Below are positions 1 to 64,000 of a DNA stretch of 64,000 nt, piece after piece. The notes under the pieces are model-generated. The model saw only the letters and a list, made by a program, of their open reading frames with translations. It did no database searches and was not told where the DNA came from. Source of the DNA: an uncultured Gammaproteobacteria bacterium. GTDB taxonomy: Bacteria; Pseudomonadota; Gammaproteobacteria; JAURND01. Made by a program: the position numbers and the translations under genes. Position 1 is the first letter of the stretch. Each line of letters opens with the position of its first letter. The stretch lies in contig CAVQQD010000002.1 in the NCBI GenBank assembly GCA_963714975.1, forward strand, positions 928,001 to 992,000, given 5' to 3'.

Positions 1-483
1 CGAACAGATCAATATGGAGGGTCAGTAGCTAATCGGGTTCGGTTTGTAATAGAGCTATTACAAGCCATGGCCAGTGTTCAAGGTGCCGATAAAATAGGGA
101 TTAGGATCTGGCCTGGTAGTACCTTCAATGATATTCACGATGAGAATCCCATTGAGACTCATAGTCTGTTATTGCAGGAAATTAATCAAATAAAGCTTGC
201 CTATGTTCATGTCGTTCGCTCCCCCATTGCCACCCTGGATGCTTTTAAACTGGTTCGAGAGCATTTTCGGGGGATGTGTATTATCAATGGGGATCTTAAC
301 CTGTCTGCTGCTCAAGCCATCATTGATTCAGGCTTAGGTGACTTGGTTTCATTCGGAGCTTTGTATGTGGCGAACCCAGATTTAATAGAACGTTTGCGTC
401 AAAATGCGCCCCTGAACGCCTTGGACGAAAGTACACTCTACACCGCCGGGGCAAAAGGCTATATTGATTATCCAAGGCTATGA
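1..483 (+). CDS. Old yellow enzyme family alkene reductase (NemA-like), 5'-truncated by window edge
   Basis: Frame is open from base 1: RTDQYGGSVANRVRF (OYE motif), then DLVSFG..YVANPDL..RL and C-terminal TLY...KGYIDYP. Confidence 0.9.
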   Translation, partial: RTDQYGGSVANRVRFVIELLQAMASVQGADKIGIRIWPGSTFNDIHDENPIETHSLLLQEINQIKLAYVHVVRSPIATLDAFKLVREHFRGMCIINGDLNLSAAQAIIDSGLGDLVSFGALYVANPDLIERLRQNAPLNALDESTLYTAGAKGYIDYPRL

Positions 484-719
484 TGTTTTTCTAATTGAGC
501 AAAATACACTGCAATATCAGAGCGTAATAAAACCTTAGAAATAACTCGCCCGGGCGTTAATTCGGCACTTGCTTGCTCTAACCGTTCCGCCAATCGCCAA
601 CTTGATACTCGGTAACCACTCGCCAATTGCCTTAGATAAGTTACCTTAGTACCCGCAGCCTGGGCTACTGCTTCTCGTTCTCTTGGATTCGTGCTTTTTA
701 GCCACATTTTCATTTCCAT
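468..719 (-). CDS. Cro/YdaS-like HTH transcriptional regulator (prophage-type)
   Basis: 83 aa; REAVAQAAGTKVTYLRQLASGYRVSSWRLAERLEQAS...LRSDI resembles Cro-like proteins. Confidence 0.7.
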   Translation of the reverse strand: MEMKMWLKSTNPREREAVAQAAGTKVTYLRQLASGYRVSSWRLAERLEQASAELTPGRVISKVLLRSDIAVYFAQLEKHHSLG

Positions 720-725
720 GGGCTA

Positions 726-755
726 ACTTTAGCTAATAACTAAATTAATTGTCAA
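726..755 (-). promoter_or_regulatory. Sigma70 promoter for cro-like gene, probably leaderless transcript
   Basis: Minus strand TTGACA(755-750)-18 bp-TAAAGT(731-726), with 6 nt to the ATG at 719. Confidence 0.55.
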
Positions 756-1095
756 GCAAAAGGACTTAATGGCTACTTAATATAGTAGCCAAAATAACAA
801 AATAAAGAAAAAAAAGTAATGCTGGTGACTTCTCACTTCCATGGAACTCCATCCATGGAGCTTTATCCCACTTCAATTACATCCTGTTGCGGTTCCCTAC
901 GCTCAATTGCTTAAGGGTGCTTATTAGAACACGGTCTTAATGAGAAGAATGTCATCCTTTGGCGAAACAAAAATGCAAAAATTGGGATAAGTAAAGAAAC
1001 TAATTGCAGAAAACAGGGAAGCGACCAGGTTTGTCGCACCCCGTTCGGGATGACAAAGAGACGGTATATCCCTGCTTCCTGCAGCGACGAGGTGG

Positions 1096-1827
1096 CTAAG
1101 ATTTTAACGCCTCAACTAAGGCTATTGGGTCTGAAAAAAAAGGAGAATGATCCGTGTTAAGGGTGATTGCATCAGCATTAATATTACGGAACATCCGTCG
1201 TTGATCAGCTATTGGAACTGCATTATCCAGTACGCATTCAATATAAGCTTTCTTCACCTTCCCAAATTTTTCTGCTGAAATTGTTATCGCATCAAGAAAG
1301 GGTTGATAGGGTTCTTTTTGCAAGCGCGCCAGCGCAAAATGAATGGCTTCTTCAGGGCAGGCATTATAAAAAATATCTGCCAATTTTATTGATTCCACCA
1401 GATTTATTTCATTTTCCTGCTTATTAAGAGAGGTTTCCAGGGAGAGAGCGTGGTTACTCGATTTTTTGGCTTCTTCTAATAAACTGCCGTTATTTTCTGG
1501 AATGAACGCAGCTAAATAAATTAATTTCTCAATTTTCTCAGGGATATTTTCAGCCACTTGGGAAATAATAACCCCGGCCATGCTGTGCCCAAGAAGAATT
1601 ACCGGCATTTCCTGCGCCTGTACCAGATCAGTAATAAAATCTACATAAGATCGCAAATTAATTTGTGTAAAAGCTGTGTTATCTCGACCATGCCCTGGCA
1701 AATCTGGCGTAACAATCTTCACTCCCGGAGCTAACAAAAGAGGAACTACTTCGCGCCAACACCAACTGGCGTGCCAAGCTCCATGAATTAAAATATAAGT
1801 TTTTTCAATAGTTGCTTCCACGGACAC
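1096..1827 (-). CDS. Alpha/beta hydrolase (SABP2/methylesterase-like); probable GTG start at 1827
   Basis: LIHGAWHASWCW, GHSMAG nucleophile elbow, DNAVP and DHSPFFS; GAGG SD before GTG 1827; the upstream part of the ORF-track call overlaps the FadL-like tail. Confidence 0.85.
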   Translation of the reverse strand: MSVEATIEKTYILIHGAWHASWCWREVVPLLLAPGVKIVTPDLPGHGRDNTAFTQINLRSYVDFITDLVQAQEMPVILLGHSMAGVIISQVAENIPEKIEKLIYLAAFIPENNGSLLEEAKKSSNHALSLETSLNKQENEINLVESIKLADIFYNACPEEAIHFALARLQKEPYQPFLDAITISAEKFGKVKKAYIECVLDNAVPIADQRRMFRNINADAITLNTDHSPFFSDPIALVEALKS

Positions 1828-1870
1828 AAGCACCTCATTATTGCGTTTTGTTCTTTTTGCTAAGACTTGA

Positions 1871-2812
1871 TTATGCATTGACGGTAATACGAAAGCCAAG
1901 GATATTATTATCTGCTGCCACAACTCCCTTGCTAAGAACACCGCCAGCAGGATGATTATTAATGGGGGAATTATCAAAAAATGTATGTGCATATTCAAAT
2001 CTTATGGCGACTACTTGTGTGAGTTGATATTCAGCAGAAGCATAGAGCAAAGTTGAACTCTCATCAGGGGTCGTAATAGTGTGGTCTATGTTATTAGTAG
2101 GAGTAATGAAGTTTCAACATCATTGGTTGGGACAAAGCTTGCATAGGTACTTCTTCCGCTCATATGAGGAGTTAAAGCTGAAAAAATAACTTATCCCAAC
2201 AAAAGTAGGCTCAAAAAGATGATAATAAATACCGGCATGCCAGCCTGTGGCCCAGCCTGAAACATCAATAGAAGAAAATAGATCCGTCACAGCAGATGGG
2301 TGCATTTTATCCATGATCAGTGAAAGGTACAAAATATCTACGCCTATGCCCACGGAAAGTTTGGACCAACTGCCACTAAACTGATAGGCGATATTAGGTT
2401 GGATATCAGCTGAATTGGTTTTTAATTCCGTCGAAGCATAGCGGACGACAGAATTAGTAGGCCATGCAACCAAAAGCACAAATGGTTCGGTTATATCTAC
2501 CCCTATAACGACTTGGTCCGATAACCGCTTTGCAAAGCGACCATAAGGTATGATTAAAGTATTGCCAGTGCTGGTGGCGGTGCCTACAGTAAGGACCTGA
2601 GTAGCCTGAGGGCTTGGTGCAATTACTTTGCCTGCAAAAGTGCGAATTGGCATCAATAAGCCACCACCAAAGATCACTTGCATATTTTTCTTGACAGCAT
2701 CAGTTAATTCAGCCGGGTTCCCAAAATTAAGCCCCCAAAAACTTTGGTAAGTACTAGCCCAACTAGTATTGGCCATTCCCAATAAGAGGATTAAAATTAA
2801 TTGCCTGAGCAT
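1871..2812 (-). pseudogene. FadL/OmpP1-family outer membrane transporter, frameshifted and internally deleted
   Basis: Signal peptide, NPAEL, ITEPF..., DIQPNIAYQF, GWHAGIYY; frame lost at the T-run near 2181-2186; another frame gives a barrel C-terminus (TPDESSTLLYASAEYQL...ILGFRITVNA*) ending 1871. Confidence 0.65.
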
Positions 2813-2899
2813 AACACGACTTCCCTTTCGTCATTGAGAATGTAAAAAAATTTGCTATACTGTATTAAATTTAGTCAAATATAAAAACCTTGAGGCAAC

Positions 2900-3658
2900 A
2901 TGATAAAAAGTTTAAAAATAATTCTTTTTATGAGTATTTTCGCTGCCGTTATTACTGCTTGTGCTAATAATGTTAATAAACTTCCCAATGGCTTTGTATT
3001 CTTAGCAGATATTGATCCCACGATCATAGAAAATAGCCGATACTACACGGATCAAAATTTCTTGGGTAGGCCCATTGCTGGGTACAACGCCAGCAAAATT
3101 ATATGTACTAAAGAAGCAGCTGAACAATTAAAAAAAGCGCAGGAATTTTTCAAAAGTCAGGGGTACAAACTGGTCATTTACGATGGTTATAGACCGCAAG
3201 CTGCGGTTGATGACTTTAAGCGCTGGGGCGAAAATCCAAAGGATACTATAGCTAAAGCTTATTACTATCCTAATCTCAGCAAAAAAGCACTATTTAAACT
3301 AGGATATGTAGGAGATCAACACTCTTCTCATAGTCGAGGAAGTACTTTTGATTTAACCCTGATAAAAGCTAACCAGAGCTTAAAACTCCTAAGCTATTCT
3401 AAGCGCAGGCTAAAAAATGGAGAAGAAATCCCCTTTTTAGATGATAACACTGTCGATATGGGATCCAGTTTTGACCTGTTTCACGAAGTTTCACATCATG
3501 ATAGCCCTTTGGTACAACCCTCTCAGACCCAAATGCGCAATTTTTTACGGGAAACCATGAAACAATATGGCTTCGATGAATATCAATATGAATGGTGGCA
3601 TTATACATTACACAACGAGCCCTATCCGGAAACTTACTTTAGTTTTAATGTCAGCTAA
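2900..3658 (+). CDS. ddpX: D-Ala-D-Ala dipeptidase (VanX/DdpX, peptidase M15D), putative lipoprotein
   Basis: YDGYRPQ, SSHSRGSTFDLTL, DMGSSFD and EWWHY motifs; lipobox-like ITAC. Confidence 0.9.
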   Translation: MIKSLKIILFMSIFAAVITACANNVNKLPNGFVFLADIDPTIIENSRYYTDQNFLGRPIAGYNASKIICTKEAAEQLKKAQEFFKSQGYKLVIYDGYRPQAAVDDFKRWGENPKDTIAKAYYYPNLSKKALFKLGYVGDQHSSHSRGSTFDLTLIKANQSLKLLSYSKRRLKNGEEIPFLDDNTVDMGSSFDLFHEVSHHDSPLVQPSQTQMRNFLRETMKQYGFDEYQYEWWHYTLHNEPYPETYFSFNVS

Positions 3659-3660
3659 TC

Positions 3661-3820
3661 AGAATAACCAAGTTTCAGTTTCTTCATCATACAAACGTCT
3701 GACTTCATAGTCTTCAAAAATAGTTAAATCATTTTTCATAGAAAGAAATCCTTGCATTATGATAGAAAGGTAAATAATTCGGTTAATTATATACTGATTA
3801 TCCAAAACAAAAACCCCGTA
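3661..3820 (-). pseudogene. 5' fragment plus upstream region of a BRO-family gene
   Basis: MKNDLTIFEDYEVRRLYDEETETWLF matches the start of 25515-26369; nucleotide similarity to 26291-26450. Confidence 0.8.
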
Positions 3821-3832
3821 GTCCGATCATGC

Positions 3833-4765
3833 TCATTGTGTTATGTTGATATCCAACCCCAAAATACTACGCCAGCCCAGCTGATTCGAGTCAATTGCTT
3901 TAATTGGGGTGACATCGTGCCATAGCGCATGATCTTTATTTTCAGCAATCATTGCATTACCTTTGGTAGTTAAGTCTCTCATAAATATACCTTCACCTAC
4001 CCCAAGCGTCGTGCGGTAAAGCTCTTGTATTTTATCAGGCGCATAAATACTGCTTTCAGCACCTGAAACCTGATGTTTTTCAATCACTAAAGCGGAAACA
4101 ATATAATCTGCGCCATCTTGATGCATACCTTCAGGTGCATTGGTCGCAATATGACCAGGACTGGTGAATACTTGCATTTGATGAACAATTATCTCTATTT
4201 TTGAAACCGCAGGATGCCATGGTAATAATAATTGCGTTACCATTGATTTTAAAAATTGATGCAGCAGAGGATTTTGAATAAATTCTGGCCTGCTAGGTGT
4301 AATATTTCTCTCAATACTCCGATAATCCTGATATAGAAAATACTGCTTAAAAGCACCCATTGGTGCATGGTTTATGGCAATGCTTTCGGATAAAATCTCT
4401 AGTTCAAACCGGCAAATTGCTCTTTTTCTTAAGGGTCTAATTGTCTTAAAATATTCCAAATCATTATTCTCTAGTTGATTTAAAATGAAATTTAATTCCT
4501 CGATGCTTTTATTGCCACGATAATAATCAACAAAAATATTATCCAGCCTTTCAGATAGTTGAGAATTTGTTAATTTTGAACGCAAAAATTCAAGATGACT
4601 ACGTCGATAATCATATAAATCAGGAGCTAAATCAGCAAAGCTTGAGCTAATTTGCGCAATAAATGATTGGCTGTCTAGCCCTAATTGGGAAACATTAAAA
4701 TGGACAATAGAACCCCAGGGTGTTTCTAAATGGAGTAGAAATCCTGTTTTTTGGTGAGCTTTCAT
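3833..4765 (-). CDS. 2OG-Fe(II) dioxygenase family protein (2OG-Fe_Oxy_2-like)
   Basis: NAPEGMHQDGADY (HxD), LWHDVTPI and RSILGLD. Confidence 0.8.
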   Translation of the reverse strand: MKAHQKTGFLLHLETPWGSIVHFNVSQLGLDSQSFIAQISSSFADLAPDLYDYRRSHLEFLRSKLTNSQLSERLDNIFVDYYRGNKSIEELNFILNQLENNDLEYFKTIRPLRKRAICRFELEILSESIAINHAPMGAFKQYFLYQDYRSIERNITPSRPEFIQNPLLHQFLKSMVTQLLLPWHPAVSKIEIIVHQMQVFTSPGHIATNAPEGMHQDGADYIVSALVIEKHQVSGAESSIYAPDKIQELYRTTLGVGEGIFMRDLTTKGNAMIAENKDHALWHDVTPIKAIDSNQLGWRSILGLDINITQ

Positions 4766-4878
4766 GAGGCCACCTAAATGGTAATATGAGCGTGGTATCT
4801 GTTAAGTATAGACGAGTTCAAACGGAATGATCTAACCGCTTTGCTACACGATTCTTACTCACAAATTACACCAGCCTC

Positions 4879-5142
4879 AAAAAAGGCCAGAACCCCCCTG
4901 TTTTACTGGAGATTCTGGCCTTCTCTGGACATCTTAAGATTGAAACTTGGTGGGGCGGCGAGAATCGAACTCGCGTCCGCAAATCCTCTACCGTCGGTTC
5001 TACATGTGTAGCCTCATCATTTATATAACTAACTAGCGCCCAATGGGCAAGGAAACTAGCTAGCGAGTCTTCTTAATTTAGCAGTTTAAGCGAAGACGCC
5101 TTAAACTACGATCTTATGTGGAATAACCACTGAGGAAGGTCC
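4879..5142 (-). repeat. Displaced copy of ssrA 3' 195 nt plus downstream terminator (attR-like direct repeat of 27647-27913)
   Basis: Near-identical to 27647-27913; 1-nt deletion in the acceptor stem and a few substitutions. Confidence 0.95.
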
Positions 5143-5270
5143 GGGGCTGGGTACTGATTGAATCAGACGTAACATGGTCTCAGAATTGGCCACATCGGTA
5201 AAGTACTTTTTACCATCCGCCGCCTCCAATTTCAGTCGGTGACAATTTGTCACCGACTCACTACCTTCTG
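5143..5270 (-). pseudogene. Internal fragment of BRO-family gene
   Basis: EGSESVTNCHRLKLEAADGKKYFTDVANSETMLRLIQSVPSP parallels EGSEVVTNCHQLKMTAEDGKLRLTDVANAETLLRLIQSVPSP of 25515-26369. Confidence 0.85.
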
Positions 5271-5720
5271 CCACGATAAGCATTTGATCTCAGTGCACCT
5301 GTAGATTTCAGGGTGTTCAGAATAGATTTTGGGTGACTGTTTGGGGTGACTGTGCTACTAATATCCATGAGTGCTTCCTTTTGTTTTTGTTTGCTTTTTT
5401 CACGAAAACAAACATACTCTAATTTGGAAGCACTTTTCATTTAAATTATTGGTTATACATCACTTTTGGTTAGGTTAGCGCCATTGGCCTATCTGCTCAC
5501 ACTTAGTATTGATACCTATTGCACCCAAGTAACTCAACAAGTACTTTTTATAGCAATGGCTATCGAGAAAAAAATCAATCATGAAAACATATTAAAAACA
5601 GCTGACAACCCCTTCCCCCGTCTATATGTTTTACTTGACTATCACTTAAATTATCAGTTTCCAGACCAAAAATAACTAATCTGGCACGAATAATTGCTCT
5701 ATACCTTTCAGTTAAATTAC

Positions 5721-8700
5721 TCAAAAACTAATCTTCTCAAGAATATTATAATGATGACAATCCAGTTCGTAGATTTTGAAATGCCTAACATAATTGTCTA
5801 GATTATTAGCGATTGTATCAACATAATATTGGTGGATCTTAAAATTAAAATCAATTGCTTCCTGAGAACTGTCTGGATTTATATTTTTTAACTGGGTATG
5901 GTCAACCCTAATATTAGCTTTAATTAATTTAATCTCTGTACCTTCGAACAATCCACTACAGCCCTTGGGATCATATTTATAGTTAATATCTTGATAAACT
6001 TCTTTAGGAATATTCATATCTTTACAAATATCATGAATTGCTTTTTTATAGTTAAAATAAGAATCTAATAAAATTAATTTACTAACTGCATGGCCACTTT
6101 GTTTCAATTGCCGGGTTATTTCAAATGCCAAGACGCCACCAAAACTCCACCCCAAAAAATTATAGGGCCCTTTAGGTTGAATTTTCTGTAATTGCAAAGT
6201 GTAATATTTAGCTAATTCTTCAAAAGTCAATTTACTTTGTAATAACTGATTGTCTTTTACATGATGTAAAAAATTATTAAAAATAACCAGTTTTTTATTT
6301 TTAAACTTTGGCAATAAATGATTATAGTATGACTCAGCGCCTCCATGTCCCGGCGGAAAAATGAATAACGGATCTTCATTAACATCTTCATTAACTATTT
6401 CAAATGGAATAAAATTCGCAAAATCGCTTTGGGTATTTTCCTGCTCGCCGTCTCTAAGTACAGTAATGCAATGCTTGATTATATTTTTCAAATGATACTC
6501 GAATCGAATTGTAACGAGCCGAGTTATTTTTTTGCCAAGTCGTGTCACAATATTAAAATGTAATTGTCCTTCTGAAACATAACCGCTAATATTAATAAGT
6601 GTACTATCCTGGTTATCTTGATGCATGCTTAATCCCGAATCATCCAATGATATTTGCCAATCTCCTTCCTGCTTATCAAATTGCCCTAAATAATTAAACC
6701 TAATGGGCGGTAGTTTATTAAAAGCAATTGAGCTATTCTCCACCACACTAAAACTGCCATAACCTAATCCTTTATGCGGAATTAATCTTAAGCTTTCTTT
6801 AATATGCTTGATGCTTGCTCTGACCGTATCCTGTAATTCTAACTTCACAGGATACATAATGGTGAACCAACCCACGGTGTAAGAATGATCAATGCTTTCA
6901 TCAATGTGTTCACGGCCATGTCCTTCTAAAGTAATTCCATTAACAGTAGATCCTTGCCAGTCTTTTAAGGCATAAGCCAATGCGGTTAATAGCAAATCAT
7001 TAATCTCCGTGTGGTATGCCTGATTGGCTTTTTGTAACAATTGTTGGGTTATGGTCTTCGGTAGTTTAATCTCTCCTAGCTCTGGTTCATAAATTTCACT
7101 TCTTGAATAATTAGGCAACGAATCTAAAATGCCGTTCCAATAATCAGCTTCATGTTTATGACTCAAGTGATATAGTTCAACTACCTTGACCCACTGACGA
7201 TAACTACTAGCTTTGTTACCTAACACTTCTCCCTTATATAGCCTATGAATATCGTCAGCCAATATTCTCCAGCTGACCGTATCGACAATTAAATGATGCA
7301 GAGCAAAATAAATTCTTGCACTACCATCGGGATAACCTGAAATATAACCTATTTGAAATAATGGACCCTTTGCTAAATCAAATTCCGATTGCCATAAAGT
7401 TAATCGTTGATTAATTTGCTCACTACTCTGATGATTGATTTGCAATCTTTTTAATCCTGAAAATGAGATATTTCTTTGATAAGATTGCGACCACTTATTT
7501 TCTTTTTGATTAAAAATCACCCGGAGAATATCATGCTGCTCGACTAGTTTCTCTATACACGACTCTAATTTATCCTCATCTAATTCAGGAACTCTAATCA
7601 GAAAACTTTGATTCCAATGCCAAGGTCGTTTAAATTTATCTGTAGAAACCTGATCAAAAAACCATTGTTGAATTGGTAATAAATCAAATGTTCCTTCCAG
7701 CAATCCTTGCTCACGCTGAATTTTTAGCGACGGAGTTGTGCTTTCTAATAAATATTGCGCCAGCTTCTCTACGGTACGATGTATAAATATATCTTTCACA
7801 CCACAGTTAATATTTAATTGACGTAGTCGAGAGCTTAACTGAATGCTTGAGATTGAATCACCACCTAACCGAAAGAAATCATCGCCTATGCTAATCTTAT
7901 CAACTGGTAACCCAAGCACTGCTGCATAGACCTCACTTATTTGTTTTTCCAATTCATTGCGTGGAGCAATATAATGATCTGCGCTAACAAATTCAGGGTC
8001 GGGTAATGCTTTTCGATCCAGCTTGCCATTGATGGTTAATGGCAATTTATCCAGCCAGACTAAAGCACTGGGGATCATGTAGTCTGGTAATTGCTGAGAC
8101 AGATAATTAAGCATAGCATTGTGATTTAGTGATCTATCTGCTACATAATACCCAACTAAATATTTATTTCCAGTGGGTAAGCCGCTTTCATTTAAGTGTT
8201 CTCTAGCCAACACCGCGGCCTGCTTGATTTCTGGATAGCTAGACAGTTTAGCTTCAATTTCACCCAACTCAATGCGGAATCCTCTAATTTTTACCTGGAA
8301 ATCATTCCTGCCAATGTATTCAATATTACCATCAGCTAAATAACGCACTAAATCACCGGTTTTATATAAATGGGCATTCTTGTTAGTCGCCTTTTCTTGC
8401 TCCGTTTGAAATGGATTAGCAATGAATTTTTCAGCCGTTAATTCCGGCAAATTCAAATAACCACGCGCTAAGCCAGCTCCACCTACATACAGTTCACCTA
8501 TTGCACCTATGGGCAATGGATTGAGACCAGCATCCACTATATAAATGTTCTGATCCGGAATTCGTCTTCCTATATATGAATTATTTCCTAAGTCTTCTGC
8601 TGCAATGGGCTTGTAAGTTACATGAACTGTTGTCTCAGTTATTCCATACATATTCACTAATAGCGGCTTGGTATAGCCATAAACATCGAACCACGGTTGT

Positions 8701-11700
8701 AATTGCCAGAAATTTAAGGCTTCACCAGCAAAAATAATATATCTGAGGCTGCTTAGCTGATGAGGAGCCGATATTGCTAAATCAATAAATTGATAAAAAA
8801 CACTGGGCGTTTGATTTAAAACAGTTACCCCGTGTTGCTCACAAAGTTCATAAAATAGTTTAATGTCTCTGGTCTGCTCATAACTGGGTATCAACAATTT
8901 ACCGCCATGACATAAGGCTCCCCACATCTCCCAGACGCTAACATCAAATACATAGGCATGAAATAGTGTCCATACATCCTGGCTATTAAAGTGATACCAG
9001 TCATCGGTTGCCAACAACAATCGATGCACATTATTATGCTGCTGCAATACACCTTTGGGTTGGCCCGTAGTTCCGCTGGTATAAATTACATAGGCTAGAT
9101 TGGTACTGTTGATATGCTGCGGCAAATTAGTTTCTTGATAGGCATTTAACTTACTTTGTAATTCATCGCCATCAATCGCTTCGATATGCGTTGCTAAAGC
9201 ATGTTTACTTATGATGTCAGCAAGACGTGCTCGATATATTTCATTAGTTAAACATAGTTTTGCAGCCGTATCTTCTAAAGCATAAGTGATACGTTCATCA
9301 GGATAACGAGGATCCATCGGCACATATGCCGCGCCAGCTTTTAAAACTGCTAAAATGGCTATGAGCATTTTTTCACTGCGATCTAGGCATAAAGCGATTA
9401 AATCATCCCCTTGAAGCTGATAATGCTGCCGCAGATAATGCGCGAGTTGATTCGCTTTTGTATTGAGTTCACGATAAGTGAGCTGTCTGTTCTCATACAC
9501 CAGGGCAATATGGTCTGGCGTTCTTTCAACCTGTTCTTCAAACAACTGGTGTATCGTTTTATCTGCTGGATAATCTCGCTCGGTTTTATTCCAGTCTAGA
9601 ATTATTTTCTGGTAATCAGCAGCATTGAGATAACTGAGCTCATTTTGTTGTTCCACTCCAATGACTGTGATCTGATAGAGCAATGATTCCAAACAGCTTA
9701 ATAGTGTCTCTATAGTTTTCACACTAAACAATTCAGCTGCATATTTGAGATTGATTTGGATTCGTCCTTCTTGTTCATAGGCGGTAATTGCCAACGGATA
9801 ATCTAACGCTTCCATTCCCTGAAATCCACTCAATTTGAGCAAATGATCTTCCATTTTTTGTGGCACAGGATAATTTTCGTATATAAACAAACTATCAAAC
9901 AATCTTCTTCCTGAAGACTGTAATTTAGCTAGATTGATATCACTATAACTATTCATTTCATTAATTTTATTCTGGAGTATTTTTATTTGCTCTATAATAG
10001 TTTCCTCACCTTCATGATTAACGATCAACGGTAAAGTATTTATATATAGACCCACGGAGCTTTCTATCTCATCTATGGGCAAATTCCGACCTGAAATAGT
10101 TGTCCCAACCACAGTAGTCTGGCTATTGCCATATACACTTAATAATTTATGCCAACTATATTGCAACAAGGCATTAACTGTAATGCCATGCTCATAACTA
10201 AAAGCCTTAATAGACTGATACAAAGATTGCTCAGCATGAACACTGGCTTCAGCTTTATCGACGATGAAACGATACTCCGCTAATTTGATGCTTTTTTTAT
10301 CCAGACGGAGTAACCCAGTTAAGTCAGGATAGTCTATAACCTTGGCTAACTCCATGCGCCAATAGTTTTCACTAGCAAGATGCCTCCTTTGCAAATAAGC
10401 CTGACTTAATAGATACGCCACCTCTTCCTGAATATTTGCCAATATTCGTACTTGCATGGCACTATTCGTTCTATTTGTATACAGTTGCAAATACAAATCA
10501 TGAACAAAGCCCAATAATAAAGGAGTACTCCAGCCATCTAGAATCGCATGATGGCTACTAAAAAGACAGCTATAGCTGGCCTCTCCCTGCTTCAGCAAAT
10601 GTATGCGTAGCAACTGGCCTTGATCTAAGTGATAGCTGTGCTGACGATCATGCACCACTAGCTCATTCATGTAATATTCTTGTTGCTGCGGGTCTTTCGC
10701 ACTGATATCACTATACTGCCAATATAACTCTTGATGCTGATCGATGATTTGTACTAACTTCTCATCCCAGGAAAATCGCAAACGCAAGCTCGGATATTTT
10801 TTCAGTGCTCCTTGCCAGGCCATTCTTAATAACTCAGGTTCCAATGAGTTCTCATAGTTAAATAGAAACTGCACCCGGTACGCGGTATCTGTTTCACCTT
10901 GATTCAGAGCATGATAGATAAATCCCTGCTGTAAACTATTGGCTAAATACACATGCGTAATCGCTTGCTGAGCCTGGATCTTATCTAAATAACTCTGCGA
11001 GATAATGTAATCGATATCACTGGTCGTTAAATAGGCTCTCGGCAAGTCAACTGTATGCTTAATAATCGCGAGTACTTCCCTTTTAAATGCTTCTACCAGA
11101 TGATTCAGATCATTCTGACTGAGCTTAGACAATAGCCCAAAACGCAGCTCACCTTGATAAACTGCACCATTGGCATTAATAATATTATTGTCTATATTGG
11201 CATGGGATACCGCCATACCACTTGGCTCACCGGTAATCATCCAGTTACTTTCATCTTTGCCGCTTGCATCAAATTGACCGAGGTAGTTAAAAGTCACTCG
11301 TGGTAAATCCTGATGGCTATAACCCAGTAAGGCCCCATAACCAATCCCTTTATGTGGAATCCTCCTCAGACTTTCTTTCACCTGTACAATCGATTGAGAA
11401 ATATTCTCCACAGTGGCCAATTTAACTGGATACATCGTCGTAAACCAACCTACGGTATGAGTAATATCAATACCCTGGGCAATTTCTTCACGGCCATGGC
11501 CTTCCAAGGTAATGTAAATGTAATGGATTTCCTGATGCGTTAACTGCGCTAAGGCTCTGCCAAAAGCAGTCAGCAATAAATCATTAATCTCGGTATGATA
11601 GGCGTGACCACTGTCTGCCAATAATTGCCTCGTGCGCTCTTTATCCAAACTCATTTCCGCATAACTTTGGCTATCCTCATTGGGTAATAATGCGATTAAA

Positions 11701-14700
11701 TGACCTTCCTCTGCCGCCAGACCAGATAATTCTTCCTGCCAATAACTCCGCTCAACCATTTGGGTTTCTGCATATACTTGCACTTGCTCAACCCATTGCC
11801 GATAACTTGTTCCCTTTCTACCCAGCAATTGTTCACTGCTTTGCTGCAGGATCTCATCCAGCTTATTATTGCTCTGAGCTATACTGAGTTTTTCGTACAG
11901 TTCGCGTAAATCATGGGCTATAATTCGCCAACTGACTGCATCGACTAATAAATGATGCAGCGCAAAGAAAATTTTTCTACTGCCATCTGGATATCCTTCC
12001 AAATAGCCTATTTGGTATAAAGGCATCTCTGCTAATAATTCAAAATGGCTTTGCCAATCTGTTAACATCTCTTGATATTCAGACGTTGTGAACTCACTGA
12101 CATTGGCATAAGCTAGAATAAGCGCGTCAAAACTTATCGCAGGACTATAATATTGTTGGTAATTACCCGCTGTTGTTAATCGATAATTCAATCTAAAGGC
12201 ATCATGATATTCTATTAATTTAACTAAACTATGCTTGAGTAATTCCTGATCTAACTTGCCGGTCTTGATCAAAAAAGCTTGATTCCAATGACCAGGTCGT
12301 GGATAGAAACCACTACTTACTTGGCTGAAAAACCAGGCCTGAATTGGCAAAAAGTCCACTTCTCCTGATAATACACCATTTTCTGTGAGCAGCTGCTCCG
12401 GTAAATTAGCTGCATTCGCCAGCTGCTCTGCTAATACCTTTTCACAGAGCTTTTCTACCGTCTTATGTGCAAAAATATCTTTAACGCTAATCGTTAACTG
12501 CAACTGCCTGCGTATTCTACTGACCAGCTGAATGCTAATAATACTGTCACCGCCTAACCTAAAAAAATCATCCCGTATACCAACACTTTCTGCCGACAAA
12601 CCCAGCGCCTCAGCGTATATCTCACAAACTTGACGTTCGAGGTCATTGGAGGGCGCTACATAATTTAATACGTCGCTGAACTCAGGATCTGGTAAGGCGT
12701 TTCGGTCTAATTTACCATTGATAGTTAATGGCAATTGATCTAAATAGATCAATACATTGGGCACCATATAATCTGGTAATTGCATACGCAAATAATCAAG
12801 AATGCTATTTTCATCTAATGGATTATTCGCAACGTAATAACCCACAAGATATTTACTTTGATTTTGCGTATGTTCTTTAACCGACACCGTCGCTTGGTTT
12901 ATTTCCGAATAGTTCAGTAGTTTATTTTCAATTTCACCTAACTCAATTCTAAAACCACGGATTTTTACCTGAAAGTCATTTCTCCCCAGATACTCGATAT
13001 TCCCGTCCGGTAAATATCGCGCCAAATCTCCCGTTTTATACAAGCGGGCATTCTTGCCAGCCTTTTTTTCTGTTTCACTTTGAAATGGGTTGATGATGAA
13101 ACGTTCTGCAGTTAAATCTGGAAGGTTCAAATAACCTCGTGCCAAACCTACTCCGCCGATATACAGTTCACCAATTACCCCAATGGGCAATGGCTTAAGA
13201 TCTTCATCTAGGATGTATATCCGAACATTAGTAATCGGCTTGCCGATATCAGTACTCAAATCCTGATTTCTATAGTGATTTAATGTCACATAAACTGTCG
13301 ACTCTGTTGGGCCATAAGCATTTATTACATTTACTTGATTATTTTTATAATACTCCAATATCTCTTTTTCCGTTTTATCCCCACCTACTACTAAAGTATT
13401 CAATAATAGCAAATGATCTAAAGTGAGTAGTGCGGGCGGTATTAGTGCAACATTAATCTTATAAAGATTAATATACTCTGATAATAACTGAACATCTTGA
13501 CGTATAGCATCACTCACTATATGCGTTGTATGTCCATTGATAATAACCGTAAATAACTCCCACACATGTGCGTCAAATACATAATTGGCATAGCACAGGC
13601 ACTTTAAAGCGAAAAGCTTATTTTCGTACTGCCTGGTCAGGCCAAACTCTTTGGCCTGCATTACTGCTAAATTCACCACACTTCTATGTTCAATCATTAC
13701 ACCCTTAGGTTTTCCTGTAGTACCGCTGGTATAGATCACATAGGCCAAATTAGCACTGGTAATAGGCTGTGACAGGTTAGTTCCTTGGTAGGCATTTAAT
13801 TTATTTTGTAATTCATTGCTATCAATCGCTTCGATATGCGCTGATAAAGCATGTTTATTTATAATGTTAACAAGGCGTGCTCGATGTATTTCATTAGCTA
13901 AACACAGTTTTGCGCTGGTATCTTTTAAAACATAAGCGATACGTTCATCAGGGTAACCGGGATCCATCGGCACATAGGCTGCACCTGCTTTTAATACTGC
14001 TAAAATCGTTATGAGCATCTGTTCACTGCGATCTAAGCACAATGCAACTAAATCATCCCCTTGTAAGTGATATTGTTGCTGTAGGTAATGCGCGAGTTGA
14101 TTCGCTTTTGTATTGAGTTCACGATAAGTGAACTGTCTGTTCTCATACACTAGGGCAATATGGTCTGGCGTTCTTTCAACCTGCTCTTCAAACAACTGGT
14201 GTATCGTTTTATCCGCCGGATAGTCTTTATCAGTTTTATTCCAATCTATTATTAATTTATTATAATCTTTTGATAACAAACTGGATTTATAGCTTTTACC
14301 TTCTAATGCCAAATCCAAGTTATAAATAAAATATTTCATCAAATAATTGAGGTAGTCTTCCTCTATAAAATCATCATGCGCTACCAGCGTGATATTAAAC
14401 TCCTCTTCTGCCTTCTGAGAAACGTTTAGCACACAAGGAATATTGGTACGTTCATAACCTTGAAGATCAATAATATCTTCCATTGACTCTTGAAAAATAT
14501 GAAAGTGAACAAAATTATAAGCAAATTTATAAACTTCATGACCCATCATACTTTTAATATAACCATAGGGCATTATTTTATATTCATACAGTCTTAGTTT
14601 TTCTTCAAATATTTGCTCTGTGCTTATTTTATCCAGCTTATATCTAAAGGGAATAGTGTTCAGAAATAAACCAAATAATTTATCACCTCCTTCAAACTCA

Positions 14701-17700
14701 GGACGATTATTGACGACCAGACCTAAAGTCACATCATCACTATTTAAAAATTGGGACAATGTTTCCACATAGGCATGTAAAAATATTGTGTCTACACCTA
14801 TAGATAGTTCGCGCGCCATCTTGATCGCTTTCGAAACTTTATCTCCAGTCAAGCTATGACGGCTATAAAACAAACCGTCTGCTGATTTAGTTTTTGAAAA
14901 ATTCCAATTGATGCTTGGCAGTTCAACATCTCGTAAGTAATCTTTCCAAAAATTAATATTATCGACATCTTTGATTGCATTTTGTTCATCCTTAACAAAT
15001 TCTCCATAGCTAATTGAAAATTCCGGGGATTCTATTGTTAAGTTATGCACATATTCCTGAACAAACTCATTAATTAACGAAGCCACACTCCAGCCGTCGG
15101 TTATTGCATGATGAAATGAAAATATTAGATCAAATCCATCATCTAATTTATTGACCAGTAACCTGAATAATCCAAACTCTGTAAAATCAAAATTATGAAC
15201 TCTCTCCTGGGCAATCAATGAGTCTACATTTTGATTTTCAAATAATACATAATCTTTGGTCAATGTCTTGGCTATTTCCACGTTATAGCCGGTGCTCACA
15301 GTTAAAAATCTGGCGCGTAGTAACTCATGCTTTGCGATAAGTTTATTCCATACGGATAAAAACTTATCACTTTCAAAATTACTCGATAATTTATAAGAGA
15401 AAACATCATGATAGGCACCATATTCATCCAACTCGGATTCCAATAACATGCCCATTTGTAAATAACTGGCGGGATAGGAATCTTCGACGATATCAAAGTC
15501 AATTTTCGCCAATTGCGCGGCGGTTAAAAAACTGAACTTCGTATAGGTCTCTCTCAAAAAAGGCGCTTCATGAATACTCGATTGAATCAGATCAGATAAT
15601 CTTCCTACTGTTTTTTTATTAAAAATATCTTTAACTTTAACTGCGCTATTTAAAGCAGTATTTATTTTACTGACCAATCTAATAGCAATAATACTATCGC
15701 CACCCAACCTGAAGAAATTATCATTAATGCCCACCTTCTCTACCGATAAGCCCAGTACTTCGGCATATATTTTACACAGCATATGCTCTAAATCATTGCG
15801 CGGTTCTACATAATTCAATTCATCACCAAACTCTGGATCCGGTAATGCTTTCCGGTCGAGTTTGCCATTGATCGTTAATGGCAGTTGCTCTATATGCATT
15901 AATACATTGGGAACCATATACTCAGGTAATTGACTATGCAGATAACCAATAATATCATCTGCTGCTAAAGGCCTTGGCGCCACATAATAGCCTACCAGAT
16001 ATTTACTCTGATTTTCCTGATGTTCTCTTGCCAACACAACTGCTTGTTTTATCTCAGGATAACTCAGCAATTTATTTTCAATCTCGCCCAATTCAATCCT
16101 ATATCCACGGATTTTTACTTGAAAGTCATTTCTACCGATATACTCGATACTTCCATCTGGTAAATAACGCGCTAAATCTCCAGTCTTATACAAGCGCGCA
16201 TTTTTTCCTGTCTGCTTTTCCGCTGCACTTTGGAAGGGATTTGCAATAAATCGTTCTGCTGTTAAATCGGGAAGATTTAGATAACCGCGCGCCAAACCTG
16301 CACCACCTATATACATCTCGCCTATTGCCCCCATTGGCAATGGATTGAGACCAGCATCCACTATATAAATGTTTTGATCCGGAATTCGTTTTCCTATATA
16401 TGAATTATTTCCTAAGTCTTCTGCTGCTATGGGCTTGTAAGTTACATGAACTGTTGTCTCAGTTATTCCATACATATTCACTAATAGCGGCTTGGCATAG
16501 CCATACACATTGAACCAGGGTTGTAATTGCCATAAATTTAAGGCTTCACCACCAAAAATAATATATCTGAGGCTGCTTAGCTGATGAGGAGCTGATATTG
16601 CTAAATCAATAAATTGATAAAAAACACTGGGCGTTTGATTTAAAACAGTTATCCCGTGTTGCTCACAAAGTTCATAAAACAGTTTGATATCTCTGGTCTG
16701 CTCATAACTGGGTATCAACAATTTACCGCCGTGACATAGGGCTCCCCACATCTCCCAGACGCTAAAGTCAAATACATAGGCATGAAATAGTGTCCATACA
16801 TCCTGGCTATTAAAGTGATACCAGTCATCAGTTGCCAACAACAATCGATGCACATTGTTATGCTGCTGCAATACACCTTTGGGTTGACCCGTAGTTCCGC
16901 TGGTATAAATTACATAGGCCAAATTAGTACTGGTAATAGGTGATGAGAGGTTAGTTCCTTGGTAGGCATTTAATTTATTTTGTAATTCATTGCTATCAAT
17001 CGCTTCGATAGGCGTTGATAAAGTATGTTTATTTATGATGTCAGCAAGACGTGCTCGATGTATTTCATTAGCTAAACACAGTTTTGCGCTGGTATCTTCT
17101 AAAATATAAGCGATACGTTCATCAGGATAACCCGGATCCATTGGCACATAGGCTGCTCCTGCTTTTAATACTGCCAAAATCGCTATGAGCATCTGTTCAC
17201 TGCGATCTAAGCACAATGCAACCAAATCATCCCCTTGCAAGTGATATTGTTGCTGTAGGTAATGTGCAAGTTGATTTGCTTTAGCATTTAATTCACGATA
17301 GCTTAACTGCTGATCTTCATAAACCACTGCAATATGATCTGGAGTTCTTTCAACCTGTTCTGCAAACAGTTGATGAATGGTTTTATCTGCTGGATAGTCT
17401 TTATCAGTTTTATTCCAATCTATTATTAATTTATTATAATCTTTTGATAACAAACTGGATTTATAGCTTTTACCTTCTAATACCAAATCCAAGTTATAAA
17501 TAAAATATTTCATCAAATAATTGAGGTAGTCTTCCTCTATAAAATCATCATGCGCTACCAGCGTGATATTAAACTCCTCTTCTGCCTTCTGAGAAACGTT
17601 TAGCACACAAGGAATATTGGTACGTTCATAACCTTGAAGATCAATAATATCTTCCATTGACTCTTGAAAAATATGAAAGTGAACAAAATTATAAGCAAAT

Positions 17701-20700
17701 TTATAAACTTCATGACCCATCATACTTTTAATATAACCATAGGGCATTATTTTATATTCATACAGTCTTAGTTTTTCTTCAAATATTTGCTCTGTGCTTA
17801 TTTTATCCAGCTTATATCTAAAGGGAATAGTGTTCAGAAATAAACCAAATAATTTATCACCTCCTTCAAACTCAGGACGATTATTGACGACCAGACCTAA
17901 AGTCACATCATCACTATTTAAAAATTGGGACAATGTTTCCACATAGGCATGTAAAAATATTGTGTCTACACCTATAGATAGTTCGCGCGCCATCTTGATC
18001 GCTTTCGAAACTTTATCTCCAGTCAAGCTATGACGGCTATAAAACAAACCGTCTGCTGATTTAGTTTTTGAAAAATTCCAATTGATGCTTGGCAGTTCAA
18101 CATCTCGTAAGTAATCTTTCCAAAAATTAATATTATCGACATCTTTGATTGCATTTTGTTCATCCTTAACAAATTCTCCATAGCTAATTGAAAATTCCGG
18201 GGATTCTATTGTTAAGTTATGCACATATTCCTGAACAAACTCATTAATTAACGAAGCCACACTCCAGCCGTCGGTTATTGCATGATGAAATGAAAATATT
18301 AGATCAAATCCATCATCTAATTTATTGACCAGTAACCTGAATAATCCAAACTCTGTAAAATCAAAATTATGAACTCTCTCCTGGGCAATCAATGAGTCTA
18401 CATTTTGATTTTCAAATAATACATAATCTTTGGTCAATGTCTTGGCTATTTCCACGTTATAGCCGGTGCTCACAGTTAAAAATCTGGCGCGTAGTAACTC
18501 ATGCTTTGCGATAAGTTTATTCCATACGGATAAAAACTTATCACTTTCAAAATTACTCGATAATTTATAAGAGAAAACATCATGATAGGCACCATATTCA
18601 TCCAACTCGGATTCCAATAACATGCCCATTTGTAAATAACTGGCGGGATAGGAATCTTCGACGATATCAAAGTCAATTTTCGCCAATTGCGCGGCGGTTA
18701 AAAAACTGAACTTCGTATAGGTCTCTCTCAAAAAAGGCGCTTCATGAATACTCGATTGAATCAGATCAGATAATCTTCCTACTGTTTTTTTATTAAAAAT
18801 ATCTTTAACTTTAACTGCGCTATTTAAAGCAGTATTTATTTTACTGACCAATCTAATAGCAATAATACTATCGCCACCCAACCTGAAGAAATTATCATTA
18901 ATGCCCACCTTCTCTACCGATAAGCCCAGTACTTCGGCATATATTTTACACAGCATATGCTCTAAATCATTGCGCGGTTCTACATAATTCAATTCATCAC
19001 CAAACTCTGGATCCGGTAATGCTTTCCGGTCGAGTTTGCCATTGATCGTTAATGGCAGTTGCTCTATATGCATTAATACATTGGGAACCATATACTCAGG
19101 TAATTGACTATGCAGATAACCAATAATATCATCTGCTGCTAAAGGCCTTGGCGCCACATAATAGCCTACCAGATATTTACTCTGATTTTCCTGATGTTCT
19201 CTTGCCAACACAACTGCTTGTTTTATCTCAGGATAACTCAGCAATTTATTTTCAATCTCGCCCAATTCAATCCTATATCCACGGATTTTTACTTGAAAGT
19301 CATTTCTACCGATATACTCGATACTTCCATCTGGTAAATAACGCGCTAAATCTCCAGTCTTATACAAGCGCGCATTTTTTCCTGTCTGCTTTTCCGCTGC
19401 ACTTTGGAAGGGATTTGCAATAAATCGTTCTGCTGTTAAATCGGGAAGATTTAGATAACCGCGCGCCAAACCTGCACCACCTATATACATCTCGCCTATT
19501 GCCCCCATTGGCAATGGATTGAGACCAGCATCCACTATATAAATGTTTTGATCCGGAATTCGTTTTCCTATATATGAATTATTTCCTAAGTCTTCTGCTG
19601 CTATGGGCTTGTAAGTTACATGAACTGTTGTCTCAGTTATTCCATACATATTCACTAATAGCGGCTTGGCATAGCCATACACATTGAACCAGGGTTGTAA
19701 TTGCCATAAATTTAAGGCTTCACCACCAAAAATAATATATCTGAGGCTGCTTAGCTGATGAGGAGCTGATATTGCTAAATCAATAAATTGATAAAAAACA
19801 CTGGGCGTTTGATTTAAAACAGTTATCCCGTGTTGCTCACAAAGTTCATAAAACAGTTTGATATCTCTGGTCTGCTCATAACTGGGTATCAACAATTTAC
19901 CGCCGTGACATAGGGCTCCCCACATCTCCCAGACGCTAAAGTCAAATACATAGGCATGAAATAGTGTCCATACATCCTGGCTATTAAAGTGATACCAGTC
20001 ATCAGTTGCCAACAACAATCGATGCACATTGTTATGCTGCTGCAATACACCTTTGGGTTGACCCGTAGTTCCGCTGGTATAAATTACATAGGCCAAATTA
20101 GTATTGGTAATAGGTGATGAGAGGTTAGTTCCTTGGTAGGCATTTAATTTATTTTGTAATTCATTGCTATCAATCGCTTCGATAGGCGTTGATAAAGTAT
20201 GTTTATTTATGATGTCAGCAAGACGTGCTCGATGTATTTCATTAGCTAAACACAGTTTTGCGCTGGTATCTTCTAAAATATAAGCGATACGTTCATCAGG
20301 ATAACCCGGATCCATTGGCACATAGGCTGCTCCTGCTTTTAATACTGCCAAAATCGCTATGAGCATCTGTTCACTGCGATCTAAGCACAATGCAACCAAA
20401 TCATCCCCTTGCAAGTGATATTGTTGCTGTAGGTAATGTGCAAGTTGATTTGCTTTAGCATTTAATTCACGATAGCTTAACTGCTGATCTTCATAAACCA
20501 CTGCAATATGATCTGGAGTTCTTTCAACCTGTTCTGCAAACAGTTGATGAATGGTTTTATCTGCTGGATAGTCTTTATCAGTTTTATTCCAATCATATAT
20601 TAATCTGTCAAAATCTGCGTTTGAAATCAATTTAAGCTGATTGAAGCCACGATTAATATTATTCTGTTCTAAACTATTTAAAATAAATTGGTAGGTTTTA

Positions 20701-23700
20701 AAAATACATGCAACAGTTTCTTTATCATATATATCTACTAAATAGCTGATATTAAAGACAACCTTGTCCGCATACTCCTTGGCAAAAACTGATATTCCAA
20801 ATTTCTCAGAATTATTTGAATCCAGTAGTTTACTAATATCCATGTTTATATTAACTTCGTCAGTGCCTTTGAAATTATGCATGGTAAACATAATTTGCAT
20901 CAACTCAGCGACTTCTTCTCCTTTCTTCGGAGATAAATTAACGATGTTATTTAAATTGATATCTGCATATTGATTTAAAAATATAATTTCATCGTTTACC
21001 TTGCGCAGGTTATCTAATATTGTGTCCTCAGAAGAGTAATCAAACATCAATGGCAGCGCACTAACAAATGGACCTAAGGCTTTTATAAAATCATATCTGC
21101 GATTAGAAACAGTAATGCCGATAGGAAATTTTTCATCATTAAAATTATATTTATCGAGAACATGATAGAAAATAGTCAAAAATAGTGTGTATAAGCTAAT
21201 ATCATTATTCGTTGATAACTGTAGCAATTTCTCCATTCTCAATGTGGAGATTTCAAAAGTAAAATTCTCTCCAACATTATCAGAACTATCTATAGTTATT
21301 TTGGACAGCTGGATAGGCTGTGCTTTGTTGAATTTTACTAGTAGTTTATTTATGGCAACATTATAGTCTGCCGTTTGTAATAAGGCATACTGATGGGGGA
21401 TATAATCTAAGTAATCAAATTTAGAAGCCTCGGGTATATCTACACCTTCTTTAATTTTATTATAGTTATCTAAAAGTTCAGCTATTAATAATTCAACTGA
21501 TTGGGCATCCGTTAGAATATGATGATGAGTCAAATTTAAAATAATATCGTGGCCTTTATCTATGATCGCTATCTCAGCACAAATTAACGAACCACCATCT
21601 AATCTAAAAATATAATTGGCGCTCACATTGGCATATTCAGCTACCTCCTCTTCTCTAAGATAGACTTTTCGTATTAATATCTCTTCAAATGATAATTTAT
21701 AATGAGATTTATCGATTAGTCGAATTTTTAAAATTCTATTATTCAAAAAGAGAAATCTTATGGCTTCTTCAAAAACATCAACATCGACATCACTTATTCT
21801 CAACAATACCGGAACATTGTAAGTTGTTGGCAGGGCATCCAAATTACTTTGAATATATATAGCATTTTGTATATTTGAAATTCTATTATCATTAGCTAAC
21901 AGTTCATCTGATATTTTGAAAATATTGATCGGTTTATGCTGTTCTCCACTGGATTCTAGCAGCAGCGTAATATGATTGGATAGAGATTCTACACTTCTAA
22001 ATTGATAAAAATCTTCGAGCTTTACTTCGGTAAATTCCTTGGATAATCGAGAAGCTGCTAGCATTGCTGCTAAAGAATTGCCCCCTAATTTAAAGAAATC
22101 GTCTCTTATTCCCACTTTGCTCGTTGGCAAACCCAGCGCTGCTGCGTATACCTCGCAAAGTTTATGGTCCAAATCATTGCGAGGCGCTATATAGGTGAAT
22201 TTAATGCTGGACTCTGGTTCAGGCAAAGCTCGTAAGTCCACTTTTCCATTGATGGTCAATGGCAACTTATCTAGACGAATTAATATGCTTGGTACCATGT
22301 AGTCTGGTAGCTGACTATGCAGATAATCAAGAATAGCATTTTCTTCTAATTGACTATCGGCGACATAATAACCGATTAGGTACTTATTACTGTTATCTTC
22401 AGCATGATGTTCTTTAGCTATCACCACAGCTTGCTTTATTTGTGGATAATTGACCAATTTGCTTTCGATTTCACCTGGTTCAATTCTCAAACCATGAATT
22501 TTTATCTGAAAGTCACTTCTGCCAATAAATTCTATATTTCCATCAGGCAAATAGCGGGCTAGATCCCCCGTCTTATATAACCTAGAATTCTTACTCGCTT
22601 TTTTTTCTACTTCGGTTTGGAAAGGATTAGTAATAAAACGTTCCGCAGTTAAATCTGGAAGATTCAAATACCCGCGTGCTAAACCAATGCCACCGATATA
22701 TAACTCTCCTATTGCCCCCACTGGCAAAGGATTGAAATTTGGGTCCAGGATGTATATCGTAATGTTGGCAATAGGTTTTCCAATATTGGTATTTAAATCA
22801 TCACCTTTGTAATGATTTAACGTGGCACAGACAGTTGATTCCGTGGGCCCATAGGCGTTTATTATGTTTATTTGATTATTCCTATAGTGCTCTAATAGTC
22901 TTTTTTCTGTTTTTTCTCCCCCTATTATTAAAGTACGTAGCGGCAATAAGCTGTCAATTGTTAATATTGCTGGAGGTATAGTTGCTATTTTAATCTGATG
23001 GAGATTAATATAGTCCGATAATAATTCCATATCGTGAAGTATACTATTTTTCACTATATGGATAGTATGTCCATGGGTTATAACGGGAAATACTTCACTG
23101 ACATGAACATCAAATACACAATTGGTATACCATAAGCTATGAATTGATGATCGGGTGTCTTGGAATTGCGTGGATAAATCAATCTCTTGGGCTTGTGCAA
23201 TTAGCAAATTTGTTACGCCTTTATGGGCAATCATCACCCCTTTTGGCTTTCCTGTCGTTCCACTTGTATAAATCACATAGGCTAAATTAGCGCTCAAAAT
23301 ATTTTTAACTGGGTTAGTCTCTGAAAAAGGTTTCAACTTTTTCTGTAACCCATGACTATCGATAGCTTCTATCTCAGTTGTCAATTGGTGATGATTGATG
23401 AAATTCGCAATTTGATCTTGATATATCGCATTCGTTATTACTGCCTTTGTCTCAGTATCCTTTAAAATATAAATAATACGCTCTTCAGGATAGCTTAGAT
23501 CTATTGGCACGTATGCCGCACCAGCCTTTAATACGGCCAAAATTGCTATTAACATATATTCGCTGCGGTCTAGATACAAAGCAATTAAATCATCCCCATG
23601 AATAGTATATTTTTCACGTAAATACTGCGCGAATTGGTTTGCTTTGGCATTAAGTTCGTAATAGGTAAGTTGCATGTCTTCATAGATCATCGCGACATGG

Positions 23701-24212
23701 TTTGGCGTTCTCTCTACCTGCTCTTCAAATAATTGATGGATGGTCTTTTCTTCCGGGAATTCTTTATTGGTTTTGTTCCATTCATAAACTATTTTTTGGT
23801 AATCCTCAGGCGATAATAATTCCTCTTTTTTTATAATTTCTTCTTCATAGGTCTTCGTGGAAACTACCGGCCAAGAGGAATAATGGCCTTGAGATAGCGT
23901 AATAACAGCGTCAACTAAGGTTTCAATTTCTACTTCATTTAATGAACCTCCGCTCAGTTCATATCCTTCATTTTCATCCTTAAACAGTATTATGTTATTT
24001 TTCGTGCATAAAACAGCTTTATTGCTGTTATCTTTATTTTTTTTTATCCATTTGAAAAAATCATTTACATCAAAAAATAGAATATAGTCATAGGTATTAG
24101 CAGTATCATCAGATTTTAAAGAGCTAATTTCATGGCCTAAGATATTTATTTCTTCTATAAACTCATCTATAGCTTTAAATTCCCCTAAAAATTTTAATTT
24201 AAGTGTTTTCAT
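5721..24212 (-). CDS. Five-module non-ribosomal peptide synthetase: N-ext-A-T-C-A-T-C-A-T-C-A-T-E-C-A-T-E-TE
   Basis: 5 x YVIYTSGTTG.PKG; T motifs GGNSL, GGDSI x4; C motifs HHILTD, HHAITD x2, HHAILD; E motifs HHLLVD and HHLIVD with EGHGRE; TE GWSFG. Confidence 0.97.
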   Translation of the reverse strand: MKTLKLKFLGEFKAIDEFIEEINILGHEISSLKSDDTANTYDYILFFDVNDFFKWIKKNKDNSNKAVLCTKNNIILFKDENEGYELSGGSLNEVEIETLVDAVITLSQGHYSSWPVVSTKTYEEEIIKKEELLSPEDYQKIVYEWNKTNKEFPEEKTIHQLFEEQVERTPNHVAMIYEDMQLTYYELNAKANQFAQYLREKYTIHGDDLIALYLDRSEYMLIAILAVLKAGAAYVPIDLSYPEERIIYILKDTETKAVITNAIYQDQIANFINHHQLTTEIEAIDSHGLQKKLKPFSETNPVKNILSANLAYVIYTSGTTGKPKGVMIAHKGVTNLLIAQAQEIDLSTQFQDTRSSIHSLWYTNCVFDVHVSEVFPVITHGHTIHIVKNSILHDMELLSDYINLHQIKIATIPPAILTIDSLLPLRTLIIGGEKTEKRLLEHYRNNQINIINAYGPTESTVCATLNHYKGDDLNTNIGKPIANITIYILDPNFNPLPVGAIGELYIGGIGLARGYLNLPDLTAERFITNPFQTEVEKKASKNSRLYKTGDLARYLPDGNIEFIGRSDFQIKIHGLRIEPGEIESKLVNYPQIKQAVVIAKEHHAEDNSNKYLIGYYVADSQLEENAILDYLHSQLPDYMVPSILIRLDKLPLTINGKVDLRALPEPESSIKFTYIAPRNDLDHKLCEVYAAALGLPTSKVGIRDDFFKLGGNSLAAMLAASRLSKEFTEVKLEDFYQFRSVESLSNHITLLLESSGEQHKPINIFKISDELLANDNRISNIQNAIYIQSNLDALPTTYNVPVLLRISDVDVDVFEEAIRFLFLNNRILKIRLIDKSHYKLSFEEILIRKVYLREEEVAEYANVSANYIFRLDGGSLICAEIAIIDKGHDIILNLTHHHILTDAQSVELLIAELLDNYNKIKEGVDIPEASKFDYLDYIPHQYALLQTADYNVAINKLLVKFNKAQPIQLSKITIDSSDNVGENFTFEISTLRMEKLLQLSTNNDISLYTLFLTIFYHVLDKYNFNDEKFPIGITVSNRRYDFIKALGPFVSALPLMFDYSSEDTILDNLRKVNDEIIFLNQYADINLNNIVNLSPKKGEEVAELMQIMFTMHNFKGTDEVNINMDISKLLDSNNSEKFGISVFAKEYADKVVFNISYLVDIYDKETVACIFKTYQFILNSLEQNNINRGFNQLKLISNADFDRLIYDWNKTDKDYPADKTIHQLFAEQVERTPDHIAVVYEDQQLSYRELNAKANQLAHYLQQQYHLQGDDLVALCLDRSEQMLIAILAVLKAGAAYVPMDPGYPDERIAYILEDTSAKLCLANEIHRARLADIINKHTLSTPIEAIDSNELQNKLNAYQGTNLSSPITNTNLAYVIYTSGTTGQPKGVLQQHNNVHRLLLATDDWYHFNSQDVWTLFHAYVFDFSVWEMWGALCHGGKLLIPSYEQTRDIKLFYELCEQHGITVLNQTPSVFYQFIDLAISAPHQLSSLRYIIFGGEALNLWQLQPWFNVYGYAKPLLVNMYGITETTVHVTYKPIAAEDLGNNSYIGKRIPDQNIYIVDAGLNPLPMGAIGEMYIGGAGLARGYLNLPDLTAERFIANPFQSAAEKQTGKNARLYKTGDLARYLPDGSIEYIGRNDFQVKIRGYRIELGEIENKLLSYPEIKQAVVLAREHQENQSKYLVGYYVAPRPLAADDIIGYLHSQLPEYMVPNVLMHIEQLPLTINGKLDRKALPDPEFGDELNYVEPRNDLEHMLCKIYAEVLGLSVEKVGINDNFFRLGGDSIIAIRLVSKINTALNSAVKVKDIFNKKTVGRLSDLIQSSIHEAPFLRETYTKFSFLTAAQLAKIDFDIVEDSYPASYLQMGMLLESELDEYGAYHDVFSYKLSSNFESDKFLSVWNKLIAKHELLRARFLTVSTGYNVEIAKTLTKDYVLFENQNVDSLIAQERVHNFDFTEFGLFRLLVNKLDDGFDLIFSFHHAITDGWSVASLINEFVQEYVHNLTIESPEFSISYGEFVKDEQNAIKDVDNINFWKDYLRDVELPSINWNFSKTKSADGLFYSRHSLTGDKVSKAIKMARELSIGVDTIFLHAYVETLSQFLNSDDVTLGLVVNNRPEFEGGDKLFGLFLNTIPFRYKLDKISTEQIFEEKLRLYEYKIMPYGYIKSMMGHEVYKFAYNFVHFHIFQESMEDIIDLQGYERTNIPCVLNVSQKAEEEFNITLVAHDDFIEEDYLNYLMKYFIYNLDLVLEGKSYKSSLLSKDYNKLIIDWNKTDKDYPADKTIHQLFAEQVERTPDHIAVVYEDQQLSYRELNAKANQLAHYLQQQYHLQGDDLVALCLDRSEQMLIAILAVLKAGAAYVPMDPGYPDERIAYILEDTSAKLCLANEIHRARLADIINKHTLSTPIEAIDSNELQNKLNAYQGTNLSSPITSTNLAYVIYTSGTTGQPKGVLQQHNNVHRLLLATDDWYHFNSQDVWTLFHAYVFDFSVWEMWGALCHGGKLLIPSYEQTRDIKLFYELCEQHGITVLNQTPSVFYQFIDLAISAPHQLSSLRYIIFGGEALNLWQLQPWFNVYGYAKPLLVNMYGITETTVHVTYKPIAAEDLGNNSYIGKRIPDQNIYIVDAGLNPLPMGAIGEMYIGGAGLARGYLNLPDLTAERFIANPFQSAAEKQTGKNARLYKTGDLARYLPDGSIEYIGRNDFQVKIRGYRIELGEIENKLLSYPEIKQAVVLAREHQENQSKYLVGYYVAPRPLAADDIIGYLHSQLPEYMVPNVLMHIEQLPLTINGKLDRKALPDPEFGDELNYVEPRNDLEHMLCKIYAEVLGLSVEKVGINDNFFRLGGDSIIAIRLVSKINTALNSAVKVKDIFNKKTVGRLSDLIQSSIHEAPFLRETYTKFSFLTAAQLAKIDFDIVEDSYPASYLQMGMLLESELDEYGAYHDVFSYKLSSNFESDKFLSVWNKLIAKHELLRARFLTVSTGYNVEIAKTLTKDYVLFENQNVDSLIAQERVHNFDFTEFGLFRLLVNKLDDGFDLIFSFHHAITDGWSVASLINEFVQEYVHNLTIESPEFSISYGEFVKDEQNAIKDVDNINFWKDYLRDVELPSINWNFSKTKSADGLFYSRHSLTGDKVSKAIKMARELSIGVDTIFLHAYVETLSQFLNSDDVTLGLVVNNRPEFEGGDKLFGLFLNTIPFRYKLDKISTEQIFEEKLRLYEYKIMPYGYIKSMMGHEVYKFAYNFVHFHIFQESMEDIIDLQGYERTNIPCVLNVSQKAEEEFNITLVAHDDFIEEDYLNYLMKYFIYNLDLALEGKSYKSSLLSKDYNKLIIDWNKTDKDYPADKTIHQLFEEQVERTPDHIALVYENRQFTYRELNTKANQLAHYLQQQYHLQGDDLVALCLDRSEQMLITILAVLKAGAAYVPMDPGYPDERIAYVLKDTSAKLCLANEIHRARLVNIINKHALSAHIEAIDSNELQNKLNAYQGTNLSQPITSANLAYVIYTSGTTGKPKGVMIEHRSVVNLAVMQAKEFGLTRQYENKLFALKCLCYANYVFDAHVWELFTVIINGHTTHIVSDAIRQDVQLLSEYINLYKINVALIPPALLTLDHLLLLNTLVVGGDKTEKEILEYYKNNQVNVINAYGPTESTVYVTLNHYRNQDLSTDIGKPITNVRIYILDEDLKPLPIGVIGELYIGGVGLARGYLNLPDLTAERFIINPFQSETEKKAGKNARLYKTGDLARYLPDGNIEYLGRNDFQVKIRGFRIELGEIENKLLNYSEINQATVSVKEHTQNQSKYLVGYYVANNPLDENSILDYLRMQLPDYMVPNVLIYLDQLPLTINGKLDRNALPDPEFSDVLNYVAPSNDLERQVCEIYAEALGLSAESVGIRDDFFRLGGDSIISIQLVSRIRRQLQLTISVKDIFAHKTVEKLCEKVLAEQLANAANLPEQLLTENGVLSGEVDFLPIQAWFFSQVSSGFYPRPGHWNQAFLIKTGKLDQELLKHSLVKLIEYHDAFRLNYRLTTAGNYQQYYSPAISFDALILAYANVSEFTTSEYQEMLTDWQSHFELLAEMPLYQIGYLEGYPDGSRKIFFALHHLLVDAVSWRIIAHDLRELYEKLSIAQSNNKLDEILQQSSEQLLGRKGTSYRQWVEQVQVYAETQMVERSYWQEELSGLAAEEGHLIALLPNEDSQSYAEMSLDKERTRQLLADSGHAYHTEINDLLLTAFGRALAQLTHQEIHYIYITLEGHGREEIAQGIDITHTVGWFTTMYPVKLATVENISQSIVQVKESLRRIPHKGIGYGALLGYSHQDLPRVTFNYLGQFDASGKDESNWMITGEPSGMAVSHANIDNNIINANGAVYQGELRFGLLSKLSQNDLNHLVEAFKREVLAIIKHTVDLPRAYLTTSDIDYIISQSYLDKIQAQQAITHVYLANSLQQGFIYHALNQGETDTAYRVQFLFNYENSLEPELLRMAWQGALKKYPSLRLRFSWDEKLVQIIDQHQELYWQYSDISAKDPQQQEYYMNELVVHDRQHSYHLDQGQLLRIHLLKQGEASYSCLFSSHHAILDGWSTPLLLGFVHDLYLQLYTNRTNSAMQVRILANIQEEVAYLLSQAYLQRRHLASENYWRMELAKVIDYPDLTGLLRLDKKSIKLAEYRFIVDKAEASVHAEQSLYQSIKAFSYEHGITVNALLQYSWHKLLSVYGNSQTTVVGTTISGRNLPIDEIESSVGLYINTLPLIVNHEGEETIIEQIKILQNKINEMNSYSDINLAKLQSSGRRLFDSLFIYENYPVPQKMEDHLLKLSGFQGMEALDYPLAITAYEQEGRIQINLKYAAELFSVKTIETLLSCLESLLYQITVIGVEQQNELSYLNAADYQKIILDWNKTERDYPADKTIHQLFEEQVERTPDHIALVYENRQLTYRELNTKANQLAHYLRQHYQLQGDDLIALCLDRSEKMLIAILAVLKAGAAYVPMDPRYPDERITYALEDTAAKLCLTNEIYRARLADIISKHALATHIEAIDGDELQSKLNAYQETNLPQHINSTNLAYVIYTSGTTGQPKGVLQQHNNVHRLLLATDDWYHFNSQDVWTLFHAYVFDVSVWEMWGALCHGGKLLIPSYEQTRDIKLFYELCEQHGVTVLNQTPSVFYQFIDLAISAPHQLSSLRYIIFAGEALNFWQLQPWFDVYGYTKPLLVNMYGITETTVHVTYKPIAAEDLGNNSYIGRRIPDQNIYIVDAGLNPLPIGAIGELYVGGAGLARGYLNLPELTAEKFIANPFQTEQEKATNKNAHLYKTGDLVRYLADGNIEYIGRNDFQVKIRGFRIELGEIEAKLSSYPEIKQAAVLAREHLNESGLPTGNKYLVGYYVADRSLNHNAMLNYLSQQLPDYMIPSALVWLDKLPLTINGKLDRKALPDPEFVSADHYIAPRNELEKQISEVYAAVLGLPVDKISIGDDFFRLGGDSISSIQLSSRLRQLNINCGVKDIFIHRTVEKLAQYLLESTTPSLKIQREQGLLEGTFDLLPIQQWFFDQVSTDKFKRPWHWNQSFLIRVPELDEDKLESCIEKLVEQHDILRVIFNQKENKWSQSYQRNISFSGLKRLQINHQSSEQINQRLTLWQSEFDLAKGPLFQIGYISGYPDGSARIYFALHHLIVDTVSWRILADDIHRLYKGEVLGNKASSYRQWVKVVELYHLSHKHEADYWNGILDSLPNYSRSEIYEPELGEIKLPKTITQQLLQKANQAYHTEINDLLLTALAYALKDWQGSTVNGITLEGHGREHIDESIDHSYTVGWFTIMYPVKLELQDTVRASIKHIKESLRLIPHKGLGYGSFSVVENSSIAFNKLPPIRFNYLGQFDKQEGDWQISLDDSGLSMHQDNQDSTLINISGYVSEGQLHFNIVTRLGKKITRLVTIRFEYHLKNIIKHCITVLRDGEQENTQSDFANFIPFEIVNEDVNEDPLFIFPPGHGGAESYYNHLLPKFKNKKLVIFNNFLHHVKDNQLLQSKLTFEELAKYYTLQLQKIQPKGPYNFLGWSFGGVLAFEITRQLKQSGHAVSKLILLDSYFNYKKAIHDICKDMNIPKEVYQDINYKYDPKGCSGLFEGTEIKLIKANIRVDHTQLKNINPDSSQEAIDFNFKIHQYYVDTIANNLDNYVRHFKIYELDCHHYNILEKISF
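14218..20594. repeat. Tandem duplication of a 3174-bp NRPS module (A-T-C)
   Basis: Sequence repeats at offset 3174 (14221=17395=20569); identical shadow ORFs at 15302/18476 and 15974/19148. Confidence 0.97.
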
Positions 24213-25147
24213 TATTCACCACTTTTTTGAAGTAGCCAATTTTTTTCTTTTAGCTTAGGGGAAGTGAATTTATCAATTAAACCTGCTCTATCTAATTGAA
24301 TAAGAATGTTTTTAAGTAATGGGCTATCTTTTGTTAATCTGAAGTCCTTATAGGTCTCTTCTAACATAGAAGTTGCTTCATTTTCCAAAAAACCTAATTG
24401 AAGTAGTATTTGTCTCTCGAATTCCATTTGGACTTGCACACCTAAATATAACTCTAGAAACGATGGCAATATATTGGCAATATTTTCCTTATATGCATCA
24501 GAAATGTTCTTCCAAATATATTTTAATAAGTGAAAGAAAATTCCAGAATGTCTAGCTTCATCTGACAAATGATCGTTTAGCATTTTTTGAAAGAATGGAT
24601 GTGTTTCACTTTTAGCTGTCATGCTAACAATTTCTTTAGTCAGCGTATTTTCAGCTAAACAAACAGCGATCAAGTCAAATACTCCATGGTATTTGTTTGG
24701 TAGTTTTTCTTTTACGGTTTTCATTGCTCTTTCTATTTCGATAGTCTTTGGCAATGGCAATGGTGCAATATTAGTATTTTTTTCAATTTGCAGCATGCAA
24801 TCATATGCAACATAGGCATGATAGGATTCATCAACCATAATGGTATACAGATTAAGTTTTTGCTCTTCAGAAAACTCAATTGGCAAGGTATTAGTAACTA
24901 CAGTTAGAATTACATTATTCACCACTCTTGTTTCTATCACAGCAATATCATTAGAATATTTGTAAAAAGATTGGGTAAGCAAGTAATTGAGCGCACCATT
25001 ACCTTTCTCCAGTATTTTTGGATGAACTGCTAATGGTTGCTGAGAAATAGGCAAAAAATAGCCTTTAGTGGTAGCGTCAAAGACGATTCGTGGCCTGCTC
25101 CTCACACTAGAGCGTTTTTCCCATTTATCTTGTATCTTATGTTCCAT
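24212..25147 (-). CDS. AurF/PvfB/HamC-like diiron amine N-oxygenase
   Basis: WEKRSSVRSRPR start, diiron ligands VDESYH, AENTLT and DHLSDEARH; stop overlaps the NRPS start (TAATG). Confidence 0.88.
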   Translation of the reverse strand: MEHKIQDKWEKRSSVRSRPRIVFDATTKGYFLPISQQPLAVHPKILEKGNGALNYLLTQSFYKYSNDIAVIETRVVNNVILTVVTNTLPIEFSEEQKLNLYTIMVDESYHAYVAYDCMLQIEKNTNIAPLPLPKTIEIERAMKTVKEKLPNKYHGVFDLIAVCLAENTLTKEIVSMTAKSETHPFFQKMLNDHLSDEARHSGIFFHLLKYIWKNISDAYKENIANILPSFLELYLGVQVQMEFERQILLQLGFLENEATSMLEETYKDFRLTKDSPLLKNILIQLDRAGLIDKFTSPKLKEKNWLLQKSGE

Positions 25148-25514
25148 AATATGCCATCCTATATATCCATATATCTACTGGTCATTGTAGTACATATTTT
25201 TGAACTGGGTTTTTTATGACTAAATTTATTTGAATCAATACATTAAACTATTAGAATTTCCCGTAAAAATATGTTTGGAGTCCCTTAATACTGGCATGAA
25301 CTTTACTGCTGCATTTTATTTTTCAAACATTTTCTACATCACATTTCTTTAGTTTTTTCTGAGGTTTCTGGCGGCGGCGGCTATCGAATTATGCCATTAA
25401 TTAATTGTTATTAAAGAAATTTTAAAATTAATTTTTCAAATATACCCCCAGCAATAAAACTTACTCACGCTCCTGCCTTCCTTACTCATCCACAACTGGC
25501 TCCTTCTGATTAGA

Positions 25515-26369
25515 TTACTTTGCTTTTTTGGTTTTATCTTTTATCATCTTATCCATGTTTTGTGGCAAATAATTTGCCTTTGTAACCACTTTCTTGCCAG
25601 TCTTGTTTTCCAATGCAATACGGGCAGTTTTTGCAATCCCTCCCCCTTGTTTGCTGGCTACCTCATTCTCCGGCATCCCTTTTGCTTCCATCGTCTCCGC
25701 AATTTGCCGAGTCGATAATTCTGCCAACGCAGTAAAAATCAATTCCGCCTCGCTCATATGATCGCGCAGATTTTCAGTTTTCAGCCCCTTAGCTTTTTTG
25801 TGATCTTTAACGCTAATCCCCGCCCATTCTTGATGAATAATATTAGTCAGGATGGCAAATTCATCTGGTTTTTCGACACCATTATCTTTCCAGTAATCTG
25901 TCAGCTTATTACGGGTTTCCTGACCCATCATCCGTTGCTGAATCCATTTTTCACTATATCCATGCTGCCGCCAAGTTTCCCTAGCTCTATTCAAAGACCT
26001 GGCTGGGTCGGCCATTTCCTGCATCCGCTCATAACCTACTTTAGCCAACCATAACTTGATCGGCTCTGCTTTAGGGCTGGGTACTGATTGAATCAGACGT
26101 AACAAGGTTTCAGCATTGGCAACATCGGTAAGCCTTAATTTGCCGTCTTCTGCCGTCATTTTCAACTGGTGACAATTTGTCACCACTTCACTGCCTTCAT
26201 TTTTTAGCCTTTGCTTCAACTTATTCCAGTACTTTCGGACAGTTTGGTAATCAGGCTGTTGAATTAATGCCTGTATAATATCAATAACCGAGAATAGCCA
26301 AGTTTCAGTTTGTTCATTATACAAACGGCGGATTTTATAGTCTTCAAAAATGGTTAGATTATTTCTCAT
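25515..26369 (-). CDS. BRO-N domain / phage antirepressor-like DNA-binding protein
   Basis: WLFSVIDII, YWNKLKQRL, LRLIQSVPSPKAEPIKLWLA and NLRDHMSEAEL; ATG at 26369. Confidence 0.85.
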   Translation of the reverse strand: MRNNLTIFEDYKIRRLYNEQTETWLFSVIDIIQALIQQPDYQTVRKYWNKLKQRLKNEGSEVVTNCHQLKMTAEDGKLRLTDVANAETLLRLIQSVPSPKAEPIKLWLAKVGYERMQEMADPARSLNRARETWRQHGYSEKWIQQRMMGQETRNKLTDYWKDNGVEKPDEFAILTNIIHQEWAGISVKDHKKAKGLKTENLRDHMSEAELIFTALAELSTRQIAETMEAKGMPENEVASKQGGGIAKTARIALENKTGKKVVTKANYLPQNMDKMIKDKTKKAK

Positions 26370-26438
26370 AGGGAAATCCTTGCATCTGAATAGAGAGAGG
26401 CTAAAGTTTTGGCTGATTATAAACTGATTAGCCACAAT

Positions 26439-26469
26439 AAAGACCCCGTATTAAACGAGGTCTTTATTT
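26439..26469. terminator. Probable bidirectional intrinsic terminator
   Basis: AAAGACCCCGT-ATTAA-ACGAGGTCTTT stem-loop with flanking A/T runs. Confidence 0.55.
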
Positions 26470-26475
26470 AAAAAA

Positions 26476-26724
26476 CTACTGTGCTGGAACAAGCTTTTTT
26501 AATTGCTCAAAAAGCAGCCCAAGCTCCTCTAGATAATCATCTACTGCCCATAAGGCATGATAAAGAGTATTATTATCCAATTCCATTTCTCCACGCACAA
26601 ACTGCGCAGCAAACATGATACAAGTCAGAACAGCCTGGGATTTTTGAACTTTGGCATATATCAAATCCTGAACATTAATAATTGCCACTGAAGAAGGTGA
26701 ATCGTGGTTAGGAAAATTACTCAT
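26476..26724 (-). CDS. Small hypothetical protein (82 aa) of mobile-element type
   Basis: AGGAG SD then MSNFPNHDS...; helical LYHALWAVDDYLEEL. Confidence 0.6.
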   Translation of the reverse strand: MSNFPNHDSPSSVAIINVQDLIYAKVQKSQAVLTCIMFAAQFVRGEMELDNNTLYHALWAVDDYLEELGLLFEQLKKLVPAQ

Positions 26725-27139
26725 TAAACAGCTCCTGATTAATATGTTTATATTGCATATTGCCAATTACAATTGGCGGCCAGGAGCTAAACACCGTAAT
26801 CAGAACGGCGGACTAATTTCCTCTTCAGGTATTGTATTCGTCCACTCCCAGCCATGGGCTAGGCAAAAAACCGTATCTAACAGGACGGTTACCGCTGATT
26901 AGTGTGTTTAGCACCAGTTCGGAGGGTAGCATCGGTCTTCAAACAAATCAATCCTAAAGCAAACTGCGTAGTCAACTATCATTTATGAGTTATCTTGCGG
27001 GAAAATCTTGTAAAGATTTAAGACTTTAAACACTGATATTACATAATTATTAAAATAAAATTATATTTTTTACTGCATAAGTCGGTTGGGCAATTTCCTA
27101 TTCATCAATACATTAGAAAATAAACCAGGATGGGTCATT

Positions 27140-27549
27140 TCAATTATGCGGTGGTTTTAACTCTCGCAATGGTGGAATTAATTCTCCAACTTCAACGTGC
27201 AAGGTAAAAGCAATCTGAATGAGATTTTGAATAGATAGATTTTGTTCCCCTCTTTCAACCTCAAAGCTATTCGCTGCACGATCTGCCCTACTTGCTTTGA
27301 TTGCCTTACGGTTTTCTCCAGGGTCGATGCTATCTACTAATAGCTTCCTAGCTTCATCTCGTTATTCTCTCGCTTTGGCAAGAGTAACGTCGGGATAAAC
27401 GCCAACGGAGAGCAGTTTTTCTTTCCCATCGAAACGCCACCACTTACCCCCAGCAGGAGTAATGAGCAAAAACAAACCTTTTTCGTCTGCCAGTTTATAA
27501 GGCTTTTCACGAGGCTTTATATTGCGGAGGTGATATCGGTTAAAGGCAT
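27140..27549 (-). pseudogene. P4/IntA-type tyrosine integrase N-terminal arm-binding fragment fused to an XRE-HTH C-terminal fragment
   Basis: MPLTDI/frameshift/IKPREKPYKLADEKGLFLLITPAGGKWWR..GKEKLLSVGVYPDVTLAKARE*RDEARKLL..IDP...NSFEV then ERGEQNLSIQNLIQIAFTLHVEVGELIP. Confidence 0.85.
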
Positions 27550-27550
27550 T

Positions 27551-27602
27551 TTGGGGTAACCTAAGTTAATGGTAACTCTATTACCCCTATAGTTACCCCT
27601 AT
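27551..27602. promoter_or_regulatory. Putative integrase arm-type binding repeats
   Basis: GGGGTAAC facing the tandem TTACCCCTAT-AG-TTACCCCTAT between ssrA and int. Confidence 0.55.
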
Positions 27603-27646
27603 CCAACCTAGGATGTCAATGAATTTTATAAGACAGCATAAGACAT

Positions 27647-27692
27647 AAAAAAAGCCAGAACCCCCCCCTATTTTACTGGAGATCCTGGCCTT
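27647..27692 (-). terminator. Intrinsic terminator downstream of ssrA
   Basis: Minus strand GGCCAGGATCTCC...GGGGGTTCTGGC followed by T7; duplicated at 4879-4922. Confidence 0.75.
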
Positions 27693-27717
27693 CTCTGGAC
27701 ATCTTAAGATTGAAACT

Positions 27718-28078
27718 TGGTGGAGGCGGCGAGAATCGAACTCGCGTCCGCAAATCCTCTACCGTCGGTTCTACATGTGTAGCCTCATCATTTATTTAAC
27801 TAACTAGCGCCCGATGGGCAAGGAAACTAGCTAGCGAGTCTTCTTAATTTAGCAGTTTAAGCGAAGACGCCTTAAACTACGATCTTATGTGGAATAACCA
27901 CTGAGGAAGGTCCATAAGTAAACCTAGTCAATGGTCGGACAGTTGGTTTTTAGGCAACTTTTCCGAAAGCTACTTCGTCATTTACGACTAACATTTGTAA
28001 CCCATTTTAACGAGTTGAAGTTACCTGCTCGACATGCTCCTTGGGCTTCGCAACTCACGTCGAAACCAAGTCGCCCCC
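27718..28078 (-). ncRNA. ssrA: tmRNA (361 nt); tag ORF 27985-27950 encodes (A)VNDEVAFGKVA
   Basis: 5' GGGGGCGACTTGGTTTCGAC, 3' GGACGCGAGTTCGATTCTCGCCGCCTCCACCA with G3-U pair; UAGUC precedes the resume codon. Confidence 0.97.
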
Positions 28079-28084
28079 CTCTAT

Positions 28085-29194
28085 TTAATTATAATCAAAG
28101 ATAGGGGTTTTTAGCAAACTATTTGTAGTAGAAAATCGCTCTAAAGCTAAACTAATTAGACGATCAGTCAACGCAGAGTTCGGTAAACCGCTGAGCTGCC
28201 ATAACTTCGGATACATGCTGATATCAGTAAATCCCGGGAGGGTATTGGCCTCATTTACGTATAAACGTTCATCCTTAGTCAGAAAGAAGTCAATGCGGGC
28301 CATTCCTTCACAAGCTAAAGCACGAAAAGCCCTTTTGGCAGTGTTTTGGATCTCCTGAATCAGATGCTGCGGAAGTTCTGCCGGCAGCTTTAATGAAGCG
28401 CCTTGAGGGTCCAAATATTTGGCGGCATAGGTATAAAATTCATGATGGGAAATAATTTCGCCCGGTAAAGAAGCTTCACTCGCAGTAGAGTTACCCAATA
28501 CCGCACACTCAATCTCCCGTCCAACGATACATTCCTCTACAATAATCTTAGTATCATATTGCGTTGCTGTGGCAATGGCCTGGAAAAAATCAGCCTCAGT
28601 TTTAACTTTAGACACCCCGACCGAAGAACCGGTATTAGCCGGCTTAACAAATAAAGGGAGACCTAGCTCTTTCAGCACTGTCGCAAAATCTAATTCTGAG
28701 TCACCAATTCCTGAAACTAGCCATTTTGCCACGCGAATTCCCGCGGCATGCAGTAATTGCTTGGTAATTTCCTTATCCATGGCAATCGCAGAACCTAAGG
28801 TCCCTGCTCCCACATAGGGGATATTTAATAATTCTAACAACCCCTGCAAAGTCCCATCTTCTCCATGCTGTCCATGTAATATTGGAAATAGGACGTCGAC
28901 AGGGATTACATGTTTGGGATCTGTATAAAGTACAAAGGGATTTGAACTGCCTAAATTAACCGCTAAGCGTTGCCCAGGAATTTCCGCTGGTAACGGAGAC
29001 ATTAAGGGATTACTTAAAATAACTTCTACTGAATCCAATAAATACCAGGCGCCTTGTTTACTCACAAAAAATGGTAGGACGTTATAGCGCTGGGGGTTAA
29101 GGGAGTGTATGACGTTTTTGGCAGACTGAATAGAAACTTCATGTTCGGTAGACTGCCCACCGCATAATACCACTACATTTGATTTTTGAGTCAT
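28085..29194 (-). CDS. ddl: D-alanine--D-alanine ligase (long DdlA type)
   Basis: GGQSTEHEVS, LHGQHGEDG, VKPANTGSSVGV and NEANTLPGFT. Confidence 0.96.
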   Translation of the reverse strand: MTQKSNVVVLCGGQSTEHEVSIQSAKNVIHSLNPQRYNVLPFFVSKQGAWYLLDSVEVILSNPLMSPLPAEIPGQRLAVNLGSSNPFVLYTDPKHVIPVDVLFPILHGQHGEDGTLQGLLELLNIPYVGAGTLGSAIAMDKEITKQLLHAAGIRVAKWLVSGIGDSELDFATVLKELGLPLFVKPANTGSSVGVSKVKTEADFFQAIATATQYDTKIIVEECIVGREIECAVLGNSTASEASLPGEIISHHEFYTYAAKYLDPQGASLKLPAELPQHLIQEIQNTAKRAFRALACEGMARIDFFLTKDERLYVNEANTLPGFTDISMYPKLWQLSGLPNSALTDRLISLALERFSTTNSLLKTPIFDYN

Positions 29195-30066
29195 AGCTTC
29201 TCTCCGACTATATGACACTCTGGGGTCAAAACCATTCCAGTTTGTTGCTGTACCGTAGTTTGCACCAGGTTAATTAAGCTCTCAATATCAGCCGCTAACG
29301 CTTCTCCGCCATTGATAATAAAATTAGCGTGTTTAGTAGAAACCCAGGCACCGCCAATTTTCGTACCTTTTAAGCCACAGGCTTCGATTAAACGACCGGC
29401 ATGATCCCCCTGGGGATTACGAAACACTGAACCACAACTAAATTCTCCAATGGGTTGGGTGGCATTGCGCTTTTGTAACAAAGACTTGATGATTTCTTGA
29501 CCTGCAGCCTCATCTACACTAGGAAAGCCAAAATATCCCGCCACAAACCATTCATCCACGGGTCGTTTGACTTCGCGATAAGCTACCTGAAATTCTTCAG
29601 GAACTCTTTTTCGAACGATACCTTGGTGATCAATGGTTTCAACAGCTTTCACATAGGACCAAGTCTCTCCGTCAAAAGCTCCCGCATTCATTGCTAAAGC
29701 GCCCCCTACAGTCCCTGGAATGCCGGCAAAAAATGCACCGGCAGAAAACCGTTCGCGTACGCAAAATTTTGCTAATTTAGCACAGGTGACCCCTGCTTCC
29801 GCCCGAATCAAACCCTCTTCTGACCGAGTTATTTCTTTAAGACATCCCTGAGTATAAATGACCGTGCCAGGAATGCCTCCGTCCCGCACTAAGAGATTGC
29901 TCCCTAACCCAAGCCAAACTAAGGGCTCAGTAGTAGGCAATGTCGATAAAAACAAACCCAGGTCAACAAGACCTGCTGGTTTATAAAATTGCCGTGCCGG
30001 ACCACCTACGTGCCATGAAGTATAGCTCGCTAAAGGCTCCTCTACCGACAGCTGCCCAGTACTCAT
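29191..30066 (-). CDS. murB: UDP-N-acetylenolpyruvoylglucosamine reductase
   Basis: GLGSNLL, GIPGTVGGALAMNAGA, SCGSVFRNP and KHANFIIN. Confidence 0.96.
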   Translation of the reverse strand: MSTGQLSVEEPLASYTSWHVGGPARQFYKPAGLVDLGLFLSTLPTTEPLVWLGLGSNLLVRDGGIPGTVIYTQGCLKEITRSEEGLIRAEAGVTCAKLAKFCVRERFSAGAFFAGIPGTVGGALAMNAGAFDGETWSYVKAVETIDHQGIVRKRVPEEFQVAYREVKRPVDEWFVAGYFGFPSVDEAAGQEIIKSLLQKRNATQPIGEFSCGSVFRNPQGDHAGRLIEACGLKGTKIGGAWVSTKHANFIINGGEALAADIESLINLVQTTVQQQTGMVLTPECHIVGEKL

Positions 30067-31487
30067 GATAAAGCAAATCCATTTTCTGCTAGCTGAGGCG
30101 CTACAGAGCCAATATTACCCGCTCCCTGAGTTAATAAAATGTCTCCTGGTTTGAGGACCTCGCGGAGTATGCCCAATAACGCATCGGTGGAAGGGGCAAA
30201 GACGGGAGTAAAATGACTGCGGTCACGTATAGCATTAAATAAAGCCAAGCCATCAGCACCCGGAATTGGGGTTTCGCCTGCGGGATAGATATCCAATAAA
30301 ATTAATTGATCAATCTGCTCGGATAACACCCGAGTAAACTCAGAAAATAAATCACGCGTGCGGGTGTAACGATGCGGCTGATAAGCAACCACCAGACGGC
30401 GACCTGGCCAAGCTTGGCGAATCGCAGCCCAGGTAGTCGTAATTTCTCGTGGATGATGCCCATAATCATCCAGCAACAAGACTTTTCCCTGATCCAATAA
30501 AAATTCGCCATAACTTTGTAGCCGCCTGCCTACCCCTGAAAACTGCACAAAAGCTCGTTGAATCACTTCATCGGCTATGCCCAGCTGACTAGCAATAACA
30601 TAAGCGGCTGCCGCATTCAAAGCATTGTGCATTCCCGGTAAATTAAGCACAATTTCAACCGAATGACCATCACTCAAGCGATTGAGGACAAACTGACTCT
30701 GAAAACCCGAAGGTTGAAAGTCCTTAATGCAAACATCCGCCTTTGGATCAAATCCATAGCTGAGCGTAGGCCGTTGGATTTTAGGCATAATTTGTTGAAT
30801 CACTGGATCATCCAAGCACACCACTGCCAGACCATTAAAAGGTAATTTATGCAAAAACAGAATAAACGTGTCACGCAGACGGTTAAAATCGCCTTGGTAG
30901 GTCTCTAAATGATCAGCATCGATGTTAGTGACGACTGCCATTTGTGGATATAAAAACAAAAAGGAGGCGTCGCTCTCATCTGCCTCGGCCACAAAAAAAG
31001 GGCTCTGTCCCAAACGGGCGTTCGCGCCAGCACTTTTTAGCAGGCCGCCAATCACGAAGGTAGGATCAAAACCTGCTTCTGTTAATAGGCTGGAGATGAA
31101 ACTAGTCGTTGTGGTTTTACCGTGGGTGCCAGCAATCGCAATGCCATATTTAACCCGCATAAGATCGGCTAGCATTTGTGCGCGGGGAATTAAGGGAATA
31201 TACAACTCTTTGGCTGCAATCACTTCTGGATTGTCAGACGCAATCGCTGTTGAGACCACCACCACATTAGCACCAACCACATTATCAGCATGATGCCCTG
31301 CGAAAACAGTGATACCTTGGGCCTTGAGCCTTTTCACCATAGCGTTTTGACTGAGGTCCGATCCGGTAACTTCATAGCCTTGGTGATGCAAAACCTCAGC
31401 GATACCCCCCATTCCTGCCCCACCAATTCCGACGAAATGTACTCGTTTAACATGTCCTAACTGCGGTATTTTCATTAGTTTCTCCAA
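30063..31487 (-). CDS. murC: UDP-N-acetylmuramate--L-alanine ligase
   Basis: GIGGAGM, GTHGKTTT, EADESD, DDYGHHP and QPHRYTR. Confidence 0.97.
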   Translation of the reverse strand: MEKLMKIPQLGHVKRVHFVGIGGAGMGGIAEVLHHQGYEVTGSDLSQNAMVKRLKAQGITVFAGHHADNVVGANVVVVSTAIASDNPEVIAAKELYIPLIPRAQMLADLMRVKYGIAIAGTHGKTTTTSFISSLLTEAGFDPTFVIGGLLKSAGANARLGQSPFFVAEADESDASFLFLYPQMAVVTNIDADHLETYQGDFNRLRDTFILFLHKLPFNGLAVVCLDDPVIQQIMPKIQRPTLSYGFDPKADVCIKDFQPSGFQSQFVLNRLSDGHSVEIVLNLPGMHNALNAAAAYVIASQLGIADEVIQRAFVQFSGVGRRLQSYGEFLLDQGKVLLLDDYGHHPREITTTWAAIRQAWPGRRLVVAYQPHRYTRTRDLFSEFTRVLSEQIDQLILLDIYPAGETPIPGADGLALFNAIRDRSHFTPVFAPSTDALLGILREVLKPGDILLTQGAGNIGSVAPQLAENGFALS

Positions 31488-31676
31488 AAAAAAGCATTCT
31501 ACCGAAAGGAAAATGGATTAGCTATAGCAATGAAGTGACCCCAACGCCTAGAACATAACCGTAAAAATTTTTAGCAGCATTATATAAATCTTTTGCTGCA
31601 CTTGTTAATTTTTCCTTAAGCCAGTAGACTGTCCACCGTGGTTATGCAGTGTCGCAAGCGCGGCAAGCCAATTCAC

Positions 31677-31795
31677 TGTTATTCTGAGCGAACCGAAGGA
31701 TCTCCTTTGTAAGTGGCGCCATAGCAGGGATGTTTTCGATACCTGAACTTCAGGTACATTGCCCAGGGGAGGTCTTTCGCTGCGCTTAGAATGAC
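31677..31795. repeat. Palindromic REP-like element, GTCAT...ATGAC family (degenerate)
   Basis: TGTTATTCTGAGCGAACCGAAGGATCTCC ... GGAGGTCTTTCGCTGCGCTTAGAATGAC; similar to 55363-55575 and 57229-57296. Confidence 0.65.
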
Positions 31796-31852
31796 TATTT
31801 ATTAAGGAACTACTGAGAGGGAAAATTTCAGGGTTGGTTCGCCGTGCGCGTA

Positions 31853-31894
31853 TGTAATCAATAGGTCCCCAGTTCAAGTTCGAGTGCCGCACCA
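31853..31894 (+). pseudogene. Degenerate 3' half of tRNA-Thr(UGU), att-site scar
   Basis: TGTAATCAATAGGTCCCCAGTTCAAGTTCGAGTGCCGCACCA; no 5' half or D-arm present. Confidence 0.6.
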
Positions 31895-32056
31895 TCATAA
31901 TTAAGTGATTAAAAGTGTTATAAAGTTGACACCCAGCCTATATAAGATGTATTGTTTTATAAAAACTTGATATTTTTGCCTTATTTAATGGGTGACTGTA
32001 ACAATGAACTCAAATAGTGAACTCAAAAAGAATGTACTTTTTTAGGTACGCGAGTA

Positions 32057-32763
32057 ATGCTGTACATACCCTTAGTCCAAGCAATAGCAGGTTCTGCTGC
32101 TCTAGGTAGCGCGTTAACTAAGGCATTTGGGTATGAATATAATAATGATGCTGCTTATTTAGCGAGTGGAGCGGGATGCACACTTGTGCTTGCAGCTATG
32201 ATGACTCTGATTGTCATAATGTATTATCGAAATCGTCAGCCGGCCTCTGAGCAGACGCAACGTCATCACCAAGAAGCAGATTTCCCCGAAAAATTTAAGG
32301 ACTTTCCGCGGGAATTGAAATCGCTGAGAGATACTCCTCGACAAACCCTTGAAGAGTATTATAGTTATTCAGCATTCCCCGCCATTGGCAACAAAAAGAG
32401 ATGGCCTTGGGCCTGCTATTGTTACCTATGGCATCCGCTTTAATCGGGGCAGCAATCACGAATCAAGTGGGCCTCACTGCGTTGTCATTAAAAGATGCAG
32501 CGATAGCCGGCGCCGCTGGGATTCCAATCTTGTTTTTACTTGTCGGATTCTTTACCTTATTGCATCATCTAGATAAATGGTATAAATGCCCAGATCCCTC
32601 TAAAACAGCAACAGACGGAGAAACTGCTTACTTCGCTTCAGAAAATGCCGCACGCTCGGCCACAAACACTCATTTGGAAAATATAGTACCACACGCGGGC
32701 GCAAATCCCTCACCGGATTCTTATACATGCTCTTCTTTGTTTTCTTGCTTTGGTCAGCATTAA
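32057..32763 (+). CDS. Hypothetical multi-pass membrane protein split by a frameshift at the A-run 32393-32397
   Basis: ORFs 32057-32443 and 32401-32763 join into one hydrophobic protein if one A is added. Confidence 0.5.
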
Positions 32764-33334
32764 AAGCACACCGTCTCTGAAGAGTGCCAAAATAAATGTC
32801 ATCCAAAGGACTGTTGATTGCGCTTACTAAATTAATCCGCCCTTAAGAAATATTTGCATTTCGGCCAAAGTCAATGAATAATGACGAAACCTCGGGGGCT
32901 TGCGCCGCCGAGGCCGCGCCGAAAGAATGACCCAATCATTCTTGAGGCACTTTCACAACAACTACCTACATGAGAGGTTAGCCGCAGTGACAGCTTTAGC
33001 TTATCGCAATGTGCGTTCGCACAAAACTCTTTTCTTGAGGTTCACTTCATTTTTCACCTGGCGTTGGACTAGGCAATCGTGGTATGCCTGGATCAATCAG
33101 CTTTTACCCCATGAGAACTCCTCGATTGTCCGCGGCGTGTTGTGGACTTGGGGTACGAGTGTCCAGGTTTTTGGGGGGTGTTCATCCAGTCAACGAGGGG
33201 TAAGCGAGTAGCAGAGGAGTATAGGTATGGCGAAGTAACGCTGTATTTTCCTCGCTTCGCCATCACCTACCCAAATCCTCTGTTGCCGCTTACCTGATTC
33301 GATGCGTTCTTCGCATCCACCCAGGAACACGCCG

Positions 33335-33544
33335 ATGACCCCGAATAAAATTAAACCCGTTTTCAAATACGACACAACTCACGCGCCCATTTCGTTTGAT
33401 CAGGCGCATTGTTTACTGACAATAAGTATTGGTCAAGAAGTGCACGAAGACGAATCCTTTGCGGCGACCACAGCTTTGGCACGCCAACAGTTTGCACGCT
33501 GCACTTTGTTCATTCCCTTTCAACAACAGGACACTTATCCATGA
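33335..33544 (+). pseudogene. Truncated tRNA-dependent cyclodipeptide synthase (XYP-type) N-terminal fragment
   Basis: LLTISIGQEVHEDESFAATTALARQQFARCTLFI resembles the ISVGQxxHE...F.AT....N..F..C motif; ends before DSLQRH. Confidence 0.55.
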
Positions 33545-33936
33545 AAAATGTATTACTCATTGAACCTGATCCAAAAATTGCCTACACCACTCGCCGATTT
33601 TTTGAAAGCTTGCATTGCTGCGTCAACGTGGTCAGTAGCGGACTTGCCGCTTTAGAAAAGCTACCCCAGACCTATCGGTTAATTGTGATGAATCTAGAGC
33701 TACTGGATTTAAATGGTCTTGAAATCACCCGCTATCTGCGCCAAGGCAAAGGACCCAATAGTAAGACGCCCATAGTTATTGTCACTACACACGAAGATAT
33801 GCAGCAAAAAATTCAAGCCTATGAACTAGGGGTCAAAGCATTTTTACTCAAACCCCTGACCAAAGAATTATGTCGGCAACTGATTGATGATTTAGTATTG
33901 TCAGCCGCAGCCCCTCATTATTTTCTTGAGAATTAA
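33541..33936 (+). CDS. Single-domain response regulator receiver (atypical)
   Basis: VLLIEPD, LIVMNLELLDLNGLE, PIVIVT and FLLKPL; ATG at 33541. Confidence 0.8.
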   Translation: MKNVLLIEPDPKIAYTTRRFFESLHCCVNVVSSGLAALEKLPQTYRLIVMNLELLDLNGLEITRYLRQGKGPNSKTPIVIVTTHEDMQQKIQAYELGVKAFLLKPLTKELCRQLIDDLVLSAAAPHYFLEN

Positions 33937-33993
33937 AAATTAGACGACGGTTAATCAGTTGCTTTAAATAAGATGTGTGCATCGGATAGCTAC

Positions 33994-34959
33994 CTAAATC
34001 CCCCCTCTACCCCCCTTTTTCAAAGGGGGGGGTTGGGTCTGTAAATAAGCTTTGGCTTCTTCAGCATCTTTTAAAATTTGCTGACGCAATAAGTCAAAAT
34101 TCGGGTAGCGAATTTCATCTCGCAATTTATGAATAAATTCCACGTAAATATGTTGCCCATAAATATCACGATTGAAATTAAATAAATGGACTTCCAGCAA
34201 ACTGCGGGTACCATCGATGGTGGGCCGATTACCAACATTGGCAACGCCTTCAATAGGAATTTCACCTAAGCCATGGACTAGGACCACATAAACCCCCTGG
34301 ACTGGCACTGCCTTGCGATGCAAAAATAAATTAGCCGTAGGAAAGCCAATAATCCGACCGCGCTTATCACCATGCGCTACTTTACCTGAAATACCATAAC
34401 GCCTACCCATGAATTGCTGCGCTTTGGTTAAATCCCCAGCCTCAAGCGCCATCCGGACTTGTGAACTGCTCACCCGCCGCCCTTCCATGATAAAAGTAGG
34501 CATACTTTGAGCTTGGAAATGATATTCTGGGCCGCGTTGTTTTAATAGCTCAATATTTCCTTCTCGCTTAGCACCAAAACGAAAATCATCTCCAACTAAA
34601 ACAAAGGAAGCCTGCAGGTGCTCGACTAAAATAGTTTTAATAAAATCCTCTGCAGAAAGCTGTGCTAAAGCAGCATTAAAGCGTAAGCCTAAGACATAAT
34701 TCACCCCTAAATCTTGCAAAGCAATTAATTTTTCTCGCAATCGCATCAATCGCGCTGGCGTTTTGCCTGGAGCAAAAAATTCATTTGGTTGGGGCTCAAA
34801 AGTAATGACTAAGGAAGGCTGTTTTAATTCCAGCGACTTTTCAATTAACCTCTGGACTAATTGCTGATGACCTAAGTGTACGCCGTCAAAATTACCAATG
34901 GTCACTACACAACCTGAAAATCCAGGTGGCAAATTAAAAATTTCACGAATGAGTTTCAT
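33994..34959 (-). CDS. ribF: Bifunctional riboflavin kinase/FAD synthetase
   Basis: GNFDGVHLGHQ, VGDDFRFG, GFPTAN and LEVHLF. Confidence 0.97.
   Translation of the reverse strand: MKLIREIFNLPPGFSGCVVTIGNFDGVHLGHQQLVQRLIEKSLELKQPSLVITFEPQPNEFFAPGKTPARLMRLREKLIALQDLGVNYVLGLRFNAALAQLSAEDFIKTILVEHLQASFVLVGDDFRFGAKREGNIELLKQRGPEYHFQAQSMPTFIMEGRRVSSSQVRMALEAGDLTKAQQFMGRRYGISGKVAHGDKRGRIIGFPTANLFLHRKAVPVQGVYVVLVHGLGEIPIEGVANVGNRPTIDGTRSLLEVHLFNFNRDIYGQHIYVEFIHKLRDEIRYPNFDLLRQQILKDAEEAKAYLQTQPPPLKKGGRGGI
33996..34032. repeat. CCCCCCTTT..AAAGGGGGG palindromic repeat; second copy at 56007-56040
   Basis: AAATCCCCCTCTACCCCCCTTTTTCAAAGGGGGGG; inverted relative to 56007-56040. Confidence 0.7.
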
Positions 34960-35030
34960 TATTTCCCTCTCTCCTCTAATAACTCCTCGACCTTATTCCT
35001 TCTCCCACAAGGGGAGAAGGGATTTTTCAT

Positions 35031-36563
35031 TTATCTCCTAAAATCCCTTAAGCGCAGACCGGTTAACCACAGGCATCCCACATAACTTAATATAGCTATT
35101 CCAATCAAGCCAAAAAGATGCGAAACGCGTTGCTGCCAACCCCAATCTAACCAAGTAGTTACAGAGGGATTGATCCACCATAACAATGCAGCCATCACCG
35201 CACTGGCAAAAAATAATCTACCTAAATAAGCAATCCAACCTTTTTGAATGATGAAACCTTTTCGTGCCCATAATCCATAAAACAACAGGCCAGCATTGAG
35301 GCTGGAGGAAAGCGCAGTTGCTAAAGCTAAGCCTGCATGTCGTAACGACCAAATCAAAGCAAAATTAAGTGCCATATTGGCAAGTAATGAAATAACAGCA
35401 ATGCGCACTGGAGTTTTTATATCTTGTTGCGAATAAAAGCCAGAAGCAAGCACTTTGACTAACATAAAGCCAGGCAAACCAAAAGCATAAGCTTGCAAAC
35501 TCCAAGCTGACATCCACGCATCGTGCGGTTGAAAATTCCCATACTGAAATAACGCAATAAATAATGCTTGAGCCAAGAGATATAAACCAATCCCTGCTGG
35601 GATCGCAATCACTAAAACACAGCGTAATGCCCAATCTAGGCCGATAGAAAATTCCTCAATCGAGCCTTTTGCATATTGCTGTGATAAGTAAGGCAATACT
35701 ACGGTAGCTAGTGCCACCCCAAAAATTCCTAAAGGAAAATACGTGAGTCGATCTGAATAATACAACCAAGTAATGCTCCCTGGGGGCAAAAAAGAAGCAA
35801 ATAAAGTATCAATCAATAAACTTATCTGGGCTACAGACACCCCAAATAATGCTGGCACAAGCAATTTAAGTACGCGCCGTACTCCTGCATCTTTCCAAAC
35901 TAGCCGCGGCCAAACCAATAATTTATGCAAATAGAGTATAGGAAATTGAAACAAAAATTGCACCATGCCGGCAATGAGCACTCCCCAAGCTAGGGCTAAT
36001 ACCGGAGGGGTAAAATAAGCAGCCCCCCAAACGGCAGCAATAATCATCACTAAATTCAACCATGCCGGAGTAAAAGAAGGAACTCCAAAGAAGCCATAGC
36101 TATTTAAGACCGAGCCATAAAAAGCAGTCAGAGAAATTAACATCAAGTATGGGAAAGTTATCCGCAACATTTGGGTCGTTAACTCAAACCGTACTGGATC
36201 TTTGGCATAGCCAGGAGCAAATAAAGTTGTGAGCCAGGGCGTGCCAATGACCGCAAGGATGGTTACGGCCAGCAGAGCGATACCTAAAACCGCCTGCATT
36301 CGACTAATAAATTGCCGTACTTCAGCAAAGGAACGTTGTTGCCGATATTCGGAAAGCACGGGCACAAAAGCTTGGGCAAAAGCGCCTTCAGCAAACAAGC
36401 CGCGCATAAAATTCGGAATGCGAAAAGCCACATAGAAGGCATCAATGGCCGGCATGGCGCCAAATAAATGCGCGATTAATACATCTCGAATAAAACCCAG
36501 GATTCGAGAAATAGACGTCATGCCAGAAACTAAGGTAGTCGATCGAAATAAGGATTTGCTCAC
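35031..36563 (-). CDS. murJ: Lipid II flippase MurJ
   Basis: SRILGFIRD, FRIPNFMRGLFAEGAFAQAFVP and LYYSDRL; GTG start overlaps the upstream stop. Confidence 0.96.
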   Translation of the reverse strand: MSKSLFRSTTLVSGMTSISRILGFIRDVLIAHLFGAMPAIDAFYVAFRIPNFMRGLFAEGAFAQAFVPVLSEYRQQRSFAEVRQFISRMQAVLGIALLAVTILAVIGTPWLTTLFAPGYAKDPVRFELTTQMLRITFPYLMLISLTAFYGSVLNSYGFFGVPSFTPAWLNLVMIIAAVWGAAYFTPPVLALAWGVLIAGMVQFLFQFPILYLHKLLVWPRLVWKDAGVRRVLKLLVPALFGVSVAQISLLIDTLFASFLPPGSITWLYYSDRLTYFPLGIFGVALATVVLPYLSQQYAKGSIEEFSIGLDWALRCVLVIAIPAGIGLYLLAQALFIALFQYGNFQPHDAWMSAWSLQAYAFGLPGFMLVKVLASGFYSQQDIKTPVRIAVISLLANMALNFALIWSLRHAGLALATALSSSLNAGLLFYGLWARKGFIIQKGWIAYLGRLFFASAVMAALLWWINPSVTTWLDWGWQQRVSHLFGLIGIAILSYVGCLWLTGLRLRDFRR

Positions 36564-39500
36564 ACCCGCTCCACACCATAATGGGAGAATAAATAGTCCA
36601 ACCACAAGTCAGTTAAAATTTCTTGCATCCGGTTTTGTACGAGACGCTCATCTAAACTTTCTAAGTCTACCAATTCAAAAGGTTGGTCATGCCAAGAACA
36701 AGAAAATACCGCTTTGGTTCTTTTACCAGTATCAGGATCGACCTGCCATACAAGGCATTGGGCGCAAACCCCCTTGAGCATACATTGCATAGGCCCATAT
36801 ACCGAAGCAACAAATTTAGGGTTATTGAGAAAATAGGGTTTAAGCACACTATTTTTGGCGGTATAAAATGCCTTTAAAAAAGCATATTTACCAATTAGCA
36901 ACACTCGAGTGACTGCTTGCAAGGGAATTTCTGGGCTGCCTTCTAAGCCCCCCATGGCATAGCGCGCGAGCGTCGCAATTAAATCACCGGTGACAGCAAT
37001 ATCTTGGGGACGATTGCTAACAATAGGCTCGCCATGTTTGGTGACCCATATAATTTTATCGGCCGATTTTTCTAATTGCTCCATGCAAAATACTTCATCC
37101 GCCGTTTTAAATCCTGCCACATATAAGACACGATTGCCTGCAGCACGCATGGCAGCTCCTACCGACAAGAGATGAACAGCACTTAATCTCCCTCCAATCA
37201 CTAATACCGTTTCATTATCATGCGGGATTTTGGTTCGAACTCCGGTGGGGCCCATGACGGCGATAGGGTCGCCTGGGTGCAAAGTAGCAAATAGACGCGT
37301 ACTAGCCCCCTGCTCTAAAATCATAAAGGAAAGCGTGCCGGCTTGCTGATCTGCGTGACTGGCTAAAGCCGCAGTCCCCTCGGTTTGTAATGAAGTCTCG
37401 CCTACCACTGCGGCCTGGGTTTCAAAATTTTGCAGACGGTAAAATTGTCCGGGGGCAAAATTTCGTGCGGCCATGGGGGCATGAATTTTGAGTTCAATCA
37501 TACTCGGGGTATGGCGAATAATTTGCATGATCCGTGCATTAAACAATTGATTAATTTCGTTGGCAAAATTTTGATACTCCCGTAGATCCCCTATTCCTTG
37601 CGCTTTTTCACCCAGCGCTTGCAATATTTTTGGATAAGTACGTTTGCCTGAAGCAATGGCTTTTACTACACTGCCATGAAAAATGGGATGCGTGTCTCCC
37701 AAAAACGTGACTCGATAGCCCTGTTGTTGATAACTGGTAAAAGCGCCAAAATCTTCGATTTTACAATGTCCGTGCGGATGAACGACATGCAGCTCTCCAT
37801 TTAAATCATAGGCTTGGTATTCTGAGCCCTCCCGATGAAAAGTACCGCGATGTTCAAATTCATAGGCAATATTAGGTTTGGCTCCAGTCGCTACAAAAAT
37901 AGACTTGGCTGGTAACACATGTTCTTCATCACTTGCGACCCATTGTCGATTTTCATCGTAAAATTGCGATTCACTAATTAAAGCAGCCACATGCCCGTAC
38001 TCATCCAAACGGACTGCTTTTGGATTTAAACCTTCTGCATAATAAATGCCTTCTTCCAAAGCTTTAATGACTTCTTCATGATTTCTTAAGTAGGCTGGGG
38101 ATTCTCTTAACAAACGACGGTAGGCCACGGTGACGCCTCCCCAAGCTCGCAGCAGTGGAATAAAATTCACTGAGCGCTGTTGCTGCGCGGCCAGCTGGCG
38201 TTCTTCACGCACCAGGCGTCCATGGGTTAAAAACTCATTTAAGATCGCAAAACTGTGTTCATCAAATTGCTCACGCAGCCGTGCTTCTCCTAGCACCTCA
38301 GTCAGTCGTTCATAGCGATGCAAGACTTTTTCTACCTGCGCAATATAATAAGCCTGCACTTCAGTTGCCGTATCAATACCCGTCAGCCCACCGCCAATAA
38401 TTACTGCAGGTAAGCGAACTTGCAGCGTCGCTAAACTGCTTTCCTTGGCTGTGCCGGTCAGCTGTAATGCCATTAAAAAATCGTTCGCTTGCCGCATTCC
38501 GGGAGCCATGCTTCCAGGGATGGGTAAAGCTTTGGGTAACCCAGCACCCACGGCGACTGCCATATGATCAAAGCCTAAATCCCAAGCATCTTCGACTCGG
38601 ATCGTGCCACCAAAGCGGACATTGCCAAACACTTGAAAATGCGGACGACGGCAGAGGCTAATGTAAATGAGCTTCAGAAAATTTTTATCCCAGCGCACGG
38701 TAATGCCATACTCAGCCACACCACCAAATCCAGCCATAATTCTTTTATCTAAGGCCTCTTTAATGTCCTCATAACGATAAATAGGTTCTTGTAGATACAC
38801 AGCGGGCAAGGGCTCTATTTTTAGGCCATCGGCACCCACCACAGCACATCCCTCCATAAGCAAGTGATGCGCTAAAGAAAAGCCCGCTGGACCCATCCCC
38901 ATGACCAAAACTTTCAAGCCATTATAGGGTTTAGCCACCCACTGCGTTTGCCGAAGCGGATTCCAGCGAGTCAATAAATCATAGATTTCAACCCCCCAAG
39001 GTAAAGCGAGGACATCCGTCAAAATTCCGGTTTCGGTTTGCGGGATATTCACCGGATCTTGCTTTTGATAAATGCAGGCCTTCATGCAGTCGTTACAAAT
39101 TCGATGCCCTGTGGCTGGACACATGGGGTTATCGACCATAATCATGGCTAAAGCAGCAATCGGATAACCTTCTTTCTTTAGCACATGCATCTCGGAAATT
39201 TTTTCTTCCAAGGGGCAGCCTGTTTGTACTTCACCCAAGGGATTGGTTCTTAAGCCCTTCTCGGGTTCGCCTTTTTTTACCGGAAATCCTTTGGAACAAA
39301 AATCGCCATCTTTTTCATGACAGTACACACAGTAATGAATTTCATTGAGCACTTGGCGTTGAGTCATCCGTGGATCAGTCAGCATAAACCCATCACGGTG
39401 ACTAAAATTTTGCGGAGGTCCTTGCAGGCGACCCACTTCATCATTAGGCACCGGCTGCAAAGGAACCAATTGATAATAATCTAATTTATGTGGCAGCTGA

Positions 39501-40072
39501 AAACTAACCCAACCCGCAACATAAGCCTGGCCTTCCGGGTCCGTCATTGCCCGCACACACCAGCGGGTGAGCTGCTCTATCTGTGCAGCAAAGATTTGCT
39601 CATCCCGCAGATAATGCTGGCTCAAGCGCGCAATAGCTAATTCCTTATCCTCTACCTGAAAATCAAAATTTAGTAGCTCTTGGCATAACCAAGTATGCAG
39701 CTCAGAAAAAGACTCCACCACATCTTGTTTCAGCAAGCGTCGACGAGCTTGGCGTAACACATACCATTGCTTGAACGCAAAAATGGGTTGCTCGGATAAA
39801 GTAGCTTGTGCTGAAGCTTGCACAGCTTTTATTATGTCAAATAAAGCGGCAATCTGCTCCTCAACCAAAGGAGCGCAGGCTAATAATAAAGCGCTTCTTT
39901 CCTCGGCTGAGAAAATCCGCCGATGATGACGATAGGCAATTAAATCCTGGTAAAGTACCGGATTCTCACGCTCTAGTTGCGAGATAAACTGCTCATCAAA
40001 GCGCTCCAACCACAAAGGGTCAAATAAATCTTGAAAACAAGCATTTTTTAATTTAAGTTCTGGGTTGACCAT
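36560..40072 (-). CDS. Large FAD/Fe-S oxidoreductase: GltD/NfnB-like domain fused to PyrK/NfnA-like domain
   Basis: CVYCH..CSKG, GCP, CPATGHRICNDCMKAC, GMGPAG, GGGLTGID, GPTG and MQCMLKGVCAQC...C. Confidence 0.8.
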   Translation of the reverse strand: MVNPELKLKNACFQDLFDPLWLERFDEQFISQLERENPVLYQDLIAYRHHRRIFSAEERSALLLACAPLVEEQIAALFDIIKAVQASAQATLSEQPIFAFKQWYVLRQARRRLLKQDVVESFSELHTWLCQELLNFDFQVEDKELAIARLSQHYLRDEQIFAAQIEQLTRWCVRAMTDPEGQAYVAGWVSFQLPHKLDYYQLVPLQPVPNDEVGRLQGPPQNFSHRDGFMLTDPRMTQRQVLNEIHYCVYCHEKDGDFCSKGFPVKKGEPEKGLRTNPLGEVQTGCPLEEKISEMHVLKKEGYPIAALAMIMVDNPMCPATGHRICNDCMKACIYQKQDPVNIPQTETGILTDVLALPWGVEIYDLLTRWNPLRQTQWVAKPYNGLKVLVMGMGPAGFSLAHHLLMEGCAVVGADGLKIEPLPAVYLQEPIYRYEDIKEALDKRIMAGFGGVAEYGITVRWDKNFLKLIYISLCRRPHFQVFGNVRFGGTIRVEDAWDLGFDHMAVAVGAGLPKALPIPGSMAPGMRQANDFLMALQLTGTAKESSLATLQVRLPAVIIGGGLTGIDTATEVQAYYIAQVEKVLHRYERLTEVLGEARLREQFDEHSFAILNEFLTHGRLVREERQLAAQQQRSVNFIPLLRAWGGVTVAYRRLLRESPAYLRNHEEVIKALEEGIYYAEGLNPKAVRLDEYGHVAALISESQFYDENRQWVASDEEHVLPAKSIFVATGAKPNIAYEFEHRGTFHREGSEYQAYDLNGELHVVHPHGHCKIEDFGAFTSYQQQGYRVTFLGDTHPIFHGSVVKAIASGKRTYPKILQALGEKAQGIGDLREYQNFANEINQLFNARIMQIIRHTPSMIELKIHAPMAARNFAPGQFYRLQNFETQAAVVGETSLQTEGTAALASHADQQAGTLSFMILEQGASTRLFATLHPGDPIAVMGPTGVRTKIPHDNETVLVIGGRLSAVHLLSVGAAMRAAGNRVLYVAGFKTADEVFCMEQLEKSADKIIWVTKHGEPIVSNRPQDIAVTGDLIATLARYAMGGLEGSPEIPLQAVTRVLLIGKYAFLKAFYTAKNSVLKPYFLNNPKFVASVYGPMQCMLKGVCAQCLVWQVDPDTGKRTKAVFSCSWHDQPFELVDLESLDERLVQNRMQEILTDLWLDYLFSHYGVERV

Positions 40073-40142
40073 CGATGGTTCCGAAAGGTATACTAGCGGG
40101 CTTCAGTATACATTGATCTACTTCAGAGGACACTAAAAAATT

Positions 40143-40514
40143 ATGGTAGTAATTCGATTATCGCGCACTGGCGCCAAAAAACGTCCCTTTTACCACATCG
40201 TGGCTATTGCTCGTCATCGCGCACGTGACAGTGGAAATTTTATTGAACGTCTTGGCTATTTTAACCCGATTGCGAAAGGGGGAGAAAAGAAACTGCACCT
40301 TGAAAGTGAACGTATTGCTTATTGGAAAAGCCAAGGCGCCAAACCTTCGGAACGTGTGGAATCACTTATTAAATTATCCCAAATGACGCCTGAAGAATTG
40401 GAGCGTATTGCCAAGAAAAAAACTGATCGCAAAGCTACGAAAACATCAGCAGCTGAAGTAGCAGTAGCTGTAGAGGTAGCTGAGGGTGAGGGTAGCAAGG
40501 ATAGCGGCAATTAA
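40143..40514 (+). CDS. rpsP: 30S ribosomal protein S16
   Basis: MVVIRLSRTGAKKRPFYHIV. Confidence 0.98.
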   Translation: MVVIRLSRTGAKKRPFYHIVAIARHRARDSGNFIERLGYFNPIAKGGEKKLHLESERIAYWKSQGAKPSERVESLIKLSQMTPEELERIAKKKTDRKATKTSAAEVAVAVEVAEGEGSKDSGN

Positions 40515-41013
40515 TAAACTGGTGACGCTCGGGCGACTTGGGAAAACTCATGGCGTATTAGGTTGGCTGCGGCTTATTTCTTTTACTGAACCTACCGAGA
40601 ATATTTTAACTTATGTTCCCTGGTTTATTAATATAGGAAAAGACTGGCAGCCCGTAAGCGAATACCAAACTAAACAGCAAGGGTCTCGTTTATATATAAA
40701 ATTTAGTGGTTACGATTCCCCAGAGAAAGCTAAGCAATTAACCAATGCGACCATTGCTGTGCTACGTTCGCAACTACCCCCACTGCCCGCCGGCGAATTT
40801 TATTGGGCTGATTTAGCAGGCTTGCGCGTCATTAATGAGCAGAATATTGAATTAGGTATCATTGACCATTTATTTGCAACCGGTTCAAACGATGTGCTGG
40901 TGGTTAAAAATGCTCAGCAAGAATGCTTAATACCTTATTTAAAGCAAGTAGTTTTAGCGATTGATCTTGATGCAGGGGTTATGCGAGTCGCATGGCAAGA
41001 AGATGAGGCATGA
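40486..41013 (+). CDS. rimM: Ribosome maturation factor RimM
   Basis: GKTHGVLGW, GEFYWADL and TGSNDVL; operon context. Confidence 0.95.
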   Translation: MRVARIAAINKLVTLGRLGKTHGVLGWLRLISFTEPTENILTYVPWFINIGKDWQPVSEYQTKQQGSRLYIKFSGYDSPEKAKQLTNATIAVLRSQLPPLPAGEFYWADLAGLRVINEQNIELGIIDHLFATGSNDVLVVKNAQQECLIPYLKQVVLAIDLDAGVMRVAWQEDEA

Positions 41014-41756
41014 AGATTAGCATCATTAGTTTATTTCCAGAGATGTTTTCGGCCTTAAATTATGGCATTGTGGGCAGAGCACTGCAGCGCAAGCTAGTGG
41101 AGTTAAGCTATTTTAATCCGCGTGATTTTGCTCATGATCGTTATCGAACTGTGGATGATCGTCCTTACGGCGGTGGTCCAGGTATGGTAATGAAAGTACC
41201 GCCACTTGCTGAAGCGATTACAGTAGCACGAAAAGTTTGTTCTGCAGGCCCGGTCATTTATGTTTCACCTCAGGGAAAATTATTTAATCACGCAGCAGCA
41301 ATGCAGTTGGCGCAGCAGCAAGATTTTATTTTACTCAATGGTCGCTATGAAGGAATCGATGAACGACTGATTGCAACAATGGTTGACGAAGAATGGTCAA
41401 TCGGCGATTATGTATTAAGTGGCGGAGAGCTAGCTAGTATGGTGATAATTGACTCCGTGGTGCGTTGTCTACCGGGAGTGGTCGGGCATCAAGCTTCGGT
41501 AGCGCAGGACTCTTTTTCGCAGGATCGATTAGACTATCCACACTATACGCGTCCCGCAGCAGTCGAAGGCTTAAGTGTCCCTGCCCTATTAAATAGTGGC
41601 GATCATGCAGCAATTACGCGCTGGCGCTTGAAGCAGGCAGTGGGCCGAACTTGGCAACGTCGCCCTGACTTATTGAGCAAAAGACCACTGACAGCTTATG
41701 AAGAAATATTATTGCATGAGTTTATTGAAGAAGAACATAAGGACATGAAACTTTAA
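41010..41756 (+). CDS. trmD: tRNA (guanine37-N1)-methyltransferase
   Basis: [21 protein letters not shown] and [11 protein letters not shown]. Confidence 0.98.
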
Positions 41757-41830
41757 CATCCCTGTCAACTGGATCTCTGCATCCTGCAGGGACGACGACG
41801 ACGAGGGTCGTTTACTTGAGGAGAGAAAAC

Positions 41831-42178
41831 ATGGCTAATTTATTAGAACAATGGGAATCAGAGCAATTACGTTCAGAGAAACTACCTGCCTTTAAACCTG
41901 GAGATACTGTCATAGTCCAGGTCGAGGTAAAAGAAGGGGAACGCAAACGTTTACAAGCCTTTGAAGGTGTGGTTATTGCAATTAAAAATGCTGGGCTTAA
42001 TTCTCATTTTAGAGTACGTAAAATATCGCATGGTGAAGGAGTTGAGCGAGTCTTCCAAACCCATAGCCCCATAGTGCACAAAGTTCAAGTCAAACGACGA
42101 GGGGCAGTGCGCCGAGCTAAGCTCTATTATTTGCGAGCTTTGGCAGGTAAGAAAGCAAGAATTAGAGAAGATATTTAA
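41831..42178 (+). CDS. rplS: 50S ribosomal protein L19
   Basis: FKPGDTV, RLQAFEG and [10 protein letters not shown]. Confidence 0.98.
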
Positions 42179-42228
42179 ATCCTTTTCCCGTTGGAAGAAG
42201 GTGCCGAAGGCGGATGAAGGCAGTCTCC

Positions 42229-42540
42229 ATGCTTAAAATAAGTTTTTATGTCCCTGAATCAGATGCAGACCGCGTGAAAGCGGCTATGTTTGCTGCTGGC
42301 GCGGGTAAACTAGGAGCTTACGATCAAGTAGCTTGGCAAACCCTCGGAACTGGCCAATTTCGCCCTCTGAGTGGCAGTAATCCTAGCATTGGCATGATGA
42401 ACGAAGTGAGCTATGTCAGTGAATATAAGGTCGAGATGGTTTGCGAAGAACCAATCATCGCCGAAGTTATCCAAGCGCTAAAAGCTGCTCACCCTTATGA
42501 AGAACCCGCCTTTGATGTCATCAAGATAGAGAATCCCTAA
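42229..42540 (+). CDS. NIF3/YqfO-like small protein
   Basis: FYVP, AGAGKLGAYD, GQFRPL and AHPYEEPA. Confidence 0.85.
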   Translation: MLKISFYVPESDADRVKAAMFAAGAGKLGAYDQVAWQTLGTGQFRPLSGSNPSIGMMNEVSYVSEYKVEMVCEEPIIAEVIQALKAAHPYEEPAFDVIKIENP

Positions 42541-42571
42541 CCAAGATTATCCTTTCTCCTACAGCGCTTTT

Positions 42572-42952
42572 TTAGGGAGGTATCCCTAGCACCTGCTCTG
42601 CACTAAAAACCTCCCTATTTAATATCGGTCGAGATAAAAAATGCACTAACACAGCCTTGCAATAACGTAGTTTTTCGTGATGCTGAGGGAATGGTATGTT
42701 TTCAGTAGGAACCTCTGCCACAGTAAAATAGGGATAATTATTTTCTTTAGCCAACATAGCTGCTCGCATAAGTAAATAATGATCCACTTGAGCTACAGAA
42801 AAATAGCCAATCCCATCATAGCTGATCACATAAGTTTGTGGCCCATGTGCAGTAATTGCATAACCGCTGGAGGGGATTTTTTTCGAAGAAAAAATACTAC
42901 AGCCTACTAATAAGCAGCATAAAATAGTTAATACGAAAGATAAAAAGCGCAT
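42572..42952 (-). CDS. Putative lipoprotein (CC0125/CC1285-like)
   Basis: LLVGC lipobox; YVISYDG...LLMRAAMLAKENNYPYF. Confidence 0.6.
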   Translation of the reverse strand: MRFLSFVLTILCCLLVGCSIFSSKKIPSSGYAITAHGPQTYVISYDGIGYFSVAQVDHYLLMRAAMLAKENNYPYFTVAEVPTENIPFPQHHEKLRYCKAVLVHFLSRPILNREVFSAEQVLGIPP

Positions 42953-43208
42953 AATTTTCCATCCATCTTGCATTCCCCAAGATTTTATCGTAATAAAAGC
43001 CAGCAATATACTCTATTGTCAATTCTGGGCCTGCCCTAAGCACAATCTTTTGACTGCTAAGCAACAAGGCCAAAAAATTATCTAAATTTTATAATTAATC
43101 GTTTACATTTACTGACGATATGTTATCGTTGGCTTCTGGCGGATTAGTTACCATCTTAAAACTTCTCTTCCCGACACAGTTTCCCGGAAAATAATTAGGA
43201 GATGACCT

Positions 43209-43556
43209 ATGGCAAATCAAAATAAAGAAGTCCCCAATTCAGCAAAGGCAGGAGTTGTAACGTTTGCAGCTGGAATAGCAACATTAATAGCTAGTGGTGC
43301 ACGTATGAAGGTGGATTTTCCCGGCGTTGATACAATTCCTAGTCCAATTTTTCACAACTTGGACACTGTAACGGCAAAGTTAGCTAATAGCGGCATGATT
43401 TTAATTATTGCAGGTTCTGCGCTACTAATAGCGGGTTTAATCTATGCTGGATATAAGCAAAATTCGAGCGCATCAGAGAGTATTAAAAAAGAGGAAAAAC
43501 CTATTGAATCAGGCCCTTTATCAATAAATACTTCACCCTCTACATCTTCGCAATAA
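43209..43556 (+). CDS. Hypothetical two-TM membrane protein
   Basis: AGGAG SD; two hydrophobic segments and a Ser-rich tail. Confidence 0.6.
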   Translation: MANQNKEVPNSAKAGVVTFAAGIATLIASGARMKVDFPGVDTIPSPIFHNLDTVTAKLANSGMILIIAGSALLIAGLIYAGYKQNSSASESIKKEEKPIESGPLSINTSPSTSSQ

Positions 43557-43710
43557 AAGGATAGCCAAACTCACTAACCCTGCAGCAAGATTATTTTGCG
43601 GTGTACTGTCCGCCTCAGCGGGAATTGCTGCTCAGGCGGAGCACGGGGTGCTTTTAGCCATAAAATATGCTAAAATTGCCTCCCATAAAAGCAAATATGA
43701 GTAGAGTCCC

Positions 43711-45474
43711 GTGAAATTGCCGCATACCTTGCCCAGATTTATTTGGTTTTTTCTTAAGCAACAACCTATTGCCTTCATCATCATTCTCGTCACTTCTTGG
43801 GTTTGGGCAATTAACGAAAGCTTATTTCCTTACTTTATTAAATCTTTCGTTGATACTATCAACCAGCATCATGGCGATCCGTTACACATATGGCAAGTAC
43901 TGCAATTGCCCTTAATTGGATTTACCTGCCTTTGGCTGTTAATGGAATTTTCGATGCGTTTGCAAGGAATACTGATGATGAAAGCTTTCCCACGGATGCG
44001 CAGCCAAATTCGGGAAGCAGTTTTTAATTATGTTCGGCAACATTCTCACGACTATTTTGCCAATCATTTTGCCGGAAATATTGCCAGCAAAATGAACGAT
44101 CTTCCTTTTGGCATCGATTTAATTTTACAAATTTTGCTATTTAATTTTGTCGCCTTTTCCATTGCTTTTACTGTAGCTATTATTTTGATCTCACAAGTCA
44201 GTCTGTATTTTTCCGCGCTATTATTGGGCTGGGCACTGATCCATATCATGCTCACGATTCTATTTCTAAAATCAGGCTATGTTCTGGCAGAAACCTCCTC
44301 AGAAGCCTCTTCCACTGTGACGGGAAAAATTGTTGATAGCCTAACTAATATTTTAAATGTTCGCATCTTTTCGCGTGGGGAATATGAAAACCGTTATTTA
44401 CGCCGATTCACTCAGCGGGAAGAATCCCATCATGTTAAGGCATTATGGCATTTAGAAAAATTAAAATTAATCCAAGGAGCATTGGGCACAGTTTTTATCT
44501 TCACTGTGGTTTTTAGCTTAATTTACGGCTGGTCACATGGTTGGGTTACCTTAGGTGATTTTACCTTGATTGGGATGCTCTCTCTTTCAATGCTGGGTTT
44601 TATTTGGTATGCCTCATTTCAAATGTCAACCTTTGTACGTGAGGCTGGAAAAATGCAGGCTGCGCTCAGTCTCATCACTGTATCCCACACTATCAAAGAC
44701 CGCTTCAATGCCCTTCCCTTAATGGTTGAGAAGGGTAGCATCGAATTTAAGGAGGTGACTTTTTCCTATGCAGGGACAGGTCCTATTTTTAACCAACTTT
44801 CTGTCAAAATTCCTGGCGGGCAAAAAGTAGGTCTAGTTGGATTTTCTGGATCAGGAAAATCAACATTCGTAAATTTAATGCTGCGTTTCTTTGATATTCG
44901 AGAGGGAGCCGTTTTAATTGATAACCAAAATATCTTAGAAGTCACGAGTCATTCGCTACGTCAACAAATTGCAATGATCCCCCAAGATCCCAGTTTGTTT
45001 CATCGCACTCTCCTGGAAAATATTCGTTATGGTCGTGAAGAGGCTAGTGATGAAGAAGTAATCCAGGCCGCAAAATTAGCCCATTGCCATGAATTCATTG
45101 AGCAACTGGATGAAAAATATCAATCTCTAGTGGGGGAACGAGGAATAAAATTATCGGGTGGTCAACGACAACGGATCGCTATTGCCCGCGCCATTTTGAA
45201 AAATGCCCCGATTTTAATTTTAGATGAAGCTACTTCATCATTAGATTCTGTGACCGAAAAATTGATCCAAGCCAGCTTGAATAAATTAATGCAAAATGCC
45301 ACCACTATGGTAATTGCACATCGCTTATCTACTTTATTACATATGGACCGAATTTTAGTTTTTAATCAAGGTAGAATTGTTGAAGATGGCTCTGTTCAAG
45401 AATTATTAGCGCAAAAAGGGCATTTCTTTCAGTTATGGAGTATGCAAGCCGGGGGATTTTTACCGGAGTCATAA
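43711..45474 (+). CDS. ABC exporter, fused permease/ATPase
   Basis: GFSGSGKST, LSGGQRQR and ILDEATSSLD; TM N-terminal half. Confidence 0.93.
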   Translation: MKLPHTLPRFIWFFLKQQPIAFIIILVTSWVWAINESLFPYFIKSFVDTINQHHGDPLHIWQVLQLPLIGFTCLWLLMEFSMRLQGILMMKAFPRMRSQIREAVFNYVRQHSHDYFANHFAGNIASKMNDLPFGIDLILQILLFNFVAFSIAFTVAIILISQVSLYFSALLLGWALIHIMLTILFLKSGYVLAETSSEASSTVTGKIVDSLTNILNVRIFSRGEYENRYLRRFTQREESHHVKALWHLEKLKLIQGALGTVFIFTVVFSLIYGWSHGWVTLGDFTLIGMLSLSMLGFIWYASFQMSTFVREAGKMQAALSLITVSHTIKDRFNALPLMVEKGSIEFKEVTFSYAGTGPIFNQLSVKIPGGQKVGLVGFSGSGKSTFVNLMLRFFDIREGAVLIDNQNILEVTSHSLRQQIAMIPQDPSLFHRTLLENIRYGREEASDEEVIQAAKLAHCHEFIEQLDEKYQSLVGERGIKLSGGQRQRIAIARAILKNAPILILDEATSSLDSVTEKLIQASLNKLMQNATTMVIAHRLSTLLHMDRILVFNQGRIVEDGSVQELLAQKGHFFQLWSMQAGGFLPES

Positions 45475-45537
45475 AATTCCCCCTCTCCCTAATCCTCTCC
45501 GGACGGTGGGAGAGGGAGCATGTCAGTTAATTATTTG

Positions 45538-45720
45538 CTAATAAAAGCCGTAATAATATCCGTAGTCATAGCCATAGCCAACTCCTGGATAAGCCACCAC
45601 TGTGGGGACTTCTGCAGGATATACGCCTACTTCTGGATAAGGAGTATAAAGTCCAGCTGCACAACCTGCTAATACTAAACTTACGGCTCCCATTAGAACT
45701 ATTTTCTTTAAATTCGACAT
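45538..45720 (-). CDS. Small Tyr/Gly-rich lipoprotein
   Basis: GGAGG SD, LAGC lipobox, GYGYDYGYYYGFY tail. Confidence 0.6.
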   Translation of the reverse strand: MSNLKKIVLMGAVSLVLAGCAAGLYTPYPEVGVYPAEVPTVVAYPGVGYGYDYGYYYGFY

Positions 45721-45816
45721 AAAAACCTCCATTTTCACCAATTTAGTTTTGTAATTACAGGTTCTCCACTGTAACTATAGTAGATTCCAATCGGAATTCT
45801 CGCTATACTGCGCCCC

Positions 45817-46515
45817 ATGAGCGCACTAGCCATTTTGCAGTTACCCGAAGGAGCAACAAGGTTGTTATTACACTCTTGCTGTGCTCCTTGCTCGGGTGAG
45901 ATCATGGAACGTCTACTTGCCTCGGGAATCGACTACACCATTTTTTTCTATAACCCAAACATACATCCTTTCAAGGAATACGAAATTCGTAAAGCTGAGA
46001 ACATTCGATTTGCCGATAAATATCAAGTTCCATTCATTGATCTGGATGCAGATTATTTTTCTGATCGTGATCAATGGTTTAAACGAGCTAAAGGTATGGA
46101 AAACGAACCGGAGCGTGGGATTCGGTGTACTATGTGCTTCGATATGCGCTTTGAACGAACAGCGCTGTATGCGCATGAACAGGGCTTTCCAGTTTTTACC
46201 AGTTCGCTGGGAATTTCCCGTTGGAAAAATATGGAACAAATTAATGATAGTGGTACCCGCGCAGCTGCTCGGTATCCTAACTTAATTTATTGGACCTTCA
46301 ACTGGCGCAAACAAGGGGGGTCACAACGAATGATTGAAATCTCTAAGCGTGAAGAATTTTATCAGCAAGAATATTGCGGATGCGCCTATTCGATGCGAGA
46401 TACCAATCAGTGGCGGGTACAAAATAGTCGACCCCGAATTAAAATTGGTAAAAAGTTTTATACCCCTGGCACTATTCCTTCTCCCCTTGTGGGAGAAGGT
46501 GCCGAAGGCGGATGA
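45817..46515 (+). CDS. queH: Epoxyqueuosine reductase QueH
   Basis: [24 protein letters not shown] and YQQEYCGC. Confidence 0.93.
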
Positions 46516-46600
46516 GGGATAAGTTTGAAATGGCTCAAAGCCAGAGGAGGCGACCCCTCATCCGGCCTATGGCCACCTTCTCCCACAAAGGGAGAAGGAA
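46476..46600. repeat. Full-length palindromic REP-like element, CTTCTCCC..GGGAGAAGG family
   Basis: Inverted arms TCCTTCTCCCCTTGTGGGAGAAGGTGCCGAAGGCGGATGAGGG / CCCTCATCCGGCCTATGGCCACCTTCTCCCACAAAGGGAGAAGGA; partial copies near 34997, 42180, 45479, 50283, 50492, 54209, 55587 and 61813. Confidence 0.85.
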
Positions 46601-46623
46601 TAATGTTGAGGGTTTATTAGACA

Positions 46624-47559
46624 ATGTGGTTTAAACAAGCATTAATTTATCAACTTTCCGATCCTATTCCCTATCGTCCTGAGCAATTAGCCGAGCAACT
46701 CTCTCCCTTGGTCTTTACTCCTTGTTTACCTAGCTTTCCTATGAGTCAAGGCTGGGTATCCCCTTTAGAGCAAGAAGAAACAGCGCCTCTTTCGCATGGT
46801 GCCCAGGGATACATGATGATTTGCTTACAAATAGAAGAAAGAATTTTACCCGCTGTTGTCATCAGGCAGAAGTTGCAACAAAAAATCAAGGAAATCGAAA
46901 CCCAGCAAGACTATAAAGTAACCCAAAAAGAAAAATATGCGCTTAAAGAAGAAATAATCCGCACTTTATTGCCCAAAGCATTCACCAAACTATCCCATAT
47001 TTATGCTTATTTTGACTGTAAAAATAATTGGCTTATTTTAGATACTAGCAACCTGCCCCGCGCAGAAATGTTGTTGGCACTGTTAAAAAAATCCATACCA
47101 ACTATCCAGTTTCGTGCTTTGGAAACTCCTAAACTTGCCTCTGTTCTAACTCAGTGGCTCATTCAAGGAAATTTTCCTCAGGCGTTTTCGATTGAAAAAT
47201 CTTGTGTTTTAATTGACCCGAATCAGAAAAGCCGAATTGTCCGGTGCCAACAACAAGATTTATTTGCTCATGGCATACAAGCTCTGATTAAAGATGGTTG
47301 CCGTGTCAAACAAATTAGCCTTTCCTGGCAAGAACGGGTTAACTTCGCCTTATTGGATGATTGTTCTTTACGAAGTATTAAATTTCAGGATGCAGTCATT
47401 GCTCAAGTCAAAGAGCTAGAGCCAGAAACAACGCAACAACAATTTGATGCGGATTTTATTATTATGGCAGAAACATTCCGTGCCTTATTGGCTGATTTAC
47501 AGGTTACTACCAACTCTGATTCTCAAAAATATATCCTTCAGGATATGCTGGAGCAGTGA
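46624..47559 (+). CDS. rdgC: Recombination-associated protein RdgC
   Basis: MWFKQALIY, SQGWVSPL, EERILPA, LLPKAF and FDADF. Confidence 0.93.
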   Translation: MWFKQALIYQLSDPIPYRPEQLAEQLSPLVFTPCLPSFPMSQGWVSPLEQEETAPLSHGAQGYMMICLQIEERILPAVVIRQKLQQKIKEIETQQDYKVTQKEKYALKEEIIRTLLPKAFTKLSHIYAYFDCKNNWLILDTSNLPRAEMLLALLKKSIPTIQFRALETPKLASVLTQWLIQGNFPQAFSIEKSCVLIDPNQKSRIVRCQQQDLFAHGIQALIKDGCRVKQISLSWQERVNFALLDDCSLRSIKFQDAVIAQVKELEPETTQQQFDADFIIMAETFRALLADLQVTTNSDSQKYILQDMLEQ

Positions 47560-47809
47560 TAATGACCGGAGGATAATCATGACGATTATAATAGGTCGTG
47601 GCAGGGTAGTAAGGATAATTATTTACATCAATATTTACATCGCGATAATAGCAATGATAAGCAGGGGTATAGGCACAAAAATAAAAAGCCTCATTAGCAG
47701 GGCTGGGTACTTCATAAACAGGTGAACTCGGTACGGCCACAAAAAAGGCGTAGCTTGAATTTGCCCCCATCAGGGTTGCAATAAACAGGAAAGGTATAAT
47801 TCGTTTCAT
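47507..47809 (-). CDS. Hypothetical secreted Tyr/Pro-rich protein
   Basis: Signal peptide; overlaps the stop of the upstream DUF333 gene. Confidence 0.5.
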   Translation of the reverse strand: MKRIIPFLFIATLMGANSSYAFFVAVPSSPVYEVPSPANEAFYFCAYTPAYHCYYRDVNIDVNNYPYYPATTYYNRHDYPPVIITAPAYPEGYIFENQSW

Positions 47810-48141
47810 GGTATCTCCCTATCACTGATTTTGCGTGGAGTCTTACAGCGCATCACCAGTATGTGATTTTTGTCATCCAAAACTAGGCAATATTTTCCTG
47901 GGTTTCTAGCATCAACATGCTTTTCAGGCCAATAAAACCTGCCTGGTTGGCACTGACCATGAAAATATTGCCACTCATCACAATAACTATAATCTGGAAA
48001 TAGACAAAATCCAGACCATCCTGCCTCATCAGACAACATGACTTCCTGAAAATGCCGTTGCGTACAATACACGCTGGCGGGATTGGGCAATCCCAAGGCG
48101 ACCGTTGATAGGAGTAGTCCTGCTAATAATAACCTGTGCAC
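47806..48141 (-). CDS. DUF333 (putative hemolysin) domain protein
   Basis: LPNPASVYC...GFCLFPD...CDEWQYF. Confidence 0.75.
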   Translation of the reverse strand: MHRLLLAGLLLSTVALGLPNPASVYCTQRHFQEVMLSDEAGWSGFCLFPDYSYCDEWQYFHGQCQPGRFYWPEKHVDARNPGKYCLVLDDKNHILVMRCKTPRKISDREIP

Positions 48142-48155
48142 GTGTCGACCTCTGG

Positions 48156-49397
48156 CTATACCACGGCAGGAGCCGCTGGTTCATTAAGCGCTTTTTGCGC
48201 AATCACAGCCGCCTTGTCATAACCAATAATTGGCGTTAACACAGACACCAGCATTAACGAGTCATGAATTTTCTGATTACGCTGGTGCTCAAGTGTGGGC
48301 CGCGCCTCTACATAATGAATGCGAAATTTTTCACAGCCATCCCCCAATATGGTCGAAGAATGCAGCACATTTTTAACCACAATCGGGCGCATCGCACTCA
48401 TTTCAAAATGTCCATGCGAACTTGCCATTGCTACTGCATTATCGTTAGCAATGACCTGAATACAAATCATCACTAAAGATTCAAGCTGCGAAGTTTTATC
48501 ATCATGCGAAATGACTGAGGTAGTCAATCCTTCTGTGGAAAAATGACTATGTCGTGACCAACGTATGCCATTGACTATCTTCATTAAAGCTACTGCTAAA
48601 GACCGCAACGCAGCGCTGCTGGCTACCATCGCGTCGAGTGAAACCCAAGGCAGGCATTTATGATGTGTGCTCACAAAAGCTTGCCCAGTTAATTGAGCAA
48701 TTTCATCAGTTACTTTTGCCGAAATAGCTGGGATAGAATTGGGTAATTTATGCAATCCTTTCAGAGAATGACGTACCAGCTGTACTGCATCTCGAATCTG
48801 CCCCGCATAACTTTGCCAGGTATGATGCGCGATCAAATCGCTATCTTGGGTCTTGCGCTGGATAGCATCCGCGAGTGCAACCGCGCTAGGAATGAGGTGG
48901 TGGCTAAGTTCCAAAGCCGTAGCAATGTGCATAGCAATAGAAAAAGTATTCTCGGAGGACTGAGACATGTTCACGTCATCAGGATGAATGGGATCTTTTG
49001 ACCCCAGCTTCCCTCCGCTTAATTGAATAGCACGATTGGCAATGACCTCATTGATATTAGTATCAGATTGCACTCCTGACCCTGTTTGCCAAACTACCAA
49101 GGGAAACTCTCGATCTAATTTGCCAGCAATGACTTCCTCGGCTGCTTTAATGATTAAAGAGGCTTTATCAGCAGCTAGTTTGCCTTCCATTTGATTGACA
49201 ATTGCTGCAGCCTTTTTGACATAACCATAGGCATGAAAAATTGCTTTGGGCATATGGTCTTCACCAATTGAAAAATGAGTCAGCGATCGTTGTGTTTGTG
49301 CTCCCCATAATCGTTCTGCTGGTATTTTGATTTGACCCAAAGCATCCGTTTCCACACGAACCTTAGCCGCTGCTTGCTGTTTTTTTGTAGGACTCAT
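48156..49397 (-). CDS. Class II fumarase (FumC) homolog lacking catalytic motifs
   Basis: ETDALG, LWGAQTQRS, FPLVVWQTGSG and IGYDKAA retained; GRTH, GGTAVGTG and GSSIMPGKVNP absent. Confidence 0.85.
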   Translation of the reverse strand: MSPTKKQQAAAKVRVETDALGQIKIPAERLWGAQTQRSLTHFSIGEDHMPKAIFHAYGYVKKAAAIVNQMEGKLAADKASLIIKAAEEVIAGKLDREFPLVVWQTGSGVQSDTNINEVIANRAIQLSGGKLGSKDPIHPDDVNMSQSSENTFSIAMHIATALELSHHLIPSAVALADAIQRKTQDSDLIAHHTWQSYAGQIRDAVQLVRHSLKGLHKLPNSIPAISAKVTDEIAQLTGQAFVSTHHKCLPWVSLDAMVASSAALRSLAVALMKIVNGIRWSRHSHFSTEGLTTSVISHDDKTSQLESLVMICIQVIANDNAVAMASSHGHFEMSAMRPIVVKNVLHSSTILGDGCEKFRIHYVEARPTLEHQRNQKIHDSLMLVSVLTPIIGYDKAAVIAQKALNEPAAPAVV

Positions 49398-49790
49398 CCT
49401 CGCTCTCCTATATTTTATAGATAAGCAATTTCCGCTGAAACCTTGGGCAGTGTGCGCAGTAACTTTGCGCCACCCGTCGATCAAATGACGTAGGAAGCGA
49501 AAAAATTGGTAATTTTAGATTAATAAATTAGGGAATAATCTAGAAATTTTTGCGAAAATGAAAAAAAATAGTGATTGACAAGCAATAACTGTAGGCATTT
49601 TTTATCCTCCTTGATGTGAATGAAGTTCAAAATCCTTTTGAACCAAAATAAGCAGAGGGCAGTATAGCACTTTTAAAACTATAAGCCAAAATATTTTTAT
49701 TTGGCGACAAGTATTGAATGCTAATAGTGATATCGGCATTGAAAAATAATTAATTCTGGATTTTTTACTTGATAAACAAGCCGATGCTCA

Positions 49791-50252
49791 TCATTGATCC
49801 TTGGCTGGGTTGCGTAGCAAATATACCGTCTCTTCATAGGCTGCACCCTCCCAATGGAACTTTATTTCTTGTTCAATATCAGGATGCAAACTATGGTGCA
49901 CGGGGCAGGCTAAAGCCGCTTTTTCTAAAGATTCTCGATGAGGATGATTGGCAGCAAGTGGGACGAAATAATCTACCTCAAGCCGACCAATACGTCGTGG
50001 TGGCGTGCTTGCCATTCCCTTACGCACATTGACGCGAATTCCTTTAAGCTCTAAGCCATATTTTTGGCCGGCAATGGCCATAATGGTCGCCATACAGGTA
50101 CCCAAAGAAGCAGCCAGTAAATCAGTAGGACTAAAAGCCTGGCCACGTCCATGATTATCAGGAGGAGCATCGGTGGCAATTTCCGCTCCTGATGGGAGAT
50201 GAGTAGCACGACAGTGCAAGTCACCTTCATAATGGATTTCAATTTCAGTCAT
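49791..50252 (-). CDS. OsmC family protein
   Basis: TDAPPDNHGRG, FSPTDLLAASLGTC and CPVHHSL. Confidence 0.9.
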   Translation of the reverse strand: MTEIEIHYEGDLHCRATHLPSGAEIATDAPPDNHGRGQAFSPTDLLAASLGTCMATIMAIAGQKYGLELKGIRVNVRKGMASTPPRRIGRLEVDYFVPLAANHPHRESLEKAALACPVHHSLHPDIEQEIKFHWEGAAYEETVYLLRNPAKDQ

Positions 50253-50326
50253 ATAGATTTCCTGTTTGTAGGTAATTTTGAGCCTCTCTCCCGCTTGCGG
50301 GAGGAATGAATATTAGCACAAAGCGC

Positions 50327-50355
50327 TTTACAATTGTATAAAAAATGGCTATACT
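50327..50355 (+). promoter_or_regulatory. Sigma70 promoter of leu operon
   Basis: TTTACA-17 bp-TATACT. Confidence 0.7.
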
Positions 50356-50387
50356 CTGGTCATTGTTTTTTTATGAAGAGGTGCGCA

Positions 50388-50489
50388 ATGAAAACTTATT
50401 TCTCCAACTCCTTTGCTCGAGTTTTTCCTTCCAAACCTATTGCACGTCTTCTTAATCTCCTTTCACTTCGACTTTTAAGCCTAGCTTAA
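50388..50489 (+). CDS. leu operon leader peptide (33 aa)
   Basis: GAGG SD; MKTYFSNSFARVFPSKPIARLLNLLSLRLLSLA* with 8 Leu in the last 13 codons, upstream of leuA. Confidence 0.8.
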   Translation: MKTYFSNSFARVFPSKPIARLLNLLSLRLLSLA

Positions 50490-50629
50490 TACCCCCTCTC
50501 CCTACCCTCTCCCACCTTCCCTCGCTAACGCTCGGGCGGGGGAGAGGGAATTTGAGGAATGACCCTCTTCACTGACCTTTACCAACTCAGGCGAGAAGAG
50601 GGAATTTAATAAATAGTCGAGGTCTTTTT

Positions 50630-52240
50630 ATGCAACCCCAACACATTACCATATTTGATACTACCCTGCGGGATGGCCAGCAATGTCCAGGAGCGGGCAT
50701 GTCTTTTGATAAAAACATTGAATACGCACATTTAGTCGCTAAAGCAGGTATTGATGTCATTGAAGCCGGATTTCCCTCAGCCAGCCAAACCGATTTTATG
50801 ATCGTGCGTACTATTGCGGAAGAATTAGCTCACGAGCCCAATAACCCCATCATCGCTGGTTTGTGCCAGTTACGCGAAAAGCAATTTATTACCACCATGG
50901 AAGCACTGCAACCTGCCCTGCCTGCCCAAAAAGCCAGACTACATACCTATTTACCAGTCGACCCTGAATTAATGAGTTCCTCTCTGGGAGAGTATGCCAA
51001 TCAAAAACAACAAATAGTTGAAGACGTCTACCGTTTAATCAAAATTGCGGTTGCGGCTGGGATGGAGGTGGAATTTAGTGCTGAAGGTTATTCACGCATC
51101 CGTGATATCAATTTTAACTTTACCACGGACGTATTTATGGCTGCAGTCTCTGCGGGTGCTAGCATTATCAATTGCCCGGACACAATTGGCGGCGCCTGTA
51201 AATTAGAAGGGAGCCACTATTACGTAGAGTTGATGAAACAGCACGCTCAAAAGATCCAACAAGCATTTCCAAACCAAGCTATTACCTGGTCAGTACATTG
51301 CCATAACGATTTTGGTTTAGCCTTAGAAAATTCGATTAATGGGGTGTTTTATGGCCCGGCCACCCAAATTGAAGGATGTTTTAATGGCATTGGCGAACGT
51401 GCTGGTAATGTATCCATAGAACAATGCATTATGTATGTCAAATATTTTGGTCAAGCCACCGGCTTGGAAAAAACTTATACGACACGGATTAATACCGATA
51501 TGTTGCAAAGCATTTCTGATTTTGTTGGCCGTTATATGCTCCCCCGCCAGCCGCATTGGCCAATTACTGGTGATAATGCGGCCAAGCATTCTTCGGGCGG
51601 TCATACCAATGCTGTGATTCGCAACCCCCTAGCCTATCAACCCTTTGATCCTAAAGAAATTGGCAAAGAAATTTCTTTCTTATTTGGTCCCTTAAGTGGC
51701 GGGAACCATGCCAAGTCCATCATTGAAAATTTTGGTTATCGTTGCGAAGAAAGCGAGAAAGCAGTAATGGCGCAATTTATTAAAAACCATTATGCGGATC
51801 GACGCAAAGGCATCACTGATCAAGAATTATTGCAAGCCTATTTTCAATATCGCAAACCGATCAAGGCAGCGCAATTTGATTATGCTAAAGTGGGGAAGCA
51901 AAGCCATCTGAAAATTTCAGGGGCTTTTTTCAATCATGCAGAAGGCTTCGAAATCACTTGTCAGGGCGCCGATTCTGCTTTGGCGGCTTTGCATAAGGCC
52001 ATTAGCAATTTCTTCGCAGGGCTGACGATTGAAAATTATCAAAGCCAAGCAGCGACTCGTGGCATTGATTCCATTAGTCAAAGCAAAATTACCATTAAAA
52101 ATAGCCATAATGAATTTTTTAATGGCCAAGGGGAAGATCAAGACATTGAAATTTCAGCCTTAAAAGCCCTAGCGGATGCGGTTAATCAGGCTTATATTCA
52201 TCAAAATTATAAAATACGAGCCTGCGAGGTTGCAGTATGA
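50630..52240 (+). CDS. leuA: 2-isopropylmalate synthase
   Basis: FDTTLRDGQQ, IEAGFP, HCHNDFG and NGIGERAGN. Confidence 0.93.
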   Translation: MQPQHITIFDTTLRDGQQCPGAGMSFDKNIEYAHLVAKAGIDVIEAGFPSASQTDFMIVRTIAEELAHEPNNPIIAGLCQLREKQFITTMEALQPALPAQKARLHTYLPVDPELMSSSLGEYANQKQQIVEDVYRLIKIAVAAGMEVEFSAEGYSRIRDINFNFTTDVFMAAVSAGASIINCPDTIGGACKLEGSHYYVELMKQHAQKIQQAFPNQAITWSVHCHNDFGLALENSINGVFYGPATQIEGCFNGIGERAGNVSIEQCIMYVKYFGQATGLEKTYTTRINTDMLQSISDFVGRYMLPRQPHWPITGDNAAKHSSGGHTNAVIRNPLAYQPFDPKEIGKEISFLFGPLSGGNHAKSIIENFGYRCEESEKAVMAQFIKNHYADRRKGITDQELLQAYFQYRKPIKAAQFDYAKVGKQSHLKISGAFFNHAEGFEITCQGADSALAALHKAISNFFAGLTIENYQSQAATRGIDSISQSKITIKNSHNEFFNGQGEDQDIEISALKALADAVNQAYIHQNYKIRACEVAV

Positions 52241-53637
52241 GTGCCAAAAATATTATTGAGAAAATTTGGGATGCCCATGTCGTATTACAAAATCCTGGGC
52301 ATCCGGCGATCTTTAGTATCGATTTTAGCTTGTTACACGAAGTCACTTCAGCCCAAGCTTTTCAAACTTTGGCGGAACGAGGCTTGCCAGTCTATAACCC
52401 AAAGCAATGTCTAGCCACGATTGATCATAGTATTCCTACCAGTTTTAATCGCCAAGAAATCGCAGATCCAGCCGCGAGACACCAGGTTGGGTTATTACGC
52501 GAAAATGCTCACAAAAATGCTATTCCTTTTTTTGATTTCGATAGTCAGCATCAGGGCATTGTTCACGTCATCGGTCCTGAGTTAGGGGCGACCCAACCGG
52601 GGATGACTTTAGTATGTGGCGATTCTCATACCTCAACTCATGGTGCATTCGGCGCCTTGGCTTTTGGGGTGGGTACTTCGGAACTGACCTATGTTTTAGC
52701 TACGGGTTGTTTGTTACTCAACAAACCCAAGATCATGCAGGTGCATTTCAACGGAAGATTAGGCAAGGGAGTATTTGCTAAAGATGTGATTATGAAATTA
52801 ATTGCGGAAATTGGCATTGGGGGTGCCAATGGGCATGTGATCGAATATTCGGGTGACGCTATTTCCGCGATGAGCATGGAAGAACGTATGACGATCTGTA
52901 ATATGAGCATTGAATGCGGCGCACGAGCGGGTTTAATTGTCCCTGATGCCACCACCTATGCTTATTTAAAAGATCGACCCTATAGCCCAACGGGCGCGGA
53001 GTGGGAACAAGCCTTGGTACGTTGGCAAGCCCTGGTTAGCGATCCTGGGTGTTGCTATGATAAAACAGTCATTATTGATCTTGATCAACTAAAACCCATG
53101 GTCACCTGGGGCACTAATCCGGCTCAAGCAATTGCGATTGACCAATGCATACCGTCTTTGACGGAGCTTACTACAGAACAACAGGCTATGGCGGTCGCTG
53201 CGCTGCGTTATGTGCAATTAGACTCTGGAACTCCTATTCAGGGCACCCCGATTGATTGGGCCTTTATTGGCTCCTGTACTAATGGCCGGATTGAAGATCT
53301 GCGCGTCGCTGCCAGCATTTTACAAGGCCAGCAAGTTCATGCTAACGTGACCCTGTATATCGTGCCAGGATCAGAGGCGGTACGTGCGCAAGCAATTGCG
53401 GAAGGATTGGAGCAAATTTTTATAGCAGCAGGCGCACAATTTCGGATGCCAGGTTGCTCGATGTGCTTGGCAATGAATGAAGATAAAGTTCCAGCAGGGA
53501 AACGCTGCATTAGTTCGACTAATCGTAATTTTGTCGGCCGGCAAGGAACGGGGAGCTTTACCCATTTAGCTTCTCCAGCCACAGTTGCCGCCAGTGCCAT
53601 CACCGGCCAAATTACCTCTCCTCGAGAATTCCTATGA
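52237..53637 (+). CDS. leuC: 3-isopropylmalate dehydratase large subunit
   Basis: HEVTS, GDSHTSTHG, GSCTN, GCSMC and STNRNF. Confidence 0.96.
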   Translation: MSAKNIIEKIWDAHVVLQNPGHPAIFSIDFSLLHEVTSAQAFQTLAERGLPVYNPKQCLATIDHSIPTSFNRQEIADPAARHQVGLLRENAHKNAIPFFDFDSQHQGIVHVIGPELGATQPGMTLVCGDSHTSTHGAFGALAFGVGTSELTYVLATGCLLLNKPKIMQVHFNGRLGKGVFAKDVIMKLIAEIGIGGANGHVIEYSGDAISAMSMEERMTICNMSIECGARAGLIVPDATTYAYLKDRPYSPTGAEWEQALVRWQALVSDPGCCYDKTVIIDLDQLKPMVTWGTNPAQAIAIDQCIPSLTELTTEQQAMAVAALRYVQLDSGTPIQGTPIDWAFIGSCTNGRIEDLRVAASILQGQQVHANVTLYIVPGSEAVRAQAIAEGLEQIFIAAGAQFRMPGCSMCLAMNEDKVPAGKRCISSTNRNFVGRQGTGSFTHLASPATVAASAITGQITSPREFL

Positions 53638-54197
53638 AAAAAATTACCCAGATTACTGGCTTAACGATTCCTCTGGCGATGGACGATGTCGATACGGATT
53701 TGATTATCCCCGCCCAGTATTTAACTAGCACTTCAAAACAAGGCTATGGCGAACATCTGTTCGCACGTTTGCGCCAAAATGATCCTAATTTTGTCTTTAA
53801 TCAACCCAAATATACTGAGGCGGTTATTTTAATTAGCCGCAATAATTTTGGCTGCGGATCTTCACGCGAACATGCGGTATGGGCTTTGCAAGAAGCAGGA
53901 ATTCAAGCCGTAATTGCCGCCTCCTTTGCGGATATTTTTGCTAGCAATAGCGCTAAAAACGGTTTGTTATTGATTACTTTAGCTCCTGATAGAATTCAAT
54001 CGATGCTCAAGTTTGCCGAAAAATTCCCTTACTGCTTATCGATTGATCTAGAGAAGCAAACTATTACCTCAACTCAGGAAGAAATAGTTCACTTTGTCAT
54101 CAATCCATTTTTAAAAGATTGTTTCCTCCAAGGGATGGATGAGTTAGATTATTTACTAAGTTATCAACGCAAAATAGAACAACATAAGCAGAAATGA
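53634..54197 (+). CDS. leuD: 3-isopropylmalate dehydratase small subunit
   Basis: DVDTDLIIP and NFGCGSSREHA. Confidence 0.96.
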   Translation: MKKITQITGLTIPLAMDDVDTDLIIPAQYLTSTSKQGYGEHLFARLRQNDPNFVFNQPKYTEAVILISRNNFGCGSSREHAVWALQEAGIQAVIAASFADIFASNSAKNGLLLITLAPDRIQSMLKFAEKFPYCLSIDLEKQTITSTQEEIVHFVINPFLKDCFLQGMDELDYLLSYQRKIEQHKQK

Positions 54198-54263
54198 AAT
54201 ACCTTATACCTTCTCCCCTTGTGGGAGAAGGTGGCCGCAGGCCGGATGAGGGGAGGGACTCTT

Positions 54264-55340
54264 ATGCACAAAAACATCGCTATACTGGCCGGCGACGGCA
54301 TCGGTCAAGAAGTCATGCCACAAGCATTGCGCGTGCTGCAAGCCATTGCGCAAAAATATGCGCATACTTTTACCCTCCAAGAAGCCGCTATTGGCGGCGC
54401 GGCGTTTGATCACTATGGTGCTCATTTCCCCAGGGAAACTCAAGCCATTTGTCAGCAAGCGGATGCGATTTTATTTGGTTCTGTTGGCGGTCCGCTGCAG
54501 GAAGCGCATTTACCCAAATGGCAAAATTGCGAACGAAACTCTATTCTGGCCTTACGCAAAAGCCTAAACTTGAACGTCAATTTACGCCCGATTCGGCTTT
54601 ATGCCAGTTTACAAGAAAATTCACCGCTGAAGGAACGGGTGATTAGCCAAGGCGTTGATATTCTAATTGCTCGCGAATTAATTGGTGATATTTACTTTGG
54701 TGAGCATCGACAATTTATTCAGGAAGGGATTCGTCATGCTTCCGACGTTGCTGAATATAATGAGCAACAAATTGCTGCCATCGCTCATCGTAGTTTTCAA
54801 TTGTCACAAGGGCGGAGAAAGAAAATTACCTCAGTCGATAAAGCCAATGTATTAGATACTTCGAAATTATGGCGTACGGTGGTTAATGAAATTGCTGGGC
54901 TTTACCCAGCAGTACAGTATGAGCATATGTTGGTGGATAATTGTGCCATGCAGTTGATCCTTAATCCTGGGCAGTTTGATGTAATTTTAACCTCTAATTT
55001 ATTTGGTGATATCTTATCTGACGCGGCTGCTGCCTTACCGGGGAGTTTGGGCTTGATCCCCTCAGCCAGCCTTAGTCAATCTGGCAAGGGTTTATATGAG
55101 CCCTCAGGTGGCTCTGCGCCCGATATCGCCGGCAAAAATGTTGCCAACCCCATTGCGCAAATTTTATCTGTCGCTTTGCTGCTGCGTTATTCATTTGCTT
55201 TAAATATTGAAGCCGAAGCGATTGAGCAAGCAGTAGAAAAAACCCTGGAGGCTGGATTGCGGACTAAAGATATTTGGATTGATGGCAAGAAATTAGCGAC
55301 AACCCAGGAGCTAACGGATCATATAATTGAGCTGATTTAA
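54264..55340 (+). CDS. leuB: 3-isopropylmalate dehydrogenase
   Basis: GDGIGQEV, VDKANVL, NLFGDILSD and SAPDIAGKNVANP; ATG at 54264. Confidence 0.96.
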   Translation: MHKNIAILAGDGIGQEVMPQALRVLQAIAQKYAHTFTLQEAAIGGAAFDHYGAHFPRETQAICQQADAILFGSVGGPLQEAHLPKWQNCERNSILALRKSLNLNVNLRPIRLYASLQENSPLKERVISQGVDILIARELIGDIYFGEHRQFIQEGIRHASDVAEYNEQQIAAIAHRSFQLSQGRRKKITSVDKANVLDTSKLWRTVVNEIAGLYPAVQYEHMLVDNCAMQLILNPGQFDVILTSNLFGDILSDAAAALPGSLGLIPSASLSQSGKGLYEPSGGSAPDIAGKNVANPIAQILSVALLLRYSFALNIEAEAIEQAVEKTLEAGLRTKDIWIDGKKLATTQELTDHIIELI

Positions 55341-55362
55341 AGTGTAAAGAATTCTTTCTGCC

Positions 55363-55575
55363 GTCATTGCGAGCGCAGCGTCCGTCATCCTGAGCGAAGC
55401 CTCTGCATCCCGAGCGAAGCGCCTTCATCCTGAGCGAAGCCTCTGTCATCCTGAGCGAAGCGAGGGATCTCCTGCAGCTGGCATGGAGATCCCTCGCTTC
55501 GCTCGGGATGACAGAGGCTTCGCTCAGGATGACAGAGGCTTCGCTCAGGATGACAGGCACTTTGCTTGGGATGAC
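55363..55575. repeat. Compound palindrome: five ~20-21-bp units, central hairpin, four inverted units
   Basis: Unit GTCATCCTGAGCGAAGCCTCT; core GAGGGATCTCC...GGAGATCCCTC. Confidence 0.9.
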
Positions 55576-55665
55576 GAAGAGGCACTCTCATCCGCGGCCT
55601 ACGGCCACCTTCTCCCGCAAGCGGGAGAAGGGACATGCTCGGCGTATAAGAGAGGGAAGAAAACT

Positions 55666-55875
55666 TTATTCGTCCGTAGGTCTAATATTTGAAGCTTGCT
55701 TTCCTTTAGGACCCGAGGTTTCATCATAAAAGACACGTTGACCCTCCGCCAGCGTTCGATAGCCATCTGCGGATATTGCAGAGTAATGTGCGAATAAATC
55801 ATCACCACCTTGTTCAGGTGTAATAAAACCATAACCTTTTGTGGGATTGAACCACTTAACCGTACCAATTGCCAT
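55666..55875 (-). CDS. cspA: Cold-shock protein
   Basis: GTVKWFN..KGYGFI and LFAHYSAI. Confidence 0.93.
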   Translation of the reverse strand: MAIGTVKWFNPTKGYGFITPEQGGDDLFAHYSAISADGYRTLAEGQRVFYDETSGPKGKQASNIRPTDE

Positions 55876-56038
55876 AATATTTTATTTCCTCTGATTTAAA
55901 AAATTAACGTAACTACTACACTGTGCTTGTTCAGCACCCCAAGATTTTGGCGTAATCAGAGCATAATTTCAAGCAAAATTTTTAAAAAATAAAACTCCTT
56001 ATTATTCCCCCCTTTGAAAAAGGGGGGTTAGGGGGGAT

Positions 56039-56410
56039 TTAATAAGAAGTGGTCTGCTGATTGAGGAGTCCAGCTGAACTTCCACTACTTAAGGACGAGC
56101 TCGAGTTTGAGCTGGCGTTCAGAAAAGAAGCATTAGCCTCATCGATAGGTCCTATAGACTTTGGCTTCGAAAAAAACCTAACTCCCCCCTGGTACAGTTC
56201 TTTTCTAAAAGTAATCAGCAAAACCACTGCTAACATCGCAGCAAGTAGCGTCAAGTCATAGGCATAATTGGGGAAATGCTCATGACCTTTAAATGGATCT
56301 AGAGGGTTAGTAAAATGCTCAGGATCCTTATTACTCAATACACCTGCCGCAATGCCAATACCTACAGCAGCAATGCAAGCTATCTTTAAGAAATCATTCG
56401 TTCTCGACAC
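56039..56410 (-). CDS. Hypothetical two-TM protein, paralog of 56549-57046
   Basis: Shared EHFP..A.DLTLLAA motif. Confidence 0.65.
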   Translation of the reverse strand: MSRTNDFLKIACIAAVGIGIAAGVLSNKDPEHFTNPLDPFKGHEHFPNYAYDLTLLAAMLAVVLLITFRKELYQGGVRFFSKPKSIGPIDEANASFLNASSNSSSSLSSGSSAGLLNQQTTSY

Positions 56411-56548
56411 AATTACTTACTCTCAAGGTTTGTCCCGGCACGGATGGCGGGATTTAGTCTGCAGGATGCGAAACTTTCACATCCTGCTGGACTGGATTCC
56501 TGCATCCTGCAGGAAGGATGGGGCTCAGCGCAAATTTCCTCTGCCGCG

Positions 56549-57046
56549 TTAGCTATCAGCTGAAACCGAAGTTGGGTTCAAACTTGGGGTGTTGCTCGCC
56601 GCATGGGGATCGCGGGTCGGGAGCGGCTCCGGATGCGAAGTAGTCGGTGCAGTAAAAAAGGTACCTCTATTGTCCCATGCCTGCTTTATTTCGTGTCTCT
56701 TAATAAACAGCACAACCGCTAGTACCACAGCTGCAAGCAGGGTCAAATCAAAAGCAAATTTGGGGAAATGCTCGAAATCTTTGAATGAGTCGGCGTAGTT
56801 TTTAAAATGATCGTGAAAACCCTGCTTAAAATGATTTTCAAAGAAATCATCGAAGCTTTCTTTATCTTTCGCAGCCCAGATCCCTAAACCGAGACCAGCC
56901 AGTGCAGACAATGTACCCACTGCTACTACAGCTTTTTGCTTCGGAGTAGTTGGGCGTGGGGACCAGAGACTACGACCTGTTGGGTGGCTGTGAAGTAGGT
57001 GTTCAGTATCGGTTGCTGTAGTTTCACGTCGATCACGACCGCTCAT
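56549..57046 (-). CDS. Hypothetical two-TM protein
   Basis: GAGG SD before MSGRDRR; two hydrophobic segments and a Pro/Ser-rich tail. Confidence 0.65.
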   Translation of the reverse strand: MSGRDRRETTATDTEHLLHSHPTGRSLWSPRPTTPKQKAVVAVGTLSALAGLGLGIWAAKDKESFDDFFENHFKQGFHDHFKNYADSFKDFEHFPKFAFDLTLLAAVVLAVVLFIKRHEIKQAWDNRGTFFTAPTTSHPEPLPTRDPHAASNTPSLNPTSVSADS

Positions 57047-57228
57047 AATTTTTTCCTCTTTAAATTTAGTTAATGGTCCCACATGAGAGTCATGCGGGGC
57101 TTTGAAAACAATTCCTAATAATTAGGTTTGCTGATTAGACGATATTTTTTATAAAAAAGCAACGATTTTTTATAGTACCCTCTCCCAAATCCCCTACCCC
57201 CGCCTCTTTTCGTCATCGGCCTCTTTTC

Positions 57229-57296
57229 GTCATCCCGAGCGAAGCGAGGGATCTCCTGCAACCGGCATGGAGATCCCTCACTTCGCTCGGGATGAC
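57229..57296. repeat. GTCAT...ATGAC palindromic element
   Basis: Nearly identical to the core of 55363-55575. Confidence 0.85.
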
Positions 57297-57340
57297 GAAA
57301 AGAGGCCGATGAGGGGGTTGCTGAGCCGCCTCATTAGACC

Positions 57341-60300
57341 TTATCCACGCAATCGTGACAAGAGTTGTGCAATAATTTTTATCTTCTCTTCTGCTGTCGC
57401 TGCTGCGGAGCAGCTAAATTTTAATTTTTCGCTACCAATAATCCGATACTGCTGGGGTTGTTTTTGCACGAGTTGCATTAATGCTGTCATATTTATATTT
57501 GGTTTTGAGGTAAACTCAATCACTCCCTGTTCTCCACCGAGATCAATTTTGCGCACGCCCATGGGCGCAGCACGTAAGCGCAGCTGAGCCACTTGAAATA
57601 AATTCGTGGCAGCCGGGGGTAATAATCCAAACCGATCTACCATCTCGACTTGCAAATCTTCAAGTGCGGCAAGATCTTTAGCATTGCCAATCCGCTTATA
57701 CAGGATTAAACGGCTATGCGCATCGGGTAAATAATCTTGTGGGATTAAAGCAGGAATTTTTAAATCAATCTCCACTGCTGCAGCTAAAGGTAGCTCTAGC
57801 AACGGCTGGTTACCTGCCTTTAAGGCCTGGACGGTTTTATCGAGCAATTCCATATACAAGGCATAACCTAATTCTTGAATATGGCCACTTTGCTCATCCC
57901 CCAACAATTCGCCTGCGCCACGAATTTCCAAATCATGAGTCGCTAAAATAAATCCGGTACCGAGTTCTTCTAGGGAACTAATGGCCGTTAAACGTTTTTT
58001 CGCATCACTCGCCAGCTCGCTTTCTGGCGGAGTGAATAAATAGGCATAGGCTTGATGATGGGAGCGCCCTACCCGACCGCGCAATTGATGCAATTGGGCC
58101 AAGCCAAAACGATCTGCGCGCTGAATCACGATGGTATTGGCACTGGGAATATCAATCCCTGACTCAATAATCGTGGTACAGAGCAGCACATTAAAGCGTT
58201 GGTGATAGAAATCCACCATGATTCTTTCGAGCATTTGTTCTGGCATTTGCCCATGCGCCATCGCAAAACGTGCTTCAGGCACTAGCGCTTGCAATTGTTC
58301 TAGGCAACGCGGCATGGTTTGGACTTCGTTATATAAAAAATACACCTGACCGCCACGCATAATTTCACGCAGGAGGGCTTCGCGAATTAGCGGCTTACTA
58401 TGTTCACGCACGAAGGTTTTGATCGCCAATCTTTTGGCTGGCGGTGTCGCGATAATCGACAAATCGCGAATACTGGCCAAAGCCATATTTAAAGTGCGCG
58501 GAATCGGGGTGGCGGTGAGCGTGAGTAAATCCACCTGGGCACGAAATTCTTTGATGCGCTCTTTTTGTCGCACACCAAAACGATGCTCTTCATCGACAAT
58601 CAGTAAGCCTAAGTTGGCAAATTTGATATCAGATTGTAGCAATTTATGGGTGCCAATTAAAATATCGATTTTGCCTTGTTGCAAACTTTCAATAATATGG
58701 CTCTGTTCCCGCTTGGTGCGAAAGCGCGAAATTGCCTCAATTCGCACGGGCCATTTGGCAAATCGATCACGAAAATTATTTAAATGTTGCTCCCCCAGCA
58801 AGGTAGTCGGTACTAAAACGGCCACCTGTTTATGCGATTGCACAGCAATAAACGCTGCGCGCATGGCAACTTCGGTTTTGCCAAAACCCACATCACCACA
58901 CACCAGGCGATCCATGCAGCGGCTGGAAGTCATATCTTCAATGACTTGATTAATGGCCTGCATTTGATCTGGAGTTTCTTCAAAAGGAAAGGTCGAGGCA
59001 AAGGCGAGATAATGTTGGTCCGGAGGTTGGCAGCGAAACCCCGTGGCTGCTGCACGTTGCGCATAAATTAATAACAATTCCGCTGCCACATCCCGAATTT
59101 TCTCGCTGGCTTTGCGCTTGGTCTTTTCCCACTGCCCGGAACCCAAACGATGCAAAGGAGCATGTTCTAAGTCGACACCACTATAACGACTAATGAGATT
59201 TAATGAAGCAATGGGCACGTAGAGCTTAGCTCCTTCCGCATACTCCAGCATAAGATATTCTGCCTCGATGTCTCCAGTTTTCAGCGTGATGAGACCCAGA
59301 TAGCGACCCACACCATAATCCACGTGCACCACGGCCGCCCCGGCTTTTAATTCGGTTAAATCGCGAATCAGGGCATCCGCTTCCTGTTCGCGGCGCTTAC
59401 GCAACCGGCGCTGCATTACTTGCTGGCCAAATAACTCGCCTTCGCTAATTAAGGCAATGGGCGGTTCATTTAAATAGAAACCTTGGTTAATAGGGCAGTG
59501 ACAATGCCTAATGGGGCATTGTCGTTTAAAAAAGCTTCCCAAGAAGGATAAGCTTTGGGATGAATGGATGACTCGCCCAATAAAGTCGTTAACGCTTCAC
59601 GCCGACCCGCGGTTTCGGTGGTGAATAAGATCCGTCGCTCCTTTGGCATTATTCCTCCTCCCCTCAACCAAGCCACTAATCGATACAAAGGTTGGGCTGC
59701 TTGGTGATCCACCAACAAAGAAGGTAACGGGGCAACGGGTATTGTCACTCCTGATTGCGCAGCCTCTTGTTGCAAACGTAATTGGGGAAAGGCGCGAATA
59801 GCGCCAAAAAGCTGATCTACGGTTAAGAATAAATCCTGGGGCGGTAATAACGGGCGCTGGATATCATGGCGTAGTTGCTCGTAACGTTCATGAATTTCGC
59901 GGATAAACAATGTGGTGGTACCCTGAAGATCTTCGCAGGTAATGACAATGCTTTGGTTGGGCAGGTAATCGAATAAAACTTGAGTTTGGGCAAAAAAAAA
60001 GTGGCAAGTAATATTCAATCCCTGCTGCACTTTCCCCGCGGCTGATGCTTTCATACAGCGGACTTTGCAAGGGATTGCCGGAGAAATGTTCACGCCAATT
60101 TTGGCGAAAATAAGCAATCCCCTCCTCGGTTAAGGGAAATTCATGGGCTGGCAATAAATTGATCTCAGAAATAACTTCAAGCGTGCGCTGGGTTTCTGGG
60201 TCAAAGCTGCGTAAGCTATCAATTTCATCCCCGAAAAAATCAATGCGGTAAGGCAAAGAACTTCCCATCGGATACAAATCAAACAAGGAACCGCGCAGGG

Positions 60301-60801
60301 CATATTCGCCATGTTCAATGACTTGGGCCACGGCACGATAACCGGCACTAGCAAGCTGCTCGCGGAGGTGTTGGGCATCTAAGCGTTGCCCTTGTTTTAG
60401 CACTAAGCTATTGGCCGCTAAAAATTGTTTCGGAGCCAGGCGGTGCATTAATGTAGTTGCTGCTACCAGTAAGATTCCTTGTTGGCATTGTGGCAATTGG
60501 TTCAATACCGCTAAGCGTTCTGAAATAATATCGGTATGGGGCGAGAAATGATCATAAGGTAAAGTTTCCCAATCCGGAAATACCCAGACTGGCCAATGAT
60601 CATTTTTACTTTAAAAAAATTTATTTCTCGTTGTATCTGATTCGCTTGGGTAATATCGCGGGTGATGACCAGCAACAAACCTTGAGCAGTTTGCGCAGCA
60701 GCACAGAGTGCTAAACTCATGCTTGAACCGGTGAGCGGACTGAGGACAGTATGGACACCAGCTTGCGTGGGTAATGGGAAATGAATTAACGACGAAGTCA
60801 T
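57341..60801 (-). pseudogene. mfd: Transcription-repair coupling factor, three frameshifts
   Basis: Four consecutive frames give FPDWETLPYD, RGSLFDLYP, GIEYYLPLFF, GDVGFGKT, DEEH, TATPIPR and QLRGRVGR; shifts near 60611-60619, 59992-60000 and 59493-59495. Confidence 0.9.
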
Positions 60802-60816
60802 GTGGAATACGCACTA

Positions 60817-61779
60817 TTAAATTTTGGGTGGGCAGTATACAACACTCGGAAGCTTCGTGACACCCCCTCCCAATGTAAGCAATCGTCGCCAAGCACTAGC
60901 GCCTGGTTGGCCATGAAAAATGCCGAGCAATGCTCGTTTTAAGCAAGCCAAAGATTCCCCCTGCTGTAACTCAGCTTGCATGTATAACAAAAATTGTTCC
61001 ACTACTTCCCTGCGCGATAAGGAAGGTCTGTTATCATGATAAAAAAGTCGATCTACTTCAGACAAAAGATAGGGATTACGACATGCTTCCCTTCCCAACA
61101 TGACCCCATCTACTCCCTGAGATATTGCTGCTTGGACTTGGGCTAAAGTTTGGATCCCACCATTAAGAATTATCTTTAACGCAGGAAAATCTCGCTTCAA
61201 TTGATATACTCGTTCGTATTGCAAAGGCGGTACTGTGCGATTGGCTTTAGGATTTAGGCCGGTTAGCCAGGCTTTACGGGCATGGAGAATAAAGTGCCGA
61301 CACCCCCCGCGCTCAGCTACACATTGAATAAAAGCTTGTAAATATTCATAACTATCGAATTCATCAACACCAAGACGGGTCTTTACCGTAACCGGAATAG
61401 TAACTGCCTCACGCATTGCTTGGATACAATCCGCTACTAAAGGAACCTCTTTCATCAGACAAGCACCAAAACGCCCTTTCTGAACTCGGGGACTGGGGCA
61501 ACCTAGATTTAAATTTATTTCATTGTAGCCATAAGCTTGTCCCAAACGAGCGCATTGGGCTAAAGCTTTTGGATCACTGCCACCCAGCTGCAGGGCGACA
61601 GGATGTTCGCTGGGATGAAATTTGAGCCAACGCTCTGCCTGGTTGCTGCTTAAAAGCGCAGCGGTATTCACCATTTCTGTGTACAAGAAGATATGGCGGG
61701 TAATTAAGCGTAACAGGTAACGAAAATGACGATGGGTATAATCCATCATCGGTGCTACGGCAATAGTTGGAATGAACAT
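60817..61779 (-). CDS. dusA: tRNA-dihydrouridine(20/20a) synthase
   Basis: VAPMMDYT, ALQLGGSDP, NLNLGCPS, HARKAWLTGL and NGGI. Confidence 0.93.
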   Translation of the reverse strand: MFIPTIAVAPMMDYTHRHFRYLLRLITRHIFLYTEMVNTAALLSSNQAERWLKFHPSEHPVALQLGGSDPKALAQCARLGQAYGYNEINLNLGCPSPRVQKGRFGACLMKEVPLVADCIQAMREAVTIPVTVKTRLGVDEFDSYEYLQAFIQCVAERGGCRHFILHARKAWLTGLNPKANRTVPPLQYERVYQLKRDFPALKIILNGGIQTLAQVQAAISQGVDGVMLGREACRNPYLLSEVDRLFYHDNRPSLSRREVVEQFLLYMQAELQQGESLACLKRALLGIFHGQPGASAWRRLLTLGGGVTKLPSVVYCPPKI

Positions 61780-61837
61780 TTGAGGCCCCCTCTCATATAC
61801 TTTCGACATTAAACCTTCTCCCCTTGTGGGAGAAGGT

Positions 61838-63556
61838 TTAGCCAAGATACTCCACCACTAATTGTAAGCGGCGTTGGCCACGAAATTCATTGACATCAAG
61901 GCGATATACCATATGAACCGTTTCTGCCCGATGTTTTGGCCATTGTTGCAAATCCACATTAAATGCAATCGCATCGATCAGTTGGGTAGTCTTGGGAAGT
62001 GTCAATTGCATTTTTAAATGTTTGCCTCCCACCAAATATTGATTCAGCACCTGGAAACTATTATCAAACAATGGCTCTGGAAATCCTTGGCCCCAGGGAC
62101 CTGCTTCACGTAACAACATAGCGATTTCGATGCTAAAGTCCTCATGTCCCAATTCGCCATCACTGATTATGTTACTTTGTAATTCCTCGATACTAATATG
62201 CCGCCCTATTTCTGCACTAAAAGCTTCGGCAAAAGCCAGATAATGATCCTGATGGATCGTTAATCCTGCCGCCATCGCATGACCACCAAATTTAGCGATT
62301 AACTCAGGATGGCGTTTAGCGACGGCATCTAAAACATCCCGAATATGTAAGCCAGTAATTGAGCGTGCCGATCCTTTCAGCTCTTGATTATTCACGCTTG
62401 CAAAGGCAATGACCGGGCGATGGTAATGATCTTTCACTCGCGAGGCAACAATACCAATCACGCCCTGATGCCAGGTTGCATCGTGCAAGCAAATTCCAAG
62501 TGGTAAATGATGTATGGTTTGTAGCTGCGTCAAAGCATCCATGGCCTGTTGTTGCATCGTAGCTTCAATTTCGCGACGTTCTTTATTTAACTGATCCAGT
62601 TGGGTCGCTAGTTGCCGCGCGTGGGAAAACTCCGTGGCCAATAAACATTCGATACCCAGGGACATGTCTTGTAAACGACCGGCCGCATTGAGTCGCGGGC
62701 CTAGCGCAAATCCTAAATCGTTGGCAGTTAAATTAACGCTGGTGCGTCCTGATATTTCTAACAAAGCACAAATTCCTGGGCAAGCTTTGCCCAAGCGAAT
62801 GCGCTGCAGGCCTTTTTGCACTAAAATCCGGTTATTTTTATCCAAAGGAACCACATCAGCCACTGTGCCCAAGGCCACTAAGTCGAGAAATTCCGCCAGA
62901 TTGGGTTCTGGTAGCTGACGACTGACAAACCAGCCTAATTCACGCAAATAACGCCGCAATGCCAACATAATATAGAAAATAACCCCTACCCCGGCGAGAT
63001 TTTTGCTGAGGAAAAAATCACCTGCTTGATTCGGATTGACAATGGCCCTGGCCGCCGGCAGTTGCGCACCCGGTAAATGGTGATCGGTAATGAGCACCTG
63101 GATCCCGAAGGCGTTGGCTTGAGCAACTCCTTCGACGCTAGAGATACCATTATCCACCGTCACAATGAGGTGGGGATTACGCTGTGCAGCGACTTGGACA
63201 ATTTCGGGGGTCAAGCCATAACCATACTCAAAGCGGTTAGGCACTAAATAGGAAACTTGCTGAGCACCCAGGCGCCTTAAAGCAGCCACAGCGAGAGCAG
63301 TACTGGTGGCGCCATCCGCATCAAAATCACCGACGATGAGAATATGCTGTGCTTGTTCCAGAGCTTCGTATAAACACAAAACAGCCGCATCGATATTTTT
63401 CAAACCTGAAGCAGGGAGTAAGTGTGCTAATTCTTGTTGTAAATCTTCTAAAGTCTGTATACCTCGATTTAGATAAATTCGCTGCAAGAGTGGATGAATG
63501 CCATCGATACCTAATTCCTGGTTTGCCACAGACCGTCTTATAATTATTTTTTGCAT
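61838..63556 (-). CDS. recJ: Single-stranded-DNA exonuclease RecJ
   Basis: GDFDADG, TVDNG, TDHH, GPRLNAAGRL and GGHAMAAG. Confidence 0.97.
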   Translation of the reverse strand: MQKIIIRRSVANQELGIDGIHPLLQRIYLNRGIQTLEDLQQELAHLLPASGLKNIDAAVLCLYEALEQAQHILIVGDFDADGATSTALAVAALRRLGAQQVSYLVPNRFEYGYGLTPEIVQVAAQRNPHLIVTVDNGISSVEGVAQANAFGIQVLITDHHLPGAQLPAARAIVNPNQAGDFFLSKNLAGVGVIFYIMLALRRYLRELGWFVSRQLPEPNLAEFLDLVALGTVADVVPLDKNNRILVQKGLQRIRLGKACPGICALLEISGRTSVNLTANDLGFALGPRLNAAGRLQDMSLGIECLLATEFSHARQLATQLDQLNKERREIEATMQQQAMDALTQLQTIHHLPLGICLHDATWHQGVIGIVASRVKDHYHRPVIAFASVNNQELKGSARSITGLHIRDVLDAVAKRHPELIAKFGGHAMAAGLTIHQDHYLAFAEAFSAEIGRHISIEELQSNIISDGELGHEDFSIEIAMLLREAGPWGQGFPEPLFDNSFQVLNQYLVGGKHLKMQLTLPKTTQLIDAIAFNVDLQQWPKHRAETVHMVYRLDVNEFRGQRRLQLVVEYLG

Positions 63557-63779
63557 TTAGTTTCCTTCGCAACGCCTACGGGGTCCTGCCGCTCGGTCAC
63601 CCGCCGTGCTCGCAGGCTGCGCGCGGCGTGGTTTCCCCACGCGTCACCCCTTCGGCTTGTGCTACACAAATCCCTCCCTACCCAACCCCTGCCGGGAAGT
63701 GGTCAAAGAGGGGTATAAATTCTGCTTTATTACCACACTGTTTTTCAAGTAAGATGAGTGTAATTAAGGAGAAGAGACT

Positions 63780-64000
63780 ATGCTTTTATCTCAAGACCCC
63801 AACCAGGGTCAATATTACATCCGCCATTATAGCCCAGGAGCGATTTTGATCAATGATATCACTTATCCGCATAGCCTAGTGCTGTCTACAACCACGCTAT
63901 TCGATCACTGGGCCCCGCAGAATATTAGCCAACTGCGGCAAGAGGATTTTATCGCGATTGCTCAAGAAGCGCCTGAAGTGGTATTGCTTGGAACCGGAGA
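63780..64000 (+). CDS. Mth938/NDUFAF3-like domain protein, 3'-truncated by window edge
   Basis: MLLSQD...YIRHY..G.ILIND..YPHSL...PEVVLLGTG; AGGAG upstream. Confidence 0.75.
   Translation, partial: MLLSQDPNQGQYYIRHYSPGAILINDITYPHSLVLSTTTLFDHWAPQNISQLRQEDFIAIAQEAPEVVLLGTG

Follow-up and report, generated by a model that had tools for sequence, protein, structure and literature searches.

The stretch of DNA analysed here, a window of 64,000 nucleotides from an uncultured gammaproteobacterium, contains one tmRNA gene (ssrA) called by ARAGORN, at 27718..28078 on the minus strand. The gene has been left intact, matching the Rfam family RF00023 with 196 bits over model positions 1-374, and its acceptor stem has a G3.U pair, with GGGGGCG as the 5' strand. 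The genes ddl, murB and murC were identified upstream of it with Pfam, and the same genes lie near ssrA in three relatives. An island is located at the 3' end of the tmRNA gene, and the low-GC foreign DNA starts downstream of it (GC of 0.33-0.41 inside the island vs. 0.45 on the mur side).

Reading away from ssrA, the following features were found in the island, all of them on the minus strand: the remnant of an integrase gene (27140..27615); an RNA of the sRNA-Xcc1 family (26770..26853; Rfam RF02221, 63.5 bits vs. a gathering score of 53), placed between this remnant and the next gene; orf96 (26476..26766), a small ORF that travels with a bro gene and has homologues beside bro in a relative (G004) and at a second site of the genome that contains the window; bro itself (25515..26435), encoding a BRO-N domain protein of 306 aa (PF02498, E 4e-8); a gene for an AurF-like di-iron N-oxygenase (24212..25147; PF11583, E 8.6e-15); and an intact NRPS gene (5721..24212) encoding 6163 aa. 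The 18.5-kb frame of the NRPS is uninterrupted. Pfam, applied to two halves of the protein, and five-fold internal repeats indicated five modules; adenylation and carrier domains number five each, condensation-domain stretches seven, and the protein ends with a thioesterase. A bro-like fragment (5143..5268) and a displaced piece of ssrA (4948..5142) follow, and the first gene beyond the displaced copy encodes a 2OG-Fe dioxygenase (3833..4765, minus strand; PF10014, E 2e-25).

Just beyond the island, at 2900-3658 on the plus strand, there is a VanX-like D-Ala-D-Ala dipeptidase gene (Pfam, E 6e-44), adjoined by an alpha/beta hydrolase gene and by a FadL-family frame of 230 residues, which matches only profile positions 41-223 of 421. 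The GC around 2900-3658 is 0.39-0.42 and, therefore, this region may be older foreign DNA. On the other side of ssrA, the repeat finder detected short palindromic repeat families at 34980-61839 (D9, D10, D15 and D20), among them CCTTCTCCC...GGGAGAAGG, which occupies six sites, and a hairpin of 68 nt present both at 55445 and at 57229.

The tag predicted for the intact tmRNA (27950-27985, minus strand) is VNDEVAFGKVA, with GUA as the resume codon and VA at its end. The tags of the six relatives examined all start with AND and end with AA (ANDENTYAIAA, ANDENFAVAA, ANDETFAVAA, ANDESKLVAKAA, ANDENSYLAAA and ANDSKYQVAVAA). The proteolysis signal of the tmRNA in the window may be altered.

The displaced ssrA copy and its missing base

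The stretch 4879-5142 (minus strand) proved to be a direct repeat of 27647-27913 by pairwise alignment, by the repeat finder (families D7 and D16) and by blastn, which was run on the complete genome of 2.56 Mb and gave 97.0% identity (267 columns, E 3e-123); no third copy of the 264-nt repeat was present in that genome. The repeat finder placed the two arms 22,770 bp apart, bounding the low-GC island of 22.8 kb. The repeat comprises the last 194 nt of the tmRNA and 69 nt of the spacer and terminator. In the upstream arm, the spacer and terminator occupy 27647..27717 (minus strand; alignments). In the downstream arm, the displaced 3' part of ssrA covers tmRNA positions ~167-360 (4948..5142, minus strand; Rfam, alignment and repeat finder), and its own spacer and terminator follow at 4879..4947 (minus strand; alignment). 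The terminator behind the displaced copy, read from the sequence, has a perfect stem of 8 bp (GGCCAGAA/TTCTGGCC), and that behind the working ssrA has one G.T pair and has lost its closing C; the displaced 3' flank looks more pristine than the flank of the working gene.

The Rfam search returned the displaced copy as the second RF00023 match of the window, a partial one of 67.2 bits that ends at 4948 and is stretched out to 5227 because of an 11-mer, CGCCGCCTCCA. This 11-mer lies at 5218-5228 on the plus strand, inside the bro fragment and 76 bp from the displaced copy, and in inverted orientation it agrees letter for letter with the acceptor 3' strand of the intact tmRNA, the T included. With a chance expectation of 0.01 per window, it may be due to chance or may be a patch that was templated when the junction arose.

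Within the tmRNA part, the two arms differ by C/T at 27813/5042, by A/T at 27796/5025 and by the loss of T27724, which leaves a gap in the displaced copy between 4953 and 4954. Both substitutions fall on positions marked unpaired in the Rfam alignment. Three further substitutions and one GG indel, a change in homopolymer length (G8 vs. G6), were found 3' of the CCA. The intact gene ends in CGCCTCCACCA and the displaced copy in CGCCCCACCA; the position of the deletion is unambiguous because T27724 is the sole T in CGCCTCCACCA. The lost base is the U that pairs with G3 in the acceptor stem, that is, the alanine-identity pair. The original prediction, that a displaced copy lacks exactly the U of the G3-U pair, was hence borne out by the pairwise alignment. 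The positions and the length of 264 bp that it gave were also correct, as was its figure of about 190 bp of repeat on the 5' side of the lesion (189 bp were measured).

The integrase remnant, the bro fragments and the origin of the repeat

The integrase gene beside ssrA was characterized from stop-to-stop ORFs, Pfam and BLASTP as the remnant of a P4-type tyrosine integrase of which only the N-terminal part is left. About the first 107 of the 413 residues of E. coli IntA are represented in it, the catalytic domain being gone, and it matches the Pfam family Arm-DNA-bind_3 with E 1.2e-14. The BLASTP alignments with IntA covered residues 13-73 (38% identity, E 5e-10) and 75-107 (E 0.005). The first residues lie in another frame, and an in-frame stop was found at 27362-27364. 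The remnant adjoins ssrA on the same strand, where CP4-57 has intA. It had been proposed that this integrase is dead, and the N-terminal remnant, the frame change and the in-frame stop all agree with this. No paralogue of the remnant was detected elsewhere in the genome by tblastn, which returned self matches only, and no excisionase or AlpA-type gene was seen among the island ORFs scanned with Pfam. With a dead integrase and no excisionase seen, the island is incapable of excision by its own means.

Close relatives of the remnant were found in two genomes, as a full gene beside tRNA-Asp in G004 and as a second remnant beside ssrA in G002. The latter (L196, G002:C4:443315-443494) follows right after ssrA, has a frame of 103 codons and is 73% identical over 56 residues. 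In G002, which belongs to another genus, ssrA, the spacer, the terminator and the integrase upstream region are arranged as in the window. A displaced ssrA copy was not found in G002 with a pattern of the intact length allowing at most one mismatch, a search that would miss copies without the T.

At the other end of the island, the displaced ssrA piece is fused to the bro-like fragment at 5143..5268 (minus strand), which corresponds to residues ~78-121 (76% identity by tblastn; three-way alignment; repeat families D17 and D18). At the 5142/5143 junction, tmRNA position ~167 abuts bro-like residue ~121 with at most 1 nt of microhomology. Judged by its sequence, the 5' edge of the displaced copy is an illegitimate junction. 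A second bro-like fragment, at 3647..3799 (minus strand; 55% identity by tblastn; repeat family D12), corresponds to residues 3-53 and is found on the far side of the 2OG dioxygenase gene, so that the two fragments are circularly permuted around the displaced copy and the 2OG gene. The 5' edge fused to bro implies that at least one rearrangement not made by the integrase shaped the displaced copy, and the loss of the U could postdate that event.

Genes of the same kind are also found behind ssrA in relatives. In G004 (L029), orf96 and bro lie directly downstream of ssrA, with no integrase there, and in G008 (L030) only bro was seen in that place. These bro copies share 82-84% protein identity with the bro of the window, far above the ~60% of ddl. 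Additionally, a second, diverged orf96-bro pair is present in the same genome as the window (C2:1066461-1067556), and orf96-bro looks like a mobile two-gene module. The orf96-bro pair of G004 and the bro gene of G008 behind ssrA, together with the integrase remnant of G002, indicate that the locus is an old landing site that has been used repeatedly.

Three histories are possible for the 264-bp repeat: a tandem duplication followed by deletions, the integration, by way of ssrA homology, of a circle produced by aberrant excision, and an island whose attP already contained half of ssrA. Between the arms there are 2 difference events in the 189 nt on the 5' side of the lesion and 4 in the 75 nt on its 3' side (Fisher p 0.056). 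A crossover close to the 3' end of ssrA would lower the 5' divergence in this way, and the numbers are a weak hint of one.

It is conceivable that the repeat is not an attachment-site duplication made by an integrase at all, and that the displaced copy is the product of a rearrangement, either a segmental duplication or a Campbell-type insertion of an aberrantly excised circle via ssrA homology. The abrupt passage from tmRNA to bro sequence, the permuted bro fragments, the continuation of the repeat for 69 bp past the gene, and the layout of ssrA, terminator and integrase shared with G002 would all fit such an origin. Nevertheless, the P4-type integrase remnant stands exactly at the position of intA in CP4-57, and the lower divergence 5' of the lesion would be the expected trace of a crossover close to where ssrA ends. 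This origin, which does not exclude an attachment-site history, is considered possible but on the unlikely side.

The same lesion in other ssrA islands

Islands in tRNA and tmRNA genes are, in the Islander concept, marked at their ends by the regenerated target gene and a displaced 3' fragment of it (PMC4383910). Displaced fragments of this sort are usually faithful and short, whereas that of the window is long, reaches past the gene, adjoins a piece of another gene to which it is fused, and has a lesion that kills function.

The two precedents that had been invoked for the loss of a single U, CP4-57 of E. coli and CP4So of Shewanella, are real. Zeng et al. (2016) showed by sequencing that ssrA of Shewanella oneidensis MR-1 loses the U when CP4So is excised, and that the tmRNA is no longer functional (PMC5148205). 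For E. coli, Onodera et al. (2022) showed that delta-U357 abolishes trans-translation, and Table 1 of that paper gives the delta-U in E. coli K-12, S. oneidensis, V. cholerae, S. Typhi and S. putrefaciens (PMC10107115). Four of these five published cases have P4-type integrases. In that paper, the delta-U hosts are gammaproteobacteria, all with ArfA, and the scar is described as a regulatory switch (PMC10107115). The attachment sites of E. coli K-12 were re-aligned, attL CCGCCAGCTCCACCA (in ssrA) vs. attR CCGCCAGCCCACCA, and the same T was seen to be lost.

CP4-57 resembles the island of the window in several respects. It is inserted at the 3' end of ssrA, and its P4-type integrase gene comes directly downstream on the same strand, where the window has a dead remnant that fits in type and position; its size is similar (22.0 kb vs. 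22.8 kb), and in its distal fragment the T partner of G3 is likewise missing. On the other hand, ssrA of E. coli K-12 is followed by a full intA and by alpA and the island excises; attL and attR share ~18 nt instead of 264; and the cargo consists of phage and toxin-antitoxin genes, not of an NRPS. E. coli also has ArfA as a back-up, so that excision of CP4-57 switches between rescue pathways rather than removing rescue. CP4So has a P4-like integrase beside ssrA, the type of which a remnant is left in the window, and shares the delta-U lesion; it differs in its live integrase, in an excision that is regulated (cold and H-NS) and in the length of its attachment match, given as 26 nt by Zeng et al. 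(PMC5148205), and the integrase of the window is dead.

When the T-arm/acceptor sequence of the window, either with the T or lacking it, was used to scan reference genomes, at least 119 matches in the T form were obtained and, among the matches listed, one without the T. This one belongs to Turicimonas muris YL45 (L082/L156; G041:C11:301782-322851) and is a fragment of 24 nt, outside any tmRNA gene, 20.7 kb downstream of an intact ssrA on the same contig and strand. A full P4-type integrase gene lies directly after this ssrA. Neither ArfA nor ArfB was found in the T. muris YL45 genome. T. muris thus resembles the window in its identical T-arm/acceptor sequence, the P4-type integrase beside ssrA, the displaced fragment without the T and the failure to find ArfA or ArfB, while it differs in the short fragment, the intact integrase and the betaproteobacterial host; the N-terminus of its integrase is weakly similar to the remnant of the window. 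We know of no published description of this island. The delta-U lesion hence turns up together with P4-type integrases far outside the published hosts, and the remnant of the window belongs to such an integrase.

Not all displaced ssrA fragments have the lesion. The T is kept in displaced fragments of two genomes of the same class, G011 (L198, C4:~143016; 41 kb downstream of ssrA) and G029 (L200, C5:~13112), in a fragment located 145 bp downstream of the tmRNA gene at L050, and in one of the two matches at L125, where the flanks are too short for placing the gene with ARAGORN. A pattern for the delta-U end gave 37 matches in 34 of the 401 genomes of the class, against ~20 matches for a reversed-pattern control, a background too high for the count to be informative; two of the 37 matches lie in the unpublished genome G149 and are used for no claim here.

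Nearer relatives were also inspected. The order of the organism comprises 9 genomes, in which the nearest tmRNAs are 73-79% identical, and no downstream genes shared with the window were found among the relatives with these tmRNAs. No second T-arm-to-CCA end was detected in G002, G003, G004, G006 or G008 with a pattern of intact length and at most one mismatch, which a copy without the T would not match. A scan of metagenome contigs for empty sites, using the 2OG protein, gave one weak partial match from 55 candidate stretches.

These comparisons bear on the idea of neutral decay, according to which the displaced fragment has no function and the T was lost through one random mutation after integration or after the death of the integrase, the G3.U position being a coincidence. 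The copy does contain six other difference events, the integrase and the two nearby bro fragments are visibly decayed, and the fragments of G011 and G029 retain the T. However, the chance that any of 7 difference events in 264 nt strikes the base pairing with G3 is ~0.026, and 0.008 for an indel; such a strike is unlikely, although not negligible for a post hoc observation. Moreover, the identical loss occurs in at least five published islands (Table 1 of PMC10107115, as cited above) and in T. muris, with P4-type integrases in four of those five and in T. muris, and the 189 nt of the tmRNA part hold only 2 changes besides the delta-U, both at unpaired positions. Neutral decay is a serious rival but on the unlikely side, somewhat more so than an origin by rearrangement.

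The explanation favoured here, with moderate confidence, is that the locus holds a fossil island of the CP4-57 kind, inserted at the 3' end of ssrA by a P4-type integrase, that the delta-U came with this kind of island, and that it now stabilizes the NRPS island passively. The island would supply or adjoin the working 3' end of the tmRNA, and a displaced copy of that end, without the U pairing with G3 as in CP4-57, CP4So, VPI and the T. muris island, would mark the far border. The delta-U would most likely be a trait of the island kind that was present while the element was still mobile, and regulated excision would have disappeared with the later decay of the integrase. The length of the repeat speaks against this explanation, as the 264 bp, with 69 bp past the gene, compare with ~18-25 nt in the two attachment-site pairs that were aligned (T. 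muris and E. coli K-12) and with 26 nt in CP4So. On the whole, the locus is a new case of the already known scar of the CP4-57/CP4So type, now fossil.

Predicted consequences of island loss for the tmRNA

With the integrase decayed, recombination of the RecA type between the 264-bp repeats would be the sole remaining route for a precise loss of the island. The outcome of such events was estimated by crossover arithmetic from the blocks of identity, which measure 100, 16 and 71 bp on the 5' side of the lesion and 39, 13 and 7 bp on its 3' side. Crossovers that move the lesion onto ssrA amounted to 74% if proportional to length and to 89-92% with a minimal pairing segment of 25-30 bp; the remaining crossovers, 3' of the lesion, would give a clean loss (8-26%). 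The claim that most homologous excisions would leave the lesion in ssrA is in line with these values.

A delta-U recombinant assembled in a script was still called as a tmRNA by ARAGORN, shifted by one base. In the fold of its acceptor mini-helix, G1 is unpaired and the stem re-registers as six Watson-Crick pairs with no G.U. The G3.U pair is the alanine-identity pair recognized by the alanyl-tRNA synthetase. A loss of aminoacylation is predicted for the recombinant from this identity rule and from the delta-U357 experiment in E. coli (PMC10107115). The delta-U tmRNA of this organism would not, on this analysis, be a substrate for the alanyl-tRNA synthetase.

SmpB is present in the genome, which is 93.75% complete. 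ArfA, the host factor that takes over rescue with RF2 on loss of tmRNA in the switch described by Onodera et al. (2022), gave no match there at E <= 0.1 (PF03889), and no small ArfB-like RF-1 frame was found. The two frames with an RF-1 domain, of 365 and 353 codons, have the size of RF1/RF2; small ArfB-like frames were recovered by the same search in four of eight relatives, and none of the nine genomes of the order had ArfA over the cut-off. Trans-translation has been described as essential where no alternative was found (PMC5124942). Since neither ArfA nor ArfB was found in the 93.75%-complete genome, cells that have received the delta-U allele would probably be very unfit or dead, and this cost would passively stabilize the NRPS island. 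It had been anticipated that loss of the island could cripple the tmRNA, which is reasonable and is strengthened by the failure to find ArfA or ArfB.

The further suggestion of a built-in retention lock or switch stands only in part. A switch is contradicted by the lack of a live integrase and of any excisionase among the island ORFs scanned, and the delta-U more likely came with the family of P4-type ssrA islands than evolved in this genome. Nothing in these observations points to an adaptation that evolved here. What stands of the lock is the calculated transfer of the lesion in 74-92% of the crossovers; it is leaky in that 8-26% of them would give a clean loss and in that internal deletions can remove the NRPS without touching ssrA.

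A stronger form of the same idea holds that the delta-U is kept by selection as a penalty on island loss, a kind of addiction in which the sole ribosome-rescue RNA of the host is taken hostage, and that it stabilizes the NRPS island even without an integrase. The predominance of crossovers yielding the delta-U allele, the failure to find ArfA or ArfB, the long repeat, which makes RecA-mediated loss a realistic route, and the same combination of a delta-U fragment with no ArfA or ArfB found in T. muris would be in keeping with this idea. It is nonetheless quite improbable for the window: besides the clean losses, deletions inside the island escape the penalty; selection on a lesion in the fragment needs frequent loss events, and none was observed in the public reads described below; and lengthening the repeat would make loss more frequent, contrary to what a design for retention would require. 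Rather improbable too, if slightly less so, is the more general proposal that displaced delta-U copies serve ssrA islands as an addiction device that needs no toxin, even in hosts with neither ArfA nor ArfB such as this organism and T. muris, where island loss would remove the sole ribosome rescue, a device that here would have outlived its integrase and would now protect the NRPS cluster against homologous loss.

An assembly or consensus error, by which a T present in the organism was lost in base-calling or polishing, is very improbable: the genome looks like a long-read metagenome assembly in 3 contigs and another arm difference is one of homopolymer length (G8 vs. G6), but the lost base does not belong to a homopolymer of the same base, the neighbouring NRPS gene keeps its frame over 18.5 kb, which argues against a high rate of indel errors, and cross-mapping of reads between the copies would raise their likeness, not lower it. 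Public data yielded one soil-metagenome run (10% of words) and two runs of the same study; in the comparison with 2000-9000, the only faithful piece was a 198-nt contig at 5344-5541, outside 4879-5142, and no joints were reported.

The direct importance of the window is modest, as it concerns a fossil element in an uncultured organism. New in this case are a repeat far longer than those of the aligned pairs, the junction with a bro fragment, the calculated transfer of the lesion in 74-92% of crossovers and the failure to find ArfA or ArfB. On this last point, the present organism and T. muris YL45, in neither of which ArfA or ArfB was found, contradict the published generalization that all delta-U hosts have ArfA (PMC10107115). 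If the absence of ArfA and ArfB holds, the one-base lesion would be a penalty on island loss and not a switch, an idea that could be tested in T. muris YL45, a cultivable mouse-gut bacterium with a full integrase.

Follow-up and report, generated by a model that had tools for sequence, protein, structure and literature searches.

Introduction

Which peptide is assembled by a locus where a single AurF-like oxygenase gene is directly followed by a five-module non-ribosomal peptide synthetase (NRPS), and which atom of which substrate is oxidised there, are the questions raised by a 64,000-nucleotide stretch of DNA from an uncultured gammaproteobacterium (the window). To our knowledge, N-terminal hydroxylamine, oxime and nitroso groups represent rare and reactive pharmacophores, with few assembly-line routes leading to them (pvf/ham and althiomycin). 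In the PvfB/PvfC and HamC/HamD systems, whose products we take to be pyrazine N-oxides, valdiazen and fragin, the gene of an AurF-family N-oxygenase is likewise situated directly upstream of the NRPS gene, and the enzyme acts on a tethered amino acid. HamC in particular is reported to oxidise NRPS-tethered L-valine (PMC11659414). These NRPSs are single-module A-T-R proteins with reductive release, accompanied by accessory HamA/PvfA, HamB and HamE/PvfD, whereas the NRPS of the window comprises five modules and a thioesterase, carries an extra N-terminal domain and resides in an island without accessory genes. An earlier note on this DNA, which joined the same oxidative start to the longer line, named as established partners of AurF-family enzymes the pvf and fragin NRPSs, which are short and reductase-ended. 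Althiomycin was overlooked there: an AurF-like oxygenase of ~315 aa (Alb2/AlmD), for which oxime formation from the N-terminal amine has been proposed, works in that pathway with a multi-module thiotemplate line (Alb4-Alb5 / AlmA-AlmB), namely a six-module NRPS/PKS partner (PMC3445576). This likeness is drawn from descriptions of Alb2/AlmD. The althiomycin line differs in that its NRPS/PKS hybrid includes Cy domains and is supplemented by an O-methyltransferase, an exporter of the MFS type and a type II thioesterase; the island has none of these.

Organization of the two-gene locus

Both open reading frames run exactly as the earlier note had placed them, and at their junction, GGTGAATAATGAAAACA, the TAA stop of the oxygenase gene and the ATG start of the NRPS gene share one base (TAATG). 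The genes and the domains of the NRPS are positioned as follows:

24212..25147, minus strand: AurF-family diiron oxygenase, 311 aa (PF11583, 55.1 bits)
5721..24212, minus strand: NRPS, 6163 aa, uninterrupted ORF
23859..24212, minus strand: N-terminal alpha/beta domain of ~115 aa ahead of the loading A domain, assigned to no known family (no Pfam match)
21933..23765, minus strand: module 1, A1-T1, code DVSTIGAVCK, T motif GGNSL
20568..21935, minus strand: C2, divergent condensation domain (HHILTDA; best PDB match 48.8 bits)
18696..20570, minus strand: module 2, A2-T2, code DFWNIGMVHK
17388..18695, minus strand: C3, CmodAA-related condensation domain (sister clade)
15522..17396, minus strand: module 3, A3-T3, code DFWNIGMVHK, duplicate of module 2
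14214..15521, minus strand: C4, 99.8% identical to C3
12381..14225, minus strand: module 4, A4-T4, code DAWLVGAVYK
11013..12380, minus strand: E4, epimerisation domain (seven scanned motifs all kept)
9573..11000, minus strand: C5, DCL-type condensation domain (PDB matches and DCL clade)
7716..9575, minus strand: module 5, A5-T5, code DVWNIAMVHK
6393..7715, minus strand: E5, epimerisation domain (seven scanned motifs all kept)
5724..6425, minus strand: thioesterase domain (GWSFG; PF00975, 86.3 bits)

Five AMP-binding, five PP-binding, six Condensation-superfamily and one Thioesterase domain are arranged in the order Nterm-A-T-C-A-T-C*-A-T-C*-A-T-E-C-A-T-E-TE, and the five-module architecture with two E domains, as in the earlier note, is thereby recovered. 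Both E4 and E5 keep PIQxWF, HWNQ, HHxxxD, TEIND, EGHGRE, RxIPxxGxGY and FNYLGQ (seven of the seven motifs scanned), while C5, lying directly after E4, falls inside the DCL clade of the C-domain tree and has McyB (175 bits), bacitracin synthase 3 (148 bits) and PvdL (145 bits) as its top PDB matches. C2 occupies a long branch (3.06) among the LCL-type rows of the same tree. Pocket codes extracted from the alignment are identical to the five codes read by eye. Asp at the first code position corresponds to an alpha-amino acid substrate; DVSTIGAVCK is presumably a code for a Tyr-like aromatic substrate, and we take DFWNIGMVHK (A2 and A3) as a Thr code, DAWLVGAVYK as a hydrophobic one and DVWNIAMVHK as a Thr-derived variant, A5 being 84% identical to A2/A3. 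A look-up of six pocket codes in the literature returned no match. The terminal E-TE pair has a counterpart in ACV synthetase, where the terminal A-T-E-TE sets free a peptide ending in a D residue, although the product and the organism are unrelated.

The following pathway may be proposed. The loading module would activate a Tyr-like aromatic amino acid and hold it on the carrier domain T1, where the free alpha-amine of the tethered starter would be oxidised by the AurF-family enzyme to the hydroxylamine and possibly further to a nitroso/oxime tautomer. Extension would add Thr, Thr, a hydrophobic residue converted to its D form and a Thr-like residue also converted to D; the identical C3 and C4, placed after the Thr modules, would probably dehydrate both Thr residues to dehydrobutyrine, and the thioesterase would release the peptide. 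Linear release with a terminal "-OH", as written in the earlier note, was an assumption; release may just as well be cyclising. Genes, domains, motifs, pocket codes, island borders, gene order and the natural fusions are observations, from which the site and extent of oxidation, the substrates, the dehydrations and the manner of release are predicted. For all steps taken together, that is, the oxidised-N starter, Thr-Thr, two D residues, probable dehydrations and thioesterase release, we would set the chances slightly above even.

Fate of the threonine residues at C3 and C4

The doubly dehydrated product claimed earlier is favoured by the structural affinity of C3 and C4 and disfavoured by their key residues. 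CmodAA domains have the donor residue as their target (PMC10880069). With the known representatives (AmbE-C2, AlbB-C2/C3, McyA-C, LgnD-C2), which are their best structural matches, C3 and C4 share an intact HHxxxDG and a position directly after Thr-coded modules. For C3, McyA (8jbr, 178 bits) and AmbE (7r9x, 97 bits) lead the PDB matches, no structure of another C type exceeding 76 bits, whereas C5, as a DCL control, scores 91 and 35 bits with the same two structures. However, where CmodAA domains carry the signature [K/R]SVLLAAH, C3 and C4 show DTIFLHAY, and the Arg pair opening motif C6 is replaced by Lys-Ile (K-x in most of the clade). A CmodAA survey lists Lys/Arg in 50 of 50 domains and His in 48 of 50 (PMC11342130), against which C3 and C4 have Asp in place of Lys/Arg and Tyr in place of His. 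All 66 C3-like domains from outside the window depart from [K/R]SVLLAAH as well, nearly all with Asp at the Lys/Arg position, and D-x-x-F-L-x-A-Y is conserved in the clade.

These substitutions favour another reading, to which we assign a lower but still appreciable likelihood, well under one half: C3 and C4 would be condensation-only or have some other side function, Thr-Thr would be kept, and the hydroxyls might serve the thioesterase for lactone formation. It gains from the C-domain tree (in which the CmodAA references were chosen by motif and not by name), where the C3-like domains group apart in a clade of 24 rows with strong support (SH-aLRT 100), sister to the motif-bearing domains and not nested inside them; the same topology also tells against it, as both together constitute a 44-row group (support 99) that leaves DCL and LCL domains outside. 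The modules located upstream are similarly two-sided. An upstream A domain could be recognised for 42 C3-like domains from outside the window: 28 of these follow a Ser or Thr code, and the other 14 come after Asp/Asn, Val, Gly-like or still other codes, which fits condensation alone. The remaining C domains of these proteins often follow Ser or Thr as well (42 of 83), in part because canonical CmodAA domains are among them. Ser codes taken separately are enriched upstream of the C3-like domains (15/42 vs 5/83), which, like the wide margin by which two CmodAA domains are the nearest solved structures, speaks against condensation only. Two dehydrations by C3 and C4 appear plausible, and the clade bears on the broader matter of which sequence features let a condensation domain dehydrate its donor.

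The oxygenase and its site of action

Assignment of the oxygenase to the AurF family holds: its PF11583 score compares with a gathering threshold of 29.6 bits, and its profile matches AurF structures 3chh/2jcd with E 1.5e-15. In the alignment to 3chh the ligand pattern E / ExxH / E / HxxxExxH is fitted by E72, E107, H110, E166, H193, E197 and H200, all invariant in 25 homologues. AurF proper, the 4-aminobenzoate N-oxygenase (NCBIfam NF045603), is a different matter, its model giving 38.4 bits with a cut-off of 620. The role of a LynB7/BarH diiron oxidative decarboxylase, considered for the cyanobacterial A-T-Cy-A-T-TE relatives, was rejected because the ligands are unlike the AurF pattern, that family being described as PtmU3-like with His/Asp ligands (PMC10127204). 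For CylC-type dimetal halogenases the similarity to AurF is characterized as only distant (PMC8406957), and the chalkophomycin N-oxygenases, which are flavin or heme enzymes, are not relevant as a parallel.

Comparison with 33 related loci revealed an NRPS gene starting with A-T directly after the oxygenase gene in 14 of them, and in 9 of the 15 rows of the window's own oxygenase clade (support 100/99); this order recurs in Legionellales, Francisella, Shewanella and cyanobacteria. Two natural fusions, from Legionella quateirensis (926 aa) and in protein P0246 (1352 aa), have the order AurF-A-T(-C). Loading codes vary among the cassettes (DASTIAAVCK, DASTVAAVCK, DAWTIAAVCK, DAFWIGGTFK, DFWNIGMVHK and others) and are presumably of Tyr-, Phe-, Val- or Thr-type. 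Since they differ, the shared target would be a backbone atom and not a side chain, the alpha-amine of the starter on its carrier being the likeliest candidate. The nearest outgroup of a 16-row clade (81/79) is a Burkholderia cenocepacia protein of 33% identity, probably a HamC homologue as judged by context only, its locus being unannotated, and the link to HamC in the oxygenase tree is weakly supported. In spirit, then, the oxidative start on the loading module suggested by the earlier note is sustained by conserved adjacency, by the two fusions and by this tree position. The pairing of such an oxygenase with a multi-module NRPS is uncharacterised yet widespread, a variant of known systems and not a new kind; the literature searched contained no characterised member of the cassette family. 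The family has variable starters and is met in lineages associated with amoebae or fish as well as in Fischerella sp. NIES-4106, which can be cultured, and it offers a handle for genome mining. In the Fischerella strain, plasmid2 bears the oxygenase together with a 2064-aa NRPS, a decarboxylase, a halogenase and an O-methyltransferase.

In other families, C-H chemistry is known from diiron carboxylate enzymes, and the reaction type is not fixed by sequence, so that the oxygenase might instead hydroxylate or desaturate a carbon of the starter, e.g. at the beta position, leaving the amine untouched. We regard this as unlikely in view of the AurF-type ligand set, with the third histidine in HxxxExxH, and of the homologous cassette L010, which loads a Thr-coded starter with the beta-hydroxyl already there; moreover, of the neighbours studied functionally, the nearest is an N-oxygenase (PMC11659414). 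Oxidation of the alpha-amine on T1 remains the preferred assignment.

Genomic island and integrity of the five-module gene

The oxygenase-NRPS pair is a part of a small mobile genomic island of 22.5 kb integrated at the tmRNA gene, with the following features at and within its borders:

27718..28078, minus strand: intact tmRNA gene, the attachment site (ARAGORN; Rfam RF00023, 196 bits)
4948..5227, minus strand: second, incomplete tmRNA copy at the opposite island end (Rfam RF00023, 67.2 bits)
25515..26435, minus strand: Bro-N domain gene inside the island (PF02498, 34.2 bits)
5144-5268: Bro-N fragment, 80% identical to the island Bro-N gene (similarity search)
14300..20624: tandem duplication of the A-T-C* unit, period 3174 bp (100-nt windows)
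3833-4765: PF10014 2OG-Fe dioxygenase, just outside the repeat
2900-3658: VanX-type D-Ala-D-Ala dipeptidase, just outside the repeat

A 267-bp direct repeat of 97% identity, including the 3' part of tmRNA, bounds the island on the left (4879-5142) and on the right (27647-27913), and a 27-nt tmRNA core has just two occurrences in the window and none in 100 shuffles. GC content is 0.33-0.42 inside the island and 0.40-0.48 for window sequence past the tmRNA gene. Of the usual marks of a tmRNA island, the 3' direct repeat and deviant composition are therefore present, and an integrase at one end is absent, none being seen among ORFs of at least 40 aa between the repeats. As the earlier note had it, the island holds no accessory gene: between the repeats only the two biosynthetic genes, the Bro-N gene, the Bro-N fragment and small ORFs are located, with no further biosynthetic gene found. 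The dioxygenase and the VanX-type dipeptidase, absent from that note, were rejected as cluster members, being placed beyond the attachment repeat and having no counterpart in the 33 related loci (tblastn).

Modules 2 and 3 form an almost perfect tandem duplication with a period of 3174 bp: positions 14300-17450 are ~100% identical to 17474-20624, 100-nt windows score 99-100 out of 100 over ~3.1 kb, and A2 and A3 are 99.8% identical. The count of five modules is accordingly a predicted copy number that depends on a near-identical repeat of ~3.2 kb. Words sampled from the stretch are present in three metagenome runs in a share of at most 0.09, and in one of them a relative ~91% identical to the NRPS is found at ~55x word depth, its contigs breaking at the repeats. 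Conceivably, the island is decaying and the locus a silent passenger on it, as the missing integrase and the Bro-N remnants would allow, or else misassembly of the repeat, poorly covered as it is in public runs, has created the five-module form. We give this little credence: the 18.5-kb ORF has no internal stop and keeps all core motifs, a 91%-identical oxygenase is present on another contig, and the NRPS relative at ~55x fits a maintained gene.

Least probable of all is AurF/CmlI-like action on a free aromatic amine (e.g. p-aminophenylalanine) to give a nitro-aromatic block loaded by A1, for which the unusual aromatic type of the A1 code and AurF itself as the best solved match may be cited, but which conflicts with related cassettes loading Val- and Thr-coded starters devoid of an aryl amine, with fusion of the oxygenase to A-T in two proteins, with the NCBIfam AurF score far below its cut-off and with an island free of aminophenylalanine pathway genes.

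The N-terminal domain as a possible part of the cassette

The domain preceding A1 is kept at the same place in ten other oxygenase-coupled NRPSs. It has no Pfam match, Formyl_trans_N included, and an ESM Atlas search gave scores of 0.86 or lower, none usable. The AF2 model (pLDDT 76.6) has formyltransferase folds as its best, albeit weak, structural matches, with LgrA on top in both fold searches (Foldseek E 6.5e-3, VIA Z 7.9) and receiver-like folds nearly equal (Z 6.4-7.5). In the initiation module of LgrA (F-A-T) an alpha/beta domain also stands before the loading A domain, and at this loading module the starter, once tethered, is modified on its alpha-amine. Unlike the LgrA F domain, that of the window is only ~115 aa long, and no formyltransferase catalytic motif was noticed on reading its sequence. 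Complex prediction for the oxygenase with this domain scored 0.01 against a mark of 0.32, a value that counts neither for nor against binding.

A wider reading, doubtful as a whole, would combine three parts: the oxygenase with [~115-aa domain]-A-T would be a portable "oxidised N-cap" cassette spread among Legionellales, Francisella, Shewanella and cyanobacteria; the small domain at the N terminus would be the vestige of a formylation-type domain, now re-used for presenting the T1-bound amino acid to the trans-acting N-oxygenase; and the D-x-x-F-L-x-A-Y condensation domains would constitute a functionally distinct, undescribed subtype beside CmodAA. As a separate observation, in two lineages the oxygenase is fused at the position corresponding to the N-terminal domain.

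Organization of the Oxygenase–NRPS Operon and Its Relatives

The two genes considered here are arranged as a minus-strand operon within an island at the tmRNA gene, and the features of this segment are listed below.

4948–5227, partial copy of the tmRNA gene
5144–5268, Bro-N fragment (80% identical), inside the island
5721–24212, minus strand, NRPS ORF of 6163 aa, codirected with the oxygenase ORF
24212–25147, minus strand, AurF-family oxygenase ORF of 311 aa
25515–26435, Bro-N gene, inside the island
27718–28078, minus strand, intact tmRNA gene

The junction between the two ORFs reads TAATG, one base being common to the stop and the start, and a 367-bp AT-rich spacer lies upstream of the pair. 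The oxygenase passes the Pfam AurF model (55.1 bits, cut-off 29.6) and falls far short of the AurF-specific NCBI model (38 bits, cut-off 620). Its ligand pattern E / ExxH / E / HxxxExxH lines up with that of the AurF structures 3chh and 2jcd (E 1.5e-15), and none of E72, E107, H110, E166, H193, E197, and H200 varies among 25 aligned homologues.

Among 5.8 billion proteins searched, 81 homologues of comparable length were retrieved (32–91% identity). When a single genome was scanned for each species, 33 loci emerged, chiefly from Legionellales, Francisella, Shewanella, and cyanobacteria. An NRPS gene opening with A-T directly follows the oxygenase in 14 of the 33 loci and in nine of the 15 rows of the window’s own oxygenase clade (support 100/99), the other six having NRPS genes nearby in different arrangements or belonging to short contigs. 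Two natural fusions preserve the order AurF-A-T(-C), one of 926 aa in Legionella quateirensis and another of 1352 aa (P0246). The 16-row clade has as its nearest outgroup, with support of only 81/79, a B. cenocepacia protein (33% identity) that carries no annotation and was identified as a probable HamC homologue from its context only.

Two relatives deserve separate mention. On plasmid2 of the cultured cyanobacterium Fischerella sp. NIES-4106 (16001–29459), an oxygenase 59% identical to that of the window is followed by a 2064-aa NRPS and then by histidine-decarboxylase-like, tryptophan-halogenase-like, and O-methyltransferase genes; we know of no product for this cluster. In an uncultured Legionella MAG (locus L004, 9722–12712), a module with code DAWLLGAVCK and an E domain sharing 41% identity with E4, located downstream of an oxygenase-coupled loading module, resembles module 4 of the window NRPS.

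Expected Target of the Oxygenase

Loading modules of the oxygenase cassettes carry the codes DASTIAAVCK and DASTVAAVCK, which we take to be Tyr codes, as well as DAWTIAAVCK (Phe-type), DAFWIGGTFK (Val), DFWNIGMVHK (Thr), and several others without assigned substrate, while the Asp binding the alpha-amino group is kept in all loading A domains. Since these codes imply very different side chains, the common target would most simply be the alpha-amine of the tethered starter. The window oxygenase is expected to oxidise the alpha-amine of the T1-tethered starter amino acid to hydroxylamine or possibly further to nitroso/oxime. This agrees with the action on the alpha-amine of NRPS-bound valine reported for HamC and PvfB (PMC11659414, PMC11705231). 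The oxidative start proposed in the earlier note is therefore credible from gene order, fusions, and varied codes, although its precedents were underrated: AurF-like Alb2/AlmD are proposed for the oxime in the six-module althiomycin line (PMC3445576), and LitN (PMC10616846), ActI/MatA, and TsnB7 (PMC5719088) are likewise proposed to work beyond short NRPSs, making such a start less unprecedented.

The NRPS portion preceding A1 (residues 1 to ~118) matched no Pfam family. This region recurs in the corresponding place in ten other oxygenase-coupled NRPSs (14–32% identity), with the common start M-K-x-L ... G-H, and the AlphaFold model of the window copy adopts an alpha/beta fold (mean pLDDT 76.6, pTM 0.75). 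The top Foldseek match was the LgrA formylation domain (E 6.5e-3), and comparison with structural representatives gave Z of 7.9 for LgrA, 7.8 for HypX, 7.6 for formyl-THF dehydrogenase, and 7.3 for Fmt, with receiver domains close behind (6.4–7.5), values below 8 not being decisive. No formyltransferase catalytic motif was seen when the domain sequence was read by eye. In both fusion proteins the corresponding N-terminal position is occupied by the oxygenase itself, and a docking or presenting role of the modelled domain is an attractive idea.

Architecture of the Synthetase

According to Pfam and motif scans, the NRPS comprises five A, five T, four C, two E, and one TE domains in the order Nterm(1–~118)-A1-T1-C2-A2-T2-C3-A3-T3-C4-A4-T4-E4-C5-A5-T5-E5-TE. 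The pocket codes previously read by eye proved exact, as extraction via alignment anchored on module 2 yielded the identical five: DVSTIGAVCK for A1, DFWNIGMVHK for both A2 and A3, DAWLVGAVYK for A4, and DVWNIAMVHK for A5. DFWNIGMVHK is presumably a Thr code, and A5, being 84% identical to A2/A3, may be considered a Thr-derived variant. Every scanned E motif is present in E4 and E5, and TE carries GWSFG. C5 behaves as a DCL domain, in keeping with the preceding E4: in the PDB it scores highest against McyB (175 bits), followed by bacitracin synthase 3 (148) and PvdL (145), and in the C-domain tree it falls inside the DCL clade.

Each 100-nt stretch of segment 14300–17450 shows 99–100% identity to its counterpart in 17474–20624 (period, 3174 bp), so that A2-T2-C3 and A3-T3-C4 differ by just two or three residues. 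The module may have been duplicated very recently, or the assembly may have misjudged the copy number of a repeat; public sequencing runs covered at most a 0.09 share of the words sampled from this stretch.

C3 and C4 as Relatives of Dehydrating Condensation Domains

Compared with solved C domains, C3/C4 are closest to McyA-C (178 bits) and AmbE-CmodAA (97), all others scoring at most 76. CmodAA domains are described, in PMC10880069 and PMC11342130, as dehydrating the donor residue ahead of condensation, and if C3/C4 act in this way, both Thr would be converted to dehydrobutyrine. Three signature features differ, however: according to the survey in PMC11342130, the Lys/Arg of [K/R]SVLLAAH occurs in all 50 CmodAA domains, its His in 48 of 50, and at least one Arg of the motif C6 pair in every domain, whereas C3/C4 have Asp, Tyr, and Lys-Ile, respectively.

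Scoring of C3 against 1.84 billion representatives gave 39,786 matches at E ≤0.001, the best 150 of which were analysed. Among these 150, 66 domains are C3-like (≥185 bits), and [K/R]SVLLAAH is altered in every one, nearly always with Asp at the Lys/Arg position. Within the same 150 matches, upstream codes of C3-like domains with recognisable A (n = 42) are Thr (13), Ser (15), Asp/Asn (5), Cys (1), and other (8), as compared to Thr (37), Ser (5), Asp/Asn (7), and other (34) for the remaining C domains in these proteins (n = 83), a set including canonical KSVLLAAH domains located after Thr modules. A tree was constructed from 75 domains randomly subsampled from 529, with the remainder omitted, together with all six window domains. 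In it, the C3-like domains form a single monophyletic clade (24 rows, support 100), its sister is a motif-bearing clade (18 rows, support 94), and both fall within a 44-row group (support 99) apart from DCL and LCL domains. Given these signature differences and tree placement, C3 and C4 can be assigned to an undescribed sister type of CmodAA relatives. The doubly dehydrated product predicted earlier thus gains from the nearest structures and the position after Thr modules and loses from the altered signatures and sister-clade placement; judged from sequence, dehydration of Thr by C3/C4 is our best guess, with about an even chance of being right.

As a whole, the system resembles pvf/ham and althiomycin at its start, CmodAA lines in the middle, and ACV synthetase at its end, without belonging strictly to any of them. 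In the open-access literature searched, no description of the oxygenase/loading-module cassette was found, nor any of six pocket codes looked up, and the system may be regarded as a good genome-mining target rather than a surprise.

Island and Genome Setting

The island is bordered by a 267-bp direct repeat (4879–5142 and 27647–27913, 97% identity) containing the 3′ part of tmRNA; its 27-nt core has exactly two occurrences in the window against none in 100 shuffles. GC content is 0.33–0.42 between the repeats versus 0.40–0.48 in the part of the window past the tmRNA gene. Apart from the operon and the Bro-N gene with its fragment, only small ORFs and an sRNA-Xcc1 match are found, in line with the earlier statement that the island has no other biosynthetic gene, PPTase, MbtH, or exporter; an integrase is also missing among island genes. 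The sRNA-Xcc1 match (26770–26853, minus strand; 63.5 bits, gathering score 53) lies between the Bro-N and tmRNA genes and belongs to an RNA family presumably associated with mobile DNA. For the intact tmRNA (27718–28078, minus strand), ARAGORN proposes the tag peptide VNDEVAFGKVA, which we take to be unusual, its ending not being the typical Ala-Ala.

The 2.56-Mb genome (3 contigs, 93.75% completeness) contains a 242-aa open frame with PPTase (ACPS-family) match ~56 kb upstream of the window, and MbtH was not found in it. Among nine species of the GTDB family, two have an oxygenase match, the window’s own included.

Just beyond the left repeat, a VanX-type D-Ala-D-Ala dipeptidase (2900–3658, plus strand; N-terminus lipoprotein-like by eye) and a PF10014 2OG-Fe dioxygenase (3833–4765, minus strand) are encoded, neither having a counterpart in related loci. 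Since both lie beyond the attachment repeat and are missing from these loci, their proximity to an NRPS with a product predicted to end in two D residues is probably coincidental. A neighboring 230-aa ORF (2120–2812, minus strand) is similar to the FadL/TodX outer-membrane family over the first half of the profile only (positions 41–223 of 421) and looks like a truncated gene. Further away, a 1170-aa ORF (36560–40072, minus strand) has Pyr_redox_2 as its sole Pfam match (residues 387–595), which leaves the greater part of its length unassigned, and the Mfd (TRCF) homologue at 57341–60505 (minus strand), only 733 aa long with overlapping 215- and 205-aa ORFs just upstream, may be split or frameshifted.
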